Source: a virus
Reading direction: 5' to 3' (one strand)
Virus record (IMG/VR): IMGVR_UViG_3300043773_002546
Coordinates: 133,310-197,309 of that record
Length of the DNA: 64,000 nt
Both the position numbers and the translations under genes were made by a program. Position 1 is the first letter of the stretch. Each line of letters opens with the position of its first letter. Of this stretch, positions 1 to 64,000 are shown piece by piece. A model generated the notes under the pieces. That model was not told where the DNA came from. It searched no databases and saw only the letters and a program-made list of their open reading frames with translations.

Positions 1-1
1 T

Positions 2-796
2 TCAGCCATTGGCGCCGACAAGATCAACGAGCGCGGGCATCACTTTCGCTACGCGCTGGGCCCGGTCAAAGAGATCACGCCCAAAAGCATCGCCGGTATC
101 AGCCGCGTGTGGGCTATTCAGGTTGCCAGCCCCGAGCTGGCCGCGCTGCGCAAGAGCTACGGCCTGACGCCACTGCTGCACGGCGACCACCAGTTTCACA
201 TCACGGTCGCTGTCCGCCGCGCCAAGGTGCTGGGCAATAATGCCGTCAGCAAATTTGATACAGCGCCAAGCCGCGGCGAGTTAAAAGCGGCTGAAGTCAA
301 AGACGTTCCTCACGGCGGCCAGGCCGACCACGCGCCCGACAAAAAGTTCAACGCGGAGACCCTTGCAGAGGGAGTCAAACATGAGCACGAGCACACCGAC
401 GATGGTCAAGTCGCCAAAGAAATTGCCAAGGATCATCTGCAAGAAGACCCGGCCTACTACAAAAAAGTCGAGCAAATAGAGAAGCAGTCGGCCAACCCGT
501 ATATGCAGCAGCTCAAGCGGATGTACATGTCCCACGAGCCGATTCCCTATGACAGCAACAAACCGGTCTTTGAGAACATCAGAAATCAGCTTGCCGAAGT
601 AAAGCGTCGCGGGGACTTTATGCTTCGCGCCGAGCGGAACCAAATGCTCTACCGGTCGCAACTCGACCCGCACTACCGCAATCAGTTGGCGCTGATGGCT
701 TACCAGGGCCGCTACCCGCAGCCCGATCGTCTGACGCGGTCTATCGAGCGGCACGGCGACGAAATCCTAAACATGTTTTCTAAAGCGAGAAAATAA
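2..796 (+). CDS. 5'-partial multidomain protein: possible second half of a 2H-phosphoesterase domain followed by a DUF5661-like domain
   Basis: Frame is open from base 2 (the track start at 107 is internal). Has HQFHITVA (HxT-type motif) and EGVKHEHEHTDD..AKEIAKDHLQEDPAYY, which matches my recollection of the DUF5661 pattern (EH...A..IA.DHL.E...YY). Confidence 0.55.
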   Translation, partial: SAIGADKINERGHHFRYALGPVKEITPKSIAGISRVWAIQVASPELAALRKSYGLTPLLHGDHQFHITVAVRRAKVLGNNAVSKFDTAPSRGELKAAEVKDVPHGGQADHAPDKKFNAETLAEGVKHEHEHTDDGQVAKEIAKDHLQEDPAYYKKVEQIEKQSANPYMQQLKRMYMSHEPIPYDSNKPVFENIRNQLAEVKRRGDFMLRAERNQMLYRSQLDPHYRNQLALMAYQGRYPQPDRLTRSIERHGDEILNMFSKARK

Positions 797-798
797 CC

Positions 799-1104
799 AT
801 GAGCGACGAAATCGGCCCCGCCGAGGGCTGGCGCAGCGGCATCTGGCCGCGGCCAAAACCCAAGCCAACACCGGCGCCTGAGCCGGGTCCAGCGCCTGCG
901 CCAGCACCGGACGGCGGCGACGGTAAAGCTCCCGCGGCGATTGCGCGCGCCTGGTGGATTTTGCGAAACACCGATCTGCGGTCGCTGCGGGCTGTATTTA
1001 CATTTGTGCCGCTGACGGTGTTTTTTGCTGTCAGCGGTCTTGTGGTCTGGACGCTTTTGACTTTGCGCGCATTAATCTGGCTTGTAAAAGCAATTGTTAA
1101 CTAA
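799..1104 (+). CDS. Small membrane protein with Pro/Ala-rich N-terminus
   Basis: Starts 3 nt after the upstream stop; PKPKPTPAPEPGPAPAPAP linker and a long C-terminal hydrophobic segment. Confidence 0.6.
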   Translation: MSDEIGPAEGWRSGIWPRPKPKPTPAPEPGPAPAPAPDGGDGKAPAAIARAWWILRNTDLRSLRAVFTFVPLTVFFAVSGLVVWTLLTLRALIWLVKAIVN

Positions 1105-1150
1105 TGATTGATATCAATGTGCGGCGTAACTTTACCGAGCGGGAAAGTTC

Positions 1151-2173
1151 GTGATGTTTGACCTCCTAAAATGGCAAAATGTTCCCGAGCGGGTAAGCAC
1201 GCTGTTGGCGACAGCCGAGCAGGTGCGGTCTGCCCATTTCAAAGCTGCCAGCGCCGCGGGAATTCTGCCGCTGAGCCTGGTGACCTGGGAGCCGGAAAAC
1301 GGCGGCATCTCGGTTTACACGCCGCACAAACTGGCAGAGAAGACAGCCGACGCCTATGTGGCGGCCTTCCACTACCCGACTGAATCAATCATTCTTCGCG
1401 AGTTTGCCAATCAGCAGCCGGACTGGACGAAAGAAATCGGCGTCAAACGCGGGGCCGCTATTCCGGGCGTGAAGCATCTCTTTGAGGGCGGCAACGCGCT
1501 GCTACTTGGTCCGACACCTTTGTCCAACGGCATTGTTTCAGCGTTGATGCTTGGCGGCCTGGGCTACGGTGTTGGGACCGCGGCCGAGCACTTGTTCCCC
1601 GCGCGTTACATGCAGCGCGGTAAACTCCGCCGCACCTTGGGCATTGCTGGCGCGCTGGGCGGAGCTGGCCTGGGCGCCGCAAACGCTTACGCCAACAGCC
1701 GCGCCATGGACTCGAGCTTTCTCGAGGGCCTGATCACTAATAACAAGACGCTTCCTCCGTATCTTAAAGAGTACGAGAAGCAGAGCGCCTTTGGCTCTTT
1801 TACACACCCCGACGGCACGGGACTGTGGGCGCCAAGCGTGCCGGTTCCGCAGTTTAATTCAATGGTCTGGAACGACGTTAACAAGGGGCGGTACAGCCCC
1901 TATGGCGGCCACACGTCGCCGTCAATCGGCGCGGCGACCACGGGTTTCATGAGCGGACTAGCGACGCAAAACCGCAGCCCAATCATTTCTCCTGCGACAG
2001 TTATTAACGGCATTGCTTCGGCTGGGGTGGGGCTGGCAACGGCCAACATCGCGGGCCGAGCGCTTTCAGCGCTGGCGGGTCTAACCCCCGAAGCCCAAAA
2101 CAAACTCCAGGACATGGGGCTTTACGGCGGCATGCTCCACGCGATTGTGCCGTCGATGTTCGGCGGGCGGTAG
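1151..2173 (+). CDS. Glycine-zipper-rich, Cys-free hypothetical protein (candidate internal virion/ejection protein)
   Basis: 340 aa with hydrophobic GxxxG segments (LMLGGLGYGVG, GIAGALGGAGLGAA); K-x-A-type motifs FKAA, EKTA, EKQSA; no Cys. Confidence 0.6.
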   Translation: MMFDLLKWQNVPERVSTLLATAEQVRSAHFKAASAAGILPLSLVTWEPENGGISVYTPHKLAEKTADAYVAAFHYPTESIILREFANQQPDWTKEIGVKRGAAIPGVKHLFEGGNALLLGPTPLSNGIVSALMLGGLGYGVGTAAEHLFPARYMQRGKLRRTLGIAGALGGAGLGAANAYANSRAMDSSFLEGLITNNKTLPPYLKEYEKQSAFGSFTHPDGTGLWAPSVPVPQFNSMVWNDVNKGRYSPYGGHTSPSIGAATTGFMSGLATQNRSPIISPATVINGIASAGVGLATANIAGRALSALAGLTPEAQNKLQDMGLYGGMLHAIVPSMFGGR

Positions 2174-2234
2174 ATTGCGCAAAATGCGGGGACATGACAC
2201 AATTGACTGAGCCAAACCGGCAGGAGGTGCTTTT

Positions 2235-2603
2235 ATGGCGATGAAGAAAAGTGCGCAGACTGTGCGCGAAGAATTGCGTGTTCTTAACGCTGCCGCGGAT
2301 GACGTGGCCAGCAGCAATATGAACGAGTGGCTGACGCCTGAATTTTGGGCCACGGCCGCAACGGTCGTCACCAACATGGTGGCGGTTGGTGTGCTTCTTG
2401 GCTGGGTTCGGGCGTCCGAGGCGGAAACGCTTACCACGGTCCTCACGGGCCTGGTCAGCGCTACCAGCGCCATCGTGACCAACGGCCTGGTGATCTGGAA
2501 GTTTATCGCGTCCCGGACCGCGGTGAAGGAATCGATGATCGACGCCCGCTTCCGCTACATGGAAGCGATCGCGGTTGAAAAAATTCGCGCCGAGAAAGAA
2601 TGA
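2235..2603 (+). CDS. Holin-like membrane protein
   Basis: SD AGGAGG upstream; 122 aa with two hydrophobic segments after a TPEFW motif and a charged C-terminus; sits before two protease genes. Confidence 0.45.
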   Translation: MAMKKSAQTVREELRVLNAAADDVASSNMNEWLTPEFWATAATVVTNMVAVGVLLGWVRASEAETLTTVLTGLVSATSAIVTNGLVIWKFIASRTAVKESMIDARFRYMEAIAVEKIRAEKE

Positions 2604-3013
2604 GCGTGAACACGGACGATCTTCAGCATCGGATCGAATCGTCTGCGGCCTTGAAGCGCGCGGCCGGGCAACTTCGCGATGAGGTGGCTTTCCGCGCCGA
2701 CAAGTCCGTGGAATTCGATCCGATGCTGATTATTATGATTGTTTCAATCATCGTGCAGCTCATTATTCACTGCCGTGAAACCAATACCAGCGACGAGGTG
2801 CGGCAGAACATCCGCGACCTCCGCGCGCTGCCGGTTAGGCGTTTGCTCCGCCTGCGGCGTAAACTAAATACGTTGTGGCGCGAGAAGTGTCGGGGCTCGG
2901 AGGTCCAGCCGGACAACCCGCTTCTGGCCGCCGTCTACGAACTCTCGGAAACCGCCGACGACGCGGCGATTGATGAAATCATGCGGCTCGCGGAGAACTC
3001 CGGCGCCGCCTAA
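2600..3013 (+). CDS. Hypothetical protein with one hydrophobic helix
   Basis: ATGA overlap with the previous stop; FDPMLIIMIVSIIVQLIIHC segment. Confidence 0.6.
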   Translation: MSVNTDDLQHRIESSAALKRAAGQLRDEVAFRADKSVEFDPMLIIMIVSIIVQLIIHCRETNTSDEVRQNIRDLRALPVRRLLRLRRKLNTLWREKCRGSEVQPDNPLLAAVYELSETADDAAIDEIMRLAENSGAA

Positions 3014-3041
3014 CAATATTACTCGCAAGGATGCGAACTAT

Positions 3042-3854
3042 ATGGCACGGACGCCACCCGCACAGCATGTCTTGCCGACGTCGGAAATTCTGCGAAAGCT
3101 ACACGGCTTTGGCTACTTCGGCGACAAGACCTGGGCTCAGGTTCGCAACATCAAAGGCACCGAGCTGACGAAAGCTATTCGTGAGTACCAGCGCTTTCAC
3201 GGCTTAGATCCCAACGGCCAAGTGAATCCGCAGACGGCGCACGTCTTAGAGCGCCGCCGCTGCGGTTTGCCGGATTTCAACTTTTCGGCGGGCGACCGGG
3301 TCTGCAAGTGGCCCCATCGCGACATCAAGTACTACGCCGACATCAAGCTGCCCGGAATCAGCGACGAGCAGGCCAAGCAAGCCTACGACATCGCTTTTGC
3401 CCAATGGGCGGCCGTGTGCAACATTGAGCCCGTGCCGGTGGACTCGCACACCAAGGCGAACATCTACGCGCGCAGCGGCGTGGGTAAGAAAAACGGCTTA
3501 GACAATCGCGGCGGCACGCTTGCTTGGAGCGAGTTGCCCTGCGACGTGCACGAAAACATTCAGCTCGATCAGATGTACGACGAGGCGGAAGCGTGGAGCT
3601 TTAATATGGCCGTCGCCGTAATCTGCCACGAGGTCGGGCACGCGCTGGGGCTGCCGCATTTGGCCAACGGCAATCTTATGGCGCCCTACTACGACCCGAA
3701 CGTTACCGCGCCCCAGGAAGGCGACATCCGGGAAATTGTGGATCTTTACGGCAAGCGCAAAAAGCCGTATTCGTCGATGAAAGACTCGTCGGTGCATCTG
3801 GGCGGCACGCTTATTATCAACGGCAAACCGTACGTGCTCGTTCCGAAAACCTGA
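3042..3854 (+). CDS. Matrixin (M10/MMP-like) zinc metalloprotease with propeptide and cysteine switch
   Basis: HEVGHALGLPH (HExxHxxGxxH), Met-turn LMAP, RRCGLPD cysteine switch, N-terminal PG_binding_1/MMP-prodomain-like helices (AIREYQRFHGLDPNGQV). Start placed at ATG 3042 after AAGGA; the track start 2970 overlaps the upstream gene. Confidence 0.9.
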   Translation: MARTPPAQHVLPTSEILRKLHGFGYFGDKTWAQVRNIKGTELTKAIREYQRFHGLDPNGQVNPQTAHVLERRRCGLPDFNFSAGDRVCKWPHRDIKYYADIKLPGISDEQAKQAYDIAFAQWAAVCNIEPVPVDSHTKANIYARSGVGKKNGLDNRGGTLAWSELPCDVHENIQLDQMYDEAEAWSFNMAVAVICHEVGHALGLPHLANGNLMAPYYDPNVTAPQEGDIREIVDLYGKRKKPYSSMKDSSVHLGGTLIINGKPYVLVPKT

Positions 3855-3858
3855 CGTT

Positions 3859-3867
3859 TGCTATAAT
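3859..3867 (+). promoter_or_regulatory. Putative extended -10 promoter (TG-n-TATAAT)
   Basis: TTTGCTATAATC in the 3854-3903 intergenic gap, upstream of GGAGG and ATG 3903. Confidence 0.5.
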
Positions 3868-3902
3868 CGCCGAAAACGGCCCTTTCGAGGCATGGAGGCG
3901 AT

Positions 3903-4190
3903 ATGACTACGTTTCAGTTAACGGCGTTGTTGCTGTTTGGCGCGACCTTGGCGGCCACGAAGCGCCTAGAGTTGACCAGCTTTGTCAACGGGCTGCTGGC
4001 AAAGCTTCGCCCCGGTGTAAAGCCTGTTCCGGCGCCTGATGCGACGGACCACGCACAGGAACTGGTGAGCGATTTGGTGCAGGTCGCCGCGCTGCGAGAC
4101 CGGTTGGAGGCCGACGGGTGCAAGGACGGCGCCGAGGCCTGCACAGTGCTGTTGCGCATCCTGGTGGAATACCGTCCGAACAAGGGCTGA
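3903..4190 (+). CDS. Small protein with N-terminal hydrophobic anchor
   Basis: SD GGAGG; MTTFQLTALLLFGATLAA N-terminus. Confidence 0.65.
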   Translation: MTTFQLTALLLFGATLAATKRLELTSFVNGLLAKLRPGVKPVPAPDATDHAQELVSDLVQVAALRDRLEADGCKDGAEACTVLLRILVEYRPNKG

Positions 4191-4194
4191 AACC

Positions 4195-4680
4195 ATGAAG
4201 AATATCTATGTGCTCGCCGCAGGCGCGCTGTTGCTTTTTGCGCTGTTGTTTCCCAACGGCGTCAAGCTCCCGACTCCGCCCGTCACGCCCGTCACGCCCG
4301 TCACGCCCGTCACGCCCGTCGTGCCGGACGATAAACCCACGGTGCCGCCGGACGCGACGATTGTTGCCCTGTTGGTCGCGGCATCTCCGGCTGATAAGGC
4401 GCACGTCGCAGGGATCTACACGGGCCTGGGCGACGTCGTTACCCGCGACGCCGGAAAGCTTATTAAGACGACAGAGCAGTGGTCGCTCTTGCAGGCAAAC
4501 GCTTTGACATTGGCGGTGGACGGCACGAAGCTCAAGGGCAAGTACCCGGGGTTGGACGCCGCCATCGAGTCTGTTTTCGAGGGCAAGCTTGGCAAAGACA
4601 AAGAAGTCGTCCTGGCCGACGAGGCGACCCGCGCCAAGATCCTCGAAGCGTGTGGCGTGATTGTGAGCAGCGTCCGGTAA
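4195..4680 (+). CDS. Exported or membrane-anchored protein with (PVT)n linker
   Basis: Signal/anchor MKNIYVLAAGALLLFALLF, then PPVTPVTPVTPVTPVVP and a helical domain. Confidence 0.7.
   Translation: MKNIYVLAAGALLLFALLFPNGVKLPTPPVTPVTPVTPVTPVVPDDKPTVPPDATIVALLVAASPADKAHVAGIYTGLGDVVTRDAGKLIKTTEQWSLLQANALTLAVDGTKLKGKYPGLDAAIESVFEGKLGKDKEVVLADEATRAKILEACGVIVSSVR
4278..4320 (+). repeat. 9-bp tandem repeat GCCCGTCAC, about 4.8 copies, coding the PVT linker
   Basis: Read directly: four perfect copies plus a partial fifth. Confidence 0.95.
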
Positions 4681-4705
4681 TTTAATTAACAACCGGGGTG
4701 TTAAA

Positions 4706-5152
4706 ATGGACCCTACCTTGGTTGTGATTTTTTTGTTGTATCTGCTGGCCATTGTGGCCGCGATCGCCTTTACTCAACCTGTTGTTGTTGTTGTTCCTAA
4801 ACCTCTGCGCTTCGGCGCCCTGCAAATCAGGAGAAATGTTATGGCAGACGTTTTGACTTACAAGATAACCGCCGCTCCCGCGGTCGACGGCGACGTTGTA
4901 ACCCGCGAATTGCGGCTGGTTATCAACGACGCTGAGCCGGTGCTTCGCGAATTCGGCCCAGCCGAGACTGATCTCGGCACGGTCGATGTGCCCCAGGATT
5001 CCAACGTGGTGCTGAAGCTGGTGGACGTAGACGACGCTGGCAACCGCTCCGAGCCCGCTGTAGTTGAGTTCTTGGCGACTGACACCCTCCCGCCGCAACA
5101 GCCGGGCCTGGGCGTCGAACTGGTCGCCGAAAAGCCGGAGGCTGATGCTTGA
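4706..5152 (+). CDS. Ig/fibronectin-like beta protein with optional N-terminal membrane anchor; alternative start at 4841
   Basis: DxAGNxS motif (DDAGNRSEP) of Ig/Fn3-like domains; in-frame ATG 4841 has SD AGGAG; the upstream extension encodes a hydrophobic helix. Confidence 0.55.
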   Translation: MDPTLVVIFLLYLLAIVAAIAFTQPVVVVVPKPLRFGALQIRRNVMADVLTYKITAAPAVDGDVVTRELRLVINDAEPVLREFGPAETDLGTVDVPQDSNVVLKLVDVDDAGNRSEPAVVEFLATDTLPPQQPGLGVELVAEKPEADA

Positions 5153-5229
5153 GTTACTCCTGTTGGTAAAGGCGTGCGCGGCGGGCAGAAATAAGCCGCC
5201 GCGCCCGCCGCCAACCTTACGAGGACGCC

Positions 5230-6255
5230 ATGGCAGACGAAAAGTTTTTTGAATCGCCGTTCGACATCGTCAAGGCTTACGAGACTGGCTTTGTCGGCGC
5301 CTACAAAGACGCCGTTGCCGAAGCCCGGCTGAAAGACGAGATCCGCGCGCAGGGCGGCATTCCCGAAGGCGCTATGGCTTGTTCGCAGTTTGGCCTGGAA
5401 GAAACCGGCAAGGACAAGCTGTCGTTGCCGGTCATGGAAGTTCTTAACCTCTATCCTGATTGTCTTCCTGGTGGCGCCCAGGGCCGTGGCGATTGCGTAA
5501 GCTGGAATGCGCGCAACGGCGGCCTGATCACCATGTGCTGCGATATCGCGAGCAACGCGCCCGACGAGGTTAGCGGCAAGCTTGAAGGCGCTCCCGAGAT
5601 CAGCGACGAGGCGCGGCTTAACGGCGTGCTTTCAACCGAGGCGATCTATAACTGGCGCCGCCACGGCGGCGACGGCTGGAACTCCGCCGAAGCCGTTGAA
5701 GTCATGATGCGGGACTCCGGCCTTTGGCTGCGAAAAAAGTACGACGAAATTCAGGTCGACTTCACGCGATACTCGGCGCGCAATGCCGGAATCTATGGCA
5801 GCCGTACGCCGCCCAACACGTGGCGGGCAATTGGCGCTGAGCACCTGGTACGCACAGCCACGGAGCTCTCGAGCTTCGAAGAAGTTCGCGACATGTTGGC
5901 TAACGGTTATGGCATTCTCACCGATGGCAGCGAGAGCTGGAGTGACCAGCGCGATGCCAACGGCGTGTCAAAACGCACTGCAAAGGGCTGGGCGCACGCT
6001 ATGGGCCTGGGTGGCGCTGACGATCGGCCCGAGATTAAGAAACTTTACGGCGAGCCGCTGGTGTTGGTCCTGCAAAGCTGGGGCGAGTGGAATGACGGAC
6101 CGCGGACTATTTACGGCACGAACATTCTGATTCCCGTGGGCGCTTTCTGGTCGCGCTGGTCCGACTTCAAACGGCGTTACATGGTCGCGGTCTCCGGCGT
6201 AAACGGCTGGCCGCGAAAGAAGCTCGCCAGTTACGGCGCTCTGGGCAACATCTGA
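5230..6255 (+). CDS. Papain-like (C1 family) cysteine protease
   Basis: QGRGDCVSW (oxyanion Gln and catalytic Cys), WAHAM (His), QSWG where papains have NSWG; SD GAGG. Confidence 0.8.
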   Translation: MADEKFFESPFDIVKAYETGFVGAYKDAVAEARLKDEIRAQGGIPEGAMACSQFGLEETGKDKLSLPVMEVLNLYPDCLPGGAQGRGDCVSWNARNGGLITMCCDIASNAPDEVSGKLEGAPEISDEARLNGVLSTEAIYNWRRHGGDGWNSAEAVEVMMRDSGLWLRKKYDEIQVDFTRYSARNAGIYGSRTPPNTWRAIGAEHLVRTATELSSFEEVRDMLANGYGILTDGSESWSDQRDANGVSKRTAKGWAHAMGLGGADDRPEIKKLYGEPLVLVLQSWGEWNDGPRTIYGTNILIPVGAFWSRWSDFKRRYMVAVSGVNGWPRKKLASYGALGNI

Positions 6256-6264
6256 AGGTGAATC

Positions 6265-6690
6265 ATGTTTGACATTCTGCGCGCGTGGGTTCTGTGGATC
6301 TTGTTATTGATTTCTCCGCAGCCGCAAAAGCACCTGGAGGTGCAAGATGCGCGACCAAACCAAACGTACTATGTCGGCCTGGTCGCAGCTGAGGCTGCTT
6401 ATGCTACTTTGCTCCCTGGCACGCCCGACCAGCCAAAACCTGCTCCAGCGCCCGGTCCCGTCGACCCTGCCAACTGCCCCACCTGCAAAGGACTAGGTAA
6501 GGTTCCCACGGGCGATTCCAATCATCCGTGGACGAAATGCCCAACCTGTAAAGGCGGCACCGGCGCGACAGCCGCTATTGCCGTACCGACTGCCGACCCC
6601 CAGTGCGCAACTGGCAACTGCCCGGTACAATCGCCTCCCGTTGCGGCGCCACAGTCTGTGCCGCCCGCTCACGTCATTCGGAGGCGTTAA
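6265..6690 (+). CDS. Membrane-anchored protein with DnaJ-type CxxCxGxG zinc finger
   Basis: N-terminal hydrophobic segment; CPTCKGLG...CPTCKGG; C-terminal CATGNCP. Confidence 0.65.
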   Translation: MFDILRAWVLWILLLISPQPQKHLEVQDARPNQTYYVGLVAAEAAYATLLPGTPDQPKPAPAPGPVDPANCPTCKGLGKVPTGDSNHPWTKCPTCKGGTGATAAIAVPTADPQCATGNCPVQSPPVAAPQSVPPAHVIRRR

Positions 6691-6691
6691 C

Positions 6692-7183
6692 ATGCCGGTC
6701 GAGAATAACACGGGTAAGTGCTACAGCTATCGGGATTTGAAGTTCTACGCCAAGAACGGATTTGTCTGTCTTCACGACGAGGAGGACGGCGCGTTCTTTG
6801 TGCTCACCCGCAAGGAGTTTCTTGAGCGGGCAAAAGCACTTTCTGACGAGGCCCAGCGGTTGCGTAAGATCGCCGCGGAGAACCCGGGGCGCCCCTGGGT
6901 AGCGGCCGACCGTCTCGATCTGCAGAACGCGATTGATGACATGGTCGCGTGCACCCGTGAGGCCAAAGAGCAGGGCGACCGCAACGACCCGAAGGTCGCC
7001 GAGTGGTTTGCTCGTCACCGGCCGCATGCCCGCAGCCGCGTCTCCATGGCATCGGCGGCGAACTTTACTACGGCCAAGCCAAGTGCTTTGCCGCTGGGAC
7101 AGAATACCGGCAAGCAGGTCACGCCGGACTTCAGTGTTGGCCTGAACAACCCCAAGAAACTTATTCTGCCGGGAGACTTCTGA
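6692..7183 (+). CDS. Hypothetical protein
   Basis: GGAGG upstream of ATG 6692 (track start 6578 overlaps the previous gene); 163 aa. Confidence 0.6.
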   Translation: MPVENNTGKCYSYRDLKFYAKNGFVCLHDEEDGAFFVLTRKEFLERAKALSDEAQRLRKIAAENPGRPWVAADRLDLQNAIDDMVACTREAKEQGDRNDPKVAEWFARHRPHARSRVSMASAANFTTAKPSALPLGQNTGKQVTPDFSVGLNNPKKLILPGDF

Positions 7184-7184
7184 A

Positions 7185-7538
7185 ATGGCCGACACCGAGA
7201 AAGACGCATTTAAATTAGGTTTCCTGGCGCGCTGCGCCGAGGAGGGGCTTACGGGTGACGCGCTGGACGCGCGCATCAAGAGCGCCGAAGTTCTCGTAAA
7301 AACTGGTTGGGATCTGATCCCGTCGGAGGGCCGTTACGCTGCGGGCCTGGCTGCCGGTCTGCCGATCGCTGCTGGTGTTCTCGGCGGCGGGGCTCTGGGT
7401 TACGGTTTGGCCAAGATGCAGGAGCCACCGCTGGACGAGGACGAGATCAAAGCTAACGAGATCGCCACGACCTATCGTGTGCTAGCCCAGCGGGCCAAGG
7501 CACGAAAGAAGTTGCGGCAGTACCGTCCCGGCTCGTAA
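7185..7538 (+). CDS. Small glycine-zipper protein (AFKLGFLARCAEEG N-terminus)
   Basis: Abuts neighbours; GLAAGLPIAAGVLGGGALGYGL hydrophobic segment then a basic helix. Confidence 0.6.
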   Translation: MADTEKDAFKLGFLARCAEEGLTGDALDARIKSAEVLVKTGWDLIPSEGRYAAGLAAGLPIAAGVLGGGALGYGLAKMQEPPLDEDEIKANEIATTYRVLAQRAKARKKLRQYRPGS

Positions 7539-7562
7539 TCCCATAGTTGGCAAGGAGGCCAC

Positions 7563-7919
7563 GTGAGTCTGCGCAAATTTCACAGCGAAATGGGCGGCGC
7601 CCAGCACGGCGGTGCCCGGCTGAGCTGGCCCGGCACGCCCGAGGGTTTTCCGGTCATTAACCGATCGGAGCACGCGGACCTCAAGCAGGAAGAGACCGAA
7701 AACCTCGACCTGCGGATGGATTACAAGTCCAAAATGTTCGAGCTGTGGGACGCGGCGCAGAAGGCAGAATTCGACGACATAAATGATAAGATAGTCAACG
7801 GTTGGTACCTGTTGCAGAAGCGCAGCGACAACTGGGACGCAGAAAACAAACATTATCGCGTATGGCTGGAGTGGTGCCAGATTTACGGCATGATTCCGCC
7901 TTCGAGGGCGCAACGATGA
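7563..7919 (+). CDS. Hypothetical protein
   Basis: GTG start with SD AAGGAGG; 118 aa, aromatic-rich C-terminus. Confidence 0.65.
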   Translation: MSLRKFHSEMGGAQHGGARLSWPGTPEGFPVINRSEHADLKQEETENLDLRMDYKSKMFELWDAAQKAEFDDINDKIVNGWYLLQKRSDNWDAENKHYRVWLEWCQIYGMIPPSRAQR

Positions 7920-8842
7920 GCACAAAACAAGCGGGCATCGGTGATTTTCTGTTTCCCGGAGTTTTCGGCCCGGATAACCATCCGGCCATGCAAGCCGCCG
8001 CCGAAGCACGAGAAAAGCTTAAGCAGCAGACAGAAAGCGCCCTGACAAGCCACTACGGCCAGAACATGCGTCAAATGCTCGGCTACGGCCTGGCGGGCGG
8101 CGCTGGCGCCACGGCGCTGTACCATGCCTTGCGCGCCCTGAGAAAGCCCAAGAAGAGCGAGACGAAGTACGACGAGATGAACTCTGGCGCTCCAGTGATG
8201 GCTAAGGAAGCCCTCAGCCTGGACGAAATGCTGGGAAAGCTCGTGCCTACGACCATGACCGGTCTGCCTAGTGGCGATGGTGCCGGTAACGGCGGCGCCC
8301 CGGCGGCGCCAGGACTTCCGGCGGACCCGCACATGTACCGTCCGACGTGGGCTGCACTGGCCGCGCTGGGCGCTGGCGGCTTAGGGCTCTATGGCGGCAA
8401 TAAGGCTGTCGGCGCGCTGGTCAACCGTAATAAGAAAAAAGATAGTCAGGCGGAAATCGACGAGGCCCGCAAAGCCTATTACGACGCCTTGCTGGGCGGC
8501 GATAAGAAAGCTGCTGCGCTAGACGACGTGTACGCTGCTTGGCAAGAGAAGCATGCCAACCCGCTGACGACTGTCCGCGACGCCTTTAACTCGACCGCCG
8601 ATTTCTTTGGTAGGACAGTTCCTCAAAGCGCGCACGCCCTGGCGCTGCTTGGCGCTTTGGGCGGCGGGGCGTACAGCGCCAAAAAGATGTACGACTGGAC
8701 CAAGTCCCGCAGCGAGGGCGAGAATCTCCGCAAAGCCCAGGCATCTAAGGCGCGGATGAAGGGCTTGCCAACGACGTGGGTGGATCCTGAAGAGCTGACG
8801 CGGATTAAAGAACTCGCGGCGCAAGCTGACAATGAGCAGTAA
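7916..8842 (+). CDS. Glycine-zipper, Cys-free protein with K-x-A-delimited segments (candidate ejection protein)
   Basis: ATG 7916 overlaps the upstream stop (ATGA); begins MSTKQAG; three Gly-rich hydrophobic helices, each segment preceded by KQA, KEA or KKAA/EKHA. Confidence 0.6.
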   Translation: MSTKQAGIGDFLFPGVFGPDNHPAMQAAAEAREKLKQQTESALTSHYGQNMRQMLGYGLAGGAGATALYHALRALRKPKKSETKYDEMNSGAPVMAKEALSLDEMLGKLVPTTMTGLPSGDGAGNGGAPAAPGLPADPHMYRPTWAALAALGAGGLGLYGGNKAVGALVNRNKKKDSQAEIDEARKAYYDALLGGDKKAAALDDVYAAWQEKHANPLTTVRDAFNSTADFFGRTVPQSAHALALLGALGGGAYSAKKMYDWTKSRSEGENLRKAQASKARMKGLPTTWVDPEELTRIKELAAQADNEQ

Positions 8843-8844
8843 CA

Positions 8845-11800
8845 ATGCCAGATCCGATCAATCTAGCGCCCGCTCAGCCTCCGCAGCGCGCATTCGGCGA
8901 CGTTAACGCACTGCGCAATAATATCTTTGAGCGGTCGTTACAACACGCCTCGACGCTCGAGCCTATCAAGAATGACCTGTACACGCTCCAGCTGAGCGAC
9001 GTGCAGTACAAGGGCCCGGAGCGCTACACGAAGGCCGACCAGAAGAAAGCCGTGCTCACTCGCGGCTCGTTGGCCCGCAAGCTTGTGGGCACCTGGAACC
9101 TCGTTGACAACAAGACCGGCCAGCAGGTTGCCCAGCGTCAGCAGACGATCGCTAGCGTGCCATACCTGACCGACAGCGGCACGTTTGTGAACAAGGGCGT
9201 GGAGTACACCCTGGCGCACCAGATGCGGCTGCGGCCCGGCGTGTTCACCCGCGAGAAAGACAACGGCGAGCTAGAGGCGCATGTTAACGTGCTGCCCGGC
9301 AAGGGCCGCATGCACCGGTACTTCCTCGACCCGAAGACGGGCGTGATGAAGATCAACATTGGCCAAGCGCAGATTCCGCTTATGCCGCTCTTAAAAACGC
9401 TGGGCGTTAGCGAGGGCGATATTCGCAAGTCGTGGGGTAACGAGCTGACGGCCGTGAACATGCAGCAGGGCGACGCGGGCACGCTCGACAAGCTTTATCA
9501 GCGCCTGGTGTACAAGCAAGAGCCTGGCAGCGACGCCTTGGCCAAGCAGAAGGCCATCGCCGCTGAGTTCGCCAAGATTGAGCTGGACCCCGAGGTTACC
9601 AAGCGGACTCTCGGCCAGCCCTACACCCGCATGACGCCCGAGGTCATTCTGGCGACGACAAAAAAGCTCATTGCGCTAAACCGCAAGGAAACCGACCCGG
9701 ACGATCGCGATTCGCTGGCTTACCAGTCGGTCGTTGGCCCCGAGGACCTGCTCTCGGAGCGCTTTACCAAGGACAAGGCCACGCTGCGTCAGCTGCTCTG
9801 GAAAGCCACGGCCAAGAAAAGCCTCGACCATATTCCTACGGGCGTGTTCAACAAAGCGCTCAACGCCGCGCTGATCGGCTCCGGGTTGGGCAGCTCACTC
9901 GAGGAGATTAACCCCGCAGAGATCTTCGACCATCAGACCCGCGTGACGCGACTTGGCGAGGGCGGCATCGGCTCGCTCGACGCCGTGCCCCAGGAATCCC
10001 GCAGCGTGCAGCCAAGCCACTTGGGTTTTGTGGATTTTCTGCGGACTCCCGAGTCTGGCAAAGTCGGCGTCGACATGCGTTTTAGCCGCGGCGCCATGAA
10101 GGGCAGAGACGGCAAGATTTACACGCCAGTAGTGAACATGCAAACCGGCGCTACGGAGTACAAGACGCCCCAAGAACTGGCGGATACGCCGTTGGCTTTT
10201 CCTGGCGAAGAGAAGAGCAAGCTCCCGATGGTTGCGGCGCTGGTGGGCGGCAAGATGAAGTACGTCCCCCGTGAAGAAGCGCAGTTCTCGCTGCCGCACA
10301 TGGACAACTCTTTTTCGGCGCTCTCGAATATGGTCCCCATGAAGAGCATGATGAAGGGACACCGAGTGATCATGGGCAGCCGCATGTTCACGCAGGCACT
10401 GCCGCTGGTGGACGCCGAGGCGCCGCTGGTGCAGTCCGCCCGGGCCGACAACCCCGGTGAAAGCCACGAGGACGAGATGGGCGGCAAACTCGGCGCCGTC
10501 CGTGCCGACGTTCACGGCCAGGTGGTCTCTGTCTCGTCTGATGAGATCGTCGTTCGCGACCGTGACGGCAATAAGAAAAGCATCGAACTCTACAACGACA
10601 TGCCGTTTAACCGGAAGACTTTCTGGACGCAGAAGCCCACGGTTCAACCCGGCGATACGATCAAGCCCGGCCAGCTGCTCGCGCATTCCAACTTCACTGA
10701 TAAGCAAGGAACAGCGGCGCTGGGCAAGAATCTCCGTGTGGCGTATGTGCCCTTCCGCGGCAAGAACTACGAAGACGCCGTGGTCATCAGTGAGTCAGCA
10801 GCCAAGCGCCTCACGAGCGAGCACATGTACCAGCACGAGGCCGAATGGGACGACCAGACCCACGTCGGCAAGAAGGCGTTTCTGTCTTTGTTTCCGGGCG
10901 AGTACGACAAGAAGGCGCTCGCCAACTTCGACGACAAGGGCGCCATCCAGAAGGGCACGGTCGTGAACTATGGCGACCCGCTTGTGCTCCAGGCCAAGGC
11001 GAAAGAGACAACTTACGGCAAGGTTCATCGCGGCCGCGCCGGAAACTTCACCAACGAGACACTCACCTGGGAGCACCACACGCCGGGCGTCGTGACCGAC
11101 GTCGAACACACCGACAAGGGCGTCAGCGTTGTAGTCAAAAGCCAGGCGCAGATGGAGGTCGGCGACAAGCTCACCGGTCGCTTCGGCGACAAGGGCGTTG
11201 TGGCCGACGTGATTCCGGACCACCAGATGCCCCAGGACAAAGACGGCAATCCGTACGAGGTCCTCGTCTCGCCGCTGGGCCTAATCTCCCGCGTGAACCC
11301 CTCGCAGGTCATCGAAGCCGCGCTGGGCAAAGTCGCTGCGAAGACCGGCCAGCCCTTCAAGCTCAAGGACTTCGATGACGAGAACGACCTGATTGAGATG
11401 GCGCAGCGGGAGCTGGCTAAGCACGGGTTGAGCGATACCGAGGACCTCACCGACCCGGAGACCGGGCGAAAGATCAAAGGCGTGCTCACCGGCAGCCGCT
11501 TCTTTATGAAGCTCCATCACACGGCCGAGGGCAAAGGGCAGGGCCGCGCGATGGGCAGCTATACCGCCGAGGGCACTCCGGCCAAGGGCGGCAGTGAAGG
11601 CGCCAAGCGCGTCGGCATGCTCGACCTGGGCGCGCTTTTGTCCCACGGCGCCGGAAAGGTCATCCGCGACGCCAAAATGGTCCGCGGCCAGGCTAACCCC
11701 GAGTACTGGTCGCAGTTCATGGCCGGGTATACCCCGCCGCTGCCAAAAGTCCCGCACGTCTACGAGAAGTTTGTCGGGCAGCTCAAAGCTTCTGGCATTA

Positions 11801-13218
11801 ACGCTGTCCGCAGCGGGACGCGCACGAACATCATGGCGTTAACCGACAAGGACGTCGAGCAACTGGCCGGAGACCGCGAGATCACCAGCTCCGACACGGT
11901 CGACTGGAAGGGCAAGCTCAAGCCGATTAAGGGCGGACTGTTTGACGAGACGCTCACCGGCGGCCACATGGGCAACCGCTGGAGCAAGATTACGCTTCAC
12001 GAACCGATGCCCAACCCGGTCATGGAAGAGCCCATCCGCCGCACCCTGGGCCTGACCGAGAAAAAGTTTCGCGCCGTGCTGTCCGGGACTGACACGCTGC
12101 GCGACAAGACCGGCCCGCAGGCAATCGCCGAGGCCCTTGGTGCGATTAGCTTGCCCAAGGCAATCGAGCAGTGCCGCGAGGACATCAAGTCGGGCCGCAA
12201 GACCCTTCGCGACGCCGCAGTGCGCCGCTTGGGGTACTTAAAGTCCGCCGAGGCCGCGGGCGTGCATCCCAAAGACTGGATGCTCACTAAGATGCCGGTT
12301 TTGCCGCCGATGTTTCGCCCCGTCTCGACGATGGGCGCCAAAAAGCTGCCCTTGGTAGCCGACGCAAATTACCTTTACAAAGAGCTCCTCGACAGCAACA
12401 ACGCGCTCAAAGACGCTTCCGGCGCGTTGGCCGAGTACAGCGACGAGCGGCTAGGACTTTACGATGCCATGAAAGGCGTGACCGGGCTGGGCAGTCCCAC
12501 GCAGCCGAAGAATCAGGAACGGCAGGTAAAGGGCTTCCTGCAGCACGTTTTTGGCTCAAGCCCGAAGTACGGCACCGTACAGCGCAAGCTGCTTTCTACG
12601 ACCGTGGACCTGGTCGGCCGCGCGGTAATTACTCCTAACCCGGACTTGGACATGGATGAGGTCGCTTTGCCCGAGGACAAAGCCTGGGAGGTGTACAAGC
12701 CCTTCGTTGTCCGCGGGCTAGTCAGGCGCGGAATGCCGCGCATGCAGGCCCTGGACGCCGTCGAGCAGCGCAACAAGGCCGCCGCTGCTGAACTTCAGGG
12801 CCAGATGAGTTCTCGGCCAATCGTTATTAACCGTGCGCCCGTGCTGCATCGATACGGTATGATGGCGTTTTATCCAAAGCTCACCAAAAACAAGGTTATG
12901 GAGGTCAATCCGGTCATTACCAAGGGCTTTAACGCCGACTTCGACGGAGACGCGATGCAGTATCACGTTCCCAGCACAGAGGACGCCGCCAAGGAAGCCG
13001 TGGAAAAAATGCTGCCCAGCAAAAACTTGTTCGCGGCCGCCAGCTTCAAAGCGCACTACGTGCCGCAGGCGGATTTCCAGACAGGCGTTTACTTGGCATC
13101 TAGCCGGATTGACAAGAAAGCCAAGCCGCGTATTTTTCGTACCAAGCAGGAAGCCCTACACGCCTATCGCCGCGGCGAGATCGACGTCGACACCCCGGTA
13201 AATATTGTCGAGAGTTAA
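8845..13218 (+). CDS. Phage multisubunit RNA polymerase: complete beta fused to the N-terminal, catalytic half of beta'
   Basis: RpoB motifs SGTFVNKGVE..QMRLRPGV, TPESGKVG, MGSRMFTQALPL, GKNYEDAVVIS, GDKLTGRFGDKGVV, MKLHH; then RpoC motifs GGLFDE, PVLPPMFRP, NRAPVLHR and intact NADFDGD (12931-12951). Confidence 0.95.
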   Translation: MPDPINLAPAQPPQRAFGDVNALRNNIFERSLQHASTLEPIKNDLYTLQLSDVQYKGPERYTKADQKKAVLTRGSLARKLVGTWNLVDNKTGQQVAQRQQTIASVPYLTDSGTFVNKGVEYTLAHQMRLRPGVFTREKDNGELEAHVNVLPGKGRMHRYFLDPKTGVMKINIGQAQIPLMPLLKTLGVSEGDIRKSWGNELTAVNMQQGDAGTLDKLYQRLVYKQEPGSDALAKQKAIAAEFAKIELDPEVTKRTLGQPYTRMTPEVILATTKKLIALNRKETDPDDRDSLAYQSVVGPEDLLSERFTKDKATLRQLLWKATAKKSLDHIPTGVFNKALNAALIGSGLGSSLEEINPAEIFDHQTRVTRLGEGGIGSLDAVPQESRSVQPSHLGFVDFLRTPESGKVGVDMRFSRGAMKGRDGKIYTPVVNMQTGATEYKTPQELADTPLAFPGEEKSKLPMVAALVGGKMKYVPREEAQFSLPHMDNSFSALSNMVPMKSMMKGHRVIMGSRMFTQALPLVDAEAPLVQSARADNPGESHEDEMGGKLGAVRADVHGQVVSVSSDEIVVRDRDGNKKSIELYNDMPFNRKTFWTQKPTVQPGDTIKPGQLLAHSNFTDKQGTAALGKNLRVAYVPFRGKNYEDAVVISESAAKRLTSEHMYQHEAEWDDQTHVGKKAFLSLFPGEYDKKALANFDDKGAIQKGTVVNYGDPLVLQAKAKETTYGKVHRGRAGNFTNETLTWEHHTPGVVTDVEHTDKGVSVVVKSQAQMEVGDKLTGRFGDKGVVADVIPDHQMPQDKDGNPYEVLVSPLGLISRVNPSQVIEAALGKVAAKTGQPFKLKDFDDENDLIEMAQRELAKHGLSDTEDLTDPETGRKIKGVLTGSRFFMKLHHTAEGKGQGRAMGSYTAEGTPAKGGSEGAKRVGMLDLGALLSHGAGKVIRDAKMVRGQANPEYWSQFMAGYTPPLPKVPHVYEKFVGQLKASGINAVRSGTRTNIMALTDKDVEQLAGDREITSSDTVDWKGKLKPIKGGLFDETLTGGHMGNRWSKITLHEPMPNPVMEEPIRRTLGLTEKKFRAVLSGTDTLRDKTGPQAIAEALGAISLPKAIEQCREDIKSGRKTLRDAAVRRLGYLKSAEAAGVHPKDWMLTKMPVLPPMFRPVSTMGAKKLPLVADANYLYKELLDSNNALKDASGALAEYSDERLGLYDAMKGVTGLGSPTQPKNQERQVKGFLQHVFGSSPKYGTVQRKLLSTTVDLVGRAVITPNPDLDMDEVALPEDKAWEVYKPFVVRGLVRRGMPRMQALDAVEQRNKAAAAELQGQMSSRPIVINRAPVLHRYGMMAFYPKLTKNKVMEVNPVITKGFNADFDGDAMQYHVPSTEDAAKEAVEKMLPSKNLFAAASFKAHYVPQADFQTGVYLASSRIDKKAKPRIFRTKQEALHAYRRGEIDVDTPVNIVES

Positions 13219-13232
13219 ACACGGAGGTTTAC

Positions 13233-13964
13233 ATGTTCACGGTTAATCCCGAACTGATTTCGCTCGCCCGCATGCGGTTCGAAAAGTCGGCCGTTGTGCC
13301 CCCGGGCGGCGGCGACCCGGCCATGATGGGCGGCGGCGCACCTCCGATGGACCCGGCGGCTATGGGCATGCAACAGCCTGCCGCCCCGGTTGACCCGGCT
13401 CAGGCGGCTATGGGCGCCGCTCCTCCTGCTGACCCCTCTCAGGATCCAACCGGCGCGATGGCCGCCGCAGCCCCGCCAGCACCGGCCCCGATGCCTCCGG
13501 CGACGCCCACCGCCGCCGCTCCTGGCCAGCAGAAGCTCAAACCCGAGCAGATGATGCAGATGCTCGACTACCGGCTTTACAACATGCAGCAGCAACTCAC
13601 GGCGATCATGAACGCCATGGGCGTGCAGGTCCCGCCGGAATCGCTCGTGCTACCCCCGGGCACGACCGGCGCGCCCCCGGCTGAGACGGCGCTGCCCGGC
13701 GGCCCGATGGCGCCGCCCCCGCCGCAGCAGGACCCGAACGCCCCGAGCGGCCCGCAACCTCCGGGCGGCCCGCTCCCTCCCGGCGGCCCGATGGATCCCA
13801 GCCAGATGCCCATGGACCCTAACGCGCCGAAGCAGGCCAACTGGTGGGATGTGGGGCGCCCCGTGGACAAGGCCGTGCACAGCAACCCCGACGCCCCGAC
13901 GGACCTGCAGACCAAAGCGGCTGCAATCGCCGCGCTGTGTCGGAGCATGACGCGTGCGCGTTAA
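13233..13964 (+). CDS. Pro/Met/Gln-rich, probably disordered protein
   Basis: SD CACGGAGGT; low complexity around a short helical core (EQMMQMLDYRLYNMQQQL); EKSA and KQA motifs near the ends. Confidence 0.65.
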   Translation: MFTVNPELISLARMRFEKSAVVPPGGGDPAMMGGGAPPMDPAAMGMQQPAAPVDPAQAAMGAAPPADPSQDPTGAMAAAAPPAPAPMPPATPTAAAPGQQKLKPEQMMQMLDYRLYNMQQQLTAIMNAMGVQVPPESLVLPPGTTGAPPAETALPGGPMAPPPPQQDPNAPSGPQPPGGPLPPGGPMDPSQMPMDPNAPKQANWWDVGRPVDKAVHSNPDAPTDLQTKAAAIAALCRSMTRAR

Positions 13965-14202
13965 ATTAACTCACAACCTGCAGCCTCACGAACAGTCGGC
14001 TCAGTCGATCATTCTGTATGACGATCTGGGAAATCCGATTTTCGTGGCCATGCAGCTTGATGAGTCGATTATCTACGCCGACGCCGGAGAGCCTGATTTT
14101 CACGCTATGCTTCGCGCCTTGGGCGTGAACAAAACAGTCATCGTCAACGAGATCACGCCAAAGCCCGTCAAGAACATGCTGTGGACGCCGGGAAATGCTT
14201 AA
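13954..14202 (+). CDS. Small hypothetical protein between the RNAP genes
   Basis: 82 aa, GTG start, overlaps both neighbours. Confidence 0.55.
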   Translation: MRVKLTHNLQPHEQSAQSIILYDDLGNPIFVAMQLDESIIYADAGEPDFHAMLRALGVNKTVIVNEITPKPVKNMLWTPGNA

Positions 14203-16099
14203 AACCACGCTTGGTCAAGTACTTTTAAACGAAACGCTTCCGGAAGATCTCCGGGACTACAATCGCGTTTTGACTAAAAAAGACATGGCCAAGCTGGCTA
14301 CGGACCTAGCCGAGAAGCACCCGGACAAGTACCGCCAGGTCATGAAGCGGCTGCACGACATCGGCCATGAAGCGGCTTACACCACCAATGGCCTTTCCTT
14401 CGGTCTCAAAGATATCAAACCGACGTTAGCAGCCCGCACCGCCCAGTTGCGCGTACACAAAGCGCTGCAGGGAATTCTCGCCGATAAAGGCATCGACGAA
14501 AAAGCCCGCACTTTGAAGATCCTTAAGCTGGCCTCCGAGGCGCAAAAGTCTCTCGTCGAGGACGTCTACAAAGAGGCCGAGAGCGCCGACAACCCGCTGG
14601 CGCATCAGGTTCGCGGCGTTTCGCGCGGCAACAAGTACAGTTTGAATTCTCTGATCGGCGCCGACATGCAGTACGTCGACCATAAGAACGACCCGATTCC
14701 GATTCCTGTAATGCGTGGCTACGGCCAAGGCCTGCGCCCTGTGGAGTACTTCGCCGGGGCCTTCGGCACCCGCAAGGGCGTCATGGACCTGAAGACAGCA
14801 ACTGCCGATGCCGGTTTCTTCGGCAAGCAGCTGGCGCAGATGACGCACAGACTTTTAGTGACCGACGACGACGACAAGGACGAAGAGCGCAACGCCACCG
14901 CCCACGACCGCGGCTTTCCAAGCGACGTGGACGACCCAGATAACGAGGGCGCGTTCTTGGCGCGGCCCGTCGGCCCATACAAGCGCAACACTCTTTTGAC
15001 GCCGAAGATTCTCCGCGAGCTCAAGGAACAGGGCGTCAAAGACATCCTGGTACGCAGCCCAACCGTGGGCGGCCCAGAGGACGGCGGCGTGTACGCTAGG
15101 GACGTTGGCTACAGGGAAAAGGGCAAGCTCCCGCCCGTAGGCGACTACGTGGGCATCGCCGCGGCTCAGGCACTTTCGGAACCGGTGACGCAGGCGCAGA
15201 TTAGCTCCAAACATTCCGGCGGCGTGGGCGGCGCAGGTTCAATCTCTGGCTTCAAGGCTATTAACGCTTTGGCGCAGGTCCCCAAAAAATACCCCGGCGG
15301 CGCTGCGCACGCCCAGATTGACGGCACGGTTCAAGAGGTGCGCCCCGCGCCCCAGGGCGGCTTTTACGTGCAGATCGACGGGCAGGAGCACTATGTCCCC
15401 ACAGACCGCGAGGTCTCGGTCAAAAAGGGCCAGACCCTCGAGGCAGGAGACACGATTTCCAGCGGCATGCCCAACCCCGGCGAAATCGTCCGCCACAAGG
15501 GCATCGGCGAAGGGCGCAGGTATTTCGTTCAGGCCATGCGTCAAGTGCTGCAAAACTCTGGCGTGTCGCCACATCGCCGTAACATCGAACTTCTCTCGCG
15601 CGGATTGGTAAATCATGTTCGCATGACCGACGAGCACGGCGACTATGCGCCGGACGACATCGTGCCCTACTCGATGATCGAACGGAGTTGGACGCCGCGG
15701 TCGGGCAGCGTGACCGGCGCGCCGAAAAGCCTTTCTGGGCATTATCTAGAGCGCCCCGTACTGCACTACTCAGTTGGTACAAAAATCGGTAAGGGCGTGC
15801 TTGCGAACCTGGAAAAATACGGCATCAACAATGTCGAGGCCCACAAAGAGCCGCCGCCGTTTCAGCCGGAAATGGTTCGCGGCATGGCAAATATCTCTAA
15901 CGACCCCGACTGGATGACCCGCATGCTCGGCTCGTACCAGCAGAAGGGCCTGTTAAACAGCGTACACCGCGGCCTATCCAGCGATACATCCGGATCGAGT
16001 TTCGTTCCCGCGCTGGCCCGCGGCGAAACATTCGGTGTTTCCGGCGCCACGAGCGGATGGCAGCCGCAGAACGATTTAGGTAGGATGAAAGGGCCCTAA
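14195..16099 (+). CDS. Phage multisubunit RNA polymerase: beta' C-terminal half (bridge helix, trigger loop)
   Basis: TTLGQVLLNETLP, GLRPVEYFAGAFGTRKGVMDLKTATADAGF (bridge helix), GIAAAQALSEPVTQAQISSKHSGG (trigger loop with His). Confidence 0.93.
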   Translation: MLKTTLGQVLLNETLPEDLRDYNRVLTKKDMAKLATDLAEKHPDKYRQVMKRLHDIGHEAAYTTNGLSFGLKDIKPTLAARTAQLRVHKALQGILADKGIDEKARTLKILKLASEAQKSLVEDVYKEAESADNPLAHQVRGVSRGNKYSLNSLIGADMQYVDHKNDPIPIPVMRGYGQGLRPVEYFAGAFGTRKGVMDLKTATADAGFFGKQLAQMTHRLLVTDDDDKDEERNATAHDRGFPSDVDDPDNEGAFLARPVGPYKRNTLLTPKILRELKEQGVKDILVRSPTVGGPEDGGVYARDVGYREKGKLPPVGDYVGIAAAQALSEPVTQAQISSKHSGGVGGAGSISGFKAINALAQVPKKYPGGAAHAQIDGTVQEVRPAPQGGFYVQIDGQEHYVPTDREVSVKKGQTLEAGDTISSGMPNPGEIVRHKGIGEGRRYFVQAMRQVLQNSGVSPHRRNIELLSRGLVNHVRMTDEHGDYAPDDIVPYSMIERSWTPRSGSVTGAPKSLSGHYLERPVLHYSVGTKIGKGVLANLEKYGINNVEAHKEPPPFQPEMVRGMANISNDPDWMTRMLGSYQQKGLLNSVHRGLSSDTSGSSFVPALARGETFGVSGATSGWQPQNDLGRMKGP

Positions 16100-16153
16100 G
16101 ACGCTAAATTAGTGTCCAGATCTGGTTAATTTGCTCGCCGCACGGAGGTGGCT

Positions 16154-18535
16154 GTGTACAACCGCAAGAATTCTCAGCCTGAGTGGAAGCACTGGCTCAA
16201 GGTTGCTCGTTCCCACGACCGCAGCCGTACCAAGCAAGCCGATATTGGCGGCAGCGGTGACAGCGCCTCGTTTGAGCAGGCGTTTTCAAACCTGGCGCAC
16301 GCTTACCTCCGCGACAGCGCCCCCAAGCTGCTGGACCATGAAATCGGTTTCCAGCTTTTGGACCGCAATAACGAGAACACTAAGGCAGTGGGCGTTTTTG
16401 CGTTTAAGGTCGGTTCCCAGTGGCTGTATGCCCCGGTGTTCTTCCTTAACGGTGAGCTCAAGGGCCACGAACTCCTGTACATCAAGAACCAGGACATGTT
16501 CGTGCCGTTGAAGGAAAACTGGGTTAACTACCTGATTAACCGCAAACCCAACATCCTGGGCAGCGGCGTTGATCGAAATCTGGGCGCGCGCGGTCAGCGA
16601 CAGCCTGACTTTACGCAGCTTTCGCGCAGCCCGGCCAAGTTTGGTTCGGCGCAGCCGACTCTCAAGGAAATGATGACGGCCGCGATGGGCGCGTTTGCCA
16701 AGACGGCCACAATGAACACCGCCGCCGCGTTTGCTGACATGGGCAAGTCGCTTGACCTGGGTAAGTTCCTTAAGGAAGCCCGGCTTGAGACAATTAACAT
16801 GCTGGTGAACACGTTCAAGCACGCTCCGGCCCTGGCCAAGGCGTTTGACGAGTTCCACGGACTGGACACGGTTAAGGAAGCTATCGCGCTGGCTAAGGCC
16901 CGCGCGGCGCAGCCGAAGATCGCTAGCGTGCTGGAAAGCGCGCCAAACAAGTCCGAGGCGACCAAGAGCCTGAAGGTGATCACGCTGGACGTGACCCTGC
17001 AGACCAAGCTGCCGCCCGAGACCACCGAAGAAGATCAGGAAAAGCTGCTGCGCGACGGCGTGCTGATCCTCGACCAGCGCGACCGCGACAACGTGTCTAT
17101 TCCCTACAACATCCAGGTCGAGAAGAAGCTTTTCAACCCGACCTGCTCCGGCCTGTACGACATTATTGTCAAGCCCAACAGCGTGGAGCGCGTCTACATC
17201 GCCGTGTTTCCGGTGGGCCCGGCCAAGCGCAGCGATTTCGTCACGGTGGTGCGCACCGAAGGCAAGCCGACGTGGGTCAACACCCGCGCCGACCGCGTCT
17301 TCTGCCTGGCGCACGTCGACGGAAAGGATTACGACGCGTGGTTTAACGGCCTGCCCGACGCCGACAGCGCCAGCAAGTCTGGCCGCTACATGGCGGTCGG
17401 CAAGAACGGCGACGCCACGGTTCCCTTCCGCGTCATCCGCGAATTGGGCAGTACGGAGTTCAGCGGCACGAGCTATGAAGTCCACATGGAGGACCATTCG
17501 AAGTTTCCTCCCAAGGGCCACATCTCGCCCTGCTGCTACAGCGACCCGCTGAATTACGACAAATACCGCGACGGCGAGCGAATTCATCTCAAGGGTAAGA
17601 AGGGCAGCCAGCTCCGTGCGAGCATGGGCGACATCTTCGTTCCCGAGAGTTTCAAGCTGCTTAAATGCGCCCCGGGCGAAGACGACGTACCGGCCAGCGA
17701 GCTGGGCAACGGCCCGGCCTGCGGCTGTGGCGAGAGCGAAGACCCGCCGCTGCTCCCCGGCACTCTGGCCGACGCGCAGCTTGAGATCATGGGCAAGACG
17801 GCAGCGTTGGAGGTATACCACAACGGCACCGAGGTGGTAATCAACAAGGCAGCGGCTATGACGCCAATCAAGGCGCTGGTCACGCTTGTCGAGCATCACG
17901 GCCTGCGTGAAGACGCCGCCCGCGAGATCCTCAAAACAGCGGCTGCCAAGCGGAAGTACAGCGGTCGGATTAAGTACGCCAATCCGTACGGCTCGCCGAT
18001 GATGATTAATGACGCGCCCGGCGCCCCGACTGATCCGGGCCCGGTAATGGGCGGCGAGACGATTATGGGCTCCAGCGTCCCGACGCAGCTGGGCATCGAC
18101 ATGGCTATGCCGGTTTCCGGCATGAGCGCGTCTCAAACGGACCGGCAGATCTACAACCCCAACACGCAGCTGGACAACAAGGCTATCCAGCAGGTGATGG
18201 AGGCCTCGCAAACGGGCCAGAAGGAAGTCTTCGACACGGCGATGATTGGCAGCATGCTGCGCGCTGTTCGCGACGACTCGATGGTCGACCGTTATATGGG
18301 CGAGCTCACCAAGGGCCTCGACAAGCTCGGCCGAATTTTGTTTATGTTCTACTGGCACGGCGATCGCTTCGCCGACCGTTACGGCAAAGCCGACATGCCG
18401 GAGCTAGAGGATTCGCTGCGCAACGCCTTCGAGATGTTGGGCGACGTCATCCTCTTCCTTAAGCAGAAGACCATCGAGCCGTATCCGGAAGAAGCCGGTG
18501 CCGACATTGATCTCAGCAACGTCGCAAACGCATAG
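16154..18535 (+). CDS. Large hypothetical protein, probably head-associated
   Basis: About 793 aa; GGAGG at 16144-16148 favours GTG 16154 over the track's 16148; several K-x-A motifs (KQA, KTA, KAA); no family recognised. Confidence 0.6.
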   Translation: MYNRKNSQPEWKHWLKVARSHDRSRTKQADIGGSGDSASFEQAFSNLAHAYLRDSAPKLLDHEIGFQLLDRNNENTKAVGVFAFKVGSQWLYAPVFFLNGELKGHELLYIKNQDMFVPLKENWVNYLINRKPNILGSGVDRNLGARGQRQPDFTQLSRSPAKFGSAQPTLKEMMTAAMGAFAKTATMNTAAAFADMGKSLDLGKFLKEARLETINMLVNTFKHAPALAKAFDEFHGLDTVKEAIALAKARAAQPKIASVLESAPNKSEATKSLKVITLDVTLQTKLPPETTEEDQEKLLRDGVLILDQRDRDNVSIPYNIQVEKKLFNPTCSGLYDIIVKPNSVERVYIAVFPVGPAKRSDFVTVVRTEGKPTWVNTRADRVFCLAHVDGKDYDAWFNGLPDADSASKSGRYMAVGKNGDATVPFRVIRELGSTEFSGTSYEVHMEDHSKFPPKGHISPCCYSDPLNYDKYRDGERIHLKGKKGSQLRASMGDIFVPESFKLLKCAPGEDDVPASELGNGPACGCGESEDPPLLPGTLADAQLEIMGKTAALEVYHNGTEVVINKAAAMTPIKALVTLVEHHGLREDAAREILKTAAAKRKYSGRIKYANPYGSPMMINDAPGAPTDPGPVMGGETIMGSSVPTQLGIDMAMPVSGMSASQTDRQIYNPNTQLDNKAIQQVMEASQTGQKEVFDTAMIGSMLRAVRDDSMVDRYMGELTKGLDKLGRILFMFYWHGDRFADRYGKADMPELEDSLRNAFEMLGDVILFLKQKTIEPYPEEAGADIDLSNVANA

Positions 18536-18542
18536 GTGAAAC

Positions 18543-18962
18543 ATGGCTAGTACGATTTGGTCCGGTACGAAAACGTTTTCGGCGACCGGCGGCGAAGAGA
18601 GCGTCGTCTCTGTGCCGATGCCGCATCGCGGCATTCTGCGCGGTTATTCGCTTGTCCAGCTGACTGGCGGAGACGACGGCTTTACGGCCGATCTGTACAC
18701 GAGCAATCAGGAGACGGCGCCAAACTCCACGCTGCCTACGGAAGCGTTTCACTTGCTCAGTCTGTCGGACGTCGCCGACACGATTGTCGACCCGGACGTC
18801 GTGGCAATCGCTGAAAATAACAACGTGAACGTGGCTTACCTTAACCGCGACGGCACGCCCAGCAATCCTCAGCGTTTTCTTTACCTTTGGATTACTGCCG
18901 ACGGCACCGGCGCAAAGAACTTCGCGCTCACTGTAACCGTTGAAACCCCGATGCTTCGGTAA
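18543..18962 (+). CDS. Hypothetical beta-rich protein
   Basis: 139 aa, AGGTG upstream, alternating hydrophobic pattern. Confidence 0.55.
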   Translation: MASTIWSGTKTFSATGGEESVVSVPMPHRGILRGYSLVQLTGGDDGFTADLYTSNQETAPNSTLPTEAFHLLSLSDVADTIVDPDVVAIAENNNVNVAYLNRDGTPSNPQRFLYLWITADGTGAKNFALTVTVETPMLR

Positions 18963-18986
18963 GTCGCCACATACTGGGGAAACAGC

Positions 18987-19910
18987 ATGAGTGTTTCTAG
19001 CAATCTGCAGACACAGCCGTCGTGGCTCGATACGTTTCCCGATGAGGACGTAGCGTTTGGCTTTGACTCTACCGGCATGTGGTTTTCCGGCAACGCCAGC
19101 AGCGCGCCGTACCCCATTCGCACGAACTACGACATTGATGGCGAGACGACTGTCGTAGTCGTTTACACGTTTGTGTACACAGACGTAGATGAAGACTGCC
19201 CTGACCACGGCATTTGTTTTTTCAAAGCCGACGTTGAGCCGTACTGGAGTTGGGGCGACGACACTTCACGTATTGCCGTTCAGTACGACTGCGGCGACCC
19301 AGAAATTGAAGGACAAAACGAAAACAACGTTGGTTCAGAATATAATCTGACGGTTGGCGATACGTACACAGCGCGAGTGACCTATAACCCCGTCGCGGAA
19401 ACCATTACGCACGAATTGTTCGATGGTAATACCGTAGACGCCACTCTTGTCGACACGATTACGCTTACAAACGAGGTTCTTCCGGCTGGCGCCTACCGCA
19501 TTGGCTTTCACGCCGACCTCGATACCGAGACGAGCGAGAAGGCTTATTTCACGTACCTCGAAATCAGCGAAGGTCCGGCTGAGGCTATTACCCGGGTATT
19601 CCGGGTTATGCACTTCCCGCGCCGCCGCCGCCCGGCGGAAAATGACACCGACGGCGCGCCGACAATTGTACCGCCAGGCGAGCTGTTGTACGGCAGTAAC
19701 GAGAACAAACTTTACTTTGGTAACGACGATGGCTCGGTCACCGCGATCACGAGCGGCGACGAGGGCGGCGGCGCAAACAACTACGTAGAGAGTGATGTAA
19801 CCGGCATCACTGGCGCGGTTGCCATCACAAATATCGTCAGCATGACGCAGGCCGCTTACGACGCGTTGGCGACCAAAGACGCCTCGACGCTGTACATCAT
19901 TAACGGGTAA
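18987..19910 (+). CDS. Putative head fibre or decoration appendage
   Basis: Acidic beta-rich N-domain; GELLYGSNENKLYFG (Mtd-N-like); C-terminal TQAAYDALATKDASTLYII motif typical of phage fibre proteins. Confidence 0.55.
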   Translation: MSVSSNLQTQPSWLDTFPDEDVAFGFDSTGMWFSGNASSAPYPIRTNYDIDGETTVVVVYTFVYTDVDEDCPDHGICFFKADVEPYWSWGDDTSRIAVQYDCGDPEIEGQNENNVGSEYNLTVGDTYTARVTYNPVAETITHELFDGNTVDATLVDTITLTNEVLPAGAYRIGFHADLDTETSEKAYFTYLEISEGPAEAITRVFRVMHFPRRRRPAENDTDGAPTIVPPGELLYGSNENKLYFGNDDGSVTAITSGDEGGGANNYVESDVTGITGAVAITNIVSMTQAAYDALATKDASTLYIING

Positions 19911-19915
19911 GTGTT

Positions 19916-20584
19916 ATGCCCGTCACAGTAAACAGCGACATATTTTTGAGCGCAGCCAACATAACGGCGCTCAAAGTCGGCTACGGCAACGTCTCCAAAG
20001 CGTTTCTGGGCGAGACGTTGGTATTTGAAACAGACTTCGGTAGTTCTGGTTTTCAGTGGATGACAATGACTTCTATTACGGAAGCCACGGCGGCCGGAAT
20101 CGGGCAAAACAATATCACAGTCGCGATTACCCAGAGCGGCGGCGGCATGTTTTTGCATAACGGCGCGGTTGCAGCCACACTGTTCCCGCCAGAATACGGC
20201 GTGCCGACCAGCGGTAATCAAATCGCAAATACACAGGCTGGAGTATTTACTGCTGTATTTAGCAGTCCTGTTACAGATGCCTTGGTTGCCTTTGCGAGTG
20301 TTGGTCAGGCTGGTGGCGCCGTTCCAGTGCTAGTGCTTGACGAAAATGGCAATCCGAAACCGTTCACGGTAATTTGGGATTCAACATCCACTGTGCCTAA
20401 CACGCAAACAACATATCAAAATCCGGTCGGCGCTGGACCGGAATTCCAGTACACGCAGTTCACTGGCGAAGAAGGCTTTAACATCATTCGCATCGACGGC
20501 ACAATGAGTAGCGTGACGTTTAACTACGGCGCTGACGAATATTACTGCACAGTTTGTTTCGGGTTTGTGGATCAAAATGCTTAA
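19916..20584 (+). CDS. Putative fibre partner or receptor-binding protein
   Basis: N-terminal ITALKVGYGNVSKAFLGETLVF pattern that commonly follows YDAL-motif genes; beta-rich; visibly lower GC. Confidence 0.5.
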   Translation: MPVTVNSDIFLSAANITALKVGYGNVSKAFLGETLVFETDFGSSGFQWMTMTSITEATAAGIGQNNITVAITQSGGGMFLHNGAVAATLFPPEYGVPTSGNQIANTQAGVFTAVFSSPVTDALVAFASVGQAGGAVPVLVLDENGNPKPFTVIWDSTSTVPNTQTTYQNPVGAGPEFQYTQFTGEEGFNIIRIDGTMSSVTFNYGADEYYCTVCFGFVDQNA

Positions 20585-21506
20585 CGCTATTCGGGACAAC
20601 CCCCGCCGGGCTCCGCACTGGCGGTGGCTCCGTGCCGTGCAAATTGACAGCGGCGGGCCAAGGCCGAGCCGCGCAATCGACGGTGAAGCGGGTTTTGAGT
20701 GGATCCGACGGTCCTCGCGGCTCAAGCGGCGCTACGATCAGGCCGCCAATAATCCCGACGCTTTGTACCGGCTCATCCAATACGACCGGGAGCTGTTCTG
20801 GGCCCATAACATGTGGCTAGACGACAAGGCGCCTATGCGCTACGCCGTTGAAGCCCGCATCCTAGCAGGCGAGAGCGACGAACAAATAGCCGGGCGTATC
20901 GGCACCGACGCGGGGGTCATCCGGGCCTACGCCGAAGTATTTTTTGAAGTTCGCGCACTGATGGACAACTGGGACTACATCGTCAACGTGATTATGGCCG
21001 ACGCGGTCAGCCGCGGCGTAGCCGAGCGGCAGTACGATCTGCTGTGGAAGATGTTCGCTTTCTATGGCGGCAGCCACGTTCTGGACGCCGTGATTAGCCG
21101 TTTCACGATTCTTCCCAAGCCGGAACGCGCCGACGGCGTGGCTGGATTTTTTCAAGATTTCGCCGTTAATACGATGAAACACAAGGCGGCCGTCGCGGCG
21201 TTGACGGTGCCGGTGAACACCCACACCCAGCTGCCGATCATCGAATCGTTCGTCAAATACACAGAAATCGAAAAAACTAGCGAAAATGCCGTACAGGCAC
21301 ACGCTACAATTATTGACAATATCGGCGCGATGATGTCGGCGTTGCCCTTCAAAATCGGGACAAAACTGGATTCAGCAGCCGATAAAATGTTACCCTTTGA
21401 TAACGGCGCGGCAGAATTGCGCAACGATGAGATGATGATTGTGGCCGCAGGCGGTAAGCTTGCGCAGCACACCGTTATCGAAGACCTGCGGTTCCCGGAG
21501 AAGTAG
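20577..21506 (+). CDS. Hypothetical helical protein (PHWRWLRA ... EARILAG motifs)
   Basis: ATG 20577 overlaps the upstream stop; about 309 aa. Confidence 0.6.
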   Translation: MLNAIRDNPRRAPHWRWLRAVQIDSGGPRPSRAIDGEAGFEWIRRSSRLKRRYDQAANNPDALYRLIQYDRELFWAHNMWLDDKAPMRYAVEARILAGESDEQIAGRIGTDAGVIRAYAEVFFEVRALMDNWDYIVNVIMADAVSRGVAERQYDLLWKMFAFYGGSHVLDAVISRFTILPKPERADGVAGFFQDFAVNTMKHKAAVAALTVPVNTHTQLPIIESFVKYTEIEKTSENAVQAHATIIDNIGAMMSALPFKIGTKLDSAADKMLPFDNGAAELRNDEMMIVAAGGKLAQHTVIEDLRFPEK

Positions 21507-21508
21507 CC

Positions 21509-22876
21509 ATGCAGCCACTGAGCAAAGAAGCCGAACAAAAGCTGATCGGCGCCATCGAGCGCGCCGCGGGATACGTAAACGACGGCATGGCGCCCAACGA
21601 CGCAATCGTTAAAAGCGCCAGCGAGTCGCATATCCCCGCCGGACACCTAAACCTTATGGTGCACGCCTACAACACAGGCCGGACTACGAAACAGCGCGAG
21701 CAGGGCGAGGGGACGTTGGAAAAAGCCGCTGACTTTCAGCTGGCCGACGCTAACACAGTCCACGCCCGGTTGTTTCCCAAGGACGTGAAGACCGCTGCCC
21801 AGATCGAGCGGGCTCATGTCGTTTCCACCGACTATGCCGTCTCTCCGACGGGCATGCTGCAGCGTCGCAAGGCCGCTATGGCCAAGGAAGCTGCTGCGGC
21901 TGTTGCATTGCCGGAGAAGACGTGGGCCCCTCCGCCGCGCGACGAGCAGGCTGCAGCCCGGAAGGCTGCCAGTGCCAAACGCGCGGCAGAGTTGGCCGCC
22001 GAAGAGGTCCGCCGCCAGTCGACCGTGGCGCACGCCAAGGCCGCCGCCGCGATGGAGGAGCTGCACGAGTACTTCCGCCACCCCGGCAACGTGAGCTTTC
22101 AGGACGCCGTGCGCGAGACCGAGCTGCGACTTGGCGCTGATGGCGTTAACGTGCTGAAGAAGCTCGCCGCGGTGTACCCCCTTCTGGAAAAGCAATCTGC
22201 GACGAAAGCGCTTTTCATGGGCGACTGCGCTCCGGTTACGCTGGTGACCAGAGTATTGGCCGCGATTGAAACTTACAACGACGCCCGGCAAAAAGTGGCT
22301 AGCGCGGCTGTTAAACAGTCCGCATTTGGAAAGAAAGAAGCGCCAGAAATTCTTACCGGCTCGATTCTTTACAACCCGGCCGACGAACCCCTCACCCTGA
22401 AAGGCGCCGCGGACGATAACAAGTCGGGCGGTGGGGCGGGTAGCGGTTTTTTCGGCGGACTGACAGCGACTCCCAAACTCATTGGCCAGACGCTGTCAGG
22501 TGTGATGCCCTTCGCAAAACCGAAAGAACCGGGTGACTTTAAGGCCGACGCGTTCAAGAAGCTGACGGATCCGGCGCACGAAAACGAGTTGCGAAACATT
22601 CGTTCCCAGGGCGCGCTGCACGACCTGATTGTTAACGACCCGATTATCTCCGGTCACGATCCGCAGGAAGTTGCGATGGCTTTTAACGAGCTGGCCGACT
22701 TGTCGCCAAACTTTGTCGATTCGCCTGCCATGATGCAGGCCCTGCTGCGCAAGCGTCTCGAGGCTGGGCAGTTGGCGGACTTCGACATCAAGCAGCTCGC
22801 AGACATCGAGAAGGCCAGGGCAGACGCTGACAAAGCGCGCACTGAAACGCTTGTGGCGCAAAAAGAACTCATCTGA
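21509..22876 (+). CDS. Helical head-associated protein with many K-x-A motifs
   Basis: 455 aa; VKSA, EKAA, KTAA, KEAA, EKQSA, KQSA; Ala-rich coiled-coil stretches. Confidence 0.6.
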   Translation: MQPLSKEAEQKLIGAIERAAGYVNDGMAPNDAIVKSASESHIPAGHLNLMVHAYNTGRTTKQREQGEGTLEKAADFQLADANTVHARLFPKDVKTAAQIERAHVVSTDYAVSPTGMLQRRKAAMAKEAAAAVALPEKTWAPPPRDEQAAARKAASAKRAAELAAEEVRRQSTVAHAKAAAAMEELHEYFRHPGNVSFQDAVRETELRLGADGVNVLKKLAAVYPLLEKQSATKALFMGDCAPVTLVTRVLAAIETYNDARQKVASAAVKQSAFGKKEAPEILTGSILYNPADEPLTLKGAADDNKSGGGAGSGFFGGLTATPKLIGQTLSGVMPFAKPKEPGDFKADAFKKLTDPAHENELRNIRSQGALHDLIVNDPIISGHDPQEVAMAFNELADLSPNFVDSPAMMQALLRKRLEAGQLADFDIKQLADIEKARADADKARTETLVAQKELI

Positions 22877-22893
22877 CATCGAAGGACGAAGGC

Positions 22894-23844
22894 ATGGACG
22901 CCGAACGTTACGCCGATATCTTTGCGCGCGCTGCCACAACCGGCAACCGCGCCGAGCTGGTCAAGGTCGCCAGCGCGTTCACCAAAACCGCCTTGGGGAT
23001 GGAAGATCTCAAAGGCGCATTGGGTAACCCAGCAGTTCAGAACGCCCTGATTGGCGCAGGCGTCGGCGGCTTGTTCGGCGCCGCGACCGGCAAGAAGAAG
23101 CTGCGTAGTGCTTTGGGCTACGGTCTCTTGGGCGGCCTGGGCGGTTTGGGCGTCAGCGCCCTGACCGGCAAAGGGAAACCCGAAGTTCCAGCAGGGCTGT
23201 CGTCCGCGGAACGCGGCGCGATCGCTACCGGCACAGGCAACCCCGTCGCCGCTACCGCTACCGGCGCTGGCATCGGCGGCGCGGCTGGATATGCCGCGGG
23301 TGGCGCCGTAGGCGATCAGATGGCCAAGCGTGAGAACCAGCTCAGCCGCTTTATGGACGCCGGAGGCAAAGACAAGCACCGCTTTGCCAAACCGCTGCAG
23401 CGCCTCGAAAAGTTTGGCCCAGGCGGCGAGTCGGCGGTCGCCGATTTTAAGCTCGACTCGCGTACGGCACCGTTTCAAAACAATCGTTTCCGTCTAGCGG
23501 GCCTAGACACCGGCAACGTCGGAGATGAAGCAGGCCGCGCAATCGACACAGTCTCGGACGTAATGAAAAAAGACCGGCTGTCTTACCTCCCTTGGCGCCG
23601 CACCAAACAGCTCGACGCCCTGACCAAGGTCATTCAGGCTGAGGGAAACGCCGCCACGCGCATCAATCCAAAAGCGCTGGCCAGCGCCTTGGACGAGCTG
23701 CCCGCAAAGGCCACGAGTCGGATGCCGCGATACGGCCGCGGAGCCGGTGCGCTGCTGGGCATTCTGCTTGGCGGCATAGGCGGCGCCCGGGCTAATCGAT
23801 CGGCTGTACTTAATGCGCAGCAGCAGGCTGCAGGAGCCCAATAA
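22894..23844 (+). CDS. Glycine-zipper, Cys-free protein (candidate ejection/membrane-channel protein)
   Basis: GAGVGGLFGAATG, GYGLLGGLGGLGVSAL, GAGIGGAAGYAAGG, GAGALLGILLGGIGG; KVA and KTA near the N-terminus; no Cys. Confidence 0.6.
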   Translation: MDAERYADIFARAATTGNRAELVKVASAFTKTALGMEDLKGALGNPAVQNALIGAGVGGLFGAATGKKKLRSALGYGLLGGLGGLGVSALTGKGKPEVPAGLSSAERGAIATGTGNPVAATATGAGIGGAAGYAAGGAVGDQMAKRENQLSRFMDAGGKDKHRFAKPLQRLEKFGPGGESAVADFKLDSRTAPFQNNRFRLAGLDTGNVGDEAGRAIDTVSDVMKKDRLSYLPWRRTKQLDALTKVIQAEGNAATRINPKALASALDELPAKATSRMPRYGRGAGALLGILLGGIGGARANRSAVLNAQQQAAGAQ

Positions 23845-25316
23845 TGAGCATGATCAAAGTGATCTCTCCCGGTGCGCAGGACTTTAGCGAGCCGGTCGCG
23901 TCGCTCATCAAGATTTCCAGCCGGGGGCTTTTGGGCCAGGACAAGGCGGACCTTGTGAAGCGCGCTGGCGCCGAGTTCGCTGAGAAGCTCATGCGGATCA
24001 AGTTTGCCAAAGACGAGATCCCTGTGCACATGATTGCCATCGGCGCCACAGAGGACTACGGCCCGAACCGCAACGCGGACGGTTTTACGCGCGATTGCTG
24101 CAAGAGCCACCACCACACGTTCGAGAAATACGCACGTTTCTACCGTGACCACGCCAACAAGAACCCGGCCAAGAGTTACGGTATCGTGAAGGCCAGCGCC
24201 TATCACGAGCCCATGAAGCGCATCGAGCTGATTGTGGCTCTGAACGGCTCGAAAGAGGCCGCCGATCGCAACGGCGGTTTAATTGCCGACAAGGAGATGG
24301 AGAAGCTGGCCCAGGGCGACGATATCGGCGTCTCGATGGCCTGCAAGATCCCCTTCGACGTCTGCTCCGGCTGCGGCAACAAAGCCCGCACCCGCGCTGA
24401 GTACTGCGACTCGCCGGACAACGGTGGCATGTGCAAGGCAGGCGGGCTCAAGCGCAACCTTGGCCGCGTGCTAGCTGACGGGCATATCCTTCACGCCGAC
24501 AACCCGAACCCGACCTTCTTCGATATCTCTCACGTGTTCCGCCCGGCGGACCGTATCGCCTACATCTTTGGCAAGGTGGCAGAATTGCAAAAGGCCGCCT
24601 CGGCGGGTTGCATTTCCGGGGCCGAACTCGCCGAGCAGATGGGCGTCACGGCGCCGCTAGGGTTTGATATCAATGGGGGATTAACAACTAAAATCGCTGC
24701 CCAGCTTGTGGCGCTGGAGAAATTAGCAGCCGCCGAGGCTACCTGCGCTGCTGCCAACCCAGTCGGTTGGACCCAGGCGAGCCTGGCGGCCAACCCGGCC
24801 GTGCAGCCGCCTGCGGATTTCACTCCGGTTGAAAACGTCAAGCTCGCTGAGGTCGTCCGCGGCCTTGTCGAGGCAGGCGTGGTTCTGCCGCTGCGGGATT
24901 TCCTGGCACTGACTGTAAAGAGCGCTTCCCAAGAACTGGTCGACTCGGTGCGCGCTGCGTTACCAGGAGTTTTTGGCAAGCTGGCCGCCGCGCCTGACCT
25001 TGTTACGGTTTTGGAAAACAATCCCTACGACGCTGCGGGCAGCGCGTCTGTTAAGATTAAGCTGTGGGCGGAGAAGCTGGCGGCAACGCACAGCCTGCTC
25101 CCCCACGATGTTGAAAAACGAGCTTATTTAGCTGCGCTTCGCAACGCTGTTCCGGCAGCGCCAACTTGTGAAAAACGGGCAAGCACCGGCGCGGCCGAGG
25201 CTCTTGCGCGTCATTACGCTTTGTATAAGATCGCTTCCTTCTCGTCCCTGGGCGAGAAAAATCAAAATTGCTGGTTGACAGCAAACCAATGTGTTTTGCA
25301 GAATTATGTCACATGA
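23844..25316 (+). CDS. Prohead maturation protease with C-terminal extension
   Basis: NRNADGF, FYRDH, VSMACKIPFDVCSGCGN and FFDISHVFRPAD match HK97/assemblin-fold prohead proteases; position just upstream of scaffold and capsid genes. Confidence 0.75.
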   Translation: MSMIKVISPGAQDFSEPVASLIKISSRGLLGQDKADLVKRAGAEFAEKLMRIKFAKDEIPVHMIAIGATEDYGPNRNADGFTRDCCKSHHHTFEKYARFYRDHANKNPAKSYGIVKASAYHEPMKRIELIVALNGSKEAADRNGGLIADKEMEKLAQGDDIGVSMACKIPFDVCSGCGNKARTRAEYCDSPDNGGMCKAGGLKRNLGRVLADGHILHADNPNPTFFDISHVFRPADRIAYIFGKVAELQKAASAGCISGAELAEQMGVTAPLGFDINGGLTTKIAAQLVALEKLAAAEATCAAANPVGWTQASLAANPAVQPPADFTPVENVKLAEVVRGLVEAGVVLPLRDFLALTVKSASQELVDSVRAALPGVFGKLAAAPDLVTVLENNPYDAAGSASVKIKLWAEKLAATHSLLPHDVEKRAYLAALRNAVPAAPTCEKRASTGAAEALARHYALYKIASFSSLGEKNQNCWLTANQCVLQNYVT

Positions 25317-25355
25317 ACAGACCGCGCTGACGCGTGGGGTCTAAAGGAGTAAATC

Positions 25356-26711
25356 ATGGCACGGACGCAACGATCTCTGTTTGCACAGCTCAACGCGCTG
25401 GCTGAGGAAATTTCACAGGGGTCTGTGAAGGCCGCCGCGCACAAGAAAGCCGAAGGCCCCACCCCCTCTGATCCGGGCGGATACGATGGCGCTTCTTCGC
25501 ACCCCACCGCTAACGTTGACAACAACGTGCAGAAGGCGGAGACCGGTGCCCGCGCCAGCGAGTACGAGACGGATATCAAGAAGCAGCAGGGCGCGCTGGC
25601 CGTCGACAACACCCCCGAGATGAGCCAGGAAGGCCGTCAGGACGAGGTGCAGTTGAACATTGGCACCAGCGCCAAGGCCACGGGCGAAGATCCTTCGACC
25701 GAGCACGACTACAAGGGCGACAAGGACGACCCGGGCACTGCGCATCCCGCCAAGACCAACGACGGCGAGAAGTACAGCTCGGTGACGTTCAAGGAAGCCC
25801 GCGACAACGCCGCGTCGCTCGGTAACGAGATTCTTGCGAACCTTATCAACTTCGGTACCGGCAAGCTCGAGGCCGAAAAGGCCGCTGAGATGCCCGCCGC
25901 TCTTGCTAAGGCGCTTCACGAAAAAAAAGAATCTCCCGCTGAAGAAAAAAGCGAGCACGACAGCGGCAAGCTGAAGGGCGACCAGCACAAGCTGGACACC
26001 GATAACGACGGCAAGATCGAGGGCTCTGACCTTGCGGCGCTCCGCGCCGGTAAGGAAGCCGCGTTCAAGGCCGGTTATGAGCTCGCTGCGGCGCTCGGCA
26101 TGGACAAGGCAGCCGCTGAGGCTTCTGTCCGCGACGTCTGCGCTAACACGATTCGCGAAGCCGACGAAATGGCCGACCTGTTCCTGGGTTTCGTCACTGC
26201 AAAGCAGGCCGAAGACGACACGGCCGAAGCGGCCGCCGAGGGCGAAGATCACTCCGCCCCGGGTGACGCTGACAGCGGCGCGTCTGACGCCGGTGCTTCG
26301 GCTCCCGCTGGCCTTGAGGCCATGATGGCGGGTGGCGACGGCCCGGACGCTGGTCCCATGGGCGCCGAAGGCGCTCCGATGGGCGGCGCGGGCGGCGCTC
26401 CGTCAGAAGACGAGGCTGTTCAAGAACTGGCGATGGCGCTGGAAGAGCTCGGCATCCCGCCGGAAGCTCTTCTGGAAGCTGCGCAAGGCGGCGGTGCTGG
26501 CCCCGAGGCTGGTGCTGCCCCCGAGGCCGCCATGGCCGGTGCCGAACCCGCCCCGAAGATGGCCGCTGCGAATGACCTCTACGCCATTGGCGCCGAGGTG
26601 ATCCGTTTCAAGCGCGCCGGAAAGTTTCAGGTGAAGGAGGCCCGCACCAAGCGGTCCCGCCAGCTTCGTGACATCATGAAGCAGCACGTCCTCGAACTGG
26701 TCAGTCGCTGA
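25356..26711 (+). CDS. Acidic scaffold or prohead core protein
   Basis: SD AAGGAG; Ala/Glu/Asp/Gly-rich, largely disordered; between protease and capsid genes; many K-x-A motifs; EF-hand-like loop. Confidence 0.65.
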   Translation: MARTQRSLFAQLNALAEEISQGSVKAAAHKKAEGPTPSDPGGYDGASSHPTANVDNNVQKAETGARASEYETDIKKQQGALAVDNTPEMSQEGRQDEVQLNIGTSAKATGEDPSTEHDYKGDKDDPGTAHPAKTNDGEKYSSVTFKEARDNAASLGNEILANLINFGTGKLEAEKAAEMPAALAKALHEKKESPAEEKSEHDSGKLKGDQHKLDTDNDGKIEGSDLAALRAGKEAAFKAGYELAAALGMDKAAAEASVRDVCANTIREADEMADLFLGFVTAKQAEDDTAEAAAEGEDHSAPGDADSGASDAGASAPAGLEAMMAGGDGPDAGPMGAEGAPMGGAGGAPSEDEAVQELAMALEELGIPPEALLEAAQGGGAGPEAGAAPEAAMAGAEPAPKMAAANDLYAIGAEVIRFKRAGKFQVKEARTKRSRQLRDIMKQHVLELVSR

Positions 26712-26730
26712 TCTTAAGGAGTTTTTAACC

Positions 26731-27150
26731 ATGGATAAGAACGCATTCGTGCAGAAGATTGTCGACTACATCGGTTACTCCGATGCAGCGATGACCAAGG
26801 CCGCTGCGGTGATCAAGGAGCGGGAAGAGCAGGCTGAGAAGCTGGCCCACCTGATTCCGGAAGCCGTCAAGGCTTGTGTCGAAAACGAGCGGATCGAGCC
26901 GCACCAGAAAGAGGCGCTCGCAAAAGCCCTCGAGAACCCGGTGCGCGCCGTCGAGCTCGTCGTTAAGCTGGCGTCGCATCGCAACGCTGCTGAAATGTCC
27001 CGTTTGGGCACGCCGGTGACCGAAAAGGCCGCCAGCTATGACCCGTCGAACAGCCTGACGAGCGGGTATGTGGGCGCTCGTGACGGCAAGCTCAAGGCCT
27101 CGGACATTAAGTTGTTCCAGGGTCTTGGTCTGAACCCGCCCACTGCCTGA
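26731..27150 (+). CDS. Small helical head-associated protein
   Basis: SD TAAGGAG; 139 aa; EKAA motif. Confidence 0.6.
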   Translation: MDKNAFVQKIVDYIGYSDAAMTKAAAVIKEREEQAEKLAHLIPEAVKACVENERIEPHQKEALAKALENPVRAVELVVKLASHRNAAEMSRLGTPVTEKAASYDPSNSLTSGYVGARDGKLKASDIKLFQGLGLNPPTA

Positions 27151-27199
27151 ACTTCACACGGATCTGTGAATTAACCAAAGTAGACACGGAGGTCTAACA

Positions 27200-27742
27200 A
27201 TGCCTGCTCCTGATCTTCTCACTGAACACGGCCTGGACGTCAAAAAGGGCTGGTTCGACATGGCTTCGCTCGATTACTCGGCGAAGCTTTCTTCGGCGGT
27301 GACGTTTGCCGTTAAGCGCGGCCGCGTGGTGCACGTCGACTCGAACGGCGAGTTCCGTCCGGGTGCGCACGACACCAACATCGCCATCTTCCTGCTCAAC
27401 GGCAGCGAGGACGCCGACGTTAGCAATCCCGGTACGACCGCGGGCGGGCGCTTTATGCACCAGGCCGTGGCTCCGACCGGCAAGATGTCCGGCCTCGTGG
27501 CGACGGGTGGTTACGAGATCGCGTCGACCGAATTCGACGCCGATCAGACCTACGCCCCGGGCGATCTGCTCACCGCGACGGCTTCGAATTCGAACGCCGC
27601 TACCGGTGGCGTGCTCACCAACGACTCGGTCACGCAGTATGTCACGCCGGTGGTCGGCGTCGTGTCGAGCGGCAAGGCACAGAACCACAACGGCATTCAG
27701 GCGCTGTCCTTCTGGACCGTCTGGCTGCCCGGCGCGGCCTGA
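27200..27742 (+). CDS. Putative capsid decoration (cement) protein
   Basis: SD CACGGAGGT; 180-aa beta-rich protein directly upstream of the major capsid gene. Confidence 0.6.
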   Translation: MPAPDLLTEHGLDVKKGWFDMASLDYSAKLSSAVTFAVKRGRVVHVDSNGEFRPGAHDTNIAIFLLNGSEDADVSNPGTTAGGRFMHQAVAPTGKMSGLVATGGYEIASTEFDADQTYAPGDLLTATASNSNAATGGVLTNDSVTQYVTPVVGVVSSGKAQNHNGIQALSFWTVWLPGAA

Positions 27743-27781
27743 ACCAACCCTTAATCACCACGGAACATGGAGGTTCCTTCA

Positions 27782-28708
27782 ATGCCCACTCAGCAAGAAA
27801 TCCAGCTGCTCAATGAAACGCTCTTCGAGCAGCTCGACACCCCCGGCATGCAGAAGCAGGCCGTGGACGCAGTTAACGACTTCACGCGCACCAAGATGCG
27901 TGAAGACGGGTTCTATCGGCGGATCATGCCGCCGCTCACCATCACCAATGACGAGCTCGACCGCCAGGTCGACACGGACAAGCCGGTGAAGGTGGTCGAC
28001 AAGGAACCCGATTCCCCGGCGGCTGTGTCGCTCCCGTTCGCGACGCTCCCGATTAACTTCTACATCCGTGGCCCGCGCTACCGCGTCATGTTTGACCGGA
28101 TCGTGTCGCCCCGCGCTGTGAAGGACGTCGACGAGCTGCGTACGTACGTGATCGACATCCGTCAGGTTCTGTCGGACAACATGATCAAGGACATGCTTGC
28201 CGAGGAAGACTCCAAGTTCATCCAGGCCTTCAACGCCGTCCTCCCGACTCCGGGCGTGGCGAACGTTGCTTCGGGCGTGGTGCAGTACGAGGAGATCCAC
28301 GGCGGCATCACCCGTGAGACGCTGGTCGACGCGCTGAAGGTTATGCCGCGTACGCCGTCGCACTTTGAGGTCGAGACTTGCCTCGTGAATAACATCACGA
28401 TCAAGGAACTCCTCAAGTTCGGCCGCGACGAAATGGGCGGCGACTTCTCGCAGGACATCGTCAAGAACGGCTGGGCCGAGACGAACTTCCTGAACTGCCG
28501 CTGGATCGTCACGATCAAGCGCGATCTGGTTCCGGACGACTCGCTGTTCATGTTCGCGTCGCCGAAGTTCATCGGCAAGAACTACGAGCTCGAGCCCACC
28601 ACGATGTACATCCGTCGTGAGGCTTACATGCTCGAGTACTTTGCCTACAACACGCAGGGCGGCTCGTTCGGTCACACGAACGGTCTGGCCCGCGTGGACT
28701 TCAAGTGA
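27782..28708 (+). CDS. Major capsid protein (HK97-like)
   Basis: GGAGG favours ATG 27782; 308 aa; strongly biased GC3 codons; follows protease, scaffold and decoration genes; followed by a strong hairpin. Confidence 0.75.
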   Translation: MPTQQEIQLLNETLFEQLDTPGMQKQAVDAVNDFTRTKMREDGFYRRIMPPLTITNDELDRQVDTDKPVKVVDKEPDSPAAVSLPFATLPINFYIRGPRYRVMFDRIVSPRAVKDVDELRTYVIDIRQVLSDNMIKDMLAEEDSKFIQAFNAVLPTPGVANVASGVVQYEEIHGGITRETLVDALKVMPRTPSHFEVETCLVNNITIKELLKFGRDEMGGDFSQDIVKNGWAETNFLNCRWIVTIKRDLVPDDSLFMFASPKFIGKNYELEPTTMYIRREAYMLEYFAYNTQGGSFGHTNGLARVDFK

Positions 28709-28727
28709 TGCCGTGAAAACTAGGAAC

Positions 28728-28762
28728 GGGAGGGCGAGCGCCTTGTAAACGCTCGCCCTCCC
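28728..28762 (+). terminator. 13-bp perfect hairpin after the capsid gene (attenuator or mRNA stabiliser)
   Basis: GGGAGGGCGAGCG, 9-nt loop, CGCTCGCCCTCCC; no U-tract. Confidence 0.6.
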
Positions 28763-28787
28763 CGACCAAACCCAAGGAGCACATGTC

Positions 28788-29174
28788 ATGGATAATGTGA
28801 AGGTTGCGGCCGAGCAGGCGTATGGCACGATCGTGGCAAACCTGGCCGCGCCGTATTTTTTCGAGAAGCTTGCCGCGCACGGCGTTGAGCCGCGCTCGGA
28901 GCAGGAGGCCGCAGACATGTGGTCGGCTGCTCAGAAGCTTCACGTGCTCTACACGGCTGAGCAGGAGAAGGCAGCGGCGGTGAGCGCCTCGAACATGTCG
29001 GCTGTCAACAGCCGCCTGGACGAGATGCTCAAGGCGGCGGGCCTGAGCGAAGTCGAGGAGAAGACGTCCGCGTTCCACGGTGTTGCAGAGATTGCCGCTG
29101 AGCAGCCTGATATCGCGCAGGCTGTGCTGACGCTGCAGGCTGCTGCGGCCGCTGCGCTCAACGGCGCTGAGTGA
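28788..29174 (+). CDS. Small Ala-rich head-associated protein
   Basis: SD AAGGAG; KVAA, EKLAA, EKAAA, EKTSA motifs. Confidence 0.6.
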   Translation: MDNVKVAAEQAYGTIVANLAAPYFFEKLAAHGVEPRSEQEAADMWSAAQKLHVLYTAEQEKAAAVSASNMSAVNSRLDEMLKAAGLSEVEEKTSAFHGVAEIAAEQPDIAQAVLTLQAAAAAALNGAE

Positions 29175-29196
29175 TCAAGAAAGACTGGAGTTAACC

Positions 29197-29562
29197 ATGC
29201 CCTATACCCCTGTTACGACCGGCCTGTACACGACCGTCGAGAACACCTCCGGCTCGGCCAAGGTGTTTGGTTTCCTGGGTACGCACGGCAAGCGCCTCGC
29301 GGCGAACGAGACCTACACGGTCCCGGGCGACCTCGTGGCCAAGCTGGGCGGACAGAGGAGCCAGCGGAAGTTCAAGGCCCTGGAAGCCGCGCTGACGACT
29401 GGCGATCTTAAAATCGTCTCGTCGCCAGCCGTTTACCTCTACTCTGAGCAGAGCGAAGTCACACGTGAGCTGGCCCTGGACGGCCTTGTGCTCGGTACTG
29501 TCGACCCCCAGTGGGATCCGGCCGGTACTGGCACGAGCGACTGGGTCGATAACGACGACTGA
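29197..29562 (+). CDS. Hypothetical virion protein
   Basis: SD GGAG; 121 aa; followed by a terminator. Confidence 0.6.
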   Translation: MPYTPVTTGLYTTVENTSGSAKVFGFLGTHGKRLAANETYTVPGDLVAKLGGQRSQRKFKALEAALTTGDLKIVSSPAVYLYSEQSEVTRELALDGLVLGTVDPQWDPAGTGTSDWVDNDD

Positions 29563-29596
29563 AGCCAACTGCTCGGAAATTCCGACGAGTTCAACG

Positions 29597-29632
29597 AGAA
29601 GGCTGGCTGCGTAAGCGGCCAGCCTTCTTTTC
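29597..29632 (+). terminator. Rho-independent terminator closing the head operon
   Basis: AGAAGGCTGGCTGC, GTAA tetraloop, GCGGCCAGCCTTCT, then T-run. Confidence 0.8.
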
Positions 29633-29654
29633 TATATCAGCAGCGAGGTGAAAC

Positions 29655-30671
29655 ATGGTCGTGATCGCTACGCCGGATAACCACCCCATCGTGACGCCCT
29701 GCTGCGACCCCCAGCAGCTGCCAGGCAACCTCAACGCTGTGCCGTGCGCCGGGCAGAACGTCCTCAGCGCCACGGTCTCCGCGGACCGAGGGCTGCCCAT
29801 TCTTACGCGCATGCGCGCCGTGACGCTTACGCAGGGGCAGTGCGGCGTGGTCGCCTGGCAGATGCACGATAAGGACGGCCACCCAGTCGACCTTACGCCC
29901 TGCGGCCTGACAGAGAGCGAAGCGCCCGCGCAGCAGCTAAAAGTCGTCCTGCGTATGAAAGAGCAGCTCTCCTTGGGCAACGCCCGTCCGCCGCTGCAGG
30001 TCGACGCCAGCGTTGTGGACGCCTCCGAGGGCCGCGTCGAGGCCGATATTGAGTCCGGCATGACCGACTATCCGGGAATCTACTACGGCGAGATGTGCTT
30101 GGTGAGCACAGAGCTGGAGGCCAACGGCAAACCCTGCGTGGTTTTCTCGAACACTTTCTATGTGGTTGTGGCCCGCAGTACTTTTGGCGACGGCACCGGG
30201 GGCATGAATGGCCCGCCCAGCATCGCCGAGATTCGGCTGCATCTGCGCGACAGTGCTCCGGGTGAGAGCTACCTCCTGGACCACCTCATGTTTGACGACG
30301 CGGAGATTGCCTTGGCCATTGCACGCCCGGTCATGTACTGGAACGAGACGCCCCCGCCGCTGAATCAGAACTATACGACCCAGAACTTCCCTTTCCGCTA
30401 TCACTGGCTCGAGGGTATTTGCGCCAACTTGTTCTTCATGGTCGCTGAGCAGTACCGCCGCAACGATTTCCAGTATTCAGCCGCCGGGATGTCGATCAAC
30501 GACCAGAACAAGTCTCAAGCCTATGAGCAGGCTGGGCAGACCCGTTGGCAGGCTTTCCGTGAATGGGTGCGCGCCACGAAGGCTAGCATCAACCTGGAGA
30601 GCTGCTACGGCGAGGTCACGAGCACCTATAAGTACAGCGCCTATTCCAGCGGCCTGCGAATCCGCTATTAA
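29655..30671 (+). CDS. Putative head-tail adaptor (neck) protein with N-terminal beta domain
   Basis: SD GAGGTG; C-terminal helical domain (EIRLHLRD...FDDAEIALAI...YWNETPP) in the position and style of gp15-like adaptors. Confidence 0.55.
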   Translation: MVVIATPDNHPIVTPCCDPQQLPGNLNAVPCAGQNVLSATVSADRGLPILTRMRAVTLTQGQCGVVAWQMHDKDGHPVDLTPCGLTESEAPAQQLKVVLRMKEQLSLGNARPPLQVDASVVDASEGRVEADIESGMTDYPGIYYGEMCLVSTELEANGKPCVVFSNTFYVVVARSTFGDGTGGMNGPPSIAEIRLHLRDSAPGESYLLDHLMFDDAEIALAIARPVMYWNETPPPLNQNYTTQNFPFRYHWLEGICANLFFMVAEQYRRNDFQYSAAGMSINDQNKSQAYEQAGQTRWQAFREWVRATKASINLESCYGEVTSTYKYSAYSSGLRIRY

Positions 30672-30674
30672 CGC

Positions 30675-30692
30675 CCCATTGATATCAATGGG
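30675..30692. promoter_or_regulatory. 18-bp perfect palindrome CCCATTGATATCAATGGG (longest copy of a dispersed motif)
   Basis: Read directly in the intergenic gap. The core ATTGATATCAAT also occurs at 1107, 40772 and 52658. Confidence 0.6.
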
Positions 30693-30806
30693 CTAAATAA
30701 CAGCCAAAACCCGGGCATATTCAGTAAGCCCCCGGGTGCTGTTATCGAATGCGCATGTGTGCACATTCGGCGCCTGGTGGCGGGTCCTTGAACGGAGGTT
30801 TCGTTC

Positions 30807-31322
30807 ATGTTCGCGCGCGTTAAGTCCACGGTGAGTCAGCTCACCAACAAGATTGGTTTCGGCGCTGGCTGGGTCGCCGGTTACACGGTGGCCACCGGCA
30901 AGAAGGTTACGGAGAAGACGAGCGAGGCGGTGCAGGTCACCACGGCCCTCGCCGTCCGCACGGTTAACCAGGCGGCCAGCGCTACGGCGAAGGCCACCAA
31001 GACCGCGTCCGAGAAGGTCACCTCGACCGCCAAGAGCGCCTGGCAGGCTGTCGGCAAGACGGCCCGCTCGGCGCACAAGACGGTTGTTTGGGCGTGGCAC
31101 AATGTCGGTAGCTTCTGCCTGCGTCACCTGGATAAGGCGACGTGGGCGATGGTGATCGGCGTGGTCCTGTTGCTCGCTGTCTCGCAGCCCGCGTCCGCCC
31201 TGTTGGTCGGCGCGGTGCTGTACAACGCGGGCTTGCTGTGCGCCCTGGTCGGCATGATCTACCTGGCCTATCTCGTGACGCACGCGTCATGGGAGTACGA
31301 CCCGGCCCCGTCCGTCGCCTAA
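30807..31322 (+). CDS. Membrane protein with Ala/Thr/Lys-rich amphipathic N-terminus (island gene 1)
   Basis: SD ACGGAGG; two or three C-terminal hydrophobic helices. Confidence 0.7.
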   Translation: MFARVKSTVSQLTNKIGFGAGWVAGYTVATGKKVTEKTSEAVQVTTALAVRTVNQAASATAKATKTASEKVTSTAKSAWQAVGKTARSAHKTVVWAWHNVGSFCLRHLDKATWAMVIGVVLLLAVSQPASALLVGAVLYNAGLLCALVGMIYLAYLVTHASWEYDPAPSVA

Positions 31323-31365
31323 CCAGCGACCCTGCTGTCGCCGCCTGACCCGCGGCTTTTCGCGC

Positions 31366-31410
31366 GCGACCCCGGGGGAGCCCAGCCCCCGGGGCGTGTC
31401 GCTTTTTCTT
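31366..31410 (+). terminator. Rho-independent terminator
   Basis: CCCCGGGGG, 7-nt loop, CCCCCGGGG, outer GCGAC/GTCGC pairing, then TTTTTCTT. Confidence 0.75.
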
Positions 31411-31436
31411 ACCTTTCACACCCCAAGGAGCTTGTT

Positions 31437-32003
31437 ATGAAACGTGTCTTCTGGACGATATGGTTCGTGTTTGGTGTCTTGCTGCTGGCCGAGTGGGCCC
31501 GAGCCGAAGACGCCACAACTCGCCAGCTCCGCGAGGTGCTGGAAGAGAACATGACGGCTTGCACCGAAGAGGACCTTCCCCGACTCATGAAAACCATGAG
31601 CGCGGAGATGCCAAACCGGGAGCTGTTCACGGAGCAGTGCGAGAAAGAGTGGGCGGATCACAACATCTACTACCGCCTGGTTGACGTAAAAATCGTCAAG
31701 CAGGCGCGGTGGAAGCCGCCCTACGTCGTGGCTACTGTGACCGAGGAGCAGCGCGAATACAGCCCCGAAGAAGACCAGGAAAAGCAGCCCGTTGAGGATC
31801 TCTCCCACGCCATGTCGATCCGGACTAAAACCCCGGTGACGCAGAGCGAGTACCTCTTCAAGCGTGAAGGAGGCAAATGGAAGATCGTCGCCGGTATCTC
31901 CGAGGAGCGAGTCGTTGAGCCCGCTGCGGTGATCCAGGTCGGCAACGGCAACTGCCGCAACGGCCGCTGCGACAAGTCCAAGGTCCAGAGCGTTTTCAAG
32001 TAA
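31437..32003 (+). CDS. Secreted protein, possibly NTF2/SnoaL-like fold (island gene 2)
   Basis: SD AAGGAG; signal peptide ending ARA-ED; EDLPRLMKTMS and YLFKREGGKWKI patterns; C-terminal NCRNGRC. Confidence 0.6.
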   Translation: MKRVFWTIWFVFGVLLLAEWARAEDATTRQLREVLEENMTACTEEDLPRLMKTMSAEMPNRELFTEQCEKEWADHNIYYRLVDVKIVKQARWKPPYVVATVTEEQREYSPEEDQEKQPVEDLSHAMSIRTKTPVTQSEYLFKREGGKWKIVAGISEERVVEPAAVIQVGNGNCRNGRCDKSKVQSVFK

Positions 32004-32052
32004 GAGCGTTAACGCCCGGGGGTTCGCGCCCCCGGGCCCCGCGCTCTTTCTT
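32002..32052 (+). terminator. Rho-independent terminator
   Basis: GCCCGGGGG, TTCGCG loop, CCCCCGGGC, outer AAGAGCG/CGCTCTT pairing, then T-rich run. Confidence 0.7.
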
Positions 32053-32072
32053 AGCTATCAGCGCCTAAGCGC

Positions 32073-32078
32073 TATAAT
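32073..32078 (+). promoter_or_regulatory. Putative -10 box TATAAT for a leaderless transcript
   Basis: GCTATAATC; ATG 32085 starts 7 nt after the hexamer; no SD upstream. Confidence 0.5.
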
Positions 32079-32084
32079 CAGGCC

Positions 32085-33320
32085 ATGTCTCAGCAACGCC
32101 TATTTCCGTTTCGCCGCGTCTCTGTCGACAACATGATCCGCGGCGTAACGCGGGTCTGGTGGCAGCTGGAACCGTTGTTTAACGATCCCGGCCCGTACGT
32201 TTTTCAGCTGCAGTACGGCAACACCGGCATTCCCAACTCGCCCGACTGGCACAACGTCGGCAGCCCGGTCCTCGACGGCTACATGGCCTACGACGAGGAA
32301 TGGCGGCACTCCGGCAGCGCTCTTTTAACCCATTACAGGGTCACGCTTACCACGCCCAAGGACACCTACGTCTCGCAGCCCGTCAACTGCTTTGGCGAGA
32401 TTGACGAGCGCGACTGGGTGTTAGCCCGCGAGGTGATTCGGCGCGAGCAGCTCCGGCACAAGTATGTCTCAGTTTCCGGTTTTCTTATTAAGCCCTATCG
32501 GTTCGGGCGACCTTGCAAACGCTGTCGGGATGCTCTGACCCAAGAAGTACTTGATTCAAATTGCCCGGTCTGCGGCGGCACGGGTTTTGAGGTCGGTTAC
32601 CACCCGGCGCTGCCCATGCAGTGCTGGGACCTGAGCCCGCAAACGATCTCTGAGCAGCAAGACAACAATATGAAGGGCACGACTCGCGATAACGCCGAGG
32701 TCCAAGCCCGCGTGATCGGTTGGCCCGCGATCAACCGCAACGACATCTGGGTAAACGGCAAAAGCGACGAACGCTGGCTTGTGCACCAGATTCAGGTAGC
32801 CGCCGCCATGCGGGGCGTGCCGCTGATCTACAACATCCAGATGGGCCTAATTCCGTTTTCCAGCCCGATTTACGAACTTGAAGTCGGCGGCGAGGAAGCT
32901 GCCCGCCCCGGGCCGGTTCTGCCGGTCATCGGTTGCGGGTCGGTGCTCATTAATCACGACTACGGCGGAGCTGACGCGCTAGCGTATCGTGACGCCACGG
33001 ACTGCCCGGTAGTCGGCGCCGGGGTGTACGTGTTCACTCAAACAGTCTTTGACGCCGCCTATCCGGATTTCCCGGCACTCGACGACGCCGTGGCGGTGAC
33101 CACGACCCGCGCTAATGGGCGCTGGACTGACGCTTTGCGCGTGAACCCCGGCCAGTACGTAATTCTTTTCGAGAAGCCGGGAGAATACGGGCCTGACACG
33201 GCGGCAGTAACCGTGACGCCTGGCAGCAGCGTGCCGAACACGCTGCCTATGACAGCGGCCCCAAATACGCCACCGGTTTCACAGGCAACGCAAACAAAGA
33301 ACGATTTCTGGGACGTTTAA
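32085..33320 (+). CDS. Putative neck or head-closure protein with inserted zinc finger
   Basis: CKRC...CPVCGGTGF; beta-rich flanks; lies between the adaptor-like gene and the tail genes. Confidence 0.5.
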   Translation: MSQQRLFPFRRVSVDNMIRGVTRVWWQLEPLFNDPGPYVFQLQYGNTGIPNSPDWHNVGSPVLDGYMAYDEEWRHSGSALLTHYRVTLTTPKDTYVSQPVNCFGEIDERDWVLAREVIRREQLRHKYVSVSGFLIKPYRFGRPCKRCRDALTQEVLDSNCPVCGGTGFEVGYHPALPMQCWDLSPQTISEQQDNNMKGTTRDNAEVQARVIGWPAINRNDIWVNGKSDERWLVHQIQVAAAMRGVPLIYNIQMGLIPFSSPIYELEVGGEEAARPGPVLPVIGCGSVLINHDYGGADALAYRDATDCPVVGAGVYVFTQTVFDAAYPDFPALDDAVAVTTTRANGRWTDALRVNPGQYVILFEKPGEYGPDTAAVTVTPGSSVPNTLPMTAAPNTPPVSQATQTKNDFWDV

Positions 33321-33350
33321 TAGCGTGTTTTCGTTAAACTGTGTAATCTT

Positions 33351-33539
33351 ATGGAAGCCGACAAAGACGAAGCCGACGATAACCAGAAAAAAGACCGGCG
33401 GTTAAAGTTGACCGCGCCAAAGATAGCGCTGTTTCCCAAAAAGTACCGCCTGACGCAGCAAACAAAACTGTACGACCCCAAAGCCAAGGACGGCTTGCGT
33501 GAGTACCTGCGACGACTCCCCAAACCCGCCGGAAGTTGA
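33351..33539 (+). CDS. Possible small basic protein
   Basis: 62-aa ORF filling the gap; overlaps the next gene by 41 nt; no clear SD. Confidence 0.3.
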   Translation: MEADKDEADDNQKKDRRLKLTAPKIALFPKKYRLTQQTKLYDPKAKDGLREYLRRLPKPAGS

Positions 33540-34212
33540 AGCGCAATTCCCCGAGGGCAGCGCTCCGGATCGGCGTGTTAACAAAGTCAGCGCTCTGTGC
33601 TCATACGGCATGCGCCCGCACGTGATGACGGGCTTGCTGCGGCAGTTGCTCTTGCAGCTGTTTGCCGACCCGCAAAACATCGAGGAGCCGAGGCTCCGCC
33701 GTCAGTTAGAGAACCTGGGCGCCTGGAAACCGTCTGATAACGGTTTGAACCAAGGCGGTATTTTGATAGAAAGTATTACGCGCTGGCAGCCCGCAACAGC
33801 GGACAAGCGCCCTGCGATTTTAATTAAACGCAACGCGTGGCGCTGGCAGCGACAAGGCCTGGGCGATCAGGCAGGCGGCAACATTTTTGAAGGGTCCTCG
33901 AATTACGTTGGGCTTTGGGAAGGCAGCCACACGCTGTTTTGCCTCTGTCCCAGCGGCGCCGAGGCAGAGTTTCTGTCCACGGAGGTGGTCAGGTTTTTAC
34001 ATGAGTTCGCCCCCTGGATACGCGACCAGATGCACCTGCACAGGTTTCTGGTCGCGGAAATCGGCGGGGTTGGCGAAGTCCAAGAGGTGTTACAGGGTTA
34101 CGCCGTCCCTGTAACCGTTGCGTACATGGCCGAGGAGGCCTGGACCCTCCAGCCGTACGCGCCGCGTTTGAAGCGGATTGTCTTTCGGGCGTCCGATTTA
34201 TTGTCGTACTAA
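33499..34212 (+). CDS. Putative tail terminator or completion protein
   Basis: 237 aa alpha/beta protein immediately upstream of the sheath gene (RPAILIKR motif); call rests mostly on gene order. Confidence 0.5.
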   Translation: MSTCDDSPNPPEVEAQFPEGSAPDRRVNKVSALCSYGMRPHVMTGLLRQLLLQLFADPQNIEEPRLRRQLENLGAWKPSDNGLNQGGILIESITRWQPATADKRPAILIKRNAWRWQRQGLGDQAGGNIFEGSSNYVGLWEGSHTLFCLCPSGAEAEFLSTEVVRFLHEFAPWIRDQMHLHRFLVAEIGGVGEVQEVLQGYAVPVTVAYMAEEAWTLQPYAPRLKRIVFRASDLLSY

Positions 34213-34251
34213 AATTTCACTGAGGTCTATTTTTTGCGCAGGCGGGTTTAC

Positions 34252-34257
34252 TACAAT
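34252..34257 (+). promoter_or_regulatory. Possible -10 box TACAAT upstream of the sheath gene
   Basis: TTTACTACAAT in an AT-rich gap resembles TTTGCTATAAT at 3857. Confidence 0.35.
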
Positions 34258-34304
34258 ACCCACTAGCGCGCAATCCACGCATTTACGGCACGGAGGCCAC
34301 GAGC

Positions 34305-37124
34305 ATGTCGAGCTACGTCAAACCACAGGTTCTTGTTTTCCAGGAATTCCGCATCGTCCCCACGGAGATCACTGAGCCGCTGCGCGCTCACGTCTCCGGC
34401 CCGCACGCGATTCTCCATCGCTACAGCGACTCGGACGAGAAGAAGCTGTGCAAGCTCGGTCTGTATGACCGACTGAACGACACCTTCTACTCGTGGCCCG
34501 ACCGCATGGCCGGTTCGCGCGTCGACGACAGCTACGTCAAGGTGTTCATCGACGACGCCGAACTGCTTTATTACGAGCACACCATTGGTCAGATCGAGAC
34601 GACCATCACGGCCGTCTCCGGCAAGACCAACTGGATCGAGTCCAGCGACCTGTCTTTCAAGAGCAACGGCGCCGCCTACCCGCGTAGCGCCGTGTTTAAC
34701 GACCGCGACGTGCAGCTTGGTGACCGGGTCCACCTTCGCGCGGTGGACGTCGAAGACGACTGCACCGAGTACACACTGGACACCTACGTCACCGGTTTCG
34801 CCAGCGAGCTGGTGCCCGCGGAGGTCGAAGCGGCCCGCACTGAAGACAACAACCAGGCTACGGTTACCAACACCGGTTCTTACGTTAAGGTTGGCGGCCC
34901 GGACAATTGCGTGGACATCAGCGCTGCCGACTATAGCGATTACGACGGCCTCGTCGACGGCGACGTTGAAGAGGAGTACACGATCGAGGTTGTTAAGAGC
35001 TCGATCGCCGGTTGCACCGCCGCCCGTCTGCGCGTGACTAGCGCCAGCGGCAACGACGACGTGGCCGAAGTGACCCCCGAGGATTGGGGCGTTCCGACCG
35101 AGATCGGCACCCGCGGCCTGACGGTGACGTTCGACTACGACCCGGGCGCGGGTTGCTCAACCAGCGCTGAAGAAGACGGCGTCGATCCGGATATTTTCGT
35201 GACTGGCCAGAAGTGGCGCGTCACTGTGTCGCAGGCTTACACGGCTGTAAACGCCACCAGCGGCGGCGACTACGACGGCGAGAAGAACGACATCTACGTT
35301 GTCGAGTGCACCAAGGGCGGCGTGTGGGCTGATCTCCCCGAGGTCATGGTCCGCACGGTGAAGGGCCTGGACTTCTCCGGCCCGACCGAAGTGACTGACG
35401 ACAACGTGTTCGTGTCGATCGGCACGCACGGCGTGGAGATTAAGTTCCACGGCGCCAGCGTTGGCAATTCCGTTCCGGGTCTGCGTAAGGGCGACAAGTG
35501 GTACATCACGGTGGTCTCGAGCAAGGCGGGCCCGGTCCGCAAGCTCATCCTTCGCGACGATATTCCACAGCAGATCGCCAGCGCTGAGGACATGGACCTG
35601 CGCCTTTACATTGTTGACAACATCCAGGTTTCCAAGAACCGGGTGGGTTACGCGCCGACTACGAACTGGGAGACCGAGGCCACGCAGATCAACGTCAAGG
35701 AAGGCATCATTGCCTATCATCCTGAGTGGACGGACAGCGGCGTTGAGCAGCCTCTTGAGGTCCGCGGCGGCATGGTGTACGTCGAGTACCGCGAATGGCT
35801 CAGCGAACTGGCCGACGAGGTCAACGCGATCAGCGACGTGGCCGACATTGGCGTGATCAAGGGCCAGCTGCACCCGGACAACCCGCTGAAGTGGGGCGTT
35901 TACAAGGCGTTGGCCAACTCCAACGGCACCGCGGTGAAGTACACCGCCGTGGCCGAACACACCGACCTGGATAGCTGGGTTGAGGTGTTGGAGCGCATCA
36001 AGGGCCGCGACGACCTTTACAACCTCGTCCCGATGACCTTCGACGTGCGCGTGCATAACCTTTATGCCGCTCACATCGATGCCGAGTCGAACGAGTACGC
36101 CAACAATTGGAAGAGCGGTTTCTTCGCGCTGGCCGCGGAGCCCGTCAAGAAGATCGTGGGCGAGGGCGCGACGATCGGCGGCGTGTCAGGCAATGTGGTG
36201 GAAGACCCGGTTCTGGCAACCCTTGCCGACGATCCGGACGCTACCAACACCCAGTACACCCGTTTGACGGTCACGTCGGGCAACGGCTACTTCATCGCCA
36301 ATGAGGTCCAGGCGGGCGACATCGTTCGTTACAACTACACCGTCGACGGCTTCGGCGAGGAGCAGTACGAGGAGTACGTGGTTGACCAGGTGGTGTCGGA
36401 AAACACGCTGCTGCTTTACACCGGCGCAGACAATGCAGTCACAGAGCCGCAGCGCGTCGAGGTTTACCATAACCTCAACCGCAACGAGGTTGCTGAGGAC
36501 ATTGCCACGCGTGCCGGTGCGTTCAGCGACCGTCGCGTGTGCGCCGTGTGGCCCGATCAGGTCGGCGAAGCGGGCACCCTGCAGCCGGGTTATTACCTGG
36601 CGGCCGCGCTGGCCGGTTTGGCTTCGGGCGTTGTGCCCCACCAGCCGCTGACCAACGTGGAGGTGGCGGGCTTCGATGACTTCACCCGTAGCTACAAGTA
36701 CTTCAACGAGACCCAGCTCAACCGCATGGCGGAGGCAGGAGTGTGGATTGTGACGGAGGACAAGGACGGCACGCCGCACACGCGGCACGCGCTGACGACG
36801 GACAACCTCGACCTGAATCGTCGGGAAGAGATGATCCGCCGCAACGTGGACTCGATGTCTTACCTGTTCCTGCGTCGTCTGCGTCCGTACATCGGCCGCA
36901 CCAACGCCACGCCGCGGATGGTGACCCTCCTGGGCACCGAGGTGACGAAGTTGATTGACTTCTTCAAGAACAATGGCAACACCGCCGAGCTCGGCGGCCA
37001 GCTCATCGACGGAACCGTGCGGACCCTGCGGATTCACCCGCTGCTCCGCGATCGTATCGAGATTGTTCTTGACCTGACGGTTCCGGCTCCGCTCAATAAC
37101 ATTGAGCTCCACTTGGTCGTCTGA
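34305..37124 (+). CDS. Contractile tail sheath protein
   Basis: 939 aa; sheath-type C-terminus (HALTT...EEMIRRNVD...YIGRTN...DLTVPAPLNNIELHL); followed by a tube-sized gene. Confidence 0.85.
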   Translation: MSSYVKPQVLVFQEFRIVPTEITEPLRAHVSGPHAILHRYSDSDEKKLCKLGLYDRLNDTFYSWPDRMAGSRVDDSYVKVFIDDAELLYYEHTIGQIETTITAVSGKTNWIESSDLSFKSNGAAYPRSAVFNDRDVQLGDRVHLRAVDVEDDCTEYTLDTYVTGFASELVPAEVEAARTEDNNQATVTNTGSYVKVGGPDNCVDISAADYSDYDGLVDGDVEEEYTIEVVKSSIAGCTAARLRVTSASGNDDVAEVTPEDWGVPTEIGTRGLTVTFDYDPGAGCSTSAEEDGVDPDIFVTGQKWRVTVSQAYTAVNATSGGDYDGEKNDIYVVECTKGGVWADLPEVMVRTVKGLDFSGPTEVTDDNVFVSIGTHGVEIKFHGASVGNSVPGLRKGDKWYITVVSSKAGPVRKLILRDDIPQQIASAEDMDLRLYIVDNIQVSKNRVGYAPTTNWETEATQINVKEGIIAYHPEWTDSGVEQPLEVRGGMVYVEYREWLSELADEVNAISDVADIGVIKGQLHPDNPLKWGVYKALANSNGTAVKYTAVAEHTDLDSWVEVLERIKGRDDLYNLVPMTFDVRVHNLYAAHIDAESNEYANNWKSGFFALAAEPVKKIVGEGATIGGVSGNVVEDPVLATLADDPDATNTQYTRLTVTSGNGYFIANEVQAGDIVRYNYTVDGFGEEQYEEYVVDQVVSENTLLLYTGADNAVTEPQRVEVYHNLNRNEVAEDIATRAGAFSDRRVCAVWPDQVGEAGTLQPGYYLAAALAGLASGVVPHQPLTNVEVAGFDDFTRSYKYFNETQLNRMAEAGVWIVTEDKDGTPHTRHALTTDNLDLNRREEMIRRNVDSMSYLFLRRLRPYIGRTNATPRMVTLLGTEVTKLIDFFKNNGNTAELGGQLIDGTVRTLRIHPLLRDRIEIVLDLTVPAPLNNIELHLVV

Positions 37125-37142
37125 ACTAGGAGAACTTAACAC

Positions 37143-37613
37143 ATGGCAAAGAGCGTATTTAGCCCGACAGGCGGTAGAGACCAGTACCACGGCGGGTCGT
37201 TCCGTGCTGACGACGTCACCCTGAATTGGACGGGTGGCGGCGCCAAGGACGGGGCCCTTGTTCAGCGTGCCGAGTGGAGGTGCCAGCGCATCATCCAGAC
37301 GATCTACGAGATCGGCTCGGTGGCTGTGTACTACGTCGGTAACCGCCGCCAGGGCACGGCGACCTTCAGCCGTATCGTGACGGGCAATAACCAGTTCAAG
37401 GAGTTCGCTAAGAAGTTTGGCGACATCTGCAAGCCGGAAAACTTGGAGATCGACGCCAAGCAGGCCGGTTGCGGCGAGAACGTGACGGCGGGCGGCGTGA
37501 AGTACACGCTGGTTGATTCCCTGCTTACGGAACTCGGCGCGTCGGTGACGGCGCAGGAAGTCGTGATCACGGAAAACATGGGCTTTCAGTTTATCGACCT
37601 GTACTACGAGTGA
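37143..37613 (+). CDS. Tail tube protein
   Basis: 156 aa beta-rich, directly after the sheath, SD AGGAG, followed by a hairpin. Confidence 0.75.
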   Translation: MAKSVFSPTGGRDQYHGGSFRADDVTLNWTGGGAKDGALVQRAEWRCQRIIQTIYEIGSVAVYYVGNRRQGTATFSRIVTGNNQFKEFAKKFGDICKPENLEIDAKQAGCGENVTAGGVKYTLVDSLLTELGASVTAQEVVITENMGFQFIDLYYE

Positions 37614-37644
37614 TCGTGGCGCAGCCGGTTGTTTGAGACCAACG

Positions 37645-37677
37645 AACGGCGGTTGCGCCTAGCGCAACCGCCGTTTA
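37645..37677 (+). terminator. 14-bp hairpin after the tail tube gene
   Basis: AACGGCGGTTGCGC, CTA loop, GCGCAACCGCCGTT. Confidence 0.7.
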
Positions 37678-37737
37678 TGGTATTAGGCGCAAGCCTGGGG
37701 CTTCGGCCCGTAACCTCACCATTTTTGGTGGTAATTC

Positions 37738-40602
37738 ATGTCCCAACCGATTAAACCGGTTGGCACGTCCCCGGTGAAAGCCCAGGGCAGCCAACAGGAC
37801 CCGACCGCCGCCACACGGCGGCTGCAGCAGAATACCCAATACGCCAGCCGTACTGGAACGGCGGCGTATGGCGCACAGCTACAGCCGGTCGCCGACCCAA
37901 ATAGCAAGCTGGTCGGCTTCAAAACCGGTTTTCAGGATACCGGCCGCATTTGCGTCGGCTGGATCATGGACGGAACAGCGATCGCTAACTGTTATCGCGT
38001 CCACGTTGAAAAAAGCCGGGCGCCGATCGTTGCTACGGCGTTAACCGGCACTGCCCAGGCCTGTTTTGGCGCTTCAGAAATTAATACCTACGCGCCGGGC
38101 ACCCAAGTCATCGTGATGGTTCACGATAAGGTGGCCACGGGCTACATCATCGGCGCCGTGCCGGGTGTGCTGGACATTGGCACCAGGGCCTATCACGACT
38201 ACATCACACAAGCGTCGCGGAAGCGTGTCGACGACTGCCATAAGCGGTACCTCAAGCAGCCGATGAGCGGAATGATGGTCGACTGGTCAAACTGGCGGCC
38301 GTGGGACGCCACGCTCGGCGGCGAGTGGGGCGCAATTACGACCACCGGCATGGGCATCAGCGTCGACGACTTCATGGTCAAGCTGAGCGTCAACGAGTTC
38401 ACGGGCGTGTTTGGCTTCTATCACGACTCCCTGCTCCGCATCGGCGGCTACAACTTTCAGACATGGACCGGCGGCCACGAGCGCGACGCTTACGTCGACG
38501 AGGGCGAGTACAACGACTTCAACGGCTGGTCGCCCTATCCCTGGGAGGCCATGGGCGTTCTCAAGCCGGGCACAGAGATTGTTCAGGAGTACGAACCGAA
38601 CGTTTATCAGTGCGCCCTGGGCAAGCCATACTACGCCCACTGGGAAAACAAGCACGAATACCAGCAGCCCTACCACCGGGTGCAGCATTTTTACGGTTAC
38701 CTAGGTCAGGGCGGGCGCATGACGCTGCAGGCCCCGCCCAAGGGCATCGACCGCTGGACCTACAAGAAAGGCAATACCCAGGCGCCTGAAAAGCCCTACG
38801 ACTCGAACATTCAAAGCAAGGACGGCGGCGCGCAGGACTGCAGTGGCGGAGCGGACAAACTCACCGACCACCAAGACAAAGCCCCCATGGGCCTCCACGA
38901 AGACAACGTCGCTATGGACGGGCGGAGGTTCATCTCCAGCGCCAAGGGGATTATCCTCGCTAAACGTATGCTGATCCCGATGCCTGCGCGGCTGAAACGC
39001 CCCGAAGCTGGCGACGGCGACCGCACCGACGACAATTACAAGGCAGCCAGCATCGTCGGCAGCGGCCCAGACCACCCGATCACCGGCGACGTCAAAGCTG
39101 AGGACACCCACAAGAACATGCAGCGGGCCAGCGGCGTGCTTGACCTGCACGCCTACCTGTTTAATTACGCCGGAATCCACCCATTCTATTGGCATTTCAA
39201 AGACTGGAAGGTTTACGAGCAGACCGAGATGCAGTACGCCGAGTACCAGCATCGGGTGCCCGACTTTACTCAACTCCAAGGCTCGATGTACCTGCGCGAA
39301 CCGACGCCGATCCAGATGGAGATCGACCACCGTTACGGGCCGCAGAACTTCTACGAGACTACGGCTGGCATCTCAATTCTTGAGGACGGCAGCATCGTTA
39401 TCAGCGACGGCTACGGCGCCGAAATCAAGATGTCCGGCGGCGCACTGATCCTGTCGGCTCCGGGCGACGTGTGGATGAAGTCCGGTCGTCACGCGCAGAT
39501 TTGGGCGGGCGGCGACGGGATTGTCCGCGCCAACGGCAACGTCGATGTCTCGACGACCAAGAAAAGCGTGCGCATTAAGAGCGAGAAGAACGTGCTGATC
39601 TTGGCGGGCAACAACGCCAACTCCAGCGAGAAAGACGGCGGCGTGCTGATCGAGAGCCGCGCCGACGCGATCTACTACGACTTCGAGAACCCCGGCGACC
39701 AGGTTCGTTTTGGCGGCGTTGCTTTGCGCGCCCCCAACTCTAACGTAGTCGGCCTCGCGCACCAGATTTACTTGCGCAGCGGCGGCGGTAACAACGAGTT
39801 TAAACCCGGCAATATCACCATCGACGCGGGCAAGGGCGAGAAGGACATCGTCACCAAGAGCAACCGGATCTTTAACTACGTCGGCGAGGACGGGCAGGTC
39901 TGCAACTTCTTCTCGCTGGCTGACGCCGGTGATCCGCAGGTGGCGCAGTACTTCTCCAAAGATTACGTGTTGCTTTGCGGTGATTTTGCTGTTGAAAAAA
40001 ACATTATCGCTGGCGGCGGTACGTTATGCCGTGATTTTCTTATTTGCGATGGGCCCATTGTGGGCGACACGGTGGCTTTCCCCTGTACCGGCGAGTGCTC
40101 AAAAGACATCCAAGAGGCCATCGACAAAATTGTCGATTTCCTCAAAAACAAATTGCCTGAAATGGCAAACAAGTTCCACGACGACTATATCGCCAAGATC
40201 TGGTACGACCCGAAAATGGCCGGTAACGACCGCGTCATGGACATCATGGAGTTTTCTTGGCGCACTGACGAGCAGTACAAAATTCCCGACTTCATGCTCT
40301 ACGAAGACCGCTGGCAGCAGATGGCCCGCCTGGCAAACAAGATCCCTAACCGCTGGACGGAAACCGCCGTCAAGAGCAAGGTCGCGGGCGAGACCTATCC
40401 TTTTCCGGGCAAGAAGTGGCTGGAAGAGCCCGGCGCGTATCGCACTCAGGACTTCAACCTTGTCGAGAGCAACGGCGGCAACCTGCGCGACAAGACACGC
40501 GGCGCCGACGGCAACCTCGCCGGGGAGTACCGGGAACCGAAGTTTGCCCAGTCCCAGCCAGACAAGATTAACGGCCAGTATCCGATTGTCGGTAATCCCT
40601 AA
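37738..40602 (+). CDS. Baseplate spike protein (gp5/VgrG-like)
   Basis: 954 aa; OB-fold-like N-region and short beta-strand repeats (GAEIKMSGGALILSAPGDVWMKSGRHAQIWAGGD); no lysozyme motif recognised. Confidence 0.65.
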   Translation: MSQPIKPVGTSPVKAQGSQQDPTAATRRLQQNTQYASRTGTAAYGAQLQPVADPNSKLVGFKTGFQDTGRICVGWIMDGTAIANCYRVHVEKSRAPIVATALTGTAQACFGASEINTYAPGTQVIVMVHDKVATGYIIGAVPGVLDIGTRAYHDYITQASRKRVDDCHKRYLKQPMSGMMVDWSNWRPWDATLGGEWGAITTTGMGISVDDFMVKLSVNEFTGVFGFYHDSLLRIGGYNFQTWTGGHERDAYVDEGEYNDFNGWSPYPWEAMGVLKPGTEIVQEYEPNVYQCALGKPYYAHWENKHEYQQPYHRVQHFYGYLGQGGRMTLQAPPKGIDRWTYKKGNTQAPEKPYDSNIQSKDGGAQDCSGGADKLTDHQDKAPMGLHEDNVAMDGRRFISSAKGIILAKRMLIPMPARLKRPEAGDGDRTDDNYKAASIVGSGPDHPITGDVKAEDTHKNMQRASGVLDLHAYLFNYAGIHPFYWHFKDWKVYEQTEMQYAEYQHRVPDFTQLQGSMYLREPTPIQMEIDHRYGPQNFYETTAGISILEDGSIVISDGYGAEIKMSGGALILSAPGDVWMKSGRHAQIWAGGDGIVRANGNVDVSTTKKSVRIKSEKNVLILAGNNANSSEKDGGVLIESRADAIYYDFENPGDQVRFGGVALRAPNSNVVGLAHQIYLRSGGGNNEFKPGNITIDAGKGEKDIVTKSNRIFNYVGEDGQVCNFFSLADAGDPQVAQYFSKDYVLLCGDFAVEKNIIAGGGTLCRDFLICDGPIVGDTVAFPCTGECSKDIQEAIDKIVDFLKNKLPEMANKFHDDYIAKIWYDPKMAGNDRVMDIMEFSWRTDEQYKIPDFMLYEDRWQQMARLANKIPNRWTETAVKSKVAGETYPFPGKKWLEEPGAYRTQDFNLVESNGGNLRDKTRGADGNLAGEYREPKFAQSQPDKINGQYPIVGNP

Positions 40603-40615
40603 GAAGGAGTAAGAG

Positions 40616-41596
40616 ATGGAACTCGCGGATAACAAGCACGTTTCCGATTTCACCAAAAAGACGCTGACGCAGTTTGGCTGGAAAGACGGCGACCCGATCC
40701 CAGTAGACCTGGGCCCGCTCCTGATCAAGCTCAAGGACACCGCGCCAAAGTCGCCGCGGACCGACGTGCTCATTGATATCAATGTCATTAACGCTGAGGA
40801 CGCCGCGCAGGTCGCCGCGCTGTTAACGGAAGCCAAGCAGTACTTCGCCGATAAAGAGAAGAAGGCCAAAGCCGACGAAGAAACTAAGAACATGAATCCG
40901 GCCCTGGCCGCTGTCTACAAACAGCTCCAACAGCAGGAGTCCGCCAACGCGGAGGCAGAGATTATCGATGACCGCGAAGAGGTCACCGAAGAGAAAGAAG
41001 AAGAAGAGAAAGAAACGACGCCTCCGGCCGAGAACACCGCGGGCGGCGCCGGGCCGATGCTGATCATGCCCTTCTGCCAGCGCTGCGGCTATGACAACCG
41101 GCAAAAGTATGACGTCCAGGTAACAGACCTGGACAAGCAGGATTTCCTGGCCAGCGTCCTGGGCAACGTTCCCTTTCAGCGGAATTACGAGCTCATGGGC
41201 GGCAATCTAAAGATCACCTTCCGCACCCCACTGGCTGACCAAAACAAGATGCTGCACAGGCAGCTGGTGCTCGACCAGAACGCCGGGAAGATCGTCACCG
41301 AAGCGGAATGGTTCGTGCAGATGATGGAGTACCGCATGGCGCTAAGCCTGGCGGCGATCACCAACAAGGAAGGTAAGCCGATCGCCATCGTGCCCAAGTT
41401 GGACGATTTTTTTAACAAACCCGAGCAGTCGTCGCTCGTCGAGCTGAGCGAACACGTAAACCAAACCATCCTGGCCCACGAGGTCACCAGACGGCTTGTC
41501 GGCCAGCACCTCCGACAGTTCCAACGCCTGGTGGAAGCCCTCGAGGCCATGGCCCTTGAACCAAGTTTTTGGGACGGGATCGACTCGCAGCGCTAA
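40616..41596 (+). CDS. Putative tail assembly chaperone
   Basis: SD AAGGAG; acidic linker, CQRC motif, LKITFRTP; lies two genes before the tape measure. Confidence 0.55.
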   Translation: MELADNKHVSDFTKKTLTQFGWKDGDPIPVDLGPLLIKLKDTAPKSPRTDVLIDINVINAEDAAQVAALLTEAKQYFADKEKKAKADEETKNMNPALAAVYKQLQQQESANAEAEIIDDREEVTEEKEEEEKETTPPAENTAGGAGPMLIMPFCQRCGYDNRQKYDVQVTDLDKQDFLASVLGNVPFQRNYELMGGNLKITFRTPLADQNKMLHRQLVLDQNAGKIVTEAEWFVQMMEYRMALSLAAITNKEGKPIAIVPKLDDFFNKPEQSSLVELSEHVNQTILAHEVTRRLVGQHLRQFQRLVEALEAMALEPSFWDGIDSQR

Positions 41597-41967
41597 TGGT
41601 GCGCGCTGCGGCCAAGGGAGTTATCAATTACTCCCAGGCCGATCCCACGGACATTAACTGGCGAATCCGGCACCGGCTGCTCCTAAAGGAAATTCAGCGA
41701 CAAGACGATTACACGGTTTTTGACGCCGTGCACCGGCATTGGTTGGCCTACGTTGCACACGGCGCTTTGACAGAGGAAAGTTTCAAGGCGGTCAAAGAAC
41801 ACGCCGACGAGGCGCTCACCCACGTGCAGGAAGTTATATTTCCGTGGTTGGCGGATCCTGTCGAGGAAAAACCCCAGGAACAAAAAGATACAATAAAGCC
41901 AGAACACGCCGAGTTAATTGAGCGTTACAAACAGCGTTTCGGGAACCCTGCCGTACAAAAAGAGTAG
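41596..41967 (+). CDS. Second tail-chaperone ORF (possible -1 frameshift extension)
   Basis: TAATG overlap with the upstream stop; its frame is open from 41560 and covers a TTTTT run. Confidence 0.5.
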   Translation: MVRAAAKGVINYSQADPTDINWRIRHRLLLKEIQRQDDYTVFDAVHRHWLAYVAHGALTEESFKAVKEHADEALTHVQEVIFPWLADPVEEKPQEQKDTIKPEHAELIERYKQRFGNPAVQKE

Positions 41968-41970
41968 CCG

Positions 41971-44900
41971 ATGGAAGGTTTTCGACCGCCACAATACGCG
42001 CCGGGCCAGAGCAAAGAGCTCATGAACGACCCCATGTCGCTCATGGGAATGATGTTTGGCGTCCCCTTGGCCCAGGGGTTGGCCGGGCCGGGGCACTTCA
42101 TTCCGCACCTCCAGCCCGCGCAAAACCTGGCCGACCAGTACATGTCTGCCCGGTACCAGCGCGACCAAATGAGCTCTGTAAGCGACGCCAGCGCGCGGGG
42201 CAACGCCGCCGTTGCCAGCCGCCTGCTGGGCCTGCGGTCGCTGGTGACCGACGCTCCGGCCACGCCGATGAACCGCGAGCAGGCGAACGTTATCGCCGGA
42301 ATCGCTAATAACCCCATCGCTAAAGCCATGGCCGGGCAAGTCATGGGCCCGGAAAATCTCGAGGCGGTGATGTTCGGCCAGCGGGGCGACCCGTCGGCGC
42401 TAGCCAGCTCGACAAACCGCATGGGCTTCTTCCGCCGCGACACAACGGGCGGCCGTCGGATGAGCGGCGAAGGCATGCAGGAGTTTTCGCAGAACGTCTA
42501 CGAAAACCTCTACGGCAAGGACGCTGACGTCGCCCAGATGCACGGCTTCATGGCCAGTCAGAGCGGCCAGATCATGGAGGGGCTTTTTGAGCGCGGCGCG
42601 CTGCCACAGGCTATGGGCGATATGTCCGCTGCCGACCGCGTGCGGATGCTTAGCAAGTCTCAGCGCGACGACAAGACCGTCACCCGGCTTGCCGAGCAGT
42701 TTGGCCACCGGGACATGATGGCCCGCGACGAGAAGTACCAGCAGGCGACAGAAGAAGAGCGCAAGCTCATGCTCGCCGACAAAACGGACTCTTACAAAAG
42801 CAAGATTCAAACAACCTTTGAGGAGGCCGACCGCTTCACTCAGGGCGACCCGCGGGCCAAGAGCGCCCAGGAGATCGAGCAGACCGAGGGCTACGGCACG
42901 GCGGCCCGTAACGTCGACAGCACCCGCGTCGCCAAGGTCGCCAAGGATTACGCCGGGGCCCTAGACGCAGTTCGCGAGATCTTCGGCGACAGCGGACATG
43001 GCGACGCCCCAATCGCTGCTTTGATGCAAGCCCTCGACCAGTTCTCCGGCGGTTCCGTGCAGCAGGTAGGCACGGAAAAGGTCGAGAAGACTATGCGCGA
43101 GATGCGCGTCGCAGCCCAGGCCGCCGGAGTCGGCGCAGAGCACCTGGGCGAGTTAACGGCCCAAATGAACGCGCAGGGGCAGGCAATGGGGCTCTCGGCG
43201 CCGGTGACTATGCAGGCAACGCTGCAAACCGTGCAGGCAGAACGCGCCATGCGCGAGTCGGGCTCATTTTCTAACCCCAAACTTTTTGGCTCAGTTAACG
43301 AAGCTCGCGGGCAAGAGATCATGCGCGCCCGGATGCTCCGCGGCGAAGCCTCCGGCGCAGCCAAGGCCATGGGCGCGCTAACACGGGCCTACGAAGAGAA
43401 CTCCGAGCTTTACAAAGGCACGGAACTAGAGGCCGCGGTCAAGGCCGCGCAGGACCCCAACAGCGGCTACAAGTACACCTACGACGGCAAGGAGGTCAAC
43501 CTGGCCGAGATGGTCGGCCGGGGCGGACCCCAGGCCCTCTCGCAGCTGGCGTCCAAGTCCGGCATGGATCAGGAGACTTTTAGTTCTTACTTCCTTGATC
43601 CCGGCTCGCAGGAATACGCCCAGAAAAATACGGGATTAGCTTTCGCCGGGCAGAAGTACCAGCTGGCCCGCGATATCACCCGCGGCTTCAGCGGTAACGT
43701 CGCTAGCCGTTTCCGCCGTGACGCCGTGCAAGCACTAAAACCAAACGACATGACCGCCGCTCAGTTTGAGCGGTACAACAACGATATATCGCGCGAGTTT
43801 AGCGGCGCCATGGGCCGCGTAATTGTCGAAGAGACCGGCGGCATGTCTCAGTCCGACCGCGCTGCGCATATGGAAAAGCGCCATACGGACATTCTCGCCG
43901 AGAGCTTTCAAAAACGTGGCGACGACGAAAAGACGGCGCGGCGCAAAGCAGAAACTTATTCTGCGGCGGCTTTCGGTGATTCGGAGGCCAAGCGGCGTCA
44001 AACGTTCGGGGCCATGTCCGCTAGGGCGAACACAGTCTCCAAAAACCTAACCGGCGAAGAGATCGTTGTTAACAGCCAAGTGAACAACGAGAAGGTCGCC
44101 GAGAAGATGCAGGAAGTTCGCGTTGAGGACGCCAATCGCGCCGAGCGTTCCAAGCAGGCCGAGATGGGCATGGAGTCTAACGTCGCCCAACGAGTTGGCG
44201 ACACGCTCGACGCCCTGGGCAAGGACCCAAGCATGTCAGGCGCCGAGGCCGCTCGGCGGATCGCGGCGCCGGTGAACGTGCAGGAGATGCGCAACAAATA
44301 CGGCCCCGAGCTGGCTTCCGGCCTGGCGGCCGCTGAAGGAATGCTCAGTTCCGGCAACGCGGAGACCAAGGCCAACGCTGAGAAGATCATGGCGGGGATC
44401 TACGACGGCACGAACGCCAACGCCGTCACCGGCGGCGCAGCTGCCCTAGCCGACCAGGTTTTCGGTGCTGCTGACGCGCCTGCCTCCAAAGAAATGCGAA
44501 ACCTGATGAGCCGCGCGGCCTCCGGCAATAAGGAGGCTATGCAGCAGGCGCAAGAGCGGATCGCCGCGCAAAACGGCACGAGCGAAGAAGGCCAGGCCAA
44601 AACAAAGCAAGCCATGGACATGCTTGGCGCCTTGGGCAAGGCCAAGGATGTCGATCTTTACGGCGCTGGCTACCGGCCGCCGACCGCCGCGCAGGTCAAC
44701 GCCGAGCAGGCGGCCGAGCAAGACAAACTTCGTACCGTTGGGGCCGATACCGTGCCCGCGTCCCAGGTCGACGAAGAAACAATTAATAATCGCGCTGACG
44801 GCCTCGTGCCGTCCTCGCAGACAATCTCGCCGTCGGATATCGCCGCCGTGCAGGCCGTGGGCGGCGACAACGGCCCGATGGCCGACGCGATTGGCGTCGG

Positions 44901-45837
44901 GCAGCGCCTGGCCACAGCCACCGCCGTGGCCGCGACTATGGGCGCGCCGCGTCTGGCACGAGCCGCCGCAGCCGCGGAAGCAGCTGCAGCAGGCGGCGGG
45001 GTCGCGCAGAGCGCGGTTGATGCCGCAGGGCTCATTAACGGCGCTGCCGGTGCGGCGGACACAGCGGTAAGCGCCACGAATTTTGTTGCCGGGACCCAAG
45101 CAGCCCAAAAGCTCGCCCCTACCGCCGCCGCCAAAGCGGGCGCGTTGATGAGCAAAGCTGCTCCATTTGCGGCGGCGGCTGGCAAGGTCGCGACGGTCGC
45201 AGCGCCGGTACTAGGCGGGCTCACTGGCGCGCTGCAGGCGGACGATGTCAATCGCGGCACGCTCGAGGCCACAGCGTTGGGCGCTTTGACCGGCGACGCC
45301 AAGACAGGCAGCGCAATCAGCGGTTTTGTCGGCATCGAGGAGGGCTCGACGACCGACAAGGCTCTGGGTGTTGCGGGCGCCGCCGCGAACATGGCGATGC
45401 TCGGCGCCGCAGTCGGAAGCTTTGTTCCGGGCGTGGGCACGGCAATCGGCGCTGGCATCGGCGGCCTGATTGGCGCCGGTACAGAAATGTACAAGTGGGC
45501 GACAGAAGACGAGTCTGTGCACGCCAAAACAACTAAGCCGGAAGAAACCGTCGACGCTGTTGCGGCAAGCAACCCGCTGCCTGAGCACGACGCGCAAAAA
45601 TCCGTGCAGCAAGTCGCTAACGCGCAGAGCGCCATCAAACGGACCGTCGAGTCCACGCCGACCGTCCAGGCCAGCGGCGGTCGAGGCAGCAGCGGCGGGG
45701 GCGAGATGAACATCAACGGCACACTGGCGCTCCGCGGCCTTCAAGAGGCACTGATCTCCGCCAGCGCCCAGGTGCCGATGGATTCGCCGGACGGCGGCGC
45801 CCCGGTGTTTAACGGCAACGTAGCGGGAGCGTTCTAA
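41971..45837 (+). CDS. Tape measure protein
   Basis: 1288 aa, Ala/Gly/Met-rich helical, no Cys, C-terminal glycine zipper, after chaperone genes; about 190 nm of tail by the 0.15 nm/residue rule of thumb. Confidence 0.8.
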   Translation: MEGFRPPQYAPGQSKELMNDPMSLMGMMFGVPLAQGLAGPGHFIPHLQPAQNLADQYMSARYQRDQMSSVSDASARGNAAVASRLLGLRSLVTDAPATPMNREQANVIAGIANNPIAKAMAGQVMGPENLEAVMFGQRGDPSALASSTNRMGFFRRDTTGGRRMSGEGMQEFSQNVYENLYGKDADVAQMHGFMASQSGQIMEGLFERGALPQAMGDMSAADRVRMLSKSQRDDKTVTRLAEQFGHRDMMARDEKYQQATEEERKLMLADKTDSYKSKIQTTFEEADRFTQGDPRAKSAQEIEQTEGYGTAARNVDSTRVAKVAKDYAGALDAVREIFGDSGHGDAPIAALMQALDQFSGGSVQQVGTEKVEKTMREMRVAAQAAGVGAEHLGELTAQMNAQGQAMGLSAPVTMQATLQTVQAERAMRESGSFSNPKLFGSVNEARGQEIMRARMLRGEASGAAKAMGALTRAYEENSELYKGTELEAAVKAAQDPNSGYKYTYDGKEVNLAEMVGRGGPQALSQLASKSGMDQETFSSYFLDPGSQEYAQKNTGLAFAGQKYQLARDITRGFSGNVASRFRRDAVQALKPNDMTAAQFERYNNDISREFSGAMGRVIVEETGGMSQSDRAAHMEKRHTDILAESFQKRGDDEKTARRKAETYSAAAFGDSEAKRRQTFGAMSARANTVSKNLTGEEIVVNSQVNNEKVAEKMQEVRVEDANRAERSKQAEMGMESNVAQRVGDTLDALGKDPSMSGAEAARRIAAPVNVQEMRNKYGPELASGLAAAEGMLSSGNAETKANAEKIMAGIYDGTNANAVTGGAAALADQVFGAADAPASKEMRNLMSRAASGNKEAMQQAQERIAAQNGTSEEGQAKTKQAMDMLGALGKAKDVDLYGAGYRPPTAAQVNAEQAAEQDKLRTVGADTVPASQVDEETINNRADGLVPSSQTISPSDIAAVQAVGGDNGPMADAIGVGQRLATATAVAATMGAPRLARAAAAAEAAAAGGGVAQSAVDAAGLINGAAGAADTAVSATNFVAGTQAAQKLAPTAAAKAGALMSKAAPFAAAAGKVATVAAPVLGGLTGALQADDVNRGTLEATALGALTGDAKTGSAISGFVGIEEGSTTDKALGVAGAAANMAMLGAAVGSFVPGVGTAIGAGIGGLIGAGTEMYKWATEDESVHAKTTKPEETVDAVAASNPLPEHDAQKSVQQVANAQSAIKRTVESTPTVQASGGRGSSGGGEMNINGTLALRGLQEALISASAQVPMDSPDGGAPVFNGNVAGAF

Positions 45838-46298
45838 TGTCTAAAAGCATTTTTGCCCAGTGCGACGGCGTAGTCTCCAAAGTGCCGTTTAACTGCGAAA
45901 ACGGCGCGGTATTCAAGTTCACCATCGGCGGCGCAGCGTTGACCATGCCGGTGACGGGATTCCTACTGGAGCTCAGCGGCAACTATCAGTTTCTGCACAC
46001 TGTCAGCGACTTTATCTACTTCTACGCTTTTGGCGACCGTGTCGGCGAGCTGACCATTTCCGGCATGGGTTTTATTGGCAACGGTTGTCCCGGGCAAGAA
46101 GAAGGCGGGCTGTGCAAGGCCTACGGCTATTACATGGACAATCGCATTGCCGCCAAGGGCGACGCGCTGCCGATCAGCATGGACAGCTGCGGCTCGTTCT
46201 TCGCCTTTCTCACCGGCATGCGCTTAGAGATTCCTAAAGCGGATTTGCCCATCGGTCAGTATTCGTTGCGGTTTCATGTCGTACCGAACAAGAATTAA
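45837..46298 (+). CDS. Putative tail-tube initiator (tube-like baseplate protein)
   Basis: 153 aa directly after the tape measure; FYAFGDRVGELTISG pattern resembles tube-fold proteins. Confidence 0.5.
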   Translation: MSKSIFAQCDGVVSKVPFNCENGAVFKFTIGGAALTMPVTGFLLELSGNYQFLHTVSDFIYFYAFGDRVGELTISGMGFIGNGCPGQEEGGLCKAYGYYMDNRIAAKGDALPISMDSCGSFFAFLTGMRLEIPKADLPIGQYSLRFHVVPNKN

Positions 46299-46301
46299 AT
46301 C

Positions 46302-47099
46302 ATGATTAACCACGCGCGCACACTACTGCTGAACGTCTCCGGCGCGACCAACTCCCGCGAGGAGCCTGGGGAAGAGTACACCCCCGAAACCTTTGCGGCC
46401 TTTGAGCTGCCGTCGTTTTTGCAGGCAGTGCGTCGCGTGCTATTGGGCGCGGCTCCAGACCGGTACTTCTTGAACTGCCGAGCACGCGAGCTTATGCAAC
46501 TGCTGCACACTACGGAACTAGCGGAGTATGTTTATCAACTCGACCCGCGCGTGACTTACTGGCCCGAGCAGCCGGGCGTTATAAGCCCGCGGACAGCGAT
46601 CATCAGTACGCAAAACCAGGGCCCAGCGAGCACCAAGCTGTTGCTCTTTGGTACGCCGCGTAGCAACACGCTTTTGGGCCGCTCGCGCTACGGTTACCGC
46701 ATCAGCGTCGAGACCGGTCTGGAGCAGCCTTTCCGGGTGAACATCCGCACGGACGACCTGGTTGATCATTACACCGAATTCAACAACCTTGCTCTGAGCC
46801 CCGTCGTTAATTTTCCCGACGCGCCGCTAAAACTCCGCGTGCAGAACCCGCAAACCGGCGCGGCCTGGTCAGTAACTACAACCGCGCAACCAGATCCAGT
46901 TATTACCACGCTGTTGCCGGTGCTCGAGATTCTTGGCGAGCCGGTGTTGCTGGAGCTGTTCGGCGTCAGCACTAAAGACGAGCCCTATGCTACATTTCGC
47001 AATCTGTGGTTCGATCATCCGCTGCCGGTGTACCGACTGGCCGGGCTGGTGCTAGCCACGATCTATCGCACGGACGAAGTGTACCGCCGCACGAGGTAA
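46302..47099 (+). CDS. Hypothetical baseplate-region protein
   Basis: 265 aa; begins MINHARTLLLN; tightly packed. Confidence 0.55.
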   Translation: MINHARTLLLNVSGATNSREEPGEEYTPETFAAFELPSFLQAVRRVLLGAAPDRYFLNCRARELMQLLHTTELAEYVYQLDPRVTYWPEQPGVISPRTAIISTQNQGPASTKLLLFGTPRSNTLLGRSRYGYRISVETGLEQPFRVNIRTDDLVDHYTEFNNLALSPVVNFPDAPLKLRVQNPQTGAAWSVTTTAQPDPVITTLLPVLEILGEPVLLELFGVSTKDEPYATFRNLWFDHPLPVYRLAGLVLATIYRTDEVYRRTR

Positions 47100-47101
47100 T
47101 T

Positions 47102-48787
47102 ATGGCTCACGAAACGCCTTACGTTTACTCGAAGTTCAAGCTCCGCGCCGTAATTGGCGGATTTGAGTTTCCCGACATCGTTTCCATCAGCGCGACGTTC
47201 GGCCTGAACTCGATTCCCGAGGCAACGCTTATCGTGGCTAGCGGCAAAGATACCCGCACCGGCCAGCCTGCCACAATTCACAGGGTCAAAGGAGAGCTTG
47301 AGGCCCGCGCTGAGGCGGTCGTGTATCTGGAAGTGATTACCACCGGCGGCCAAACGGACAAGATGCCCTCCGGTGAGTTCACGATCTTCCGCGGGTACTA
47401 CTCCGGGCTGGGTTACACGCGAAGCTTTAACGAGGCGCATTTCCAGATCCACCTAATCCATTGGCTGGACGACCTGAACAACTCCTCGATGCTTAACGGC
47501 AACTGGTTCCCAGGCGCGCCCTACGATCTGGCTCAAAGCGCCGTGGTCGAGGCGCTGAATTTAACCGAGGGTGACGCCGGAGGGCAGGGAGGCGGCGGAG
47601 GCGGCGACGCCGATTACATCATGCCTGTGCCAACCATCGACGCGGCGGGAGACGTCGTCACGGCCGCTAATATCGGCGAGGACCTGTGGGGTAAAGTGCT
47701 CAAGCGCGTTTTTGAGAAAGTGGCCAACTGGCCCGCGCCGCACTGGCAGAACCCCGATGAAAAGGGCAACGAGGCCGCGCTAAAGGCTTTAGAACGCATG
47801 CCGGGAACTGCACCCGCGCCTGTGCCGTTGGCGTTGGACGTCAAAGGCATGGACTCGATGAACATCGAAAACTCTATTCGTCAAGGCCTGACCAAAGACG
47901 CTTGTGAGTCGTTCGCTTACACGACGTTTTGGAGCAAACTTGTCGGCGATTACGCGCCGCAGTTTCTCTTCGCGGTTTCCCCGGCCGTGGACTGGGCCTT
48001 GCCAATTCCGCTCTACGGCGGTTTGCGCGAGCCCTACAAGAAGATCTTTGAAGACGAGTACGGCTATGCGAACTTCCAGGCCAGCATGCAGCAAATCATC
48101 GAGTCGGTCGACGTGTACTACTCTGCGGTTTCCGACTGCGGCAACAACAACGGCGAAGTGGCGGGCACGGTCCCTAGCCTGGCCGAACCGTTGGGCTACT
48201 TCCCCACGACACCAGGGCAGAATAAGAAGGGCATGAAGCTCGTCAAAGAACCGCCTACCTGGATGACGAACATCGTCCCCTGGTCGGCGTACCCAGGGCG
48301 GACCACGGGAGTGACCGCCAAGCAGCCCGGCGACTGCTGCGCGCCACAGACCGGCGAGAGCGAGCCGCCGGGCGAATGGAAGCCGCCGGGCGAGGCTGTC
48401 AAAGAGCAACAGGATAGCCAGGCCCTCAATCGCTTTGCTGAGCACTGGTACAAGACCGAAGTGCTCTCCATGAGGTACGGCGAGCTCTCCGGTAAACTTA
48501 GGTTTGATATTGCGCCGGGCAGCATCGTGGAGATTGAGACGCCGACCCGCGACAAGGACGTTGAGCCGACGCTAGCAGACTCCTTGTTTGCGATCGTCAT
48601 GAAAGTGTCGTTTCACATTAACGGAGAAAAAGCCACAGCCGGTACTAGCTTTATGCTCAGCCAGCTGCGCTCGCTTCGGGAAAACCAAGACGATCAATTC
48701 TCCGGCTGCGAGACCTGCGGCGGCGAAGACCGGCCGCCGATGTACACCCAGCCCTGGCGCGGCGGAGAACTAGCCAAGAAGAATTAA
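47102..48787 (+). CDS. Putative baseplate hub (gp27/P2 D-like)
   Basis: GAGGT before ATG 47102; FTIFRGYYSG near the N-terminus and LRFDIAPGSIVEI near the C-terminus are hub-like. Confidence 0.6.
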   Translation: MAHETPYVYSKFKLRAVIGGFEFPDIVSISATFGLNSIPEATLIVASGKDTRTGQPATIHRVKGELEARAEAVVYLEVITTGGQTDKMPSGEFTIFRGYYSGLGYTRSFNEAHFQIHLIHWLDDLNNSSMLNGNWFPGAPYDLAQSAVVEALNLTEGDAGGQGGGGGGDADYIMPVPTIDAAGDVVTAANIGEDLWGKVLKRVFEKVANWPAPHWQNPDEKGNEAALKALERMPGTAPAPVPLALDVKGMDSMNIENSIRQGLTKDACESFAYTTFWSKLVGDYAPQFLFAVSPAVDWALPIPLYGGLREPYKKIFEDEYGYANFQASMQQIIESVDVYYSAVSDCGNNNGEVAGTVPSLAEPLGYFPTTPGQNKKGMKLVKEPPTWMTNIVPWSAYPGRTTGVTAKQPGDCCAPQTGESEPPGEWKPPGEAVKEQQDSQALNRFAEHWYKTEVLSMRYGELSGKLRFDIAPGSIVEIETPTRDKDVEPTLADSLFAIVMKVSFHINGEKATAGTSFMLSQLRSLRENQDDQFSGCETCGGEDRPPMYTQPWRGGELAKKN

Positions 48788-48789
48788 CT

Positions 48790-49605
48790 ATGCCCAGCAA
48801 CACCAGCAAACCATCGCCGTCAATCCTTGATGACGTGCCCATGCCTTTTTCGCAGCCGCCGAAGATTCACGGCGTTGGCGATGATTTTCTACCCGCGTAC
48901 CAGACCTGGCAGACGCAACGCACGCCGCAGAACAACACAGCGCTGTTAAAAACCTTGCAGCCGGTCTTGGATACGGCCGTCACCAGTTACGCGGGCGGCA
49001 ACCAGAGCCCGACAATCAAGTCGCGGGCCAAACTCATGGCGCTAAAAGCCATGGAGAGCTTTGACCCTAACCGCGGCAACGTCCGCACCCATCTGCTCAG
49101 CCAGCTCCAGAGCCTGCGGAGGCTTTCGGCGCAAGAGCAGAACATCATCCACCTCCCTGAGCAGGTCGGCCTGGACTTCCAAAACCTCAACGAGAGCGAG
49201 AACGAGCTGCGGGACAGCATGGGGCGCGACCCGACTGACGAGGAGCTGTCTAATCACACGAACCTTTCCGTACGTCGAATCCGCAAGATCCGCAAGTTCC
49301 ACCAGCCGATCTCCGAAGGCACAGTCGTCGGCCAAGAGAGCGACGAGAACGACCCGACGGACATCGCTAGCCAAGTGCCCGGCGGGGGCCATCGCGCAGC
49401 GGACGCCTGGATGAACTTTGTCTACGACGATCTGGGCGCTACTGACAAGTTGATCATGGATATGACCTTGGGCCGCAACGGCAAACGCCGCACGCCGACT
49501 CAGGAGATCGCCCGCAAACTGGGGATTACTCCCGGCGCCGTGAGCCAGCGTGCGGCCAAGATTCAAACGATGCTCGACAAGCGGTACACCCAAGGCGGAT
49601 TCTAG
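48790..49605 (+). CDS. Sigma-70-family (group 3-like) sigma factor
   Basis: Region 2 (ALKAMESFDPNRG), region 3 (MGRDPTDEELS) and region 4 HTH (TQEIARKLGITPGAVSQ). Confidence 0.85.
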   Translation: MPSNTSKPSPSILDDVPMPFSQPPKIHGVGDDFLPAYQTWQTQRTPQNNTALLKTLQPVLDTAVTSYAGGNQSPTIKSRAKLMALKAMESFDPNRGNVRTHLLSQLQSLRRLSAQEQNIIHLPEQVGLDFQNLNESENELRDSMGRDPTDEELSNHTNLSVRRIRKIRKFHQPISEGTVVGQESDENDPTDIASQVPGGGHRAADAWMNFVYDDLGATDKLIMDMTLGRNGKRRTPTQEIARKLGITPGAVSQRAAKIQTMLDKRYTQGGF

Positions 49606-49614
49606 GAGCACAAC

Positions 49615-50082
49615 ATGGGACAAAGCAGCCCCAAAGGCAAAGTCGACGGCAAGTTTGAGGCCCGCACGCAGGACCTGGAAAGTTCTGCGCAGCAGATCTC
49701 TCAAGCCTTTAAGGACGTCTCCCAGCCGCGGCCTTGGCACACCCCCAAAGAGCTCAAAGAACGCGAACTGCTCGATGTGCCAGGATTGCACGAGCCGGTG
49801 TGGAACCGCAACGACATCAACAAGATCTACTCCGAAGAAGTTCTCGGCGGGTCCAAAGACAAAAGCGGAACCGTAGGTGACCTAATCGCCATGAAGTGGC
49901 AGGCGGACTTCATGGCCGCCGAGGAGCGCGCTTTCCGCATGCGGCACGCCAGCTTTGTGCGCTGCGCTTGTCTAATGCACGGGCGGCTAGACGGCCACGG
50001 CAAGCCGGAGAAAGGCATATTCTCCTACCTTAAAAAAGCCGTGCAGAGCTACATCGACACTGGTCGCGCTAACGGAGGCTGA
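49615..50082 (+). CDS. Hypothetical protein
   Basis: SD AGGAG; 155 aa. Confidence 0.6.
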   Translation: MGQSSPKGKVDGKFEARTQDLESSAQQISQAFKDVSQPRPWHTPKELKERELLDVPGLHEPVWNRNDINKIYSEEVLGGSKDKSGTVGDLIAMKWQADFMAAEERAFRMRHASFVRCACLMHGRLDGHGKPEKGIFSYLKKAVQSYIDTGRANGG

Positions 50083-50084
50083 GC

Positions 50085-50552
50085 ATGGCACTGCAAGATT
50101 ACGCAAACCGTAAGTACGACTACCTGGCCTTCCGCGGCGTGGCCGCCGAAGGCGACGCGAAGCTGGGTCTGGCGCTGTATAGCGAGGACACCAGCGGGCA
50201 GATTTGCACGGGCATCCAGAAACTGTCCCAGCGCTGGGCCCTGGAGTTTCTCACTGAAAAAGGTTCCATGCCCGGCAATCCGGAACGCGGCTGCGATTTC
50301 ATGACGTTTGTGCGCCAAGGGCGGCTTCGCACGCAGGTGGACGTAATATCGACTTTTAACACCGCCAATTTGTTTATTACCCGCAACCTGCGCAACGAAG
50401 AGTACGCCGATATGCCCGCTGATGAGCGGTTTGCGTCGTCAGAAATCCTCTCGGTCGCGATCCTGCCCGGGTATGTTAACTTGAGTGTCATGATTACCAG
50501 CCGCGCCGGTGACGAGCGCGCCGTTATCCTCCCAATTTCCACGTTGCCGTAG
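50085..50552 (+). CDS. Baseplate wedge protein, gp25/GPW-like
   Basis: 155 aa; GIQKLSQRWALEFLTEKGS...RGCDF pattern; directly before the J-like gene. Confidence 0.7.
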   Translation: MALQDYANRKYDYLAFRGVAAEGDAKLGLALYSEDTSGQICTGIQKLSQRWALEFLTEKGSMPGNPERGCDFMTFVRQGRLRTQVDVISTFNTANLFITRNLRNEEYADMPADERFASSEILSVAILPGYVNLSVMITSRAGDERAVILPISTLP

Positions 50553-50560
50553 GTGCGTTT

Positions 50561-52204
50561 ATGGCGCTTGAAGTTACCAATCTTGATGAGCTGAACACGG
50601 ACACGGTCAACGCCCTGTTCGCCACGTTCACCCAGTACATGCAAGAGCGGCACCCCGAGGTCGAGCTGACTCGCGGCGTGTTTCACGACCTTGTGCTGTA
50701 CTTTAACTCGGTGCTCAACGCCACCGTGCGGGAGAACATCGCCCGGGTCCGGCAGAGCAACAGCTTGCTGCAGATCAATGCCAACCCCGCGCTGGCCGAC
50801 AACACGCTGGTGGACCAGGTGCTCTCGAACTACAACCTGGTGAGAGACACCGGCAGCGCCGCGGTGGGCGACGCCACGATCGTCCTAAACCTGCCGGTGA
50901 GCACGCGAATCTCTGCGGGAATCACCTTTACCGCCGACGACGTGAAGTTCCGCCCCACGGGCGAGTTCATTGCCCTTCCGCCGGGCTCCGTTCCAACGCA
51001 GGCTAACGAGCGGGTGATGATCGCCGTGGGCGACGGCACCTACGCCGTGAACATCCTCGTGGCCGCGACAACCGCGGGACTGGCGGGCAACATTCGTCGC
51101 GGCACGTCGCTAATTCCAGACAGCGTGCCAAACAACATGCTCTCGGCTTTTGCCGCTGTGGACTTCGTCAGCGGCCGCGCGCCACTAGCGAACGCTGACT
51201 ACGTCGCCCGGCTGGCTGACGCCCTGGCGAGCAAGACTGTGGGCGGGCGGCAGAGCTACGCCGCATCGATCCGCGGCCAGGCTGCTTTTAAGAACATTCC
51301 CCACCTGTCAATTCTGGGCTGCGGCGACCCCGAGCAGATGCGCGACCAGCACAGCTTGTTTCCCGTCTCCGGCGGCGGCAAGGTGGACATTTACGTCCAA
51401 AGCCACAGCAACGCCCAGCAGCGAGAGCACTTGTTGTCGGCCAGTTACGTCGGCCCCGGGGCCACGGGCACGATCTGGCAGATTGTGCTGGGCCGCGAGA
51501 TTGCGGGCGGGATCTACGAGATCGCTCGCGTAGCGCAGCCTTTGAACCTTACCAGCACCGGTTACGCCCTGACCCAAGACATCCGGGGCGTGGACTTGAC
51601 CGATTTGGACTTTGCCCCGGACATTGTTTCCTACGAGGAGGGCGCTTACAGCCGCTACCAGACGGCCGTAATTCGTTTCGAGGACACCGACACTGCGCCG
51701 ACCGGCCTGACTCCCAACGTCAGCCGGGCGCAGTATGCGGTGACAACCGTAGGGTTGCCGCTAATTAACGACGTGCAGGATTACCTCAGCAGCCGCGACG
51801 TGCGCAGCCGATCGGCGGACGTGCTCGTGAAGGCCGCCGTGCCTTGCTTCACGAAGATTTCATTCTCGATCCGCAAAGAGGCAAACACCACCGAAATGGA
51901 TCTTGCGCCAATCAAGCAAGCCATCGTCGACGCAGTGGCCAAGGTCGGCTTTTCCGGACAGCTCCACGCCTCGATCATCAGCGGCGCGATTCACCAGCGC
52001 CTCACCGGCCGCCAGGCCGTGGGCCCGATCGACATGTTCGGCCGCATCCGCCGCCCGGACGGTCATACGGTCTATCTGCGCAATAACACGCTCTTGGAGA
52101 TTCCCCACGACCCCGCGCGAATGATCACCGGACGGACCACGGCGTTTCTGGTGGGCCTGGACGACGTCTCCATTTCCACCGTAACCGCGGGCTTTGCCGA
52201 CTAG
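50561..52204 (+). CDS. Baseplate J-like wedge protein
   Basis: 547 aa; AVGDATIV, AATTAGLAGNI, SGRAPLANADYVARL, GGGKVDIYV patterns of the Baseplate_J family. Confidence 0.8.
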   Translation: MALEVTNLDELNTDTVNALFATFTQYMQERHPEVELTRGVFHDLVLYFNSVLNATVRENIARVRQSNSLLQINANPALADNTLVDQVLSNYNLVRDTGSAAVGDATIVLNLPVSTRISAGITFTADDVKFRPTGEFIALPPGSVPTQANERVMIAVGDGTYAVNILVAATTAGLAGNIRRGTSLIPDSVPNNMLSAFAAVDFVSGRAPLANADYVARLADALASKTVGGRQSYAASIRGQAAFKNIPHLSILGCGDPEQMRDQHSLFPVSGGGKVDIYVQSHSNAQQREHLLSASYVGPGATGTIWQIVLGREIAGGIYEIARVAQPLNLTSTGYALTQDIRGVDLTDLDFAPDIVSYEEGAYSRYQTAVIRFEDTDTAPTGLTPNVSRAQYAVTTVGLPLINDVQDYLSSRDVRSRSADVLVKAAVPCFTKISFSIRKEANTTEMDLAPIKQAIVDAVAKVGFSGQLHASIISGAIHQRLTGRQAVGPIDMFGRIRRPDGHTVYLRNNTLLEIPHDPARMITGRTTAFLVGLDDVSISTVTAGFAD

Positions 52205-52213
52205 GACTGAACC

Positions 52214-53797
52214 ATGGCGCCCCCCACCTACCCGAATTCCGACCTGGATCGCAGCAGCACGCTCATGTACGCGCTGGGCACATTCTGGTCGCGGACCTAC
52301 GAAGCCGCCGACCAGGTACGGTCCTACGCCGAAGGAACCGCGTTACAGGTGGCCCAAGCCCAGCGGGACCTTTTGGAAACCGTGGCGACCCTGAGCCGCT
52401 ACGACGTGCCGCTGTATCACACGGAACACTGGACTCCCATTGTGCTGCGCAAAAGCCAGCGCAACAGCGTGGCCACGAACATCATGCAGTTCAATAAGAA
52501 CAGCGCCGCCTTTGACGACGGGCGGCACACGTTCGACTCGGCGACGACGATGGCCTACTACGCCTATCCGCTGCCGGAGAACATGGCGGGCGTAGCGCAG
52601 ATTTTCAACAAACTCATCCAGCCGACCCTGGCCCTGGTTGAGGGCGTCGATTATCTCATTGATATCAATCGCGGGGCGTTAATTTTTATCAACGACCCTT
52701 TTGATAGCCCAGAGACTATCAAAAAACCTGTTTCTGATAGGGCAAAGGCTATCGACGACGAGGAGATCGTCCTCTGGGGCTTTCAGGGCAAGTTCGACTA
52801 CGCCGAGGTTTACAACCAGTTCGCCTACGCTATCAACTTGCGCCTGCGCACCAGTCAGGGCTACAAGGACCTGACCAATGCGGTGATCTCCGGGCTCATC
52901 AACGGCGGCGCCACAGCGGCAGACCTGGACCTGGCCCTCTCGGCGATCTGCGACGTGCCGGTGGCCCGCGAGCGCCAAGAAACCGTCGAGCTAGTCCGCC
53001 GCGATGCCCGCGGCCTGGTGATCGCCACGGACCGCCAGGTCTATCGTTTTGGTGAAGACGCCGAGCCCTTGGTAGCGGTCGGGGACGCCTTGCGGGCGGG
53101 GGACCGGCTAGTCCGCGCCTTCGATGTCGTAGAGCTTAACCAAGGCGGCGTGGTAGACGAGATCGCCGCGCTGGCGTTAGACGCCGGATATCTCTCGGCG
53201 TGCTTCTACGGTGACTTGGTTTTTGAAAACAAATCCGTCCCGCTGGAAGTTAACACGGCGCACCCGTTGGGCTACACCTATGTGCAGTTTCGCCTGGGTG
53301 GGTTTCCCCTGGACGCACAGCGCTTCTTTGACGAGATTCACGAGCGCGGCGTGCAAGCGGCCGAGATTGTGCCAGACCCCTGCGACCGCAGGAACCGCAA
53401 ACTGGGCACGCTGGCGCACCTCCTGGACAGGCGTAAGAACCCTGACGGCGAGCCCACGGCGGCGAATCTGCCCAAGACTATTAACCCGTTGAAATTTATT
53501 GTGGAAAACGTGCTGCGTAACAACGTGTTTCTGGTGCAAATCAGGGTCGGCGCATTGGGGCAAAATCGGCTGGGATTGTACAATATCAGGCATCTGCGTC
53601 AGCTTTTGCCGCCGCAGTCGGCTATGATCGTGATCTTCTCCATGCAGGCCCGGCAAAGCGTCTTAAGCGCCGCGCAGAACCTGCAGGAGGCCGTGCGGAC
53701 GTTTACCGGCGCCGAGCCCCTGGCCGACGTTGTTTACGACAGCATGGTGCGGGACGCGAACGTGACCGTCCGCCGGATTTCAGGGACCTGCCAGTAA
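52214..53797 (+). CDS. Baseplate wedge protein (gp7/I-like)
   Basis: 527 aa after the J-like gene; DLDLALSAICDVP segment. Confidence 0.55.
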   Translation: MAPPTYPNSDLDRSSTLMYALGTFWSRTYEAADQVRSYAEGTALQVAQAQRDLLETVATLSRYDVPLYHTEHWTPIVLRKSQRNSVATNIMQFNKNSAAFDDGRHTFDSATTMAYYAYPLPENMAGVAQIFNKLIQPTLALVEGVDYLIDINRGALIFINDPFDSPETIKKPVSDRAKAIDDEEIVLWGFQGKFDYAEVYNQFAYAINLRLRTSQGYKDLTNAVISGLINGGATAADLDLALSAICDVPVARERQETVELVRRDARGLVIATDRQVYRFGEDAEPLVAVGDALRAGDRLVRAFDVVELNQGGVVDEIAALALDAGYLSACFYGDLVFENKSVPLEVNTAHPLGYTYVQFRLGGFPLDAQRFFDEIHERGVQAAEIVPDPCDRRNRKLGTLAHLLDRRKNPDGEPTAANLPKTINPLKFIVENVLRNNVFLVQIRVGALGQNRLGLYNIRHLRQLLPPQSAMIVIFSMQARQSVLSAAQNLQEAVRTFTGAEPLADVVYDSMVRDANVTVRRISGTCQ

Positions 53798-53808
53798 GGG
53801 AGCCACGG

Positions 53809-54420
53809 ATGGCCAAAGACTCGATTTCAGGCGTGCGCGGTCGGGTGACGCTGTGGCGGGTGACCGATTCCGGACTGACGCTGCCGGTCCACACTCAACC
53901 CAACCAGATTCAGTATTCCTGGGGCACAATCGCCGCCCGGCAGATCGGCTACCGGCGCCAAGCTGGTCGCCCGGACTACCACGTCTCGGCGATGTACATC
54001 GAGTACGAGAACGTAGCGACCCCAGAGGACCCGGTCACCGAGGACGATAACTTTGACCGGACACTGGGCATTGAGCACTACAACGCCCTAAGCGGCAGCC
54101 GAGATTACCTTCGCGTGGCGCTGACTTTGGAGCCCACTTTGGGGATCTCCACAGATTACGCTGAGTACTTCACTCCCGGCGAAAACGGCAACCAGTTGAC
54201 GTTCTTCGCCCAGAGCTCCGGCACCGCAGGCGTCAACGCCCTGCCGTTCAGCCACGCGGTTAACAGCAAGGTCTACGCCGCGGCATTAGTTGCCACTCCG
54301 GACTTTAACGACCGCACCAAGGACGTAGTCTTCGCCCGCACGGTGTTCGATCTCGAGGACCAGATCACCAAAGAAGCCTCATCGCAAATCGGCATCACCT
54401 GGGATATCGCATTCGAATAA
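53809..54420 (+). CDS. Putative baseplate-fibre attachment protein
   Basis: 203 aa beta-rich, ends QIGITWDIAF; lies between wedge and fibre genes. Confidence 0.5.
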   Translation: MAKDSISGVRGRVTLWRVTDSGLTLPVHTQPNQIQYSWGTIAARQIGYRRQAGRPDYHVSAMYIEYENVATPEDPVTEDDNFDRTLGIEHYNALSGSRDYLRVALTLEPTLGISTDYAEYFTPGENGNQLTFFAQSSGTAGVNALPFSHAVNSKVYAAALVATPDFNDRTKDVVFARTVFDLEDQITKEASSQIGITWDIAFE

Positions 54421-54462
54421 CGCGCTTGCACAGCACTCTGTGACACGCCTGGGAGGACAAGG

Positions 54463-56355
54463 ATGTCCGCAAACTGGCTGAACAACATTAAACACGTGGC
54501 TCCGGGCGAACCCGTCAAAGCGGGCGTCGTCGGGCGGCCGGACCAGGCGCTAGACGCACGGACTGAATATCTCCGCCAGCGGCTCGACGCCGCCGAGCTG
54601 GGCCGGGCCGTGTTTGATACCAATGCCACCGTGGCCCCTAGCGTGCTTGAAGGCCAGCCGGTTTTTTGGAACGCCACAGCGCAACGCTATGAGCAGGCTT
54701 TCGCCGCCGTCGAGACCGACCAGGTCACCGGCGCGTTGGTGCCGCAGCCGTCGGCGGACTGTGTGGGCATCTGCGCTAAGAAGCACAGCGACAGCCTGGC
54801 CGATATCGTGCTTTACGGCCTGATCCGCCTACCCGTGCTGACCAACGCTATTCCCGGCCCCATCTCGGCCGGGCGGTATTACCTCTCGGCCGTCACGCCG
54901 GGCCAGCTCGTCAAGCAACGCCCCGGCGTGACCGTGAGCGTGTGCTACGTGCAGGGCGTTAAGGACAACTGCGCCGACGATCCCTGGGTTATCGTCATGC
55001 CGCAGATGCGCGACTTCCTTGAAGATCACATCCACTACCGTTTTGAGCTGGCGGCGCGACCGGCTGGCTCCCATGACCCGGACGCAGCGGCCGTGGCAGG
55101 CGTGCATACGATTGACGAGCCGGACGCGTCTCTACCCGGCTGGCTTCCGGCCGATCACCAGGTCTTCAACGACAAGGCGCCCGAAGGCGCCAAGTTCGGC
55201 TACAACTTTTCGCATGACGAAGCTCTGGCCCGCGTCTGGCCGCCGATGCCGTTGCAGGCGGTGGCCATGCTCTGGGACAAGGGGGTGGACTACGTCGGCG
55301 CCACGGAGATCCCACTGGGCGTCGACGACAAGCTGTGCGTGGTCAACCGCGACGGCATCTGGTGGATGAAGGACTGCTACGGGGACGTGCCCTGGCCCGC
55401 GGACCTCAACACCGTCCCAACCAGCGAGAGCGAGTCGTCGACTTCCGAGGCTTCCTGCCCGCGCACCGAGCGCATGCGGGTCATCGTGGTCTTTCTGCGG
55501 ATGCTCTTCGGCAACGACAAGAGCGTCGTTACCAGCCTTAAGCCCGCCGTGGACAGCCCGATTACCATCGCTAACTGCGACGGCCTTCGGGCCACGCAAG
55601 ATAAACCCCTCACCGGCGACCTGGAGCTCGGCCTGGACCTGGAGCTCATGGAAGACCCGGCCGAGGCTTTCGGCGGGCGAGCCTACAAGGAGATCACCAC
55701 CGGCTACAAGCTCAAAAAGGGTTGGGTAGCCGAAGGTCTTCGCGTCGGCTACGGCCCGATCGTGCTCAACGGTACTCGAGACCGTGCTTTGTCAACCGCC
55801 GAGAAGACAGCGCTGGGCCTGCCCGCCAACAGCACCTCGCGGCTCTACCAGGGCATTGTCACGGTGAACTACGACGACCAATTTGTCGAGCGTGAGATCT
55901 CTCCGCAGATCATCCGCCTCTCGGACGTGTTGGAACGGCTGTACCTAGATATTCCTTATCTGGGTTTTCCGGAAGGCCAGGACTCTCTGGTTCGCGTGCG
56001 TCTGAACATCCCGGCGGCCAACTTGGGCGAGACGCTCGAGATGAAGATCCGCGCGCAGATCTTTGGCCGCGCAGGTGGCGTGAGCACGGCCGTGCTCCTG
56101 CCGCCGATGCAGATGTTCTACCGCATCCTGCCGCGGCCCGACGGAACGACGCCGTTGGCCACCAGCGACACAGAGATTACCTTCGACAGCGAGGTGAGCC
56201 TGAACATCGACACGCCCACGGAAATCGAGAGCCAGGCCTTCTCGGTCAGCGAGGGGGATACAGTCCTGCTCACCATGAGCCGCGAGGGAACCGGCGACAG
56301 TTACGACGCGGAGGTTGGCCTGTTAAGGCTGGCTGGCATCGTCTACGTCCCGTGA
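54463..56355 (+). CDS. Putative proximal tail-fibre or baseplate protein
   Basis: SD GGAGG; 630 aa; GQPVFWN...VGIC...GRYYLS cement-like beta module; SESESS linker. Confidence 0.55.
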   Translation: MSANWLNNIKHVAPGEPVKAGVVGRPDQALDARTEYLRQRLDAAELGRAVFDTNATVAPSVLEGQPVFWNATAQRYEQAFAAVETDQVTGALVPQPSADCVGICAKKHSDSLADIVLYGLIRLPVLTNAIPGPISAGRYYLSAVTPGQLVKQRPGVTVSVCYVQGVKDNCADDPWVIVMPQMRDFLEDHIHYRFELAARPAGSHDPDAAAVAGVHTIDEPDASLPGWLPADHQVFNDKAPEGAKFGYNFSHDEALARVWPPMPLQAVAMLWDKGVDYVGATEIPLGVDDKLCVVNRDGIWWMKDCYGDVPWPADLNTVPTSESESSTSEASCPRTERMRVIVVFLRMLFGNDKSVVTSLKPAVDSPITIANCDGLRATQDKPLTGDLELGLDLELMEDPAEAFGGRAYKEITTGYKLKKGWVAEGLRVGYGPIVLNGTRDRALSTAEKTALGLPANSTSRLYQGIVTVNYDDQFVEREISPQIIRLSDVLERLYLDIPYLGFPEGQDSLVRVRLNIPAANLGETLEMKIRAQIFGRAGGVSTAVLLPPMQMFYRILPRPDGTTPLATSDTEITFDSEVSLNIDTPTEIESQAFSVSEGDTVLLTMSREGTGDSYDAEVGLLRLAGIVYVP

Positions 56356-56369
56356 CCAGGAGGTGACCC

Positions 56370-57311
56370 TTGGCTATCGGGAACTGGAATCTACAGTGGC
56401 TTAATCATAATTCGCAGCGGTCTTACCCGCTGACGGAGAAAGCCACCAAGACGGACACACTCGCCGCAATCCGCCTGCCGGACAGCTTCCTTTTGGCGCT
56501 GTACTTCCCGGTGCACGCGGGGCTCGACGTGACGCCAGACCGGTTTTTCTTGAAGACCGTGCTGATTACGCCCACCGGCTACAACCTGGCAATTGGCTAC
56601 GACGACGGCAGCACGGTCACCGACGCAGCCGCAGTAAACATCGCTAAGAGCGTGCACGTCCCCAACCGAACCTACGCCCTGTCGGGCTTGGACAGTTTTG
56701 CCGACTGCGTAGGTCAAGTAGTCATCGGCAAGCTCGACGAAATCGACAAGCTGCCGCCGGGTCTGTACACGTTCGATTACGCGGGCGGCGCCCTGGAAAG
56801 CGACGCCGTTCGGCCGATGATCCGCGGCGTCTCCAGCCTGCGCGTAGCCAACGGCAGCGAGCTATCTGATCGGCTCTATGGTGACATCACTTTAATCGCC
56901 GGGACTAATATGCGTCTGGGCGTAGGTAGCGGGGTAGACGGCCCGGAGATCGTCTTTAACGCCATCAACGGCGAGAACCTTAATACAGACTGCATCTGCC
57001 AGGTGCCGAACACGGGCGAGTGCATCCGCTGCATCAACGGCGTGTGCAGCGACGACGGCACGTTCACCTTTGGCCAGGGGACGTGTATCGAGATCACGCC
57101 TACCGCCAACGGACTGATTTTTACCGACACCTGCGCTCAGCCCTGCTGCGGTTGCGAAGAGCTTGACGCGCTGAACGGCCAAATTGACCGCTTCAGCGAC
57201 GGAGTTAACACGCTGCAGAACTTCGTGACGCGGCTCAGCTCGGAAGTGACGCAGATGAGCCTGGTCGTGCTGGGCAGCCGCCTGGGCGACTCGGGCTGCA
57301 GCAGATGCTAA
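56370..57311 (+). CDS. Cys-rich tail-fibre-like paralog 1
   Basis: SD AGGAGGTG, TTG start; WLNHNSQRSYPL; CINGV motif; CAQPCCGC. Confidence 0.6.
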   Translation: MAIGNWNLQWLNHNSQRSYPLTEKATKTDTLAAIRLPDSFLLALYFPVHAGLDVTPDRFFLKTVLITPTGYNLAIGYDDGSTVTDAAAVNIAKSVHVPNRTYALSGLDSFADCVGQVVIGKLDEIDKLPPGLYTFDYAGGALESDAVRPMIRGVSSLRVANGSELSDRLYGDITLIAGTNMRLGVGSGVDGPEIVFNAINGENLNTDCICQVPNTGECIRCINGVCSDDGTFTFGQGTCIEITPTANGLIFTDTCAQPCCGCEELDALNGQIDRFSDGVNTLQNFVTRLSSEVTQMSLVVLGSRLGDSGCSRC

Positions 57312-57320
57312 GGGCGCCTT

Positions 57321-58805
57321 ATGAGTTGCGAAGAATTTGTCATCTCGGCTGACGGCCGCAAAGGCATCGGCGTTGTTCAGCCACAAAGCGGCCTGGATTT
57401 TCCGTTCGTTGCCCCGTCAGACGACGTAGCGTTGTTGCTGGCGGATTTTCACTTGGCTTACGACGACCCCGGCTATTACACCGCCAGCGGCACGCCGCAG
57501 TTCGTCCACCCCCTGCGCATTGAGTGGCTCTACGGCATCGGCTGCGACGAGAGCGAATCGTCCGCGAGCGAATCTGCGCCGCACTCCGCCGACTTGCGGG
57601 TGATCGACGCCAACGACGCCGTGGTCTTTGACTCGACCGCGGCCGTTTACTTTGACCGGCACGCCTGGAGCGCGGACTACGAAATCATTGAGTGGCGCAC
57701 GGCAGACGCCGTCTGCCGGGCCGTGGCCTACACCAGCTGGGCTTCATCCTTCGTGCCCCATAACTTCCCGCTGTTCTTCTATCCCGAAAACGCCGTGCTC
57801 GACGAGCGAGCCGTGCAAAAGCTCCCCCGGCGGGTGCGCTCAATCAAGGTCCGGCAAGGCAACCTCGTTATGGGTACGCCGATCGCTTTTGGAAGCGGCC
57901 GGTTTGAGGCTGGCTACAACATGACGCTAACCGTAACCGGGCCCACGACAACTGCGCTGCGCCGCAACACGAACATTACTTTCGTGGCCGAAGGGCGTAA
58001 GGAATACAACGACTGCAACGACGAGCCAAGCGAGCCGGTCATTTCCATCAACGGCGTGAACGGAAAGGGCGGCGATTTCACCTTAACCGGCGCCGAGTGC
58101 ATCTACACGCGACGGCCCACGACCCTGGGCGATGACACGGTTACTCCGCAACAGTACTTTGGCGCCAACGGCTACTACAAGATCGGCAGCGACTGCCCGG
58201 CTTGCTGCGACTGCCCAGACTACGTCGAGTCGGCGACCTACATGAATCGCATTCGAAACCGGTACAAGACTATTGGCAAACGAACGCACGACGTCAAGCT
58301 TTTACACGAAGAGAACATCCAACGCTGGATCGAGAGCCGCGAGTGCCGCCTAGAGAAACCGCTGAAGATCGTCATGACGCCCCAGTGCTGCCCGCTCATG
58401 GACGTCTTGGTGATGTATTGCAACCAGTGCCAGAGCTGCGCCGAGGACGTGGTTCTTAACATCGCCTTTGGCTCTTTCCCAGGGGGCACGCTGGGTACGC
58501 CCCAGTGCGGCTTCACAGTCATGTACGCCCCCGGCGTTAGCGGCGAAAAAGTGCTCCTGCAGGGCGCATGGCCCAACTTCTCCGTGGCGTTGCCTCCGGT
58601 GGATGTGGGCAACAGCGCCTACGTGAAATTCCGCCTAAAGTTCGACCCAAAGAATTACCCCTACGCCATTAACGGCACGCTCACCGGGACCAAAGGCGAC
58701 GGACCAATCCGCGCCGGGTGCGACGAGAGCAAACCTGCCGCCGTGGCCTTCGCCGTCAAGACACTTAACTGCAACGCCGAAGGCAACAACATCGAGGCTT
58801 GCTAA
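57321..58805 (+). CDS. Cys-rich tail-fibre-like paralog 2
   Basis: GLDFPF; SINGVNGKGGDFTL; CPACCDC; ESESS linker. Confidence 0.6.
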   Translation: MSCEEFVISADGRKGIGVVQPQSGLDFPFVAPSDDVALLLADFHLAYDDPGYYTASGTPQFVHPLRIEWLYGIGCDESESSASESAPHSADLRVIDANDAVVFDSTAAVYFDRHAWSADYEIIEWRTADAVCRAVAYTSWASSFVPHNFPLFFYPENAVLDERAVQKLPRRVRSIKVRQGNLVMGTPIAFGSGRFEAGYNMTLTVTGPTTTALRRNTNITFVAEGRKEYNDCNDEPSEPVISINGVNGKGGDFTLTGAECIYTRRPTTLGDDTVTPQQYFGANGYYKIGSDCPACCDCPDYVESATYMNRIRNRYKTIGKRTHDVKLLHEENIQRWIESRECRLEKPLKIVMTPQCCPLMDVLVMYCNQCQSCAEDVVLNIAFGSFPGGTLGTPQCGFTVMYAPGVSGEKVLLQGAWPNFSVALPPVDVGNSAYVKFRLKFDPKNYPYAINGTLTGTKGDGPIRAGCDESKPAAVAFAVKTLNCNAEGNNIEAC

Positions 58806-58808
58806 CTC

Positions 58809-60416
58809 ATGCCCACGCGCAACCAAAACTGGTACGACCTGCAGTCCGGACGGCGGTATCCGCTGGACGATCGCAGCACCGGTGTCGACGACGCGGGCAG
58901 CCCGATCGAGGACGATGTGCTGGCCGACTGTCACTTGCGTTTTCCCTCAACCCTGGGCGCGCACGCCTTTGTGCAGGGCATCACCGTTACGCCCGCGCTA
59001 GTAACCGTAATCTTCGGCGTGGCCGAGACGCTGGAGGACACAGAGGGGCCGTCGATCGCCGCGCTTTCGGTGCCGCGAGCCACATTGGCGGCAGGCGTAA
59101 ACTACACCGTCCGTCCGTTGGTGCCCGGCGTGGCAGGTTGGGTAGCGTTCAGCCAGGGAATCCATGAGAGCTTCGTCGGACGCTACAGCACGCCGATCCA
59201 GACGCTTATCGCGCCGCGCTGCGCTCGGCCCTATACTCCGCTGCCGATCCCGACCCTGGGCAAGCAGAACCTGGCCACGTCGCTTGAAGGCCTGGTCACG
59301 CTCTTGGGCGTGCCGCCGGTCGAAGCGTTTTACGACGAAGTAACAATCGAGGGCAACCCGGCGCGGGCCATCGTCTTCCGGCTGCTCACGGAGTTTAACG
59401 GCGACAACCCACTCGAGACGTTCCTGGGCGCCTGCGGCGAGCGGCCCGAAAGTGGTACTTGCCCCAAGCCGCCGATCGAGACCATCAACGGCGTGTCGCC
59501 GGACTGTGACGGCAACATCAACTTGGTGTTCGACGGGTTCGCGGCCCTTCCGTTTGCCGACTGCGGCGGTATCGACATCCTTGCCAGCACTGGCCTGGCG
59601 GAAGCTTGCGCCGCAGCCGACCCGCCGCCTTACCGCCGCCCCCAGGATAACTGCAACCCGCTGGGGTCCAGTGCCGCCGACGACGACAACTGGTACGACC
59701 CGATCGACCAGATCCCCCCGGACGTTATCGAGTCGGAGAGCTTGCCTGACCCGGGTTACTCTGAAAGCTGTGCCGTGGTGCCCACTTGCGTGGACTTTGC
59801 CGACGGCACCTCCGGCGGTCGTTTTAACGGAATCTCCGGACTGTTCGTCTATGAGACTACAGATGCCCCTTACGGCTGTACCCTGGACGAGAGCGAGTCT
59901 GTGAGTTCGCTAGCGCCGCACTACACCTACACCGCCGCCAGCGGCGTGGGCCGGAATATCGCCCTGTTCCGCAACTGCCCCAGCGATTGGGCTTTTGATC
60001 GCACGATCACTACTGAGCTGAAAATCGGCACGGGCGGTTTGCGGCGCAACGGCGGCTTGGTACTGAACTACCTCCAGGCCGTGCCCTACCTGCAGATTCC
60101 CACGCGCTACCTGGTGGCCTTGATTGACGGGGAGACCAACAAGCTCAAGGTCTTGCGGATCAACGGCACGGCCACGGTCGTCGAGCAGGAGACGGACCTC
60201 ACCGTTATCCCAGGGCACTGGTATCGACTGTCCGCAGAAACGCTTGACGCGGGCGGCTCGGTGGTGCTCAACGTGACAGCGGACGCCATAGACCTGGTTA
60301 TGCCCAGTGCGTCGCTGTCGGTAGCCATCAGCAACTACGGCAGTTACACCGGACTGGCAGGGCTTTTCAGCGACCGGTCGTACACGTATTTCAACCTGTT
60401 TAAGGTGGAAAGCTAA
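58809..60416 (+). CDS. Cys-rich tail-fibre-like paralog 3 with C-terminal beta-sandwich domain
   Basis: WYDLQSGRRYPL; TINGVSPDCDGNINL; beta-rich C-terminal domain. Confidence 0.6.
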   Translation: MPTRNQNWYDLQSGRRYPLDDRSTGVDDAGSPIEDDVLADCHLRFPSTLGAHAFVQGITVTPALVTVIFGVAETLEDTEGPSIAALSVPRATLAAGVNYTVRPLVPGVAGWVAFSQGIHESFVGRYSTPIQTLIAPRCARPYTPLPIPTLGKQNLATSLEGLVTLLGVPPVEAFYDEVTIEGNPARAIVFRLLTEFNGDNPLETFLGACGERPESGTCPKPPIETINGVSPDCDGNINLVFDGFAALPFADCGGIDILASTGLAEACAAADPPPYRRPQDNCNPLGSSAADDDNWYDPIDQIPPDVIESESLPDPGYSESCAVVPTCVDFADGTSGGRFNGISGLFVYETTDAPYGCTLDESESVSSLAPHYTYTAASGVGRNIALFRNCPSDWAFDRTITTELKIGTGGLRRNGGLVLNYLQAVPYLQIPTRYLVALIDGETNKLKVLRINGTATVVEQETDLTVIPGHWYRLSAETLDAGGSVVLNVTADAIDLVMPSASLSVAISNYGSYTGLAGLFSDRSYTYFNLFKVES

Positions 60417-61186
60417 TGGCTGGTACACGCATTATTTTCCCGCAGTTTCGCGACGAGCAGCAGGACTCGCGCTACCCGTTCGTCGACAAGGCAACGCTCG
60501 TCTCCACAGAAAACGCTTTGGAGATCGGCCGTGACACCTTTATCGACGCGGCGATCTACGCCATCGGCGGGTACGCCCGGGCATACATTTCGGCGGTGAC
60601 CGTTAGCGCCAGCGAGATCGCGATCACCGTCGGCGACGAGAACAACAAGACACGCGCTACGGCCCGCTGGGTCCCCGCCAGTCCGCCTGCTAACGGCGTA
60701 CTAGACCTCTTGGACAGTTACGGCCGCCCGGCGGGCATGCTTCTTTCAACACCGCTGCACCTGGCCCGTTTCGCCGCCTGGCCCGCGCGAACTCACACTT
60801 TTGCCCTGGCCGCCACGGAGTTCGTGAACACCTGCGTTATTCCGGCCCGCGAACCAGGCGTGCGCGGGCTCATCGCCGCCGACAGCACACTGCTGACCGG
60901 CGACGTGTGGCTCATTGGCGACCGGGGCGTTGTGGTGCGCCAAGACGGCGAGGGCGTTATCCGCATTGATATCATTGGCTCGCCGCTGTTTTTGCGCGAG
61001 CTGTGCGACGATCTTAACAAGTTCACCCCCAAAACTTTTATCAAAACCATTAACGGCTGCACGGCGGACGAGTATGGTAACTTTACGTTAACCGCTACCG
61101 GCCACAACGCCGCGGACACGGTGCTGCGGATCTACCCCAGCGACGGTAACCTGAAAATCGACGTGATCGGCAAGAAGGTGGTGTAG
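60416..61186 (+). CDS. Tail-fibre-like paralog 4
   Basis: FRDEQQDSRYPF; TINGCTADEYGNFTL. Confidence 0.6.
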   Translation: MAGTRIIFPQFRDEQQDSRYPFVDKATLVSTENALEIGRDTFIDAAIYAIGGYARAYISAVTVSASEIAITVGDENNKTRATARWVPASPPANGVLDLLDSYGRPAGMLLSTPLHLARFAAWPARTHTFALAATEFVNTCVIPAREPGVRGLIAADSTLLTGDVWLIGDRGVVVRQDGEGVIRIDIIGSPLFLRELCDDLNKFTPKTFIKTINGCTADEYGNFTLTATGHNAADTVLRIYPSDGNLKIDVIGKKVV

Positions 61187-61187
61187 C

Positions 61188-62207
61188 ATGCCCCGCGCTG
61201 GTTTTTACAACGACAACGAATACCGGGCGTACCCTTTTGTGTACAAGGTCACCGACGCTGTTCCGTCGTTTGCAGAGTTGCCGAGCAGCGGCAACAAGCA
61301 CATGATCTACCTGACGCGCGACACAGGCGCTAAGTATCGCTGGACCGGTAACGCGTACGCGCTGCTCGACCCGACGGCCCCAGCGCTGCCGGACGCGTGC
61401 ATTTTGGACGCGGGCGTCATAATGGGCTTGATGAGTGAATTTGATCCGACGCAGCACAGCGTTTGGCTGGAGTCGGTCAGCCGCGTGGCGGACGTGTTCA
61501 CCTTTACTTTCCGAACCGACGCGCCGGGCGCCGCGAGCCAACCCCTGACCTTCACACGCCCGGCCGACGCTAGCGAGTGGCTTAGCGAACAAGTTGATGC
61601 GGCCGACTGGGAAGGGTTTTTTGTCACTGGGCCGCTTACTGAGCTGGCCGCGCAAATGCCTAACAACACCGCCATGACTATTGCCAACGTCGACCGGGTG
61701 CTGGAACCTGCCCGCATTCAGAGCCTAGTAAAAAGCTACCTTCGCTCGGTGAGCCTGGGCAACTACCGCCGCACCCTGGTCACGCCTAGCAGCGCCTGCG
61801 AGACCAGCAGCTCCGCGGTCAACGTCCGCGAGATCGTCGTGAACGCCGAGGGCCTCCAGGGCGACCTGCGGCTCAAGGAGGGATACAACTGCCGGATCTC
61901 TCAAACGGATTTCAACCGCGAGATCCGCGTGGCGGCCGAGGTAGGCGCCGGGCTGCCGCCTGATAATGAGCTGTGCAGCCGCGGCGGCGAGCTTCCGCTA
62001 TACGCGGGCGAAGAGCCGCCGGAAGGCAGTCCGTTTCTCAGCGGCGGACCGGCCTGCGACGAGACAATTGCCACGATAAACGGCATGGGCGGGCCCAACG
62101 TCACGCTGATCGGCGGACCCGGCGTCGGCGTCACGACTGACAGCGAGAACTTCAGCGTGCGCGTGGCGCTGGACACCAACAGCCTGGTCGGAAACTGCGG
62201 AGCATGA
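61188..62207 (+). CDS. Tail-fibre-like paralog 5
   Basis: FYNDNEYRAYPF; TINGMGGPNVTL. Confidence 0.6.
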   Translation: MPRAGFYNDNEYRAYPFVYKVTDAVPSFAELPSSGNKHMIYLTRDTGAKYRWTGNAYALLDPTAPALPDACILDAGVIMGLMSEFDPTQHSVWLESVSRVADVFTFTFRTDAPGAASQPLTFTRPADASEWLSEQVDAADWEGFFVTGPLTELAAQMPNNTAMTIANVDRVLEPARIQSLVKSYLRSVSLGNYRRTLVTPSSACETSSSAVNVREIVVNAEGLQGDLRLKEGYNCRISQTDFNREIRVAAEVGAGLPPDNELCSRGGELPLYAGEEPPEGSPFLSGGPACDETIATINGMGGPNVTLIGGPGVGVTTDSENFSVRVALDTNSLVGNCGA

Positions 62208-62208
62208 G

Positions 62209-64000
62209 ATGACCCAACCGCTTTTCGACCCGAGTAAGTGCAACGTGCCGGAGGTCCCCAGCGTGGACTTCCTGTTCGTTTCCGACTGCTCGATTCCCCA
62301 ACCACCGCCGCCGATCTTCGACTGCCCGGTGCCGCCGGTGCCCCAAGAACCGTGTTTCCCTTGCCCAGAGTTTGACACCCATACCTCGATCAAGGTTACT
62401 TACGGCACGGGTTGCGGCAACAATGATCCTGAAGGCGGGCTGACGGTAACTAAAACGGACACTGACCCGTGCCGTTTCTTAATTGACCTAAACCTTGACA
62501 TCCCAATTCCGACGCCACCGTGCCCGACAATTGACGGCGGAAGTGTCGACATTACGGTCGGTTACGATAAGTGCGCGTCAGGCCCTACAGGCGCAATCAC
62601 CGTCACAAAAGAAACAGTGCCGGGCAACTGCGAGGACGGCACACAAGATAGCTGCAAGTTCACTATCGATCTGGACCTGACTATTCCTATCCCTACACCG
62701 CCTTGCCCGGCAATCGAGGGCGGGAGTGTAAAGGTCAACGTCAAACAAGAACAATGTAGCACCGGCCCCGGTGGAACGCTTACCGTCACCAAAGAAAAGG
62801 TATCGGGCAACTGCGAAGACGGCACACAAGATAGCTGCAAGTTTACGATCGATCTGGACCTGACTGTTCCTATCCCCGCGCCGCCCTGCCCAGCGATCGA
62901 CGGCGGAAGTGTAAAGGTCACCGTCAAACCAGAGAACTGCGGCACCGGCCCGGGCGGCACAATTACCGTCACCAAAGAAAAAGTCTCGGGCAACTGCGAG
63001 AACGACCAGCAGGACAGCTGCAAATTCACAATCGATCTGGACCTGACTATTCCTATCCCTACACCGCCTTGCCCGGCAATCGACGGCGGGAGCGTAAAAG
63101 TCACCGTCGGCTACAAGGACGAGTGCGTCACCGCGCCGCCTGGCGGCACAATCACCGTCACCAAAGAAAAGGTATCGGGCAACTGTGAGGACGACCAGCA
63201 AGACAGCTGCAAATTCACAATTGATCTAGACCTGAACATCCCAATTCCCAAGCCGCCCTGCCCGGAAATTAACGTCACCGGCACGATAGGCTACGGCAAC
63301 GAGCCAAAAATTGAGGTGGTCACCAACAAAACTCCGCCGCCGCCCGGCTGCGATGAGCCCGGTTCGTGCAAGTTTGACATCGACATCAGTATCGAAATTC
63401 CGCCGCCGCCCTGTCCTGAGATCACTGGCGAAATTACCGTTTATGAATCGGAGACACCGACCGGCTCTTTTACGGTTAATGAAACCAGCGGCCCGTCGGG
63501 TGAATGCCAGTTCAACATTGATATTCAAGTAGGCGTGCCGCAACCGCCGTGTCCGGAAATCACGGGCACGCTAACTGTTTATGAAAACCCCACCCCAACC
63601 GGCACGTTTACAGTCGCGCGCGATGAGAACGTCACTGGCCAGTGCTCGTTCAATCTAGCCGTCGAGTTGGGAATTCCGTCGCCGCCCTGCCCGGAAATTA
63701 CTGGCACGTTGACTGTTTATGAAAATCCCACGCCAACCGGTTCTTTTACTGTCGAGCGCGACGAAAACGTCACCGGTCAGTGCTCGTTCAATCTAGCCGT
63801 TGCGTTAGGAATTCCGTCGCCGCCCTGCCCTGAAATCACGGGCACTCTAACTGTTTACGAAGCAGACGCGCCAACCGGCACGTTTATAGTCGAGCGCGAT
63901 GAGAACGTCACCGGTCAGTGCTCGTTCAATCTAGCCGTCGAGTTGGGAATTCCAAAACCGCCGTGCCCTGAGATCACAGGCGCTGTAACGGTCTATGAGT
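62209..64000 (+). CDS. 3'-partial Cys/Pro-rich repeat protein (absent from the ORF track)
   Basis: Translated by hand: ATG 62209 (MTQPLFDPSKCNVPEVP...) stays open to the window end, about 597 codons, built of PPCP-delimited repeats. Confidence 0.85.
   Translation, partial: MTQPLFDPSKCNVPEVPSVDFLFVSDCSIPQPPPPIFDCPVPPVPQEPCFPCPEFDTHTSIKVTYGTGCGNNDPEGGLTVTKTDTDPCRFLIDLNLDIPIPTPPCPTIDGGSVDITVGYDKCASGPTGAITVTKETVPGNCEDGTQDSCKFTIDLDLTIPIPTPPCPAIEGGSVKVNVKQEQCSTGPGGTLTVTKEKVSGNCEDGTQDSCKFTIDLDLTVPIPAPPCPAIDGGSVKVTVKPENCGTGPGGTITVTKEKVSGNCENDQQDSCKFTIDLDLTIPIPTPPCPAIDGGSVKVTVGYKDECVTAPPGGTITVTKEKVSGNCEDDQQDSCKFTIDLDLNIPIPKPPCPEINVTGTIGYGNEPKIEVVTNKTPPPPGCDEPGSCKFDIDISIEIPPPPCPEITGEITVYESETPTGSFTVNETSGPSGECQFNIDIQVGVPQPPCPEITGTLTVYENPTPTGTFTVARDENVTGQCSFNLAVELGIPSPPCPEITGTLTVYENPTPTGSFTVERDENVTGQCSFNLAVALGIPSPPCPEITGTLTVYEADAPTGTFIVERDENVTGQCSFNLAVELGIPKPPCPEITGAVTVYE
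62521..64000 (+). repeat. Coding tandem repeats: four of 183-189 nt, one of 153 nt, four of 138 nt plus a partial unit
   Basis: Cys codons of the PPCP motif at 62521, 62704, 62887, 63070, 63259, 63412, 63550, 63688, 63826 and 63964. Confidence 0.9.

Follow-up and report, generated by a model that had tools for sequence, protein, structure and literature searches.

Known arrays of dispersed sites

Palindromes of 12–16 bp, repeated tens of times inside and between genes, are known from the matS/MatP, SlmA-SBS and Noc-NBS systems, in which a dimer reads the sites and organises or marks a region of the chromosome. These systems belong to host chromosomes, where they are restricted to certain macrodomains, and Noc is a relative of ParB. 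Plasmid RK2 carries 12 OB sites in 60 kb, located near promoters. KorB, which acts at the OB sites, is a CTPase of the ParB family and, as in clamp loading of the ParB/parS type, dispersed palindromes load a dimer acting at a distance (PMC11790492). Loading of this type, combined with action at a distance, would explain selection for coverage of a genome rather than for placement at promoters.

Arrays have been described also in phages. Cluster O mycobacteriophages (Corndog and relatives) contain a 17-bp dyad repeat, TGTTCGGNNNCCGAACA, in 34 copies in ~70 kb, which reside in intergenic regions, at gene 5' ends and in gene interiors; the study inferred that a dimer binds them, and their function is still unexplained (PMC4351075). 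The repeats have GC-rich arms and a 3-bp spacer, are invariant within each genome, have one spelling in all five phages, occupy mostly equal positions in related phages, and are mostly not associated with promoters. In Cluster A mycobacteriophages such as L5 and Bxb1, 20–30 repressor sites, the stoperators, are spread genome-wide, most of them outside promoters (PMC6550527, PMC9283540), and their motif differs between phages with differing repressors (PMC6550527). Stoperators measure 13–14 bp, lack a dyad, are bound by a monomer and are oriented with transcription; they reside in temperate phages, and their repressor is known.

Cluster O dyad repeats, Cluster A stoperators and KorB/OB sites are the closest known cases to the array described here, found in an uncultured phage. 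Judged from its sequence, the array most likely serves as a set of sites at which a DNA-binding protein made of two parts docks. Scattered palindromes in tens of copies recall matS, SlmA and Noc sites. The array numbers 40 sites, of which half are genic, and so differs from the 12 OB sites of RK2, which lie near promoters; no ParB_N domain was found in five genomes of the phage group, unlike in KorB/ParB systems. As in Cluster O, a dyad word is present in more than 30 copies, in genic and intergenic DNA, at positions kept among relatives, a likeness that defines a descriptive class only. Unlike the Cluster O repeats, the palindrome has no spacer, is AT-rich in a 59% GC genome and has degenerate halves; sites turn over, one lineage switched spelling, spacing is measurably even, and the genome is ~200 kb long and encodes a multisubunit RNA polymerase. 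Stoperators and the array have in common sites along the whole phage genome and a motif that differs between related phages. In contrast to stoperators as defined in PMC6550527, the sites are two-fold symmetric, many are deep in genes, and their flanks show no strand-specific signal.

The palindromes of the G000 phage

The phage, here called G000, has a 197-kb genome with 59% GC, its own multisubunit RNA polymerase, and nearly all genes on one strand. No match to G000 was found by megablast among GenBank phages; of the phages in culture, Salmonella phage Arash and Vibrio phage D69 come closest, with ~32% RNA polymerase identity and a different organisation. The top over-represented word of the genome is a palindrome centred on GATATC, with the consensus CTCATTGAT-ATCAATGAG. 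Genome-wide, 40 copies have the form W3-GATATC-W3, against ~0.4 expected from base composition (our own estimate); TGATATCA occurs 31 times, TTGATATCAA 21 times, and the exact 12-mer ATTGATATCAAT nine times. Sites of the ParB/parS and KorB/OB clamp-loading type are palindromes of 13–16 bp in several dispersed copies; those of G000 measure 12–18 bp and are found about once every 5 kb, gene interiors included. Spacing is more even than random in G000 (CV 0.66, P=0.004) as in the related G003 (CV 0.59, P=5e-5), an evenness which is moderate (CV ~0.6) and has no strict period. When viral, metagenome and genome collections were scanned for the exact word, the matches listed were all single and unrelated.

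The window, meaning the whole 64-kb stretch of DNA analysed, contains four exact copies of ATTGATATCAAT (at 1107, 30678, 40772 and 52658) and two with one mismatch (24663-24674, TTTGATATCAAT; 60965-60976, ATTGATATCATT), where 0.04 matches are expected; none of 100 dinucleotide shuffles reached six. All had been listed in an earlier note, and their coordinates stand, save that the copy at 24663 had been placed at 24664. The extensions claimed at two sites were found as described, to an 18-bp perfect palindrome at 30675-30692 and a 14-bp palindrome at 40771-40784. Sites 1107 and 30678 are intergenic, as reported, and the other window sites reside in ORFs, with GAT-ATC in frame. A seventh site of the class, at 14408-14419, was absent from that list. 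The window sites are:

1107-1118, exact 12-mer, ATG ATTGATATCAAT GTG; intergenic, 41 nt upstream of ORF 1151-2173
14408-14419, CTC AAA GATATC AAA CCG, in-frame L-K-D-I-K-P; in ORF 14195-16099 (remaining part, RNA polymerase beta' subunit)
24663-24674, GGG TTTGATATCAAT GGG, a 16-bp palindrome; in frame in ORF 23844-25316
30675-30692, 18-bp perfect palindrome CCCATTGATATCAATGGG; intergenic, 9 nt past the stop of ORF 29655-30671
40769-40786, CTC ATT GAT ATC AAT GTC, encoding L-I-D-I-N-V; in ORF 40616-41596
52655-52672, CTC ATT GAT ATC AAT CGC, encoding L-I-D-I-N-R; in ORF 52214-53797
60965-60976, CGC ATTGATATCATT GGC, encoding R-I-D-I-I-G; in ORF 60416-61186

Distribution of the sites

About half of the sites lie in boundary or non-coding DNA, which makes up ~13% of the genome (~4-fold enrichment), and about half lie deep inside genes. 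Because so many sites fall in so small a fraction, a transcription-linked role is conceivable: the palindromes might form a stoperator-like array for global transcription control, at which a regulator blocks, insulates or times the host or phage RNA polymerase. This explanation shares the protein-binding step with the one preferred below, and differs in function only. It is favoured by the one direction in which the genome is almost wholly transcribed, by the fact that the positionally conserved sites are the intergenic ones, and by the Cluster A precedent of 20–30 stoperators per mycobacteriophage genome (PMC6550527). Moreover, three of the five promoter-like GCTAAAT-N16-GGCATAT motifs of G000 have a site just upstream; next to the palindrome at 30675-30692, CTAAAT starts at 30693 and GGCATAT at 30714. 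All relatives have the promoter-like motif too, however, and there no site lies next to it (0/5 in G003, 0/4 in G001, 0/7 in G004); the distance of sites to start codons or promoter elements is never fixed. In 24 of 86 boundary or non-coding sites the dyad is no more than 15 nt from the stop codon that precedes it, but this closeness is partly trivial, since the motif itself includes TGA or TAG. Against a stoperator-like array speak also the 19–24 sites per genome which lie deep in genes, perfect 17–18/18 matches among them, and the symmetry of the sites, stoperators being asymmetric and oriented. A function of this kind is regarded as doubtful.

Codon usage at sites within genes

In-gene sites had been said to impose codons that the genome disfavours, and codon counts bear this out: GAT accounts for 24% of Asp, AAT for 23% of Asn, and ATT for 38% of Ile codons. 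A codon-aware null, of the kind proposed in the earlier note, leaves the enrichment in place. In 300 synonymous-codon shuffles of the G000 genes, in which proteins were kept, 1.2 in-gene W3GATATCW3 were expected and the maximum was 6, against 24 observed; a whole-codon shuffle gave an expectation of 0.12. With the codon-aware null, 17 in-gene copies of TGATATCA compare with 1.7 expected, and four of the exact 12-mer with 0.08.

The hexamer GATATC is present 75 times in G000, 40 times in the W3GATATCW3 context and 35 times outside the array, the latter at about the expected frequency. In genes, once array sites are subtracted, 33 copies compare with 21–26 expected, which denotes neither avoidance nor general enrichment. 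The invariant core is the EcoRV site, and the palindromes could be viewed as targets of an enzyme, either an EcoRV-like methylase/restriction pair or a nicking or cutting enzyme serving replication, recombination or packaging; SbcC/Rad50-like and other nuclease-related proteins are indeed encoded (SMC_N, G000 56339-58519; DUF1016_N, 73811-74740). Yet the hexamer is unremarkable outside the array, specificity reaches well past it, and no methylase of the Dam/EcoRV family (PF02086, Dam/D12 class) was found in five genomes. A palindromic cutter, in addition, would give double-strand breaks about every 5 kb. Enzyme targets are considered highly improbable.

Conservation and re-spelling in related phages

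Counting of the motif was extended to the full genome and its relatives, as the earlier note had advised, and arrays similar to that of G000 were identified in G003 and G006 to G010, with one site per 3.2–4.6 kb. The spelling of the array in the sister phages is A-W-A-GATATC-T-W-T. Five sister phages, with ~72% mutual protein identity, share one spelling, and G000 alone differs. The G000 spelling can be written as CTCATTGATATCAATGAG and the G003-type spelling as ATAGATATCTAT. G004 has no array; that of G001 is weak, its motif being one-sided. The words most over-represented in these two genomes (TACAGGWCCTGTA, CAGTTGGWCCAAC, GGCGCTACAGG) were considered as alternative arrays and withdrawn, because they are collagen-like coding repeats clustered in a few genes.

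Loss of the motif at orthologous sites had been named as an argument against binding sites. The outcome is mixed: intergenic sites and the array as a whole are kept, those in genes are subject to turnover, and in many cases another site lies close by. G000 and G003 have 11 sites within 50 bp of each other (0.9 expected) and 28 within 1 kb (16 expected). Between these two phages 9/12 intergenic and 4/19 in-gene sites are conserved; among comparisons, conservation of intergenic sites ranges from 5/8 to 9/12.

In the window, the intergenic place of the 1107 site is occupied also in G003, G006 and G007, where it is spelled AAAGATATCTAT or AAAGATATCTTT, and the 30675-30692 site has a re-spelled counterpart in the matching intergenic region of the same three phages. 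Within genes, the 14408 site is identical or near-identical at the orthologous codons of G006 and G007, while in G003 the peptide is unchanged but written with GAC ATC, and the site is missing. The codons of the 60965 site read ATAGATATCATT in G003, and a site of G007 maps to this position. The 24663 site is restricted to G000, relatives having no site there. The G003 orthologue of the 40769-40786 site reads GTT GAC GTC, and relatives' sites lie 0.4–0.9 kb off, at mapped positions 41180-41655; similarly, the exact position of 52655-52672 is not kept, and relatives' sites map at 51385-51995. Where the relatives share a site, in turn, G000 has none, and its peptide there, equal or similar to theirs, is spelled with preferred codons, as seen for FTKISF at mapped window position 51856, and for KDIY vs KDTY at 32361.

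Symmetry of the sites and folding potential

Variation in one half of a site is independent of that in the other. In four genomes, the number of symmetric pairs at positions +/-4 to +/-9 agrees with what independent halves would give (in G003, at +/-5, 24/49 pairs are symmetric vs 22.8 expected). Information is limited to -7..+7, and to -9..+9 in G000, and the flanks hold no T-run, no fixed-distance element, and no promoter, terminator or strand-specific signal.

Any palindrome can fold, the perfect 18-mer at -6.6 kcal/mol, and since all genes are on the + strand every site would be transcribed as a potential hairpin. Sites might act as structured nucleic acid, either RNA hairpins (terminators, processing or stability elements) or DNA hairpins or cruciforms. 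Complementary changes of the arms, however, are not in excess in four genomes. An A-A mismatch is present in CTCAAT...AATGAG, the commonest variant, whose folding energy is only -2.7 kcal/mol; that of the G003-type is -3.7, and local RNA folding is no stabler than in shuffled sequence at six of the seven window sites. Within each genome the sequence itself is conserved, not just the ability to pair. Unlike the stems of intrinsic terminators, which are GC-rich and followed by a T-run, those of the array are AT-rich (-2.7 to -6.6 kcal/mol) with no T enrichment downstream, and no Rfam match was found in the window. Independent halves, lack of a T-run and weak hairpins together suit a symmetric protein bound to the DNA duplex, and do not suit a hairpin of RNA or DNA; the latter is largely refuted and very unlikely.

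The resemblance to the FNR half-site, pointed out in the earlier note, proved superficial, because there is no spacer and information reaches +/-9. CtrA boxes of Alphaproteobacteria (TTAA-N7-TTAAC) have two TTAA half-sites 7 nt apart, which the array word lacks. Two full CtrA boxes are present in the window, neither at an array site. CtrA boxes were rejected also as the source of TTAAC words near G000 sites, as the distance and orientation of these words vary.

Search for a binding protein

Pfam and PHROG scans of ~110 proteins, including nearly all those conserved in G003, recognised no DNA-binding domain, and binder and function stay inferred for this reason. The gene look-up suggested in the earlier note (ParB, HTH, methyltransferase) had the following outcome: ParB_N (PF02195) is absent at E<=0.01 in G000, G003, G007, G001 and G004, whereas control genomes matched; PF02086 is missing, as reported above; and the ~110 proteins show no repressor-like or helix-turn-helix Pfam domain, although a repressor could be among the many ORFs that have no family at all.

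Other routes to the binder were followed. The phyletic profile (presence in array-bearing genomes, not in G001 and G004) was weakened because G001 carries the one-sided motif, and excess divergence of G000 proteins did not identify a binder. Two small basic proteins restricted to array-bearing phages (G000 8356-8664 and 14004-14327) retrieved nothing in PDB sequence searches and the ESM Atlas. In the AlphaFold model of the G000 21637-22422 product, residues 110-160 form a confident three-helix domain, an HTH-like candidate. Its best fold matches are to ArgR, Fur/Zur and MntR winged-helix domains and to ribosomal protein P1, with only Z ~5 or Foldseek E>0.3. Proteins 58–67% identical to it occur on other contigs. 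It was discarded as binder, the folds being weak and the protein being present in array-free G004 and not found in weak-array G001.

The failure to recognise a phage-encoded DNA-binding domain among the ~110 proteins would suit a reader of host origin, for instance a nucleoid-associated protein, global regulator or Chi-like nuclease-control factor, as would the exact 18-mer seen in non-coding contexts of a few high-GC proteobacterial contigs (L236, L169, L251, L242). With a host reader, spelling differences between phages would reflect different hosts. Most high-GC matches are, however, coding LIDINE/LNDINE peptides or duplicates of one contig, and no multi-copy bacterial genome or metagenome contig is found among the matches listed. 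Furthermore, five sister phages only ~72% identical share a spelling from which G000 alone departs. A host reader is judged quite unlikely, and the binder is considerably more probably encoded by the phage than by the host.

Proposed function

The array is enriched, symmetric with independent halves, evenly spaced, and conserved in position through re-spelling. The palindromes are probably places on the DNA duplex where a protein with two-fold symmetry docks, with selection acting on the array as a whole. A dimeric binder had been proposed in the earlier note, with organising, partitioning, protecting or packaging the genome as its possible roles. Symmetry, independent halves, flanks free of promoters and terminators, codon-aware enrichment and re-spelled conservation fit the presence of such a binder, as opposed to an origin by chance or coding; the searches for the protein itself did not yield it. 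The binder would probably be a homodimer, each subunit reading one half-site, C-T-C-A-T-T-G-A-T in G000 and V-A-W-A-G-A-T in the sisters. The target of selection would be about one site per 4–5 kb chromosome-wide, not single promoters; sites would be placed in intergenic DNA where this is cheap, and otherwise inside genes, written as x-(I/N/K/F)-D-I-(N/I/K/F)-x with disfavoured codons. In the G000 lineage the preferred base at +/-4 may have changed from A to T, and recognition may have lengthened to 18 bp; old-type in-gene sites would have decayed to preferred codons, and new-type sites arisen nearby. The docked protein may mark the entire genome, or load onto it, so as to organise, compact or protect it or to control transcription throughout.

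A more specific possibility, advanced tentatively, sees in the array the cis component of a hitherto undescribed chromosome-marking system of large phages, in which a fast-evolving binder loads at ~40 evenly spaced palindromes. Such a binder, outside all recognisable families of DNA-binding proteins, would serve during infection to coat, compact or protect the phage DNA, or to identify it as the phage's own. Since protein and sites would co-evolve, spellings of sister lineages would be mutually incompatible. If this holds true, the Cluster O repeats would illustrate the principle independently.

Dispersed dyad repeats of phages had already been described in Cluster O, and their function was never explained. 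What is added here is an array whose maintenance has a measurable price in codon choice and protein sequence, whose density and node positions are conserved while exact sites turn over, and whose spelling was switched in one lineage. Cost, conserved density and spelling switch predict a co-varying protein, and indicate that what is selected is coverage of the chromosome as a whole, not control of individual promoters. The binder, if found, would provide an orthogonal protein-site pair, and could reveal a new way in which large phages organise or label their DNA.

Palindrome distribution in the phage genome

The phage record is 197,309 bp long, 96% complete and 59% GC according to IMG/VR, and 203 of the 214 genes identified in the whole genome (G000) by a simple codon-usage call lie on the + strand. 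The window covers bases 133310-197309 of the record. A multisubunit RNA polymerase is phage-encoded, and is only ~32% identical to that of the nearest cultured phages. Tail-sheath-like and other structural genes are also found in the window.

RNA polymerase genes in the window
8845-13218, RNA polymerase beta fused to part of beta'
14195-16099, remaining part of RNA polymerase beta'

The earlier note had reported six copies of an AT-rich palindrome dispersed in the window. All six are present; shuffled sequences contain on average 0.04 matches, and 0 of 100 shuffles reach 6. When every GATATC is read with its flanks, the word extends to a palindrome of 18 bp with arms CTCATTGAT and ATCAATGAG; no 8-mer or 10-mer family is more over-represented in the entire genome. 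Sites were operationally defined as W3-GATATC-W3 (W, A or T). These lattice sites are 40 among the 75 GATATC found genome-wide, and 7 reside in the window, including one at 14408 previously missed. GATATC hexamers outside the lattice occur in about the expected number, and the hexamer itself is thus neither avoided nor generally enriched.

In-gene sites number 24. Shuffling of synonymous codons within each gene, which preserves every protein and codon usage, yields 1.2 (at most 6 in 300 shuffles), and whole-codon shuffling 0.12. The excess is neither chance nor a coding product. In 17/19 sites deep in genes GAT ATC is in phase 0, encoding x-(I/N/K/F/L)-D-I-(N/I/K/F)-x; of the alternative frames, one contains TGA, the other requires the rare codon ATA. 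In-gene sites do use disfavoured codons, as had been claimed, GAT (24%), AAT (23%) and ATT (38%) all being minority codons. Sites are more evenly spaced than by chance: the coefficient of variation of inter-site gaps is 0.66 in G000 (P=0.004 versus uniform placement), and 0.59 in the sister phage G003 (P=5e-5).

Arrays in related phages

A polymerase search retrieved 56 related loci. Five relatives were fetched complete or nearly so, and five more were scanned for the pattern. Arrays of similar density mark relatives with 82-84% polymerase identity.

Array counts in sister phages
G003, 49 sites in 204 kb
G006, 40 sites in 127 kb
G007, 40 sites in 154 kb
G008, 30 sites in 119 kb
G009, 27 sites in 107 kb
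G010, 19 sites in 87 kb

The spelling differs. Half-sites of the relatives read V-A-W-A-GAT; at position -4 from the dyad centre T is found in 86% of G000 halves, A in 85-92% of the others, and C-T-C at -9 to -7 is an extra element of the G000 half-site. In the more distant G001, GATATC is in excess (79 versus 45 expected). W3 flanks are one-sided at 35 and two-sided at 10 sites genome-wide (contigs L076-L085), the longest enriched form being GTTTAGATATC; in G001 the lattice may be in an ancestral or a degenerate state. Neither lattice nor GATATC excess was found in G004, another distant relative. The top words of G004 and G001 were considered as lattices and rejected, being collagen-like coding repeats. 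Long Gly-X-Y repeats (G004, ~184-187 kb; G001, ~51-52 kb and 64.8-66.3 kb) dominate the k-mer statistics of both genomes, and the genes are probably fibre genes.

Sites were mapped between genomes via orthologous proteins (median identity 60% between G000 and G003). In this pair 11 sites have a counterpart at most 50 bp away, versus 0.9 expected; for a distance of 1 kb the figures are 28 and 16. Those for G007 are similar. Persistence of the motif at orthologous sites, the loss of which the earlier note would have counted against its reading, holds for intergenic sites, mostly kept in re-spelled form (9/12 in G003, 5/8 in G006, 6/8 in G007), and fails for most in-gene sites (kept 4/19, 1/10 and 5/16, respectively). 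Re-spelling may occur within identical flanks, as in CTGCGG TTTGATATCAAA TCGCGC in G000 and CTGCGG AAAGATATCTTT TCGCGC in G003.

Window sites and their counterparts
1107 and 30678, kept in G003, G006 and G007
14408, kept in G006 and G007
60965, kept in G003 and G007
40772 and 52658, counterparts in relatives 0.4-1.3 kb off
24663, G000 only

The region equivalent to the window hosts 10 sites in G000, 16-19 in relatives. Where relatives share sites, the peptide is often identical or similar in G000, written in preferred codons and without the site. At mapped position 51856 FTKISF is encoded by both, and the site is found in relatives, not in G000; at 32361, AAA GAT ATC TAT in relatives corresponds to AAG GAC ACC TAC in G000. 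Such site-free peptides suggest that a change of specificity would have let old-spelling sites decay in G000, new-spelling sites arising nearby.

A 139-aa protein (window 18543-18962; G000 151852-152271) is 97% identical in G003 and G007; the G000 copy is 55% identical to that of G003 and 73% to that of the distant G001, which suggests allele replacement via recombination.

The exact word CTCATTGATATCATTGAG was also found in homologous non-coding stretches of alphaproteobacterial contigs L236 (2150-2340) and L169, flanked by an inverted repeat (CCGTCGGACTT ... AAGTCCGACAGG). The stretch may be a small mobile element or an operator.

Duplex sites or hairpins

Palindromes may fold into hairpins once transcribed. 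At every variable position from +/-4 to +/-9, in all four genomes, agreement between arms equals the product of half-site frequencies, as expected for independence; arms are therefore read separately, and pairing is not constrained. Folding energies are only -6.6 kcal/mol for the perfect word and -2.7 kcal/mol for the common variant CTCAAT...AATGAG, which is mismatched in the would-be stem. Local folding at 6/7 window sites is no better than in shuffled sequence. In 169 sites from four genomes information is limited to -7..+7, and neither a downstream T-run nor an element at fixed distance was found; the window has no Rfam matches. By these sequence criteria, the palindromes are best explained as sites for a protein on duplex DNA rather than as hairpins.

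Position relative to genes and promoters

About half of the sites reside in boundary or non-coding DNA, which makes up 12-14% of each genome; 24/86 of these are located at most 15 nt from an upstream stop codon, a proximity partly due to the TGA or TAG contained in the word. Each of six genomes examined, lattice-free G004 included, also has 1-7 copies of a distinct bipartite promoter-like motif, GCTAAAT-N16/17-GGCATAT(T/C). In G000 it is found at window 30693-30720 and at genome positions 5545, 80919, 95802 and 102993. A lattice site lies just upstream of 3/5 copies in G000 (one at window 30693) and of 1/20 in five relatives; given the latter figure, the lattice is not part of this promoter. 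A short inverted repeat often comes after the motif, which may represent a promoter class conserved in this group of phages.

TTAAC/GTTAA words lie within 30 nt of 12/40 G000 sites (2.8 expected, P<0.001), including window sites 1107, 24663, 30678, 40772 and 52658, at varying distance and orientation; four cases read TTAA-N7-TTGAT. No such enrichment was found in G003, G006 or G007. Full CtrA boxes number only two in the window, neither at a lattice site.

Search for a putative binding protein

Neither ParB_N, suggested earlier as a check, nor the Dam/EcoRV methylase family was found in five genomes. Pfam or PHROG scans of ~110 proteins detected no DNA-binding domain; families found were CsrA, thymidine and thymidylate kinases, primase, SNF2 helicase, SbcC/Rad50, ferritin, and many glycosyl- and methyltransferases. 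Nothing was found in PDB or ESM Atlas for two small basic proteins restricted to lattice genomes.

The 261-aa product of G000 21637-22422 (L098:1637-2422) features an acidic N-terminus, a Lys/Ala/Pro-rich linker similar to a histone H1 tail and, at the C-terminus, a helical hairpin. In the predicted model, residues 110-160 form a conserved three-helix domain (pLDDT>90), whose fold weakly matches the winged-helix domains of ArgR, Fur/Zur and MntR (Z about 5). The protein probably binds DNA or is of nucleoid type. As lattice-free G004 encodes it and it was not detected in G001, it is not proposed as the lattice binder. The gene itself carries a lattice site in G000.

CsrA is an RNA-binding global regulator. 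The homologue (PF02599, E=8e-20; G000 8048-8245, L097:8048-8245) is conserved in G003, G001 and G004. Sugar-nucleotide, glycosyltransferase and methyltransferase genes form a large set in G000, several being common only to lattice-bearing relatives. Members include heptosyltransferase family 9, epimerase, HldE-like kinase/adenylyltransferase, GT2, GT8, cupin and Methyltransf_24. They may act on the virion, on DNA or on the host surface.

Sugar, glycosyl- and methyltransferase set in G000
1847-3925, 37384-38319, 49431-50951, 53050-54629, 93464-95770, 115904-117418, 122675-123079, 127448-127978

Comparison with known systems

Closest to the lattice among described arrays is the 17-bp dyad repeat of Cluster O mycobacteriophages (PMC4351075), which has 34 copies, a similar intergenic/in-gene split and no known function; a dimeric binder was inferred by its authors. 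Lattice sites resemble stoperators in being spread genome-wide with a motif differing between related phages. In contrast, stoperators are asymmetric, oriented and monomer-bound (PMC6550527). By analogy, KorB/OB provides a working model in which sites would load a sliding clamp (PMC11790492), although scans of five genomes of the phage group did not detect the ParB domain that defines it. The palindrome array is real and strongly non-random; its best explanation is a lattice of docking sites for a putative symmetric DNA-binding protein.

Follow-up and report, generated by a model that had tools for sequence, protein, structure and literature searches.

An RNA polymerase of tailed phages with β fused to the catalytic half of β′ and the rest of β′ on a second chain

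Introduction

The multisubunit RNA polymerases of cells all use an α-like platform, and how phiKZ-type phage enzymes come together in its absence is still to be explained (PMC7598289). The multisubunit-RNAP-encoding Caudovirales (mReC), a group of metagenomic phages, have separate β (900–1563 aa) and β′ (899–1391 aa) proteins on every listed contig, the underlying filter having called for two proteins, neither shorter than 800 aa, and for NADxDGD in β′ (PMC7481178). The polymerases of crAss-like phages and of P23-45 are reported to be delivered in the virion. Among cultured phages, Salmonella phage Arash encodes gp206 (1525 aa) and gp216 (606 aa; OQ632216, PMC10585845), and Vibrio phage D69 encodes counterparts of 1527 and 609 aa. 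The Arash and Vibrio records label these chains simply 'beta' and 'beta′' or 'hypothetical', and the words 'fused' and 'fusion' are not used in the Arash paper (PMC10585845).

Here, we describe a polymerase with the same two-gene layout in an uncultured tailed phage with a genome of roughly 197 kb, which encodes the enzyme as two chains. Our window is a 64,000-nt stretch of this genome (IMGVR_UViG_3300043773_002546:133310-197309), and the locus had first been singled out, in an original prediction made from the sequence alone, as a β subunit running without a stop into half of β′.

Results

β and the catalytic half of β′ form a single chain

The locus comprises four plus-strand ORFs of 1457, 243, 82 and 634 aa, all of which were re-derived by translation at the coordinates originally claimed. 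The first, the β::β′N gene (8845..13218; about 160 kDa), carries Rpb2_3, Rpb2_6, Rpb1_1 and Rpb1_2 in one protein according to Pfam, meaning that the profile search proposed at the outset recovers both the Rpb2 and the Rpb1 domain sets in the same chain. Rpb2_6 covers residues 554–907 (E 1e-52) and the Rpb1_2 match (E 4e-25) spans NADFDGD. Compared with solved structures, the chain matches bacterial β first and then β′, in agreement with the earlier view of the enzyme as bacterial-like.

The β module (residues 1–988; 8845..11808, +) is complete, with an alignment that extends to position 1339 of the 1342 residues of Salmonella β (profile mapping). It contains the second-barrel motif GRFGDKG, which holds the conserved lysine, at residues 778–784, and closes with the β C-terminal motif (residues 974–988, nt 11764–11808). 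A six-residue linker, RSGTRT (residues 989–994; 11809..11826, +), lies where the junction had been expected, and the β′ N-terminal motif starts directly behind it at residue 995 (nt 11827). Linker length is constant within one residue across the clade, as judged from 19 aligned fused proteins that include those of Arash and Vibrio D69. The β′ N-terminal module (residues 995–1457; 11827..13215, +) corresponds to about residues 19–551 of E. coli β′ and bears NADFDGD at residues 1363–1369 (nt 12931–12951), all three aspartates of which are invariant in 16 relatives. Pfam, profile mapping and motif positions thus concur with the prediction that β and the catalytic half of β′, including both double-psi barrels, reside on one chain. 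The clamp helices are retained (residues 1175–1212), the zinc-binding domain is deleted (at residues 1030–1054), and the whole fused chain contains one cysteine.

The remainder of β′ is a separate chain

The 634-aa protein had been predicted to hold the bridge helix and trigger loop, and both align there. This β′C gene (14195..16099, +; about 69 kDa), identified by Pfam (Rpb1_5, E 2e-22) and solved structures, covers about residues 571–945 and 1180–1286 of E. coli β′, with the bridge helix at its residues 191–222 and the trigger loop, catalytic histidine included, at 323–343. It also carries the C-terminal clamp and jaw region; SI3 is missing. β′C is cysteine-free, non-cysteine residues taking the place of the second zinc site. 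As a single cysteine remains over both polymerase chains, both β′ zinc sites, of four cysteines each, have been lost.

In E. coli numbering, chain 1 stops at about β′ 551, within a few residues of its last aligned position, and chain 2 picks up at about β′ 571, beginning at the next aligned position. With no intein-like extra sequence at either split end, the two chains must therefore associate non-covalently. Protein trans-splicing could in principle join the β′ halves into one full, Helicobacter-like β-β′ chain, and relatives do carry inteins, while these genes hold a split intein at another position. Still, we consider this very improbable: the split ends show neither an N-intein of ~100 aa nor a C-intein of ~40 aa, the Cys/Ser/Thr nucleophile context is missing at the split, and in Arash the two genes lie nine genes apart, some of these on the other strand, with both chains detected as separate proteins.

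Two ORFs lie between the polymerase genes. The first (13233..13964, +; 243 aa) is of low complexity, rich in Pro, Ala and Met, and gave zero matches in Pfam and PHROG searches; homologues occupy the same place between the polymerase genes in closer relatives. The second (13954..14202, +; 82 aa), whose end overlaps the β′C start by 8 nt, is kept immediately upstream of β′C in related loci at 30–76% identity. Its AlphaFold model (pLDDT 82) is mostly β-strand and found no match at E 0.001 or better in a Foldseek search against the PDB. An assignment as an ω-like protein was considered and is unsupported, given the mostly β-strand model. No similarity was detected between this ORF and the small ORFs upstream of β′C in Arash and D69. 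Just downstream of β′C, a 795-aa protein (16148..18535, +) is the orthologue of the Arash virion protein gp218 and of VPHD69_0266 of Vibrio D69. It has no Pfam, PHROG or protein-atlas match, and its AlphaFold model (mean pLDDT 51) is too poor for a fold search; possibly, it is associated with the polymerase.

The layout is widespread among large tailed phages

The fused-and-split layout was seen in 73 independent IMG/VR loci, with the fused ORF upstream of β′C wherever the region was complete. In a library of 1.8 billion proteins, all of the best 150 clusters at 50% identity span the junction (150/150). More than 1300 database proteins match, and among the 120 listed, every one carries PF00562 together with PF00623 and most chains are about 1460 aa long. 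Cultured, finished genomes with the layout are those of Salmonella phage Arash and Vibrio phages D69, D148 and D181. Since independent assemblies and cultured phages alike show the unbroken frame, chance and assembly error are excluded. That assembly or gene calling had lost a stop, or shifted the frame, between distinct rpoB and rpoC genes has nothing in its favour beyond the general possibility of such errors in metagenome assemblies; given that the same frame and fixed-length junction recur in 73 loci, in 150 divergent clusters and in the four finished genomes of cultured phages, the probability of such an artefact is negligible. The layout is common to hundreds of related phages, and the clade consists of tailed phages of roughly 180–235 kb. 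The source phage fits the pattern of this Arash-like clade, in which a fused chain of about 1450–1530 aa comes with a β′C of about 610–640 aa, a σ homologue and a gp218-like gene behind β′C.

Two further apparent variants of the layout were examined and rejected. Relatives of ~1800 aa are not fusions to the upstream ORF 7802–8842; instead, the chain is interrupted at residue 404 by ~346 aa that are inserted in frame and bounded by intein ends. Likewise, β′C forms of 1369–1453 aa are not fusions to the 795-aa neighbour, which is present further downstream in the same loci. As a side observation, the best PHROG matches are families 24349 and 25354, whose lengths are those of unfused Firmicute β and β′.

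A β′ tree, built by a rapid LG+G4 search with no outgroup and with long branches and odd composition in the phage rows, places 12 fused-and-split phages and 66 bacteria on opposite sides of one branch (SH-aLRT 100). This separation suggests that the fused-and-split polymerases are likely to have had a single origin.

One polymerase set, and no recognisable α or ω

Rpb1_2 is present in one copy in the source genome and in one copy in 12 of 12 relatives. The original prediction noted no α subunit in the window, and this extends to the whole 96%-complete genome, where the α and ω profiles PF01000, PF01193 and PF01192 found nothing, although a very divergent or non-homologous substitute may escape such Pfam profiles. 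The α profile PF01000 also found nothing in 12 near-complete relatives. Together, the two chains probably constitute the sole phage-encoded core of bacterial type, standing in for β, β′, two α subunits and ω.

Alternatively, host α and ω may be used. The two phage chains would then form a hybrid enzyme on the host α dimer, perhaps with host ω or σ; the polymerase is of bacterial type and, if a platform is needed, host subunits are its obvious source given that phage α and ω were not found. However, identity to any bacterial β or β′ is only 26–33%, a long branch sets the clade apart from each of the 66 bacteria sampled, and conserved contacts with each host α would be unexpected because the hosts include both Salmonella and Vibrio. 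Packaging of the Arash enzyme with a phage σ, moreover, fits a self-contained enzyme, and the tether itself offers an alternative to α, tethered β-β′ being known in Helicobacter. We thus find a hybrid enzyme unlikely.

A phage σ factor and its predicted docking site

A σ70-family factor, homologous to Arash gp10 (E 2e-15), is encoded at 48790..49605 (+; 271 aa). It matches Sigma70_r3 above the cut-off (37.8 bits) and Sigma70_r4 at 22.8 bits in Pfam, as well as the σ factor family phrog_351, and homologues turned up in all of the searched relatives that encode the fused enzyme (22 of 22). Complex prediction of σ with β′N scored 0.62, compared with 0.00 for the best control; 58 of 80 solved complexes attain this mark, as do 2 of 110 mismatched pairs. 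For σ with β′N, contact agreement between runs was at least 54%, and the partner had a pLDDT of at least 64. The predicted interface sets σ residues 45–122 against clamp helices 1175–1207. The pair resembles solved σ/β′ complexes, and the pass may stem from model memory. A k-mer scan for 8-mers over-represented between genes yielded no convincing promoter consensus. Phage σ factors often redirect host polymerase, and by analogy this one could do so instead.

Probable packaging in the virion

In published proteomics of Arash virions, gp206 received 3516 spectra, the most of any protein, gp216 received 1210 and the σ factor gp10 467 (PMC10585845). Calculated from these published numbers, counts per residue are similar for gp206, gp216, gp217 and gp218, at about 1.9–2.4. 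In our window, the polymerase genes, the tail sheath and baseplate genes form one co-oriented block, and the structural block is collinear with the structural genes of Arash. By analogy, the core is probably packaged in the virion of the source phage as well.

Instead, the enzyme might be made after infection and transcribe just the middle and late genes; carry-over would then explain why it was detected in Arash particles. The Arash authors themselves name co-purification of abundant enzymes with particles as a possibility, and metabolic enzymes such as ribonucleotide reductases, along with RNA ligases, are also in the particle proteome (PMC10585845). Yet gp206 has the top spectral count, the per-residue counts of all four proteins are alike, the polymerase genes have structural genes as neighbours in Arash, in Vibrio D69 and in the source phage, and there is a single polymerase set. 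A purely post-infection role would leave early genes to the host enzyme, which is possible. On balance, a non-virion enzyme appears improbable.

Discussion

How might such an enzyme work? We propose that the covalent β-β′N tether would assume the assembly role that the α dimer has in bacteria, and that the phage σ would dock on the retained clamp helices and steer the enzyme to phage promoters. Core and σ would be packaged, as in Arash, so that transcription of the injected DNA could begin without the host polymerase; the phage enzyme would also handle later transcription, since no second polymerase set exists. For the source phage, activity, subunit composition and packaging are here inferred. 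Taken as a whole, we offer the following picture only tentatively, as a possible rather than a probable one: that the tether functionally replaces the α-dimer platform, giving a self-assembling, zinc-free, σ-dependent two-chain enzyme without α or ω, carried inside the capsid and injected, that belongs to an old, independent bacterial-type branch kept by environmental phages of a very large group, and that represents the smallest known σ-dependent holoenzyme.

If true, the clade would add to the question of assembly without an α-like platform an enzyme that is far more bacterial-like and apparently lacks α, ω and zinc. It would also illustrate how σ-type initiation can be kept while the division of the two largest subunits around the active site is redrawn. 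With cultured members infecting Salmonella Typhimurium and Vibrio, assembly, promoter recognition, packaging and injection are directly testable, and the enzyme could serve as a compact model of, or a tool for, σ-dependent transcription.

Comparison with known systems

A homologue survey, suggested with the original prediction, found the layout to be widespread. The literature searched gave no published description of it, and the arrangement may be new, as far as that literature shows, relative to known β-β′ fusions and β′ splits. The nearest relatives with cultured representatives, Arash and the Vibrio phages, share with the source phage the junction, the split point, the zinc-finger deletion and the σ homologue, and in Arash and D69 a gp218-like gene likewise follows β′C. 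They differ in sequence (31–33% identity over the fused chain, 25–26% over β′C), in the active-site motif (AADYDGD as opposed to NADFDGD), and in the genes between the polymerase genes, nine in Arash and two small ones in D69, none recognisably related to the 243-aa and 82-aa ORFs of the source phage.

The suggested membership in the lineage of Weinheimer and Aylward finds no support in the tables of that study. mReC phages are likewise metagenomic tailed phages with a bacterial-like, deeply diverged β/β′ enzyme (PMC7481178); their tables list only separate β and β′ proteins, a layout that the source phage does not have, and a search of these tables for the metagenome identifiers of our fused loci returned only other contigs. 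Many members of the fused-and-split clade would fail the mReC filter, and surveys that require separate β and β′ genes together with a strict NADFDGD motif have missed this large clade.

In Helicobacter rodentium, a frame of 2908 aa shows the same head-to-tail join of β C-terminus to β′ N-terminus. There, however, the whole of β′ is included and the zinc finger is kept, whereas the phage chain stops at about β′ 551, ~90 residues past the active site, with the zinc finger deleted. About 13 residues separate the aligned ends in Helicobacter, compared with the six-residue linker of the phage, which, unlike Helicobacter, drops about 18 N-terminal β′ residues at the junction. As for the split, the γ/β′ (RpoC1/RpoC2) enzymes of cyanobacteria and plastids and the phiKZ/AR9-type phage polymerases likewise divide β′ past the catalytic barrel and ahead of the bridge helix (PMC7598289). 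The phage chain ends at about γ 554–556 of 624–626, roughly 70 residues upstream of the cyanobacterial split, and its β is fused whereas cyanobacterial β is not. In phiKZ-type phages, β is also split, two sets (virion and non-virion) exist and there is no σ (PMC7598289), whereas the clade of the source phage has an intact β, one set and a σ factor. Finally, crAss-like gp66, the tape-measure-fused RNAP of P23-45 and YonO carry both barrels on one chain, as does the source phage. Unlike these enzymes, which are σ-less and too diverged from cellular β and β′ for ordinary sequence matching, the source-phage enzyme aligns end to end with the bacterial subunits and keeps the σ-binding clamp helices.

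A two-chain polymerase core

The stretch at 8845-16099 is taken up by four tightly spaced + strand ORFs. The first (8845-13218, +, 1457 aa) carries the Pfam domains Rpb2_3 and Rpb2_6 (the latter at residues 554-907, E 1e-52), followed by Rpb1_1 and Rpb1_2 (the latter with E 4e-25), and the last (14195-16099, +, 634 aa) carries Rpb1_5; the bridge helix lies at residues 191-222 of this chain, and the histidine-bearing trigger loop at 323-343. This search with Rpb1 and Rpb2 profiles thus bears out the original prediction of beta and half of beta' on a single ORF (here beta::beta'N), with the rest of beta' in a separate 634-aa gene (beta'C). Beta'C is free of an SI3 insert. Measured against solved structures, residues 21 to ~1008 of the fused chain correspond to bacterial beta nearly to its end, and residues 1062-1454 to bacterial beta' up to position 539 in B. 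subtilis or 829 in Thermus.

When a profile of 19 fused proteins was aligned to Salmonella beta and beta', residue 1339 of 1342 in beta fell directly before beta' residues ~14-33. In the window protein, the beta C-terminal motif (974-988) is followed by a six-residue linker, RSGTRT, and the beta' N-terminal motif from residue 995, exactly where the junction had been predicted. Among the 19 aligned proteins, including those of Salmonella phage Arash and Vibrio phage D69, junction length varies by no more than one residue. At the split, the first chain extends to beta' residue ~551 in Salmonella numbering, and the second picks up at ~571; nothing is lost, and neither end carries extra sequence, for which reason trans-splicing of the two beta' halves is effectively excluded. 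The beta' zinc finger is deleted, the second zinc site consists of other residues in all aligned clade members, and the whole enzyme contains one cysteine. Domain and motif mapping show a predicted two-chain catalytic core with every catalytic element intact.

Two ORFs without a match in Pfam or PHROGs lie between the polymerase genes. The 243-aa product of the first (13233-13964, +) has short conserved ends around a long Pro/Ala/Met/Gly-rich low-complexity middle, and its position between the two genes is kept in closer relatives. The second (13954-14202, +, 82 aa) overlaps the start codon region of beta'C by 8 nt and is conserved in position at 30-76% identity; it is modelled with confidence (pLDDT 82) as five strands plus a single helix, and the model matched none of the solved structures.

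Recurrence of the layout

A collection of 5.8 billion proteins yielded more than 1300 homologue matches; all 120 among the matches listed carry Rpb2 and Rpb1 domains, mostly in proteins of ~1460 aa, and many fused homologues sit on ~200-kb contigs. In a library of 1.8 billion proteins clustered at 50% identity, the best 150 clusters all span the junction. Relatives of the 634-aa chain occur in 73 IMG/VR loci (44-82% identity), and wherever the region upstream of beta'C is complete, the fused chain is encoded there either as a single unbroken ORF (1456-1501 aa) or in a form that mobile elements interrupt. The layout is likewise present, at 31-33% identity, in four cultured phages, namely Arash (gp206, 1525 aa; gp216, 606 aa) and Vibrio phages D69, D148, and D181. 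With the layout recurring across loci, clusters, and cultured phages, an assembly artefact is effectively excluded; for the fusion itself, assembly or gene-calling error is excluded by the fixed junction length at which the fused frame recurs in these independent sources.

Some relatives carry insertions in these genes. In loci L085 (3-1487 and 3401-5161) and L054 (1092-4295 and 4542-6338), the fused gene is broken into two pieces by a candidate natural split intein, at a site equivalent to residue ~920 of the window's fused chain (nt ~11600). The upstream piece reads ...GG(A/E)(Q/S)G, then CF... with ~95-115 extra residues that weakly match Intein_splicing (E 3e-4), and the downstream piece has ~41-55 extra N-terminal residues ending ...V(V/L)VSN, then SKR.... 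A 637-aa ORF without assigned function lies between the pieces in L085, and many database proteins of 580-590 aa resemble the downstream pieces. Contiguous inteins reside within the most conserved catalytic motifs of other relatives (L024:2904-3941; L066:1515-2585; L069:6840-8000; two inserts in beta'C of L075): after RTPE (residue 404), inside the GDKL-TGRFGDKG barrel motif (residue 777), and within the trigger loop (AQAL|SEPVTQ). LAGLIDADG endonuclease domains are present in two of these inteins, and database proteins can be as long as 3350 aa, with as many as five matched stretches. In one sub-clade, beta'C bears a C-terminal extension of ~730-840 aa (L054:7998-12359; L085:7860-12032; L064:7998-12107) that matched nothing in Pfam; fusion to the 795-aa neighbour is ruled out as its source, as that neighbour is found further downstream in the same loci.

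Subunit inventory and sigma factor

The beta' active-site domain occurs once in the genome, as it does in 12 of 12 relatives searched. Profiles for alpha and omega (PF01000, PF01193, PF01192) found no match in the whole genome, extending the earlier observation that the window lacks alpha to a genome that is 96% complete; PF01000 likewise matched none of 12 near-complete relatives and all 14 control genomes. By these searches, the phage is shown to encode no second polymerase and no recognizable alpha or omega gene, with a putative sigma factor conserved. This sigma70-family protein (48790-49605, +, 271 aa) exceeds the Pfam cut-off for Sigma70_r3, falls slightly under it for region 4, matches phrog_351, a family of sigma factors, and is homologous to Arash gp10 (E 2e-15). 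All 22 genomes with the fused enzyme, Arash and D69 included, have a homologue.

In bacteria, the clamp helices of beta' are the chief sigma-docking site, and they are kept at residues 1175-1212 of the fused chain. A predicted complex places sigma residues 45-122 on these helices, with a score of 0.62 against 0.00 for the best control (58 of 80 solved complexes score as well as this sigma pair, as do 2 of 110 mismatched pairs), at least 54% contact agreement between runs, and a partner pLDDT of at least 64. Many sigma/beta' complexes have already been solved, and the pass may therefore stem from resemblance to them instead of demonstrating binding. In an alignment by eye, sigma region 2 keeps the core-binding segment and lacks the aromatic residues with which bacterial primary sigmas contact the -10 element, reading THLLSQLQSL where E. 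coli sigma has a YATWWIRQAI-type segment; promoter recognition by the phage may therefore differ.

How might such an enzyme assemble? The covalent tether would bring the two barrels together 1:1 without an alpha platform, beta'C would dock onto the fused chain non-covalently, and the phage sigma would bind the clamp helices. Tethered large subunits that work have a precedent in Helicobacter, as our comparison with Helicobacter rodentium indicates, and working split ones are described for cyanobacteria and phiKZ-type enzymes in a polymerase review (PMC7598289). The main rival on this point is a hybrid enzyme that borrows alpha and omega from the host.

Probable virion association and genomic context

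In mass spectrometry of Arash particles, the fused chain gp206 gave 3516 spectra, the most of all proteins, followed by beta'C (gp216, 1210), gp218 (1149), the helicase gp217 (1148), and the sigma gp10 (467) (PMC10585845). Spectra per residue come to ~2 for each of gp206, gp216, gp217, and gp218. The holoenzyme would thus probably be carried in the particle and begin transcription on injected DNA. The main alternative, a polymerase that is not packaged, draws on the Arash authors' own warning that enzymes present in abundance may be carried along when particles are purified (PMC10585845). In the window, the polymerase genes form one co-oriented block with the genes for the tail sheath (34305-37124) and baseplate wedge (50561-52204), between which the sigma gene is located, and this block is collinear with Arash structural genes gp222, gp233, gp236, and gp13. 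Directly after beta'C, a 795-aa gene (16148-18535, +), orthologous to Arash gp218 and D69 VPHD69_0266, keeps its place across the clade; its product matched nothing in Pfam or PHROGs. Elsewhere, in ORF 2970-3854, a peptidoglycan-binding domain precedes a zinc metallopeptidase domain of the matrixin type (Peptidase_M10, E 2e-16); the product may be an enzyme associated with the virion that acts on the cell wall or in processing.

The window is the final 64 kb of the 197,309-bp record, whose completeness CheckV puts at 96%. The record's final bases (197274-197309; window 63965-64000) repeat sequence at 109-170 and 256-317, two copies spaced 147 bp near its start, which points to a terminally redundant and essentially complete genome. 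Six copies of an AT-rich palindrome, TTGATATCA(A/T), lie within and between genes of the window (1108, 24664, 30679, 40773, 52659, 60966; 0.06 expected), and some genome copies adjoin TTAACGCCC.

Evolutionary position and comparison with known polymerases

The top matches in cellular genomes scatter over many phyla (37-49% identity in a 115-residue active-site stretch), with no close relative among the best 80 in species-representative genomes. A beta' tree of 12 fused-and-split phages and 66 bacteria (1230 columns, quick LG+G4 search) sets all 12 phages apart by a long branch (SH-aLRT 100) and resolves them into two deep lineages, Arash with the Vibrio phages and an environmental group including the window, although depth and rooting are not readable from this tree, which has no outgroup, long branches, and odd composition in the phage rows. 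The topology is consistent with the layout having arisen once, outside the bacterial groups that were sampled.

Our literature search found no published description of the fused-and-split layout. In the Arash paper, the two proteins go under the names beta and beta', and neither "fused" nor "fusion" appears (PMC10585845), and the available portions of reviews on phage multisubunit polymerases and jumbo phages do not mention it. The multisubunit-RNAP-encoding Caudovirales (mReC) are listed only with separate, full-length beta and beta' (PMC7481178), whereas in the window phage beta is fused to beta'N, with beta'C apart. The active-site motif NADFDGD, universal outside the clade, is relaxed within it to xxD(F/Y/H/N)DGD with three invariant aspartates: NADFDGD in the window (12931-12951), AADYDGD in Arash and D69, and GADHDGD, GMDYDGD, NCDYDGD, and NMDFDGD among the variants elsewhere. 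Because of this relaxation before the three aspartates, the mReC filters (PMC7481178) would miss many members. The phiKZ-type beta' split reportedly shares the cyanobacterial site, according to the review (PMC7598289). The fused chain ends at residues 554-556 of cyanobacterial gamma (624-626 aa), which puts its cut ~70 residues upstream of the one in cyanobacteria. As in Helicobacter rodentium, the two subunits are joined head to tail, but more closely: in Helicobacter, ~13 residues separate the aligned ends and the zinc finger is retained, while the phage enzyme makes do with its six-residue linker and has the finger deleted.

Follow-up and report, generated by a model that had tools for sequence, protein, structure and literature searches.

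Does an uncultured lake phage carry its RNA polymerase (RNAP) in the virion, and is this the reason why the enzyme has lost the zinc sites of its beta' subunit together with nearly every cysteine? As far as we know, bacterial RNAPs in general conserve the two zinc sites of beta', and the second has been described as required for assembly. The phage has a 197 kb genome, recovered as 96% complete, and its DNA is present in lake and freshwater metagenomes from at least ten studies. The stretch analysed here, referred to as the window, comprises 64,000 nucleotides (positions 133,310 to 197,309 of IMG/VR record IMGVR_UViG_3300043773_002546). The original prediction held that both zinc sites were gone and that the enzyme was likely to be packaged in the virion.

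The two-chain polymerase and its missing zinc sites

The beta/beta' set is present in single copy, and no other RNA polymerase was found in the genome. The following features of the two chains are referred to below.

8845-13218, + strand: fusion of RNAP beta with beta' (N-terminal half), 1457 aa (Pfam Rpb2_6, Rpb2_3, Rpb1_1, Rpb1_2)
11932-11997, + strand: beta' zinc-ribbon deletion junction, residues 1030-1051, GGLFDETLTGGHMGNRWSKITL (alignment with Salmonella beta')
12172-12174, + strand: sole Cys codon, C1110 (Ala at this position in 116/120 relatives, Cys in 1)
12931-12951, + strand: catalytic NADFDGD loop, Mg-binding, residue 1363 of the 1457-aa chain
14195-16099, + strand: C-terminal half of beta', 634 aa, with bridge helix, trigger loop and jaw, 0 Cys (Pfam Rpb1_5)
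14858-14908, + strand: C814-equivalent region, acidic and Cys-free, carrying an 8-residue insertion (alignment with Salmonella beta')
15053-15109, + strand: zinc site 2 remnant, residues 287-305, RSPTVGGPEDGGVYARDVG (alignment with Salmonella beta')

The 1457-aa chain matched Pfam profiles for beta (Rpb2_6, E 1e-52) and for the beta' barrel (Rpb1_2, E 3.7e-25), as well as beta (E 1e-67) and beta' (E 1e-49) entries in the PDB, and it ends about 90 residues past the catalytic loop. An AlphaFold model of the 634-aa chain (pLDDT 83) was matched by Foldseek to beta' of Thermus, Mycobacterium and E. coli (E 1e-27, TM 0.7), and could be aligned to Thermus beta' over about 630 columns (TM 0.67-0.71). 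The enzyme resembles bacterial RNAP in its beta/beta' domain order, its fold, its catalytic loop and its presumed use of a sigma-70-family factor, but differs in that both structural zinc sites are missing, no alpha is detectable, beta is fused to the N-terminal part of a split beta', and the hotspot residues of the rifampicin pocket have diverged.

Alignment with Salmonella beta' confirmed a clean loss of the four-Cys zinc ribbon: the segment with C70/C72/C85/C88 is missing outright, leaving 22 residues where Salmonella has about 57, and this ribbon-less junction was matched by pattern in 105 of 120 relatives. The second site is lost as well, all four ligands (C814, C888, C895 and C898) having been replaced. 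C888, C895 and C898 have become G, Y and D in the 634-aa chain, while the stretch equivalent to C814 is rich in D/K/E and poorly conserved within the clade. The interval first proposed was exact, 11932 being the first codon of the junction and 15109 the last codon of the site 2 remnant. Among 150 cluster representatives of the clade, 119 have G/Y/D as the site 2 triplet, with an invariant Asp and the consensus VRSP.VGG.PDGGVYARDVG, and none of the 150 has Cys at any of the three positions. Judged from these alignments, the loss of site 2 is confined to this large freshwater clade. The catalytic residues had been read as intact, which holds in the Mg-binding DFDGD and in the GDK..GR.G.KG motif of beta; a further Lys eight residues on, which we take to be conserved, is replaced by D/E.

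Cysteine depletion compared with known virion polymerases

Direct counting agreed with the single Cys noted in the 1457-aa chain (C1110) and none in the 634-aa chain, i.e. one in 2091 aa, as compared to 7 in beta and 15 in beta' of Salmonella. If Cys were as frequent as in ORFs genome-wide (1.46%), a chain length of 2091 aa would be expected to contain 30.5 (P(<=1) 1.8e-12); the expectation is 19.5 at the window frequency of 0.93% (P(<=1) 6.8e-8) and 16.5 at the frequency of Salmonella beta plus beta' (P(<=1) 1.2e-6). C1110 itself is a private change of recent date, and since its position is Ala in nearly all relatives, the ancestral enzyme was Cys-free. Homologues with ordinary cysteine content would have refuted the prediction, but counts and alignments did not reveal them: Cys is absent from 108 of 120 homologues of the fusion, from 116 of 120 homologues of the beta' C-terminal chain and, across the aligned part, from 135 of 150 representatives (46-57% identity). 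Most of the homologues that do have Cys contain inteins, and in some relatives the first intein residue is Cys but the +1 residue is Ser, so that the spliced chains are still Cys-free. The purge is neither a proteome-wide nor a virion-wide trait of the phage, as cysteines are kept in structural proteins (portal 7, sheath-like protein 7, Gp222-like protein 12) and are at normal levels in other enzymes (terminase 11, DNA polymerase-like ORF 15).

Cysteine suppression of the kind seen in N4-like ejected proteins is present in the window RNAP and clade-wide (P <= 1e-6). The N4 virion RNAP is indeed Cys-free, as had been stated, with 0 Cys in the 3500 aa of gp50; gp51 and gp52 also have none, while N4 replication proteins have 1.1-1.4%. 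Complete suppression in the N4-like virion RNAP (gp50/gp71) and in the partners encoded with it in the ejection operon, and suppression across the ejection proteins of Schitoviridae, have been published together with a periplasm rationale (PMC11445570). The likeness does not extend to the polymerases themselves: the N4-like enzyme is a single-subunit T7-like domain within a podovirus protein of about 3500 aa, whereas the window RNAP is of the two-barrel beta/beta' type, with no homology between the two.

A further comparison is with the phiKZ/AR9-type virion RNAPs, which like the window RNAP are multisubunit two-barrel enzymes, kin to bacterial beta/beta' (PMC7598289, PMC7824862), and have beta' split after the catalytic barrel. 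They are packaged and injected, as the window RNAP would be. Neither the phiKZ virion RNAP nor the window RNAP has a zinc ribbon, whereas the phiKZ non-virion RNAP carries a CxC-x12-CxxC ribbon in gp55 and site 2 in gp74, a ribbon in such nvRNAPs having been noted by Iyer et al. 2021 (PMC7824862). The four phiKZ subunits annotated as head proteins lack the ribbon motif but retain site 2 in gp80, and their Cys content is reduced about 2-fold (0.61% versus 1.16%); in the window RNAP, by contrast, site 2 is lost and Cys is purged. The phiKZ/AR9 type further has 4-5 chains per set, no sigma and a second, non-virion set, whereas the window phage has one set, with an intact, fused beta and a sigma. 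The window RNAP also resembles bacterial RNAP much more strongly (E 1e-67 for PDB beta) than it does the phiKZ-type PHROGs (1e-14 to 1e-28).

Gene context, related virions and the case for packaging

Four further genes are also discussed.

7802-8842, + strand: Cys-free protein, at most 346 aa long, with three hydrophobic helices of glycine-zipper type (sequence)
13233-13964, + strand: 243-aa low-complexity protein, rich in P/A/M/Q/G, between both RNAP genes (composition)
27767-28708, + strand: major capsid protein (29% identity, E 3e-38, to the Arash major capsid protein Gp226)
48790-49605, + strand: sigma-70-family factor, 271 aa, 0 Cys (Pfam Sigma70_r3; homologous to Gp10, the virion sigma in Arash)

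The sigma scored above the cut-off for Sigma70_r3 (37.8 bits) and just below it for r4 (22.8 bits versus 24.1), and no second sigma was detectable in the genome. It is Cys-free in all seven lineages examined (the window phage, Arash Gp10 and five of five distant relatives). A six-frame search of the 96%-complete genome with the alpha profiles PF01000 and PF01193 gave no hit (controls 14/14), albeit such a search could miss a very divergent alpha, and the enzyme might use host alpha. The glycine-zipper gene stops 2 nt short of the 1457-aa RNAP gene, and family searches with its product gave no match. The protein between the RNAP genes had no match in Pfam or PHROG; 61 of 67 relatives have an ORF of similar composition at the equivalent location, and Cys is absent from all 14 counterparts listed.

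The RNAP genes had been placed inside the head module, which is only loosely correct. They do lie in a long co-oriented block of virion genes, with the major capsid gene some 12 kb downstream and the Gp222-like and sheath genes after it, but the portal gene is 56 kb upstream of them. Gene order is uninformative on timing, because almost all genes are on one strand.

Among the cultured relatives, virion proteomics exist only for Arash, a sewage phage of Salmonella (PMC10585845). In Arash virions both RNAP chains were detected together with two Cys-free proteins, the sigma and an Snf2 helicase, and the RNAP fusion gave more LC-MS spectra than any other protein (PMC10585845). The helicase was found in only one of five distant relatives and is hence not a fixed part of any kit. 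Arash and the Vibrio phages D69/D148/D181, in which the homologues are unannotated, share with the window phage the fusion of beta to the N-terminal part of beta' and the separate C-terminal chain. The zinc-ribbon deletion and the near-absence of Cys are common to the window phage, Arash and D69, and relatives of this type also have the Cys-free sigma gene within the baseplate block and the capsid and sheath genes downstream in the same order. Arash differs in that its portal and helicase genes adjoin the RNAP genes (56 and 34 kb away in the window phage) and in having a second sigma, gp196, with 3 Cys. Site 2 is retained in Arash and D69, where the fusion and the C-terminal chain have 1+4 and 2+4 Cys, respectively, the four being the site 2 ligands.

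Absence of both subunits from virions would likewise have refuted the prediction. Their presence in virions of a related isolate, together with the clade-wide purge, supports packaging well but indirectly, since Arash is only 25-33% identical in its RNAP, with about 11 shared genes detectable by BLAST. To take the loss of both sites as a mark of packaging was an overstatement, as site 2 is retained in Arash, in D69 and in the virion RNAP of phiKZ; packaging does not require the state seen in the window, given that the phiKZ virion RNAP is merely depleted about 2-fold. We nevertheless infer that the window RNAP is probably a late product that is packaged in the capsid along with the Cys-free sigma and enters the cell at the same time as the DNA. 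Once inside, it would start transcription without the host enzyme. The single RNAP set and the altered rifampicin-pocket residues are indirect pointers to such host-independent early transcription.

It is possible, though not the likelier reading, that the enzyme is packaged and that Cys was selected against by oxygen acting on the free particle, or by unfolded threading and metal-free refolding, rather than by the disulfide machinery of the periplasm. Zinc sites cannot outlast unfolding, and both were removed rather than just shielded; the conserved replacement motif is predicted to fold metal-free, with a model pLDDT of 85-94 over residues 231-310. The portal and sheath-like proteins stay outside the cell and retain their Cys; therefore particle oxidation alone would be insufficient, and transit or refolding is favoured. 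On the other hand, the literature on N4-like phages puts forward a periplasmic cause (PMC11445570), which was also part of the original prediction, and those relatives whose hosts are known infect Gram-negative bacteria. As hypotheses, oxidation in the periplasm, oxidation of the free virion and metal-free refolding are indistinguishable here.

We consider it unlikely that the enzyme is purely intracellular and lost zinc and Cys under another pressure, be it zinc scarcity in oligotrophic lakes, oxidative or thiol-reactive stress, or escape from a ribbon-targeting host or rival factor. The phage does live in lake water, and ribbon loss would also take away the docking site of ribbon-dependent regulators. 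Zinc economy, however, would cover the 8 ligand cysteines but neither the purge of the remaining cysteines from 2091 aa nor the Cys-free sigma of all seven lineages; the normal Cys content of the terminase and the DNA polymerase-like ORF speaks against a general pressure, and the near-purge is found equally in Arash, a phage from sewage. The virion detection comes from Arash and not from the window clade, and the Arash preparation comprised 116 'virion' proteins, among them RNR, primase and ligase; its authors allow for carry-over of abundant enzymes (PMC10585845). Yet the RNAP, sigma and helicase were detected at 8.4 (Gp206), 6.6 (Gp216), 10.3 (Gp10) and 8.1 (Gp217, the helicase) unique peptides per 100 aa, which is the level of structural proteins (portal 5.5, capsid protein 9.8) and not that of replication enzymes (primase 0.2, UDG 0.7, RNR 1.4) (PMC10585845).

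Neutral drift in a degenerating or non-catalytic relic, to which the replaced beta Lys and the diverged rifampicin pocket might point, is very improbable for the sole polymerase of a genome, carried by more than 1300 protein clusters (90% identity) on contigs of about 200 kb, with DFDGD, bridge-helix and trigger-loop regions conserved (61 invariant columns in 54 sequences, down to 45% identity) and an absence of Cys that is maintained rather than random.

On the preferred reading, that of a packaged and injected enzyme, the only RNAP of the phage would be bacterial-type and sigma-dependent, built from two chains (beta plus the N-terminal part of beta', and the C-terminal part) without alpha. 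Proteins leaving the capsid via the tail must travel unfolded and refold upon arrival, and they face oxidising conditions during their extracellular life and on part of the entry route, where thiols and thiolate-bound zinc would be liabilities. The zinc ribbon would have been deleted first in the lineage, a state that is also seen in Arash and D69 and would have been reached independently by the virion polymerase of phiKZ. In a later step, the freshwater clade would have exchanged the four site 2 ligands for a conserved non-thiol motif and purged all other cysteines.

Implications for virion polymerases and freshwater phages

We tentatively propose, with rather less confidence than for packaging itself, that this is a complete, bacterial-type, sigma-dependent holoenzyme that needs neither zinc nor Cys, travels in the capsids of a very abundant clade of lake phages, enters the host via a contractile tail and runs the whole infection without the host polymerase, which would make it a fourth kind of virion RNAP, evolved independently. 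We know of no studied precedent for one RNAP that is packaged and also used throughout infection. If the holoenzyme reading is true, nature would have proved both 'essential' zinc sites of beta' dispensable. With its conserved G/Y/D at site 2, the clade would offer a ready-made system to probe the purpose of the zinc sites, and would show how a two-barrel polymerase folds in the absence of these sites and of alpha. If the enzyme is injected, the cysteine suppression documented for N4-like podoviruses would extend to a cellular-type holoenzyme in myoviruses, and could serve to predict from sequence which proteins are injected. In this genome it flags the sigma, the Snf2 helicase, the glycine-zipper membrane protein and, in the tail module, a protein of 1288 aa. 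Because the clade is common in lakes, its strategy of host takeover matters for freshwater ecology.

Architecture, zinc sites and cysteine content of the RNA polymerase

The virus record is a single contig of 197,309 bp with a CheckV completeness of 96%, and the window is its final 64 kb. The whole genome encodes one beta set, one beta' set and one detectable sigma factor, and no alpha subunit was found in it. The two large subunits are encoded by the following genes:

8845-13218, + strand: fusion, 1457 aa, Pfam Rpb2 domains 2, 3 and 6, then Rpb1 domains 1 and 2
14195-16099, + strand: beta'-C, 634 aa, Pfam Rpb1 domain 5

In a PDB sequence search, fusion residues ~70-1000 matched bacterial beta (E 1e-67) and residues 1062-1454 bacterial beta' (E 1e-49). 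Together with the Pfam domains, these matches identify the first chain as beta fused to the N-terminal half of beta'. It ends ~90 residues past NADFDGD, and the remainder of beta' forms the second chain, whose AlphaFold model (pLDDT 83) can be overlaid on beta' of Thermus, Mycobacterium and E. coli for ~630 columns (TM 0.67-0.71).

The original prediction held that both beta' zinc sites are gone and that the enzyme has one cysteine, and its coordinates for the two zinc-site segments proved exact. We take the function and numbering of these sites to be those of E. coli RNAP; the alignments were computed here. When aligned with Salmonella beta', the N-terminal zinc ribbon is indeed deleted, with 22 residues from GGLFD to KITL versus ~57, and the stretch carrying C70, C72, C85 and C88 is absent. 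The second site is also lost: G, Y and D occupy the positions of C888, C895 and C898, and where Salmonella has C814 the chain is acidic and Cys-free and carries 8 inserted residues. Over both chains there is a single Cys (C1110) in 2091 residues; Salmonella beta and beta' contain 7 and 15, respectively. The probability of finding at most one Cys is 1.8e-12 at the genome-wide ORF frequency (1.46%), 6.8e-8 at the window frequency (0.93%) and 1.2e-6 at the frequency of Salmonella beta plus beta'.

The beta barrel motif GDK..GR.G.KG is retained (11161-11220). Eight residues past it, at a Lys that we take to be conserved in beta, the window clade has D/E, and the cultured phages Arash (Salmonella) and D69 (Vibrio) have A/L. 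Cluster I of the rifampicin pocket (~9870-9960, beta residues ~345-372) is altered in the alignment at classic resistance positions: in E. coli numbering, Q513 is replaced by S, D516 by E and S531 by T, and H526 is unchanged. This altered pocket predicts a rifampicin-insensitive enzyme.

The gap between the RNAP genes holds two ORFs, of 243 and 82 aa. The former (13233-13964, + strand) is of low complexity, with 63% P/A/M/Q/G. A similar ORF lies just upstream of beta'-C in 61 of 67 relatives, down to ~50% beta'-C identity, and the 14 such sequences examined all lack Cys; its product could serve the polymerase as a disordered partner or as an adaptor for packaging. Many beta'-C representatives of 50%-identity clusters (within P0125-P0272, e.g. 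P0127, P0135 and P0160) carry C-terminal tails of 100 to >1000 aa that are Cys-poor, P/A/T/Q/G-rich and apparently disordered. The window beta'-C has no such tail, and a 795-aa ORF downstream of it was rejected as a counterpart, as the two are not homologous.

Conservation in uncultured and cultured relatives

The clade that includes this polymerase is uncultured and very large, with >1300 beta'-C clusters and >1700 fusion clusters (90% identity, E <= 1e-10), many on contigs of 180-235 kb, and DNA of the virus turns up in lake and freshwater metagenomes from a large number of studies. Among close beta'-C homologues 116 of 120 have no Cys, and the remaining four are intein carriers. The fusion homologues are Cys-free in 108 of 120 cases and have one Cys in four; in the other eight, almost all Cys fall within a 344-aa insertion. 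The position of C1110 is Ala in 116 of the 120, which argues that the ancestral enzyme lacked cysteine altogether.

Clusters at 50% identity supplied 150 representatives for a survey of site 2, which share 46-57% identity with the query. Cys is absent from the three site-2 positions in every one of them; 119 read G/Y/D there, the Asp never varies, and 135 lack Cys throughout the aligned part. What stands in place of the site is conserved as the motif VRSP.VGG.PDGGVYARDVG, which is modeled with high confidence (pLDDT 85-94).

Intein-like insertions occur in the fusion after RTPE (residue 403/404 of beta; P0277, P0305, P0329) and in beta'-C after SSKH (~residue 340; P0005, P0013, P0067, P0072), with additional insertion points near residues 199/210. 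These inteins start with Cys and end with N, and since the +1 residue is Ser the spliced exteins stay Cys-free.

Isolated phages gave no nucleotide match to the region, and full-length protein matches among isolates were confined to Arash (33% identity) and the Vibrio phages D69, D148 and D181 (31%), all with Gram-negative hosts. In these phages the chains are fused and split as in the window enzyme and the ribbon deletion is identical; the ribbon was thus lost before the Arash, Vibrio-phage and window lineages split. In contrast to the window protein, Arash and D69-type beta'-C have exactly four Cys, aligned with C814, C888, C895 and C898. The loss of site 2 is confined to the window's clade.

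Particle proteins and the distribution of cysteine

In LC-MS of Arash particles the fusion homologue Gp206 ranked first in spectra (3516, with 128 unique peptides), and beta'-C (Gp216) gave 1210 spectra and 40 unique peptides; sigma Gp10 and helicase Gp217 were also detected (PMC10585845). From the published counts we calculated peptide densities.

Unique peptides per 100 aa in Arash particles (calculated from PMC10585845)
Gp206 (fusion): 8.4
Gp216 (beta'-C): 6.6
Gp10 (sigma): 10.3
Gp217 (helicase): 8.1
Portal: 5.5
Capsid protein: 9.8
Primase: 0.2
UDG: 0.7
RNR: 1.4

By these densities the transcription proteins group with bona fide particle proteins, in a preparation of 116 proteins for which the authors leave carry-over open (PMC10585845). 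A literature search gave no packaged sigma-dependent phage polymerase beyond Arash.

The original prediction also placed the RNAP genes inside the head module, which is only approximately right. They are followed by Gp222-like, Gp233-like and sheath-like genes in the Arash order and by the major capsid gene:

27767-28708, + strand: major capsid gene, E 3e-38 to Arash Gp226

The portal gene, on the other hand, lies 56 kb upstream. Of 20 neighbouring ORFs scanned against PHROG and Pfam, most gave no hit, so the module could be placed only via Arash homology. Nearly all ORFs of at least 200 aa from ~21 kb to the 197-kb end of the genome are on the + strand, and orientation is therefore uninformative on timing; in Arash, the early genes are on one strand and the virion genes on the other.

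Cys depletion in the genome is selective. Ordinary numbers are found in the portal (7), sheath-like (7) and Gp222-like structural (12) proteins, the terminase (11) and a DNA-polymerase-like ORF (15). The large ORFs listed as zero-Cys include both RNAP chains, the fusion with its lone C1110, and the following:

48790-49605, + strand: sigma factor, Sigma70 r3 above the cut-off and r4 just below
Whole-genome 106484-108430: Snf2-type helicase, 648 aa, SNF2-rel_dom and Helicase_C, homologue of Arash Gp217
41971-45837, + strand: Ala/Gly-rich tail-module protein, 1288 aa (P 7e-9), downstream of the sheath-like gene in a tape-measure-like position
7802-8842, + strand: glycine-zipper membrane-like protein, its gene stopping 2 nt short of the RNAP start codon
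Whole-genome 118602-122197: two uncharacterised ORFs

The 7802-8842 product and a second Cys-free protein (22894-23844, + strand), both with glycine-zipper hydrophobic helices, are candidate membrane-inserting ejection proteins. Sigma homologues of five distant relatives (36-44% identity) are all Cys-free. The sigma gene lies in a baseplate block, ~1 kb upstream of a Baseplate_J-like gene (50561-52204), as in Arash (gp10 to gp13). The 1288-aa protein has no family match, and kinship with the Cys-free Arash Gp4 was rejected for lack of similarity. Arash follows the same pattern, with no Cys in Gp10, Gp217 or Gp4 (1097 aa) and two in Gp229 (2548 aa). Three Cys occur in gp196, the other Arash sigma.

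The virion-detected Arash Gp217 is encoded next to beta'-C. The Snf2 helicase was found in only one of five distant relatives, adjoining beta'-C within a 1002-aa Cys-free frame, and the idea that every packaged set includes it was rejected. It recalls the Swi2/Snf2 helicase linked to phiKZ-type RNAPs by Iyer et al.

Interpretation and comparison with N4 and phiKZ

We consider it probable that the polymerase is carried in the virion and injected as a sigma-holoenzyme. The injected proteins would have to lose their fold, pass through oxidising surroundings and regain the fold unaided, and thiols and thiolate-zinc sites would have been removed for this passage, with any of the three as the possible pressure. 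The main alternative, in which the enzyme acts inside the cell and was shaped by scarce zinc or by thiol stress, seems unlikely, as it accounts neither for the loss of every non-ligand Cys, nor for the Cys-free sigma, nor for the same state in Arash, a sewage phage.

Another injected polymerase is that of N4, in which Cys is absent from gp50 (3500 aa), gp51 and gp52 but makes up 1.1-1.4% of the replication proteins. Cys suppression is documented throughout 191 Schitoviridae by Lokareddy et al., who cite passage through the disulfide-making periplasm as the idea behind it (PMC11445570).

The phiKZ and AR9 polymerase structure papers do not mention zinc sites, and the phiKZ patterns were taken directly from its record. 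The non-virion enzyme has a CxC-x12-CxxC ribbon in gp55, in agreement with the ribbon noted in nvRNAPs by Iyer et al. (2021), and four site-2 Cys in gp74. The head-annotated subunits gp80, gp149, gp178 and gp180, in contrast, have no ribbon-like motif, while gp80 retains all four site-2 Cys. If Arash particles do package their polymerase, loss of the ribbon has thus gone along with packaging in at least two cases. The phiKZ virion enzyme was rejected as a Cys-free case, with 0.61% Cys versus 1.16% in its paralogue, about half, which weakens absence of Cys as a general mark of packaging. By this comparison, the total purge and site-2 loss in the window enzyme exceed the demands of packaging.

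A literature search gave no description of a zinc-free, Cys-free beta/beta' enzyme or of this clade's polymerase, and the Arash paper reports only MS detection of its own (PMC10585845).
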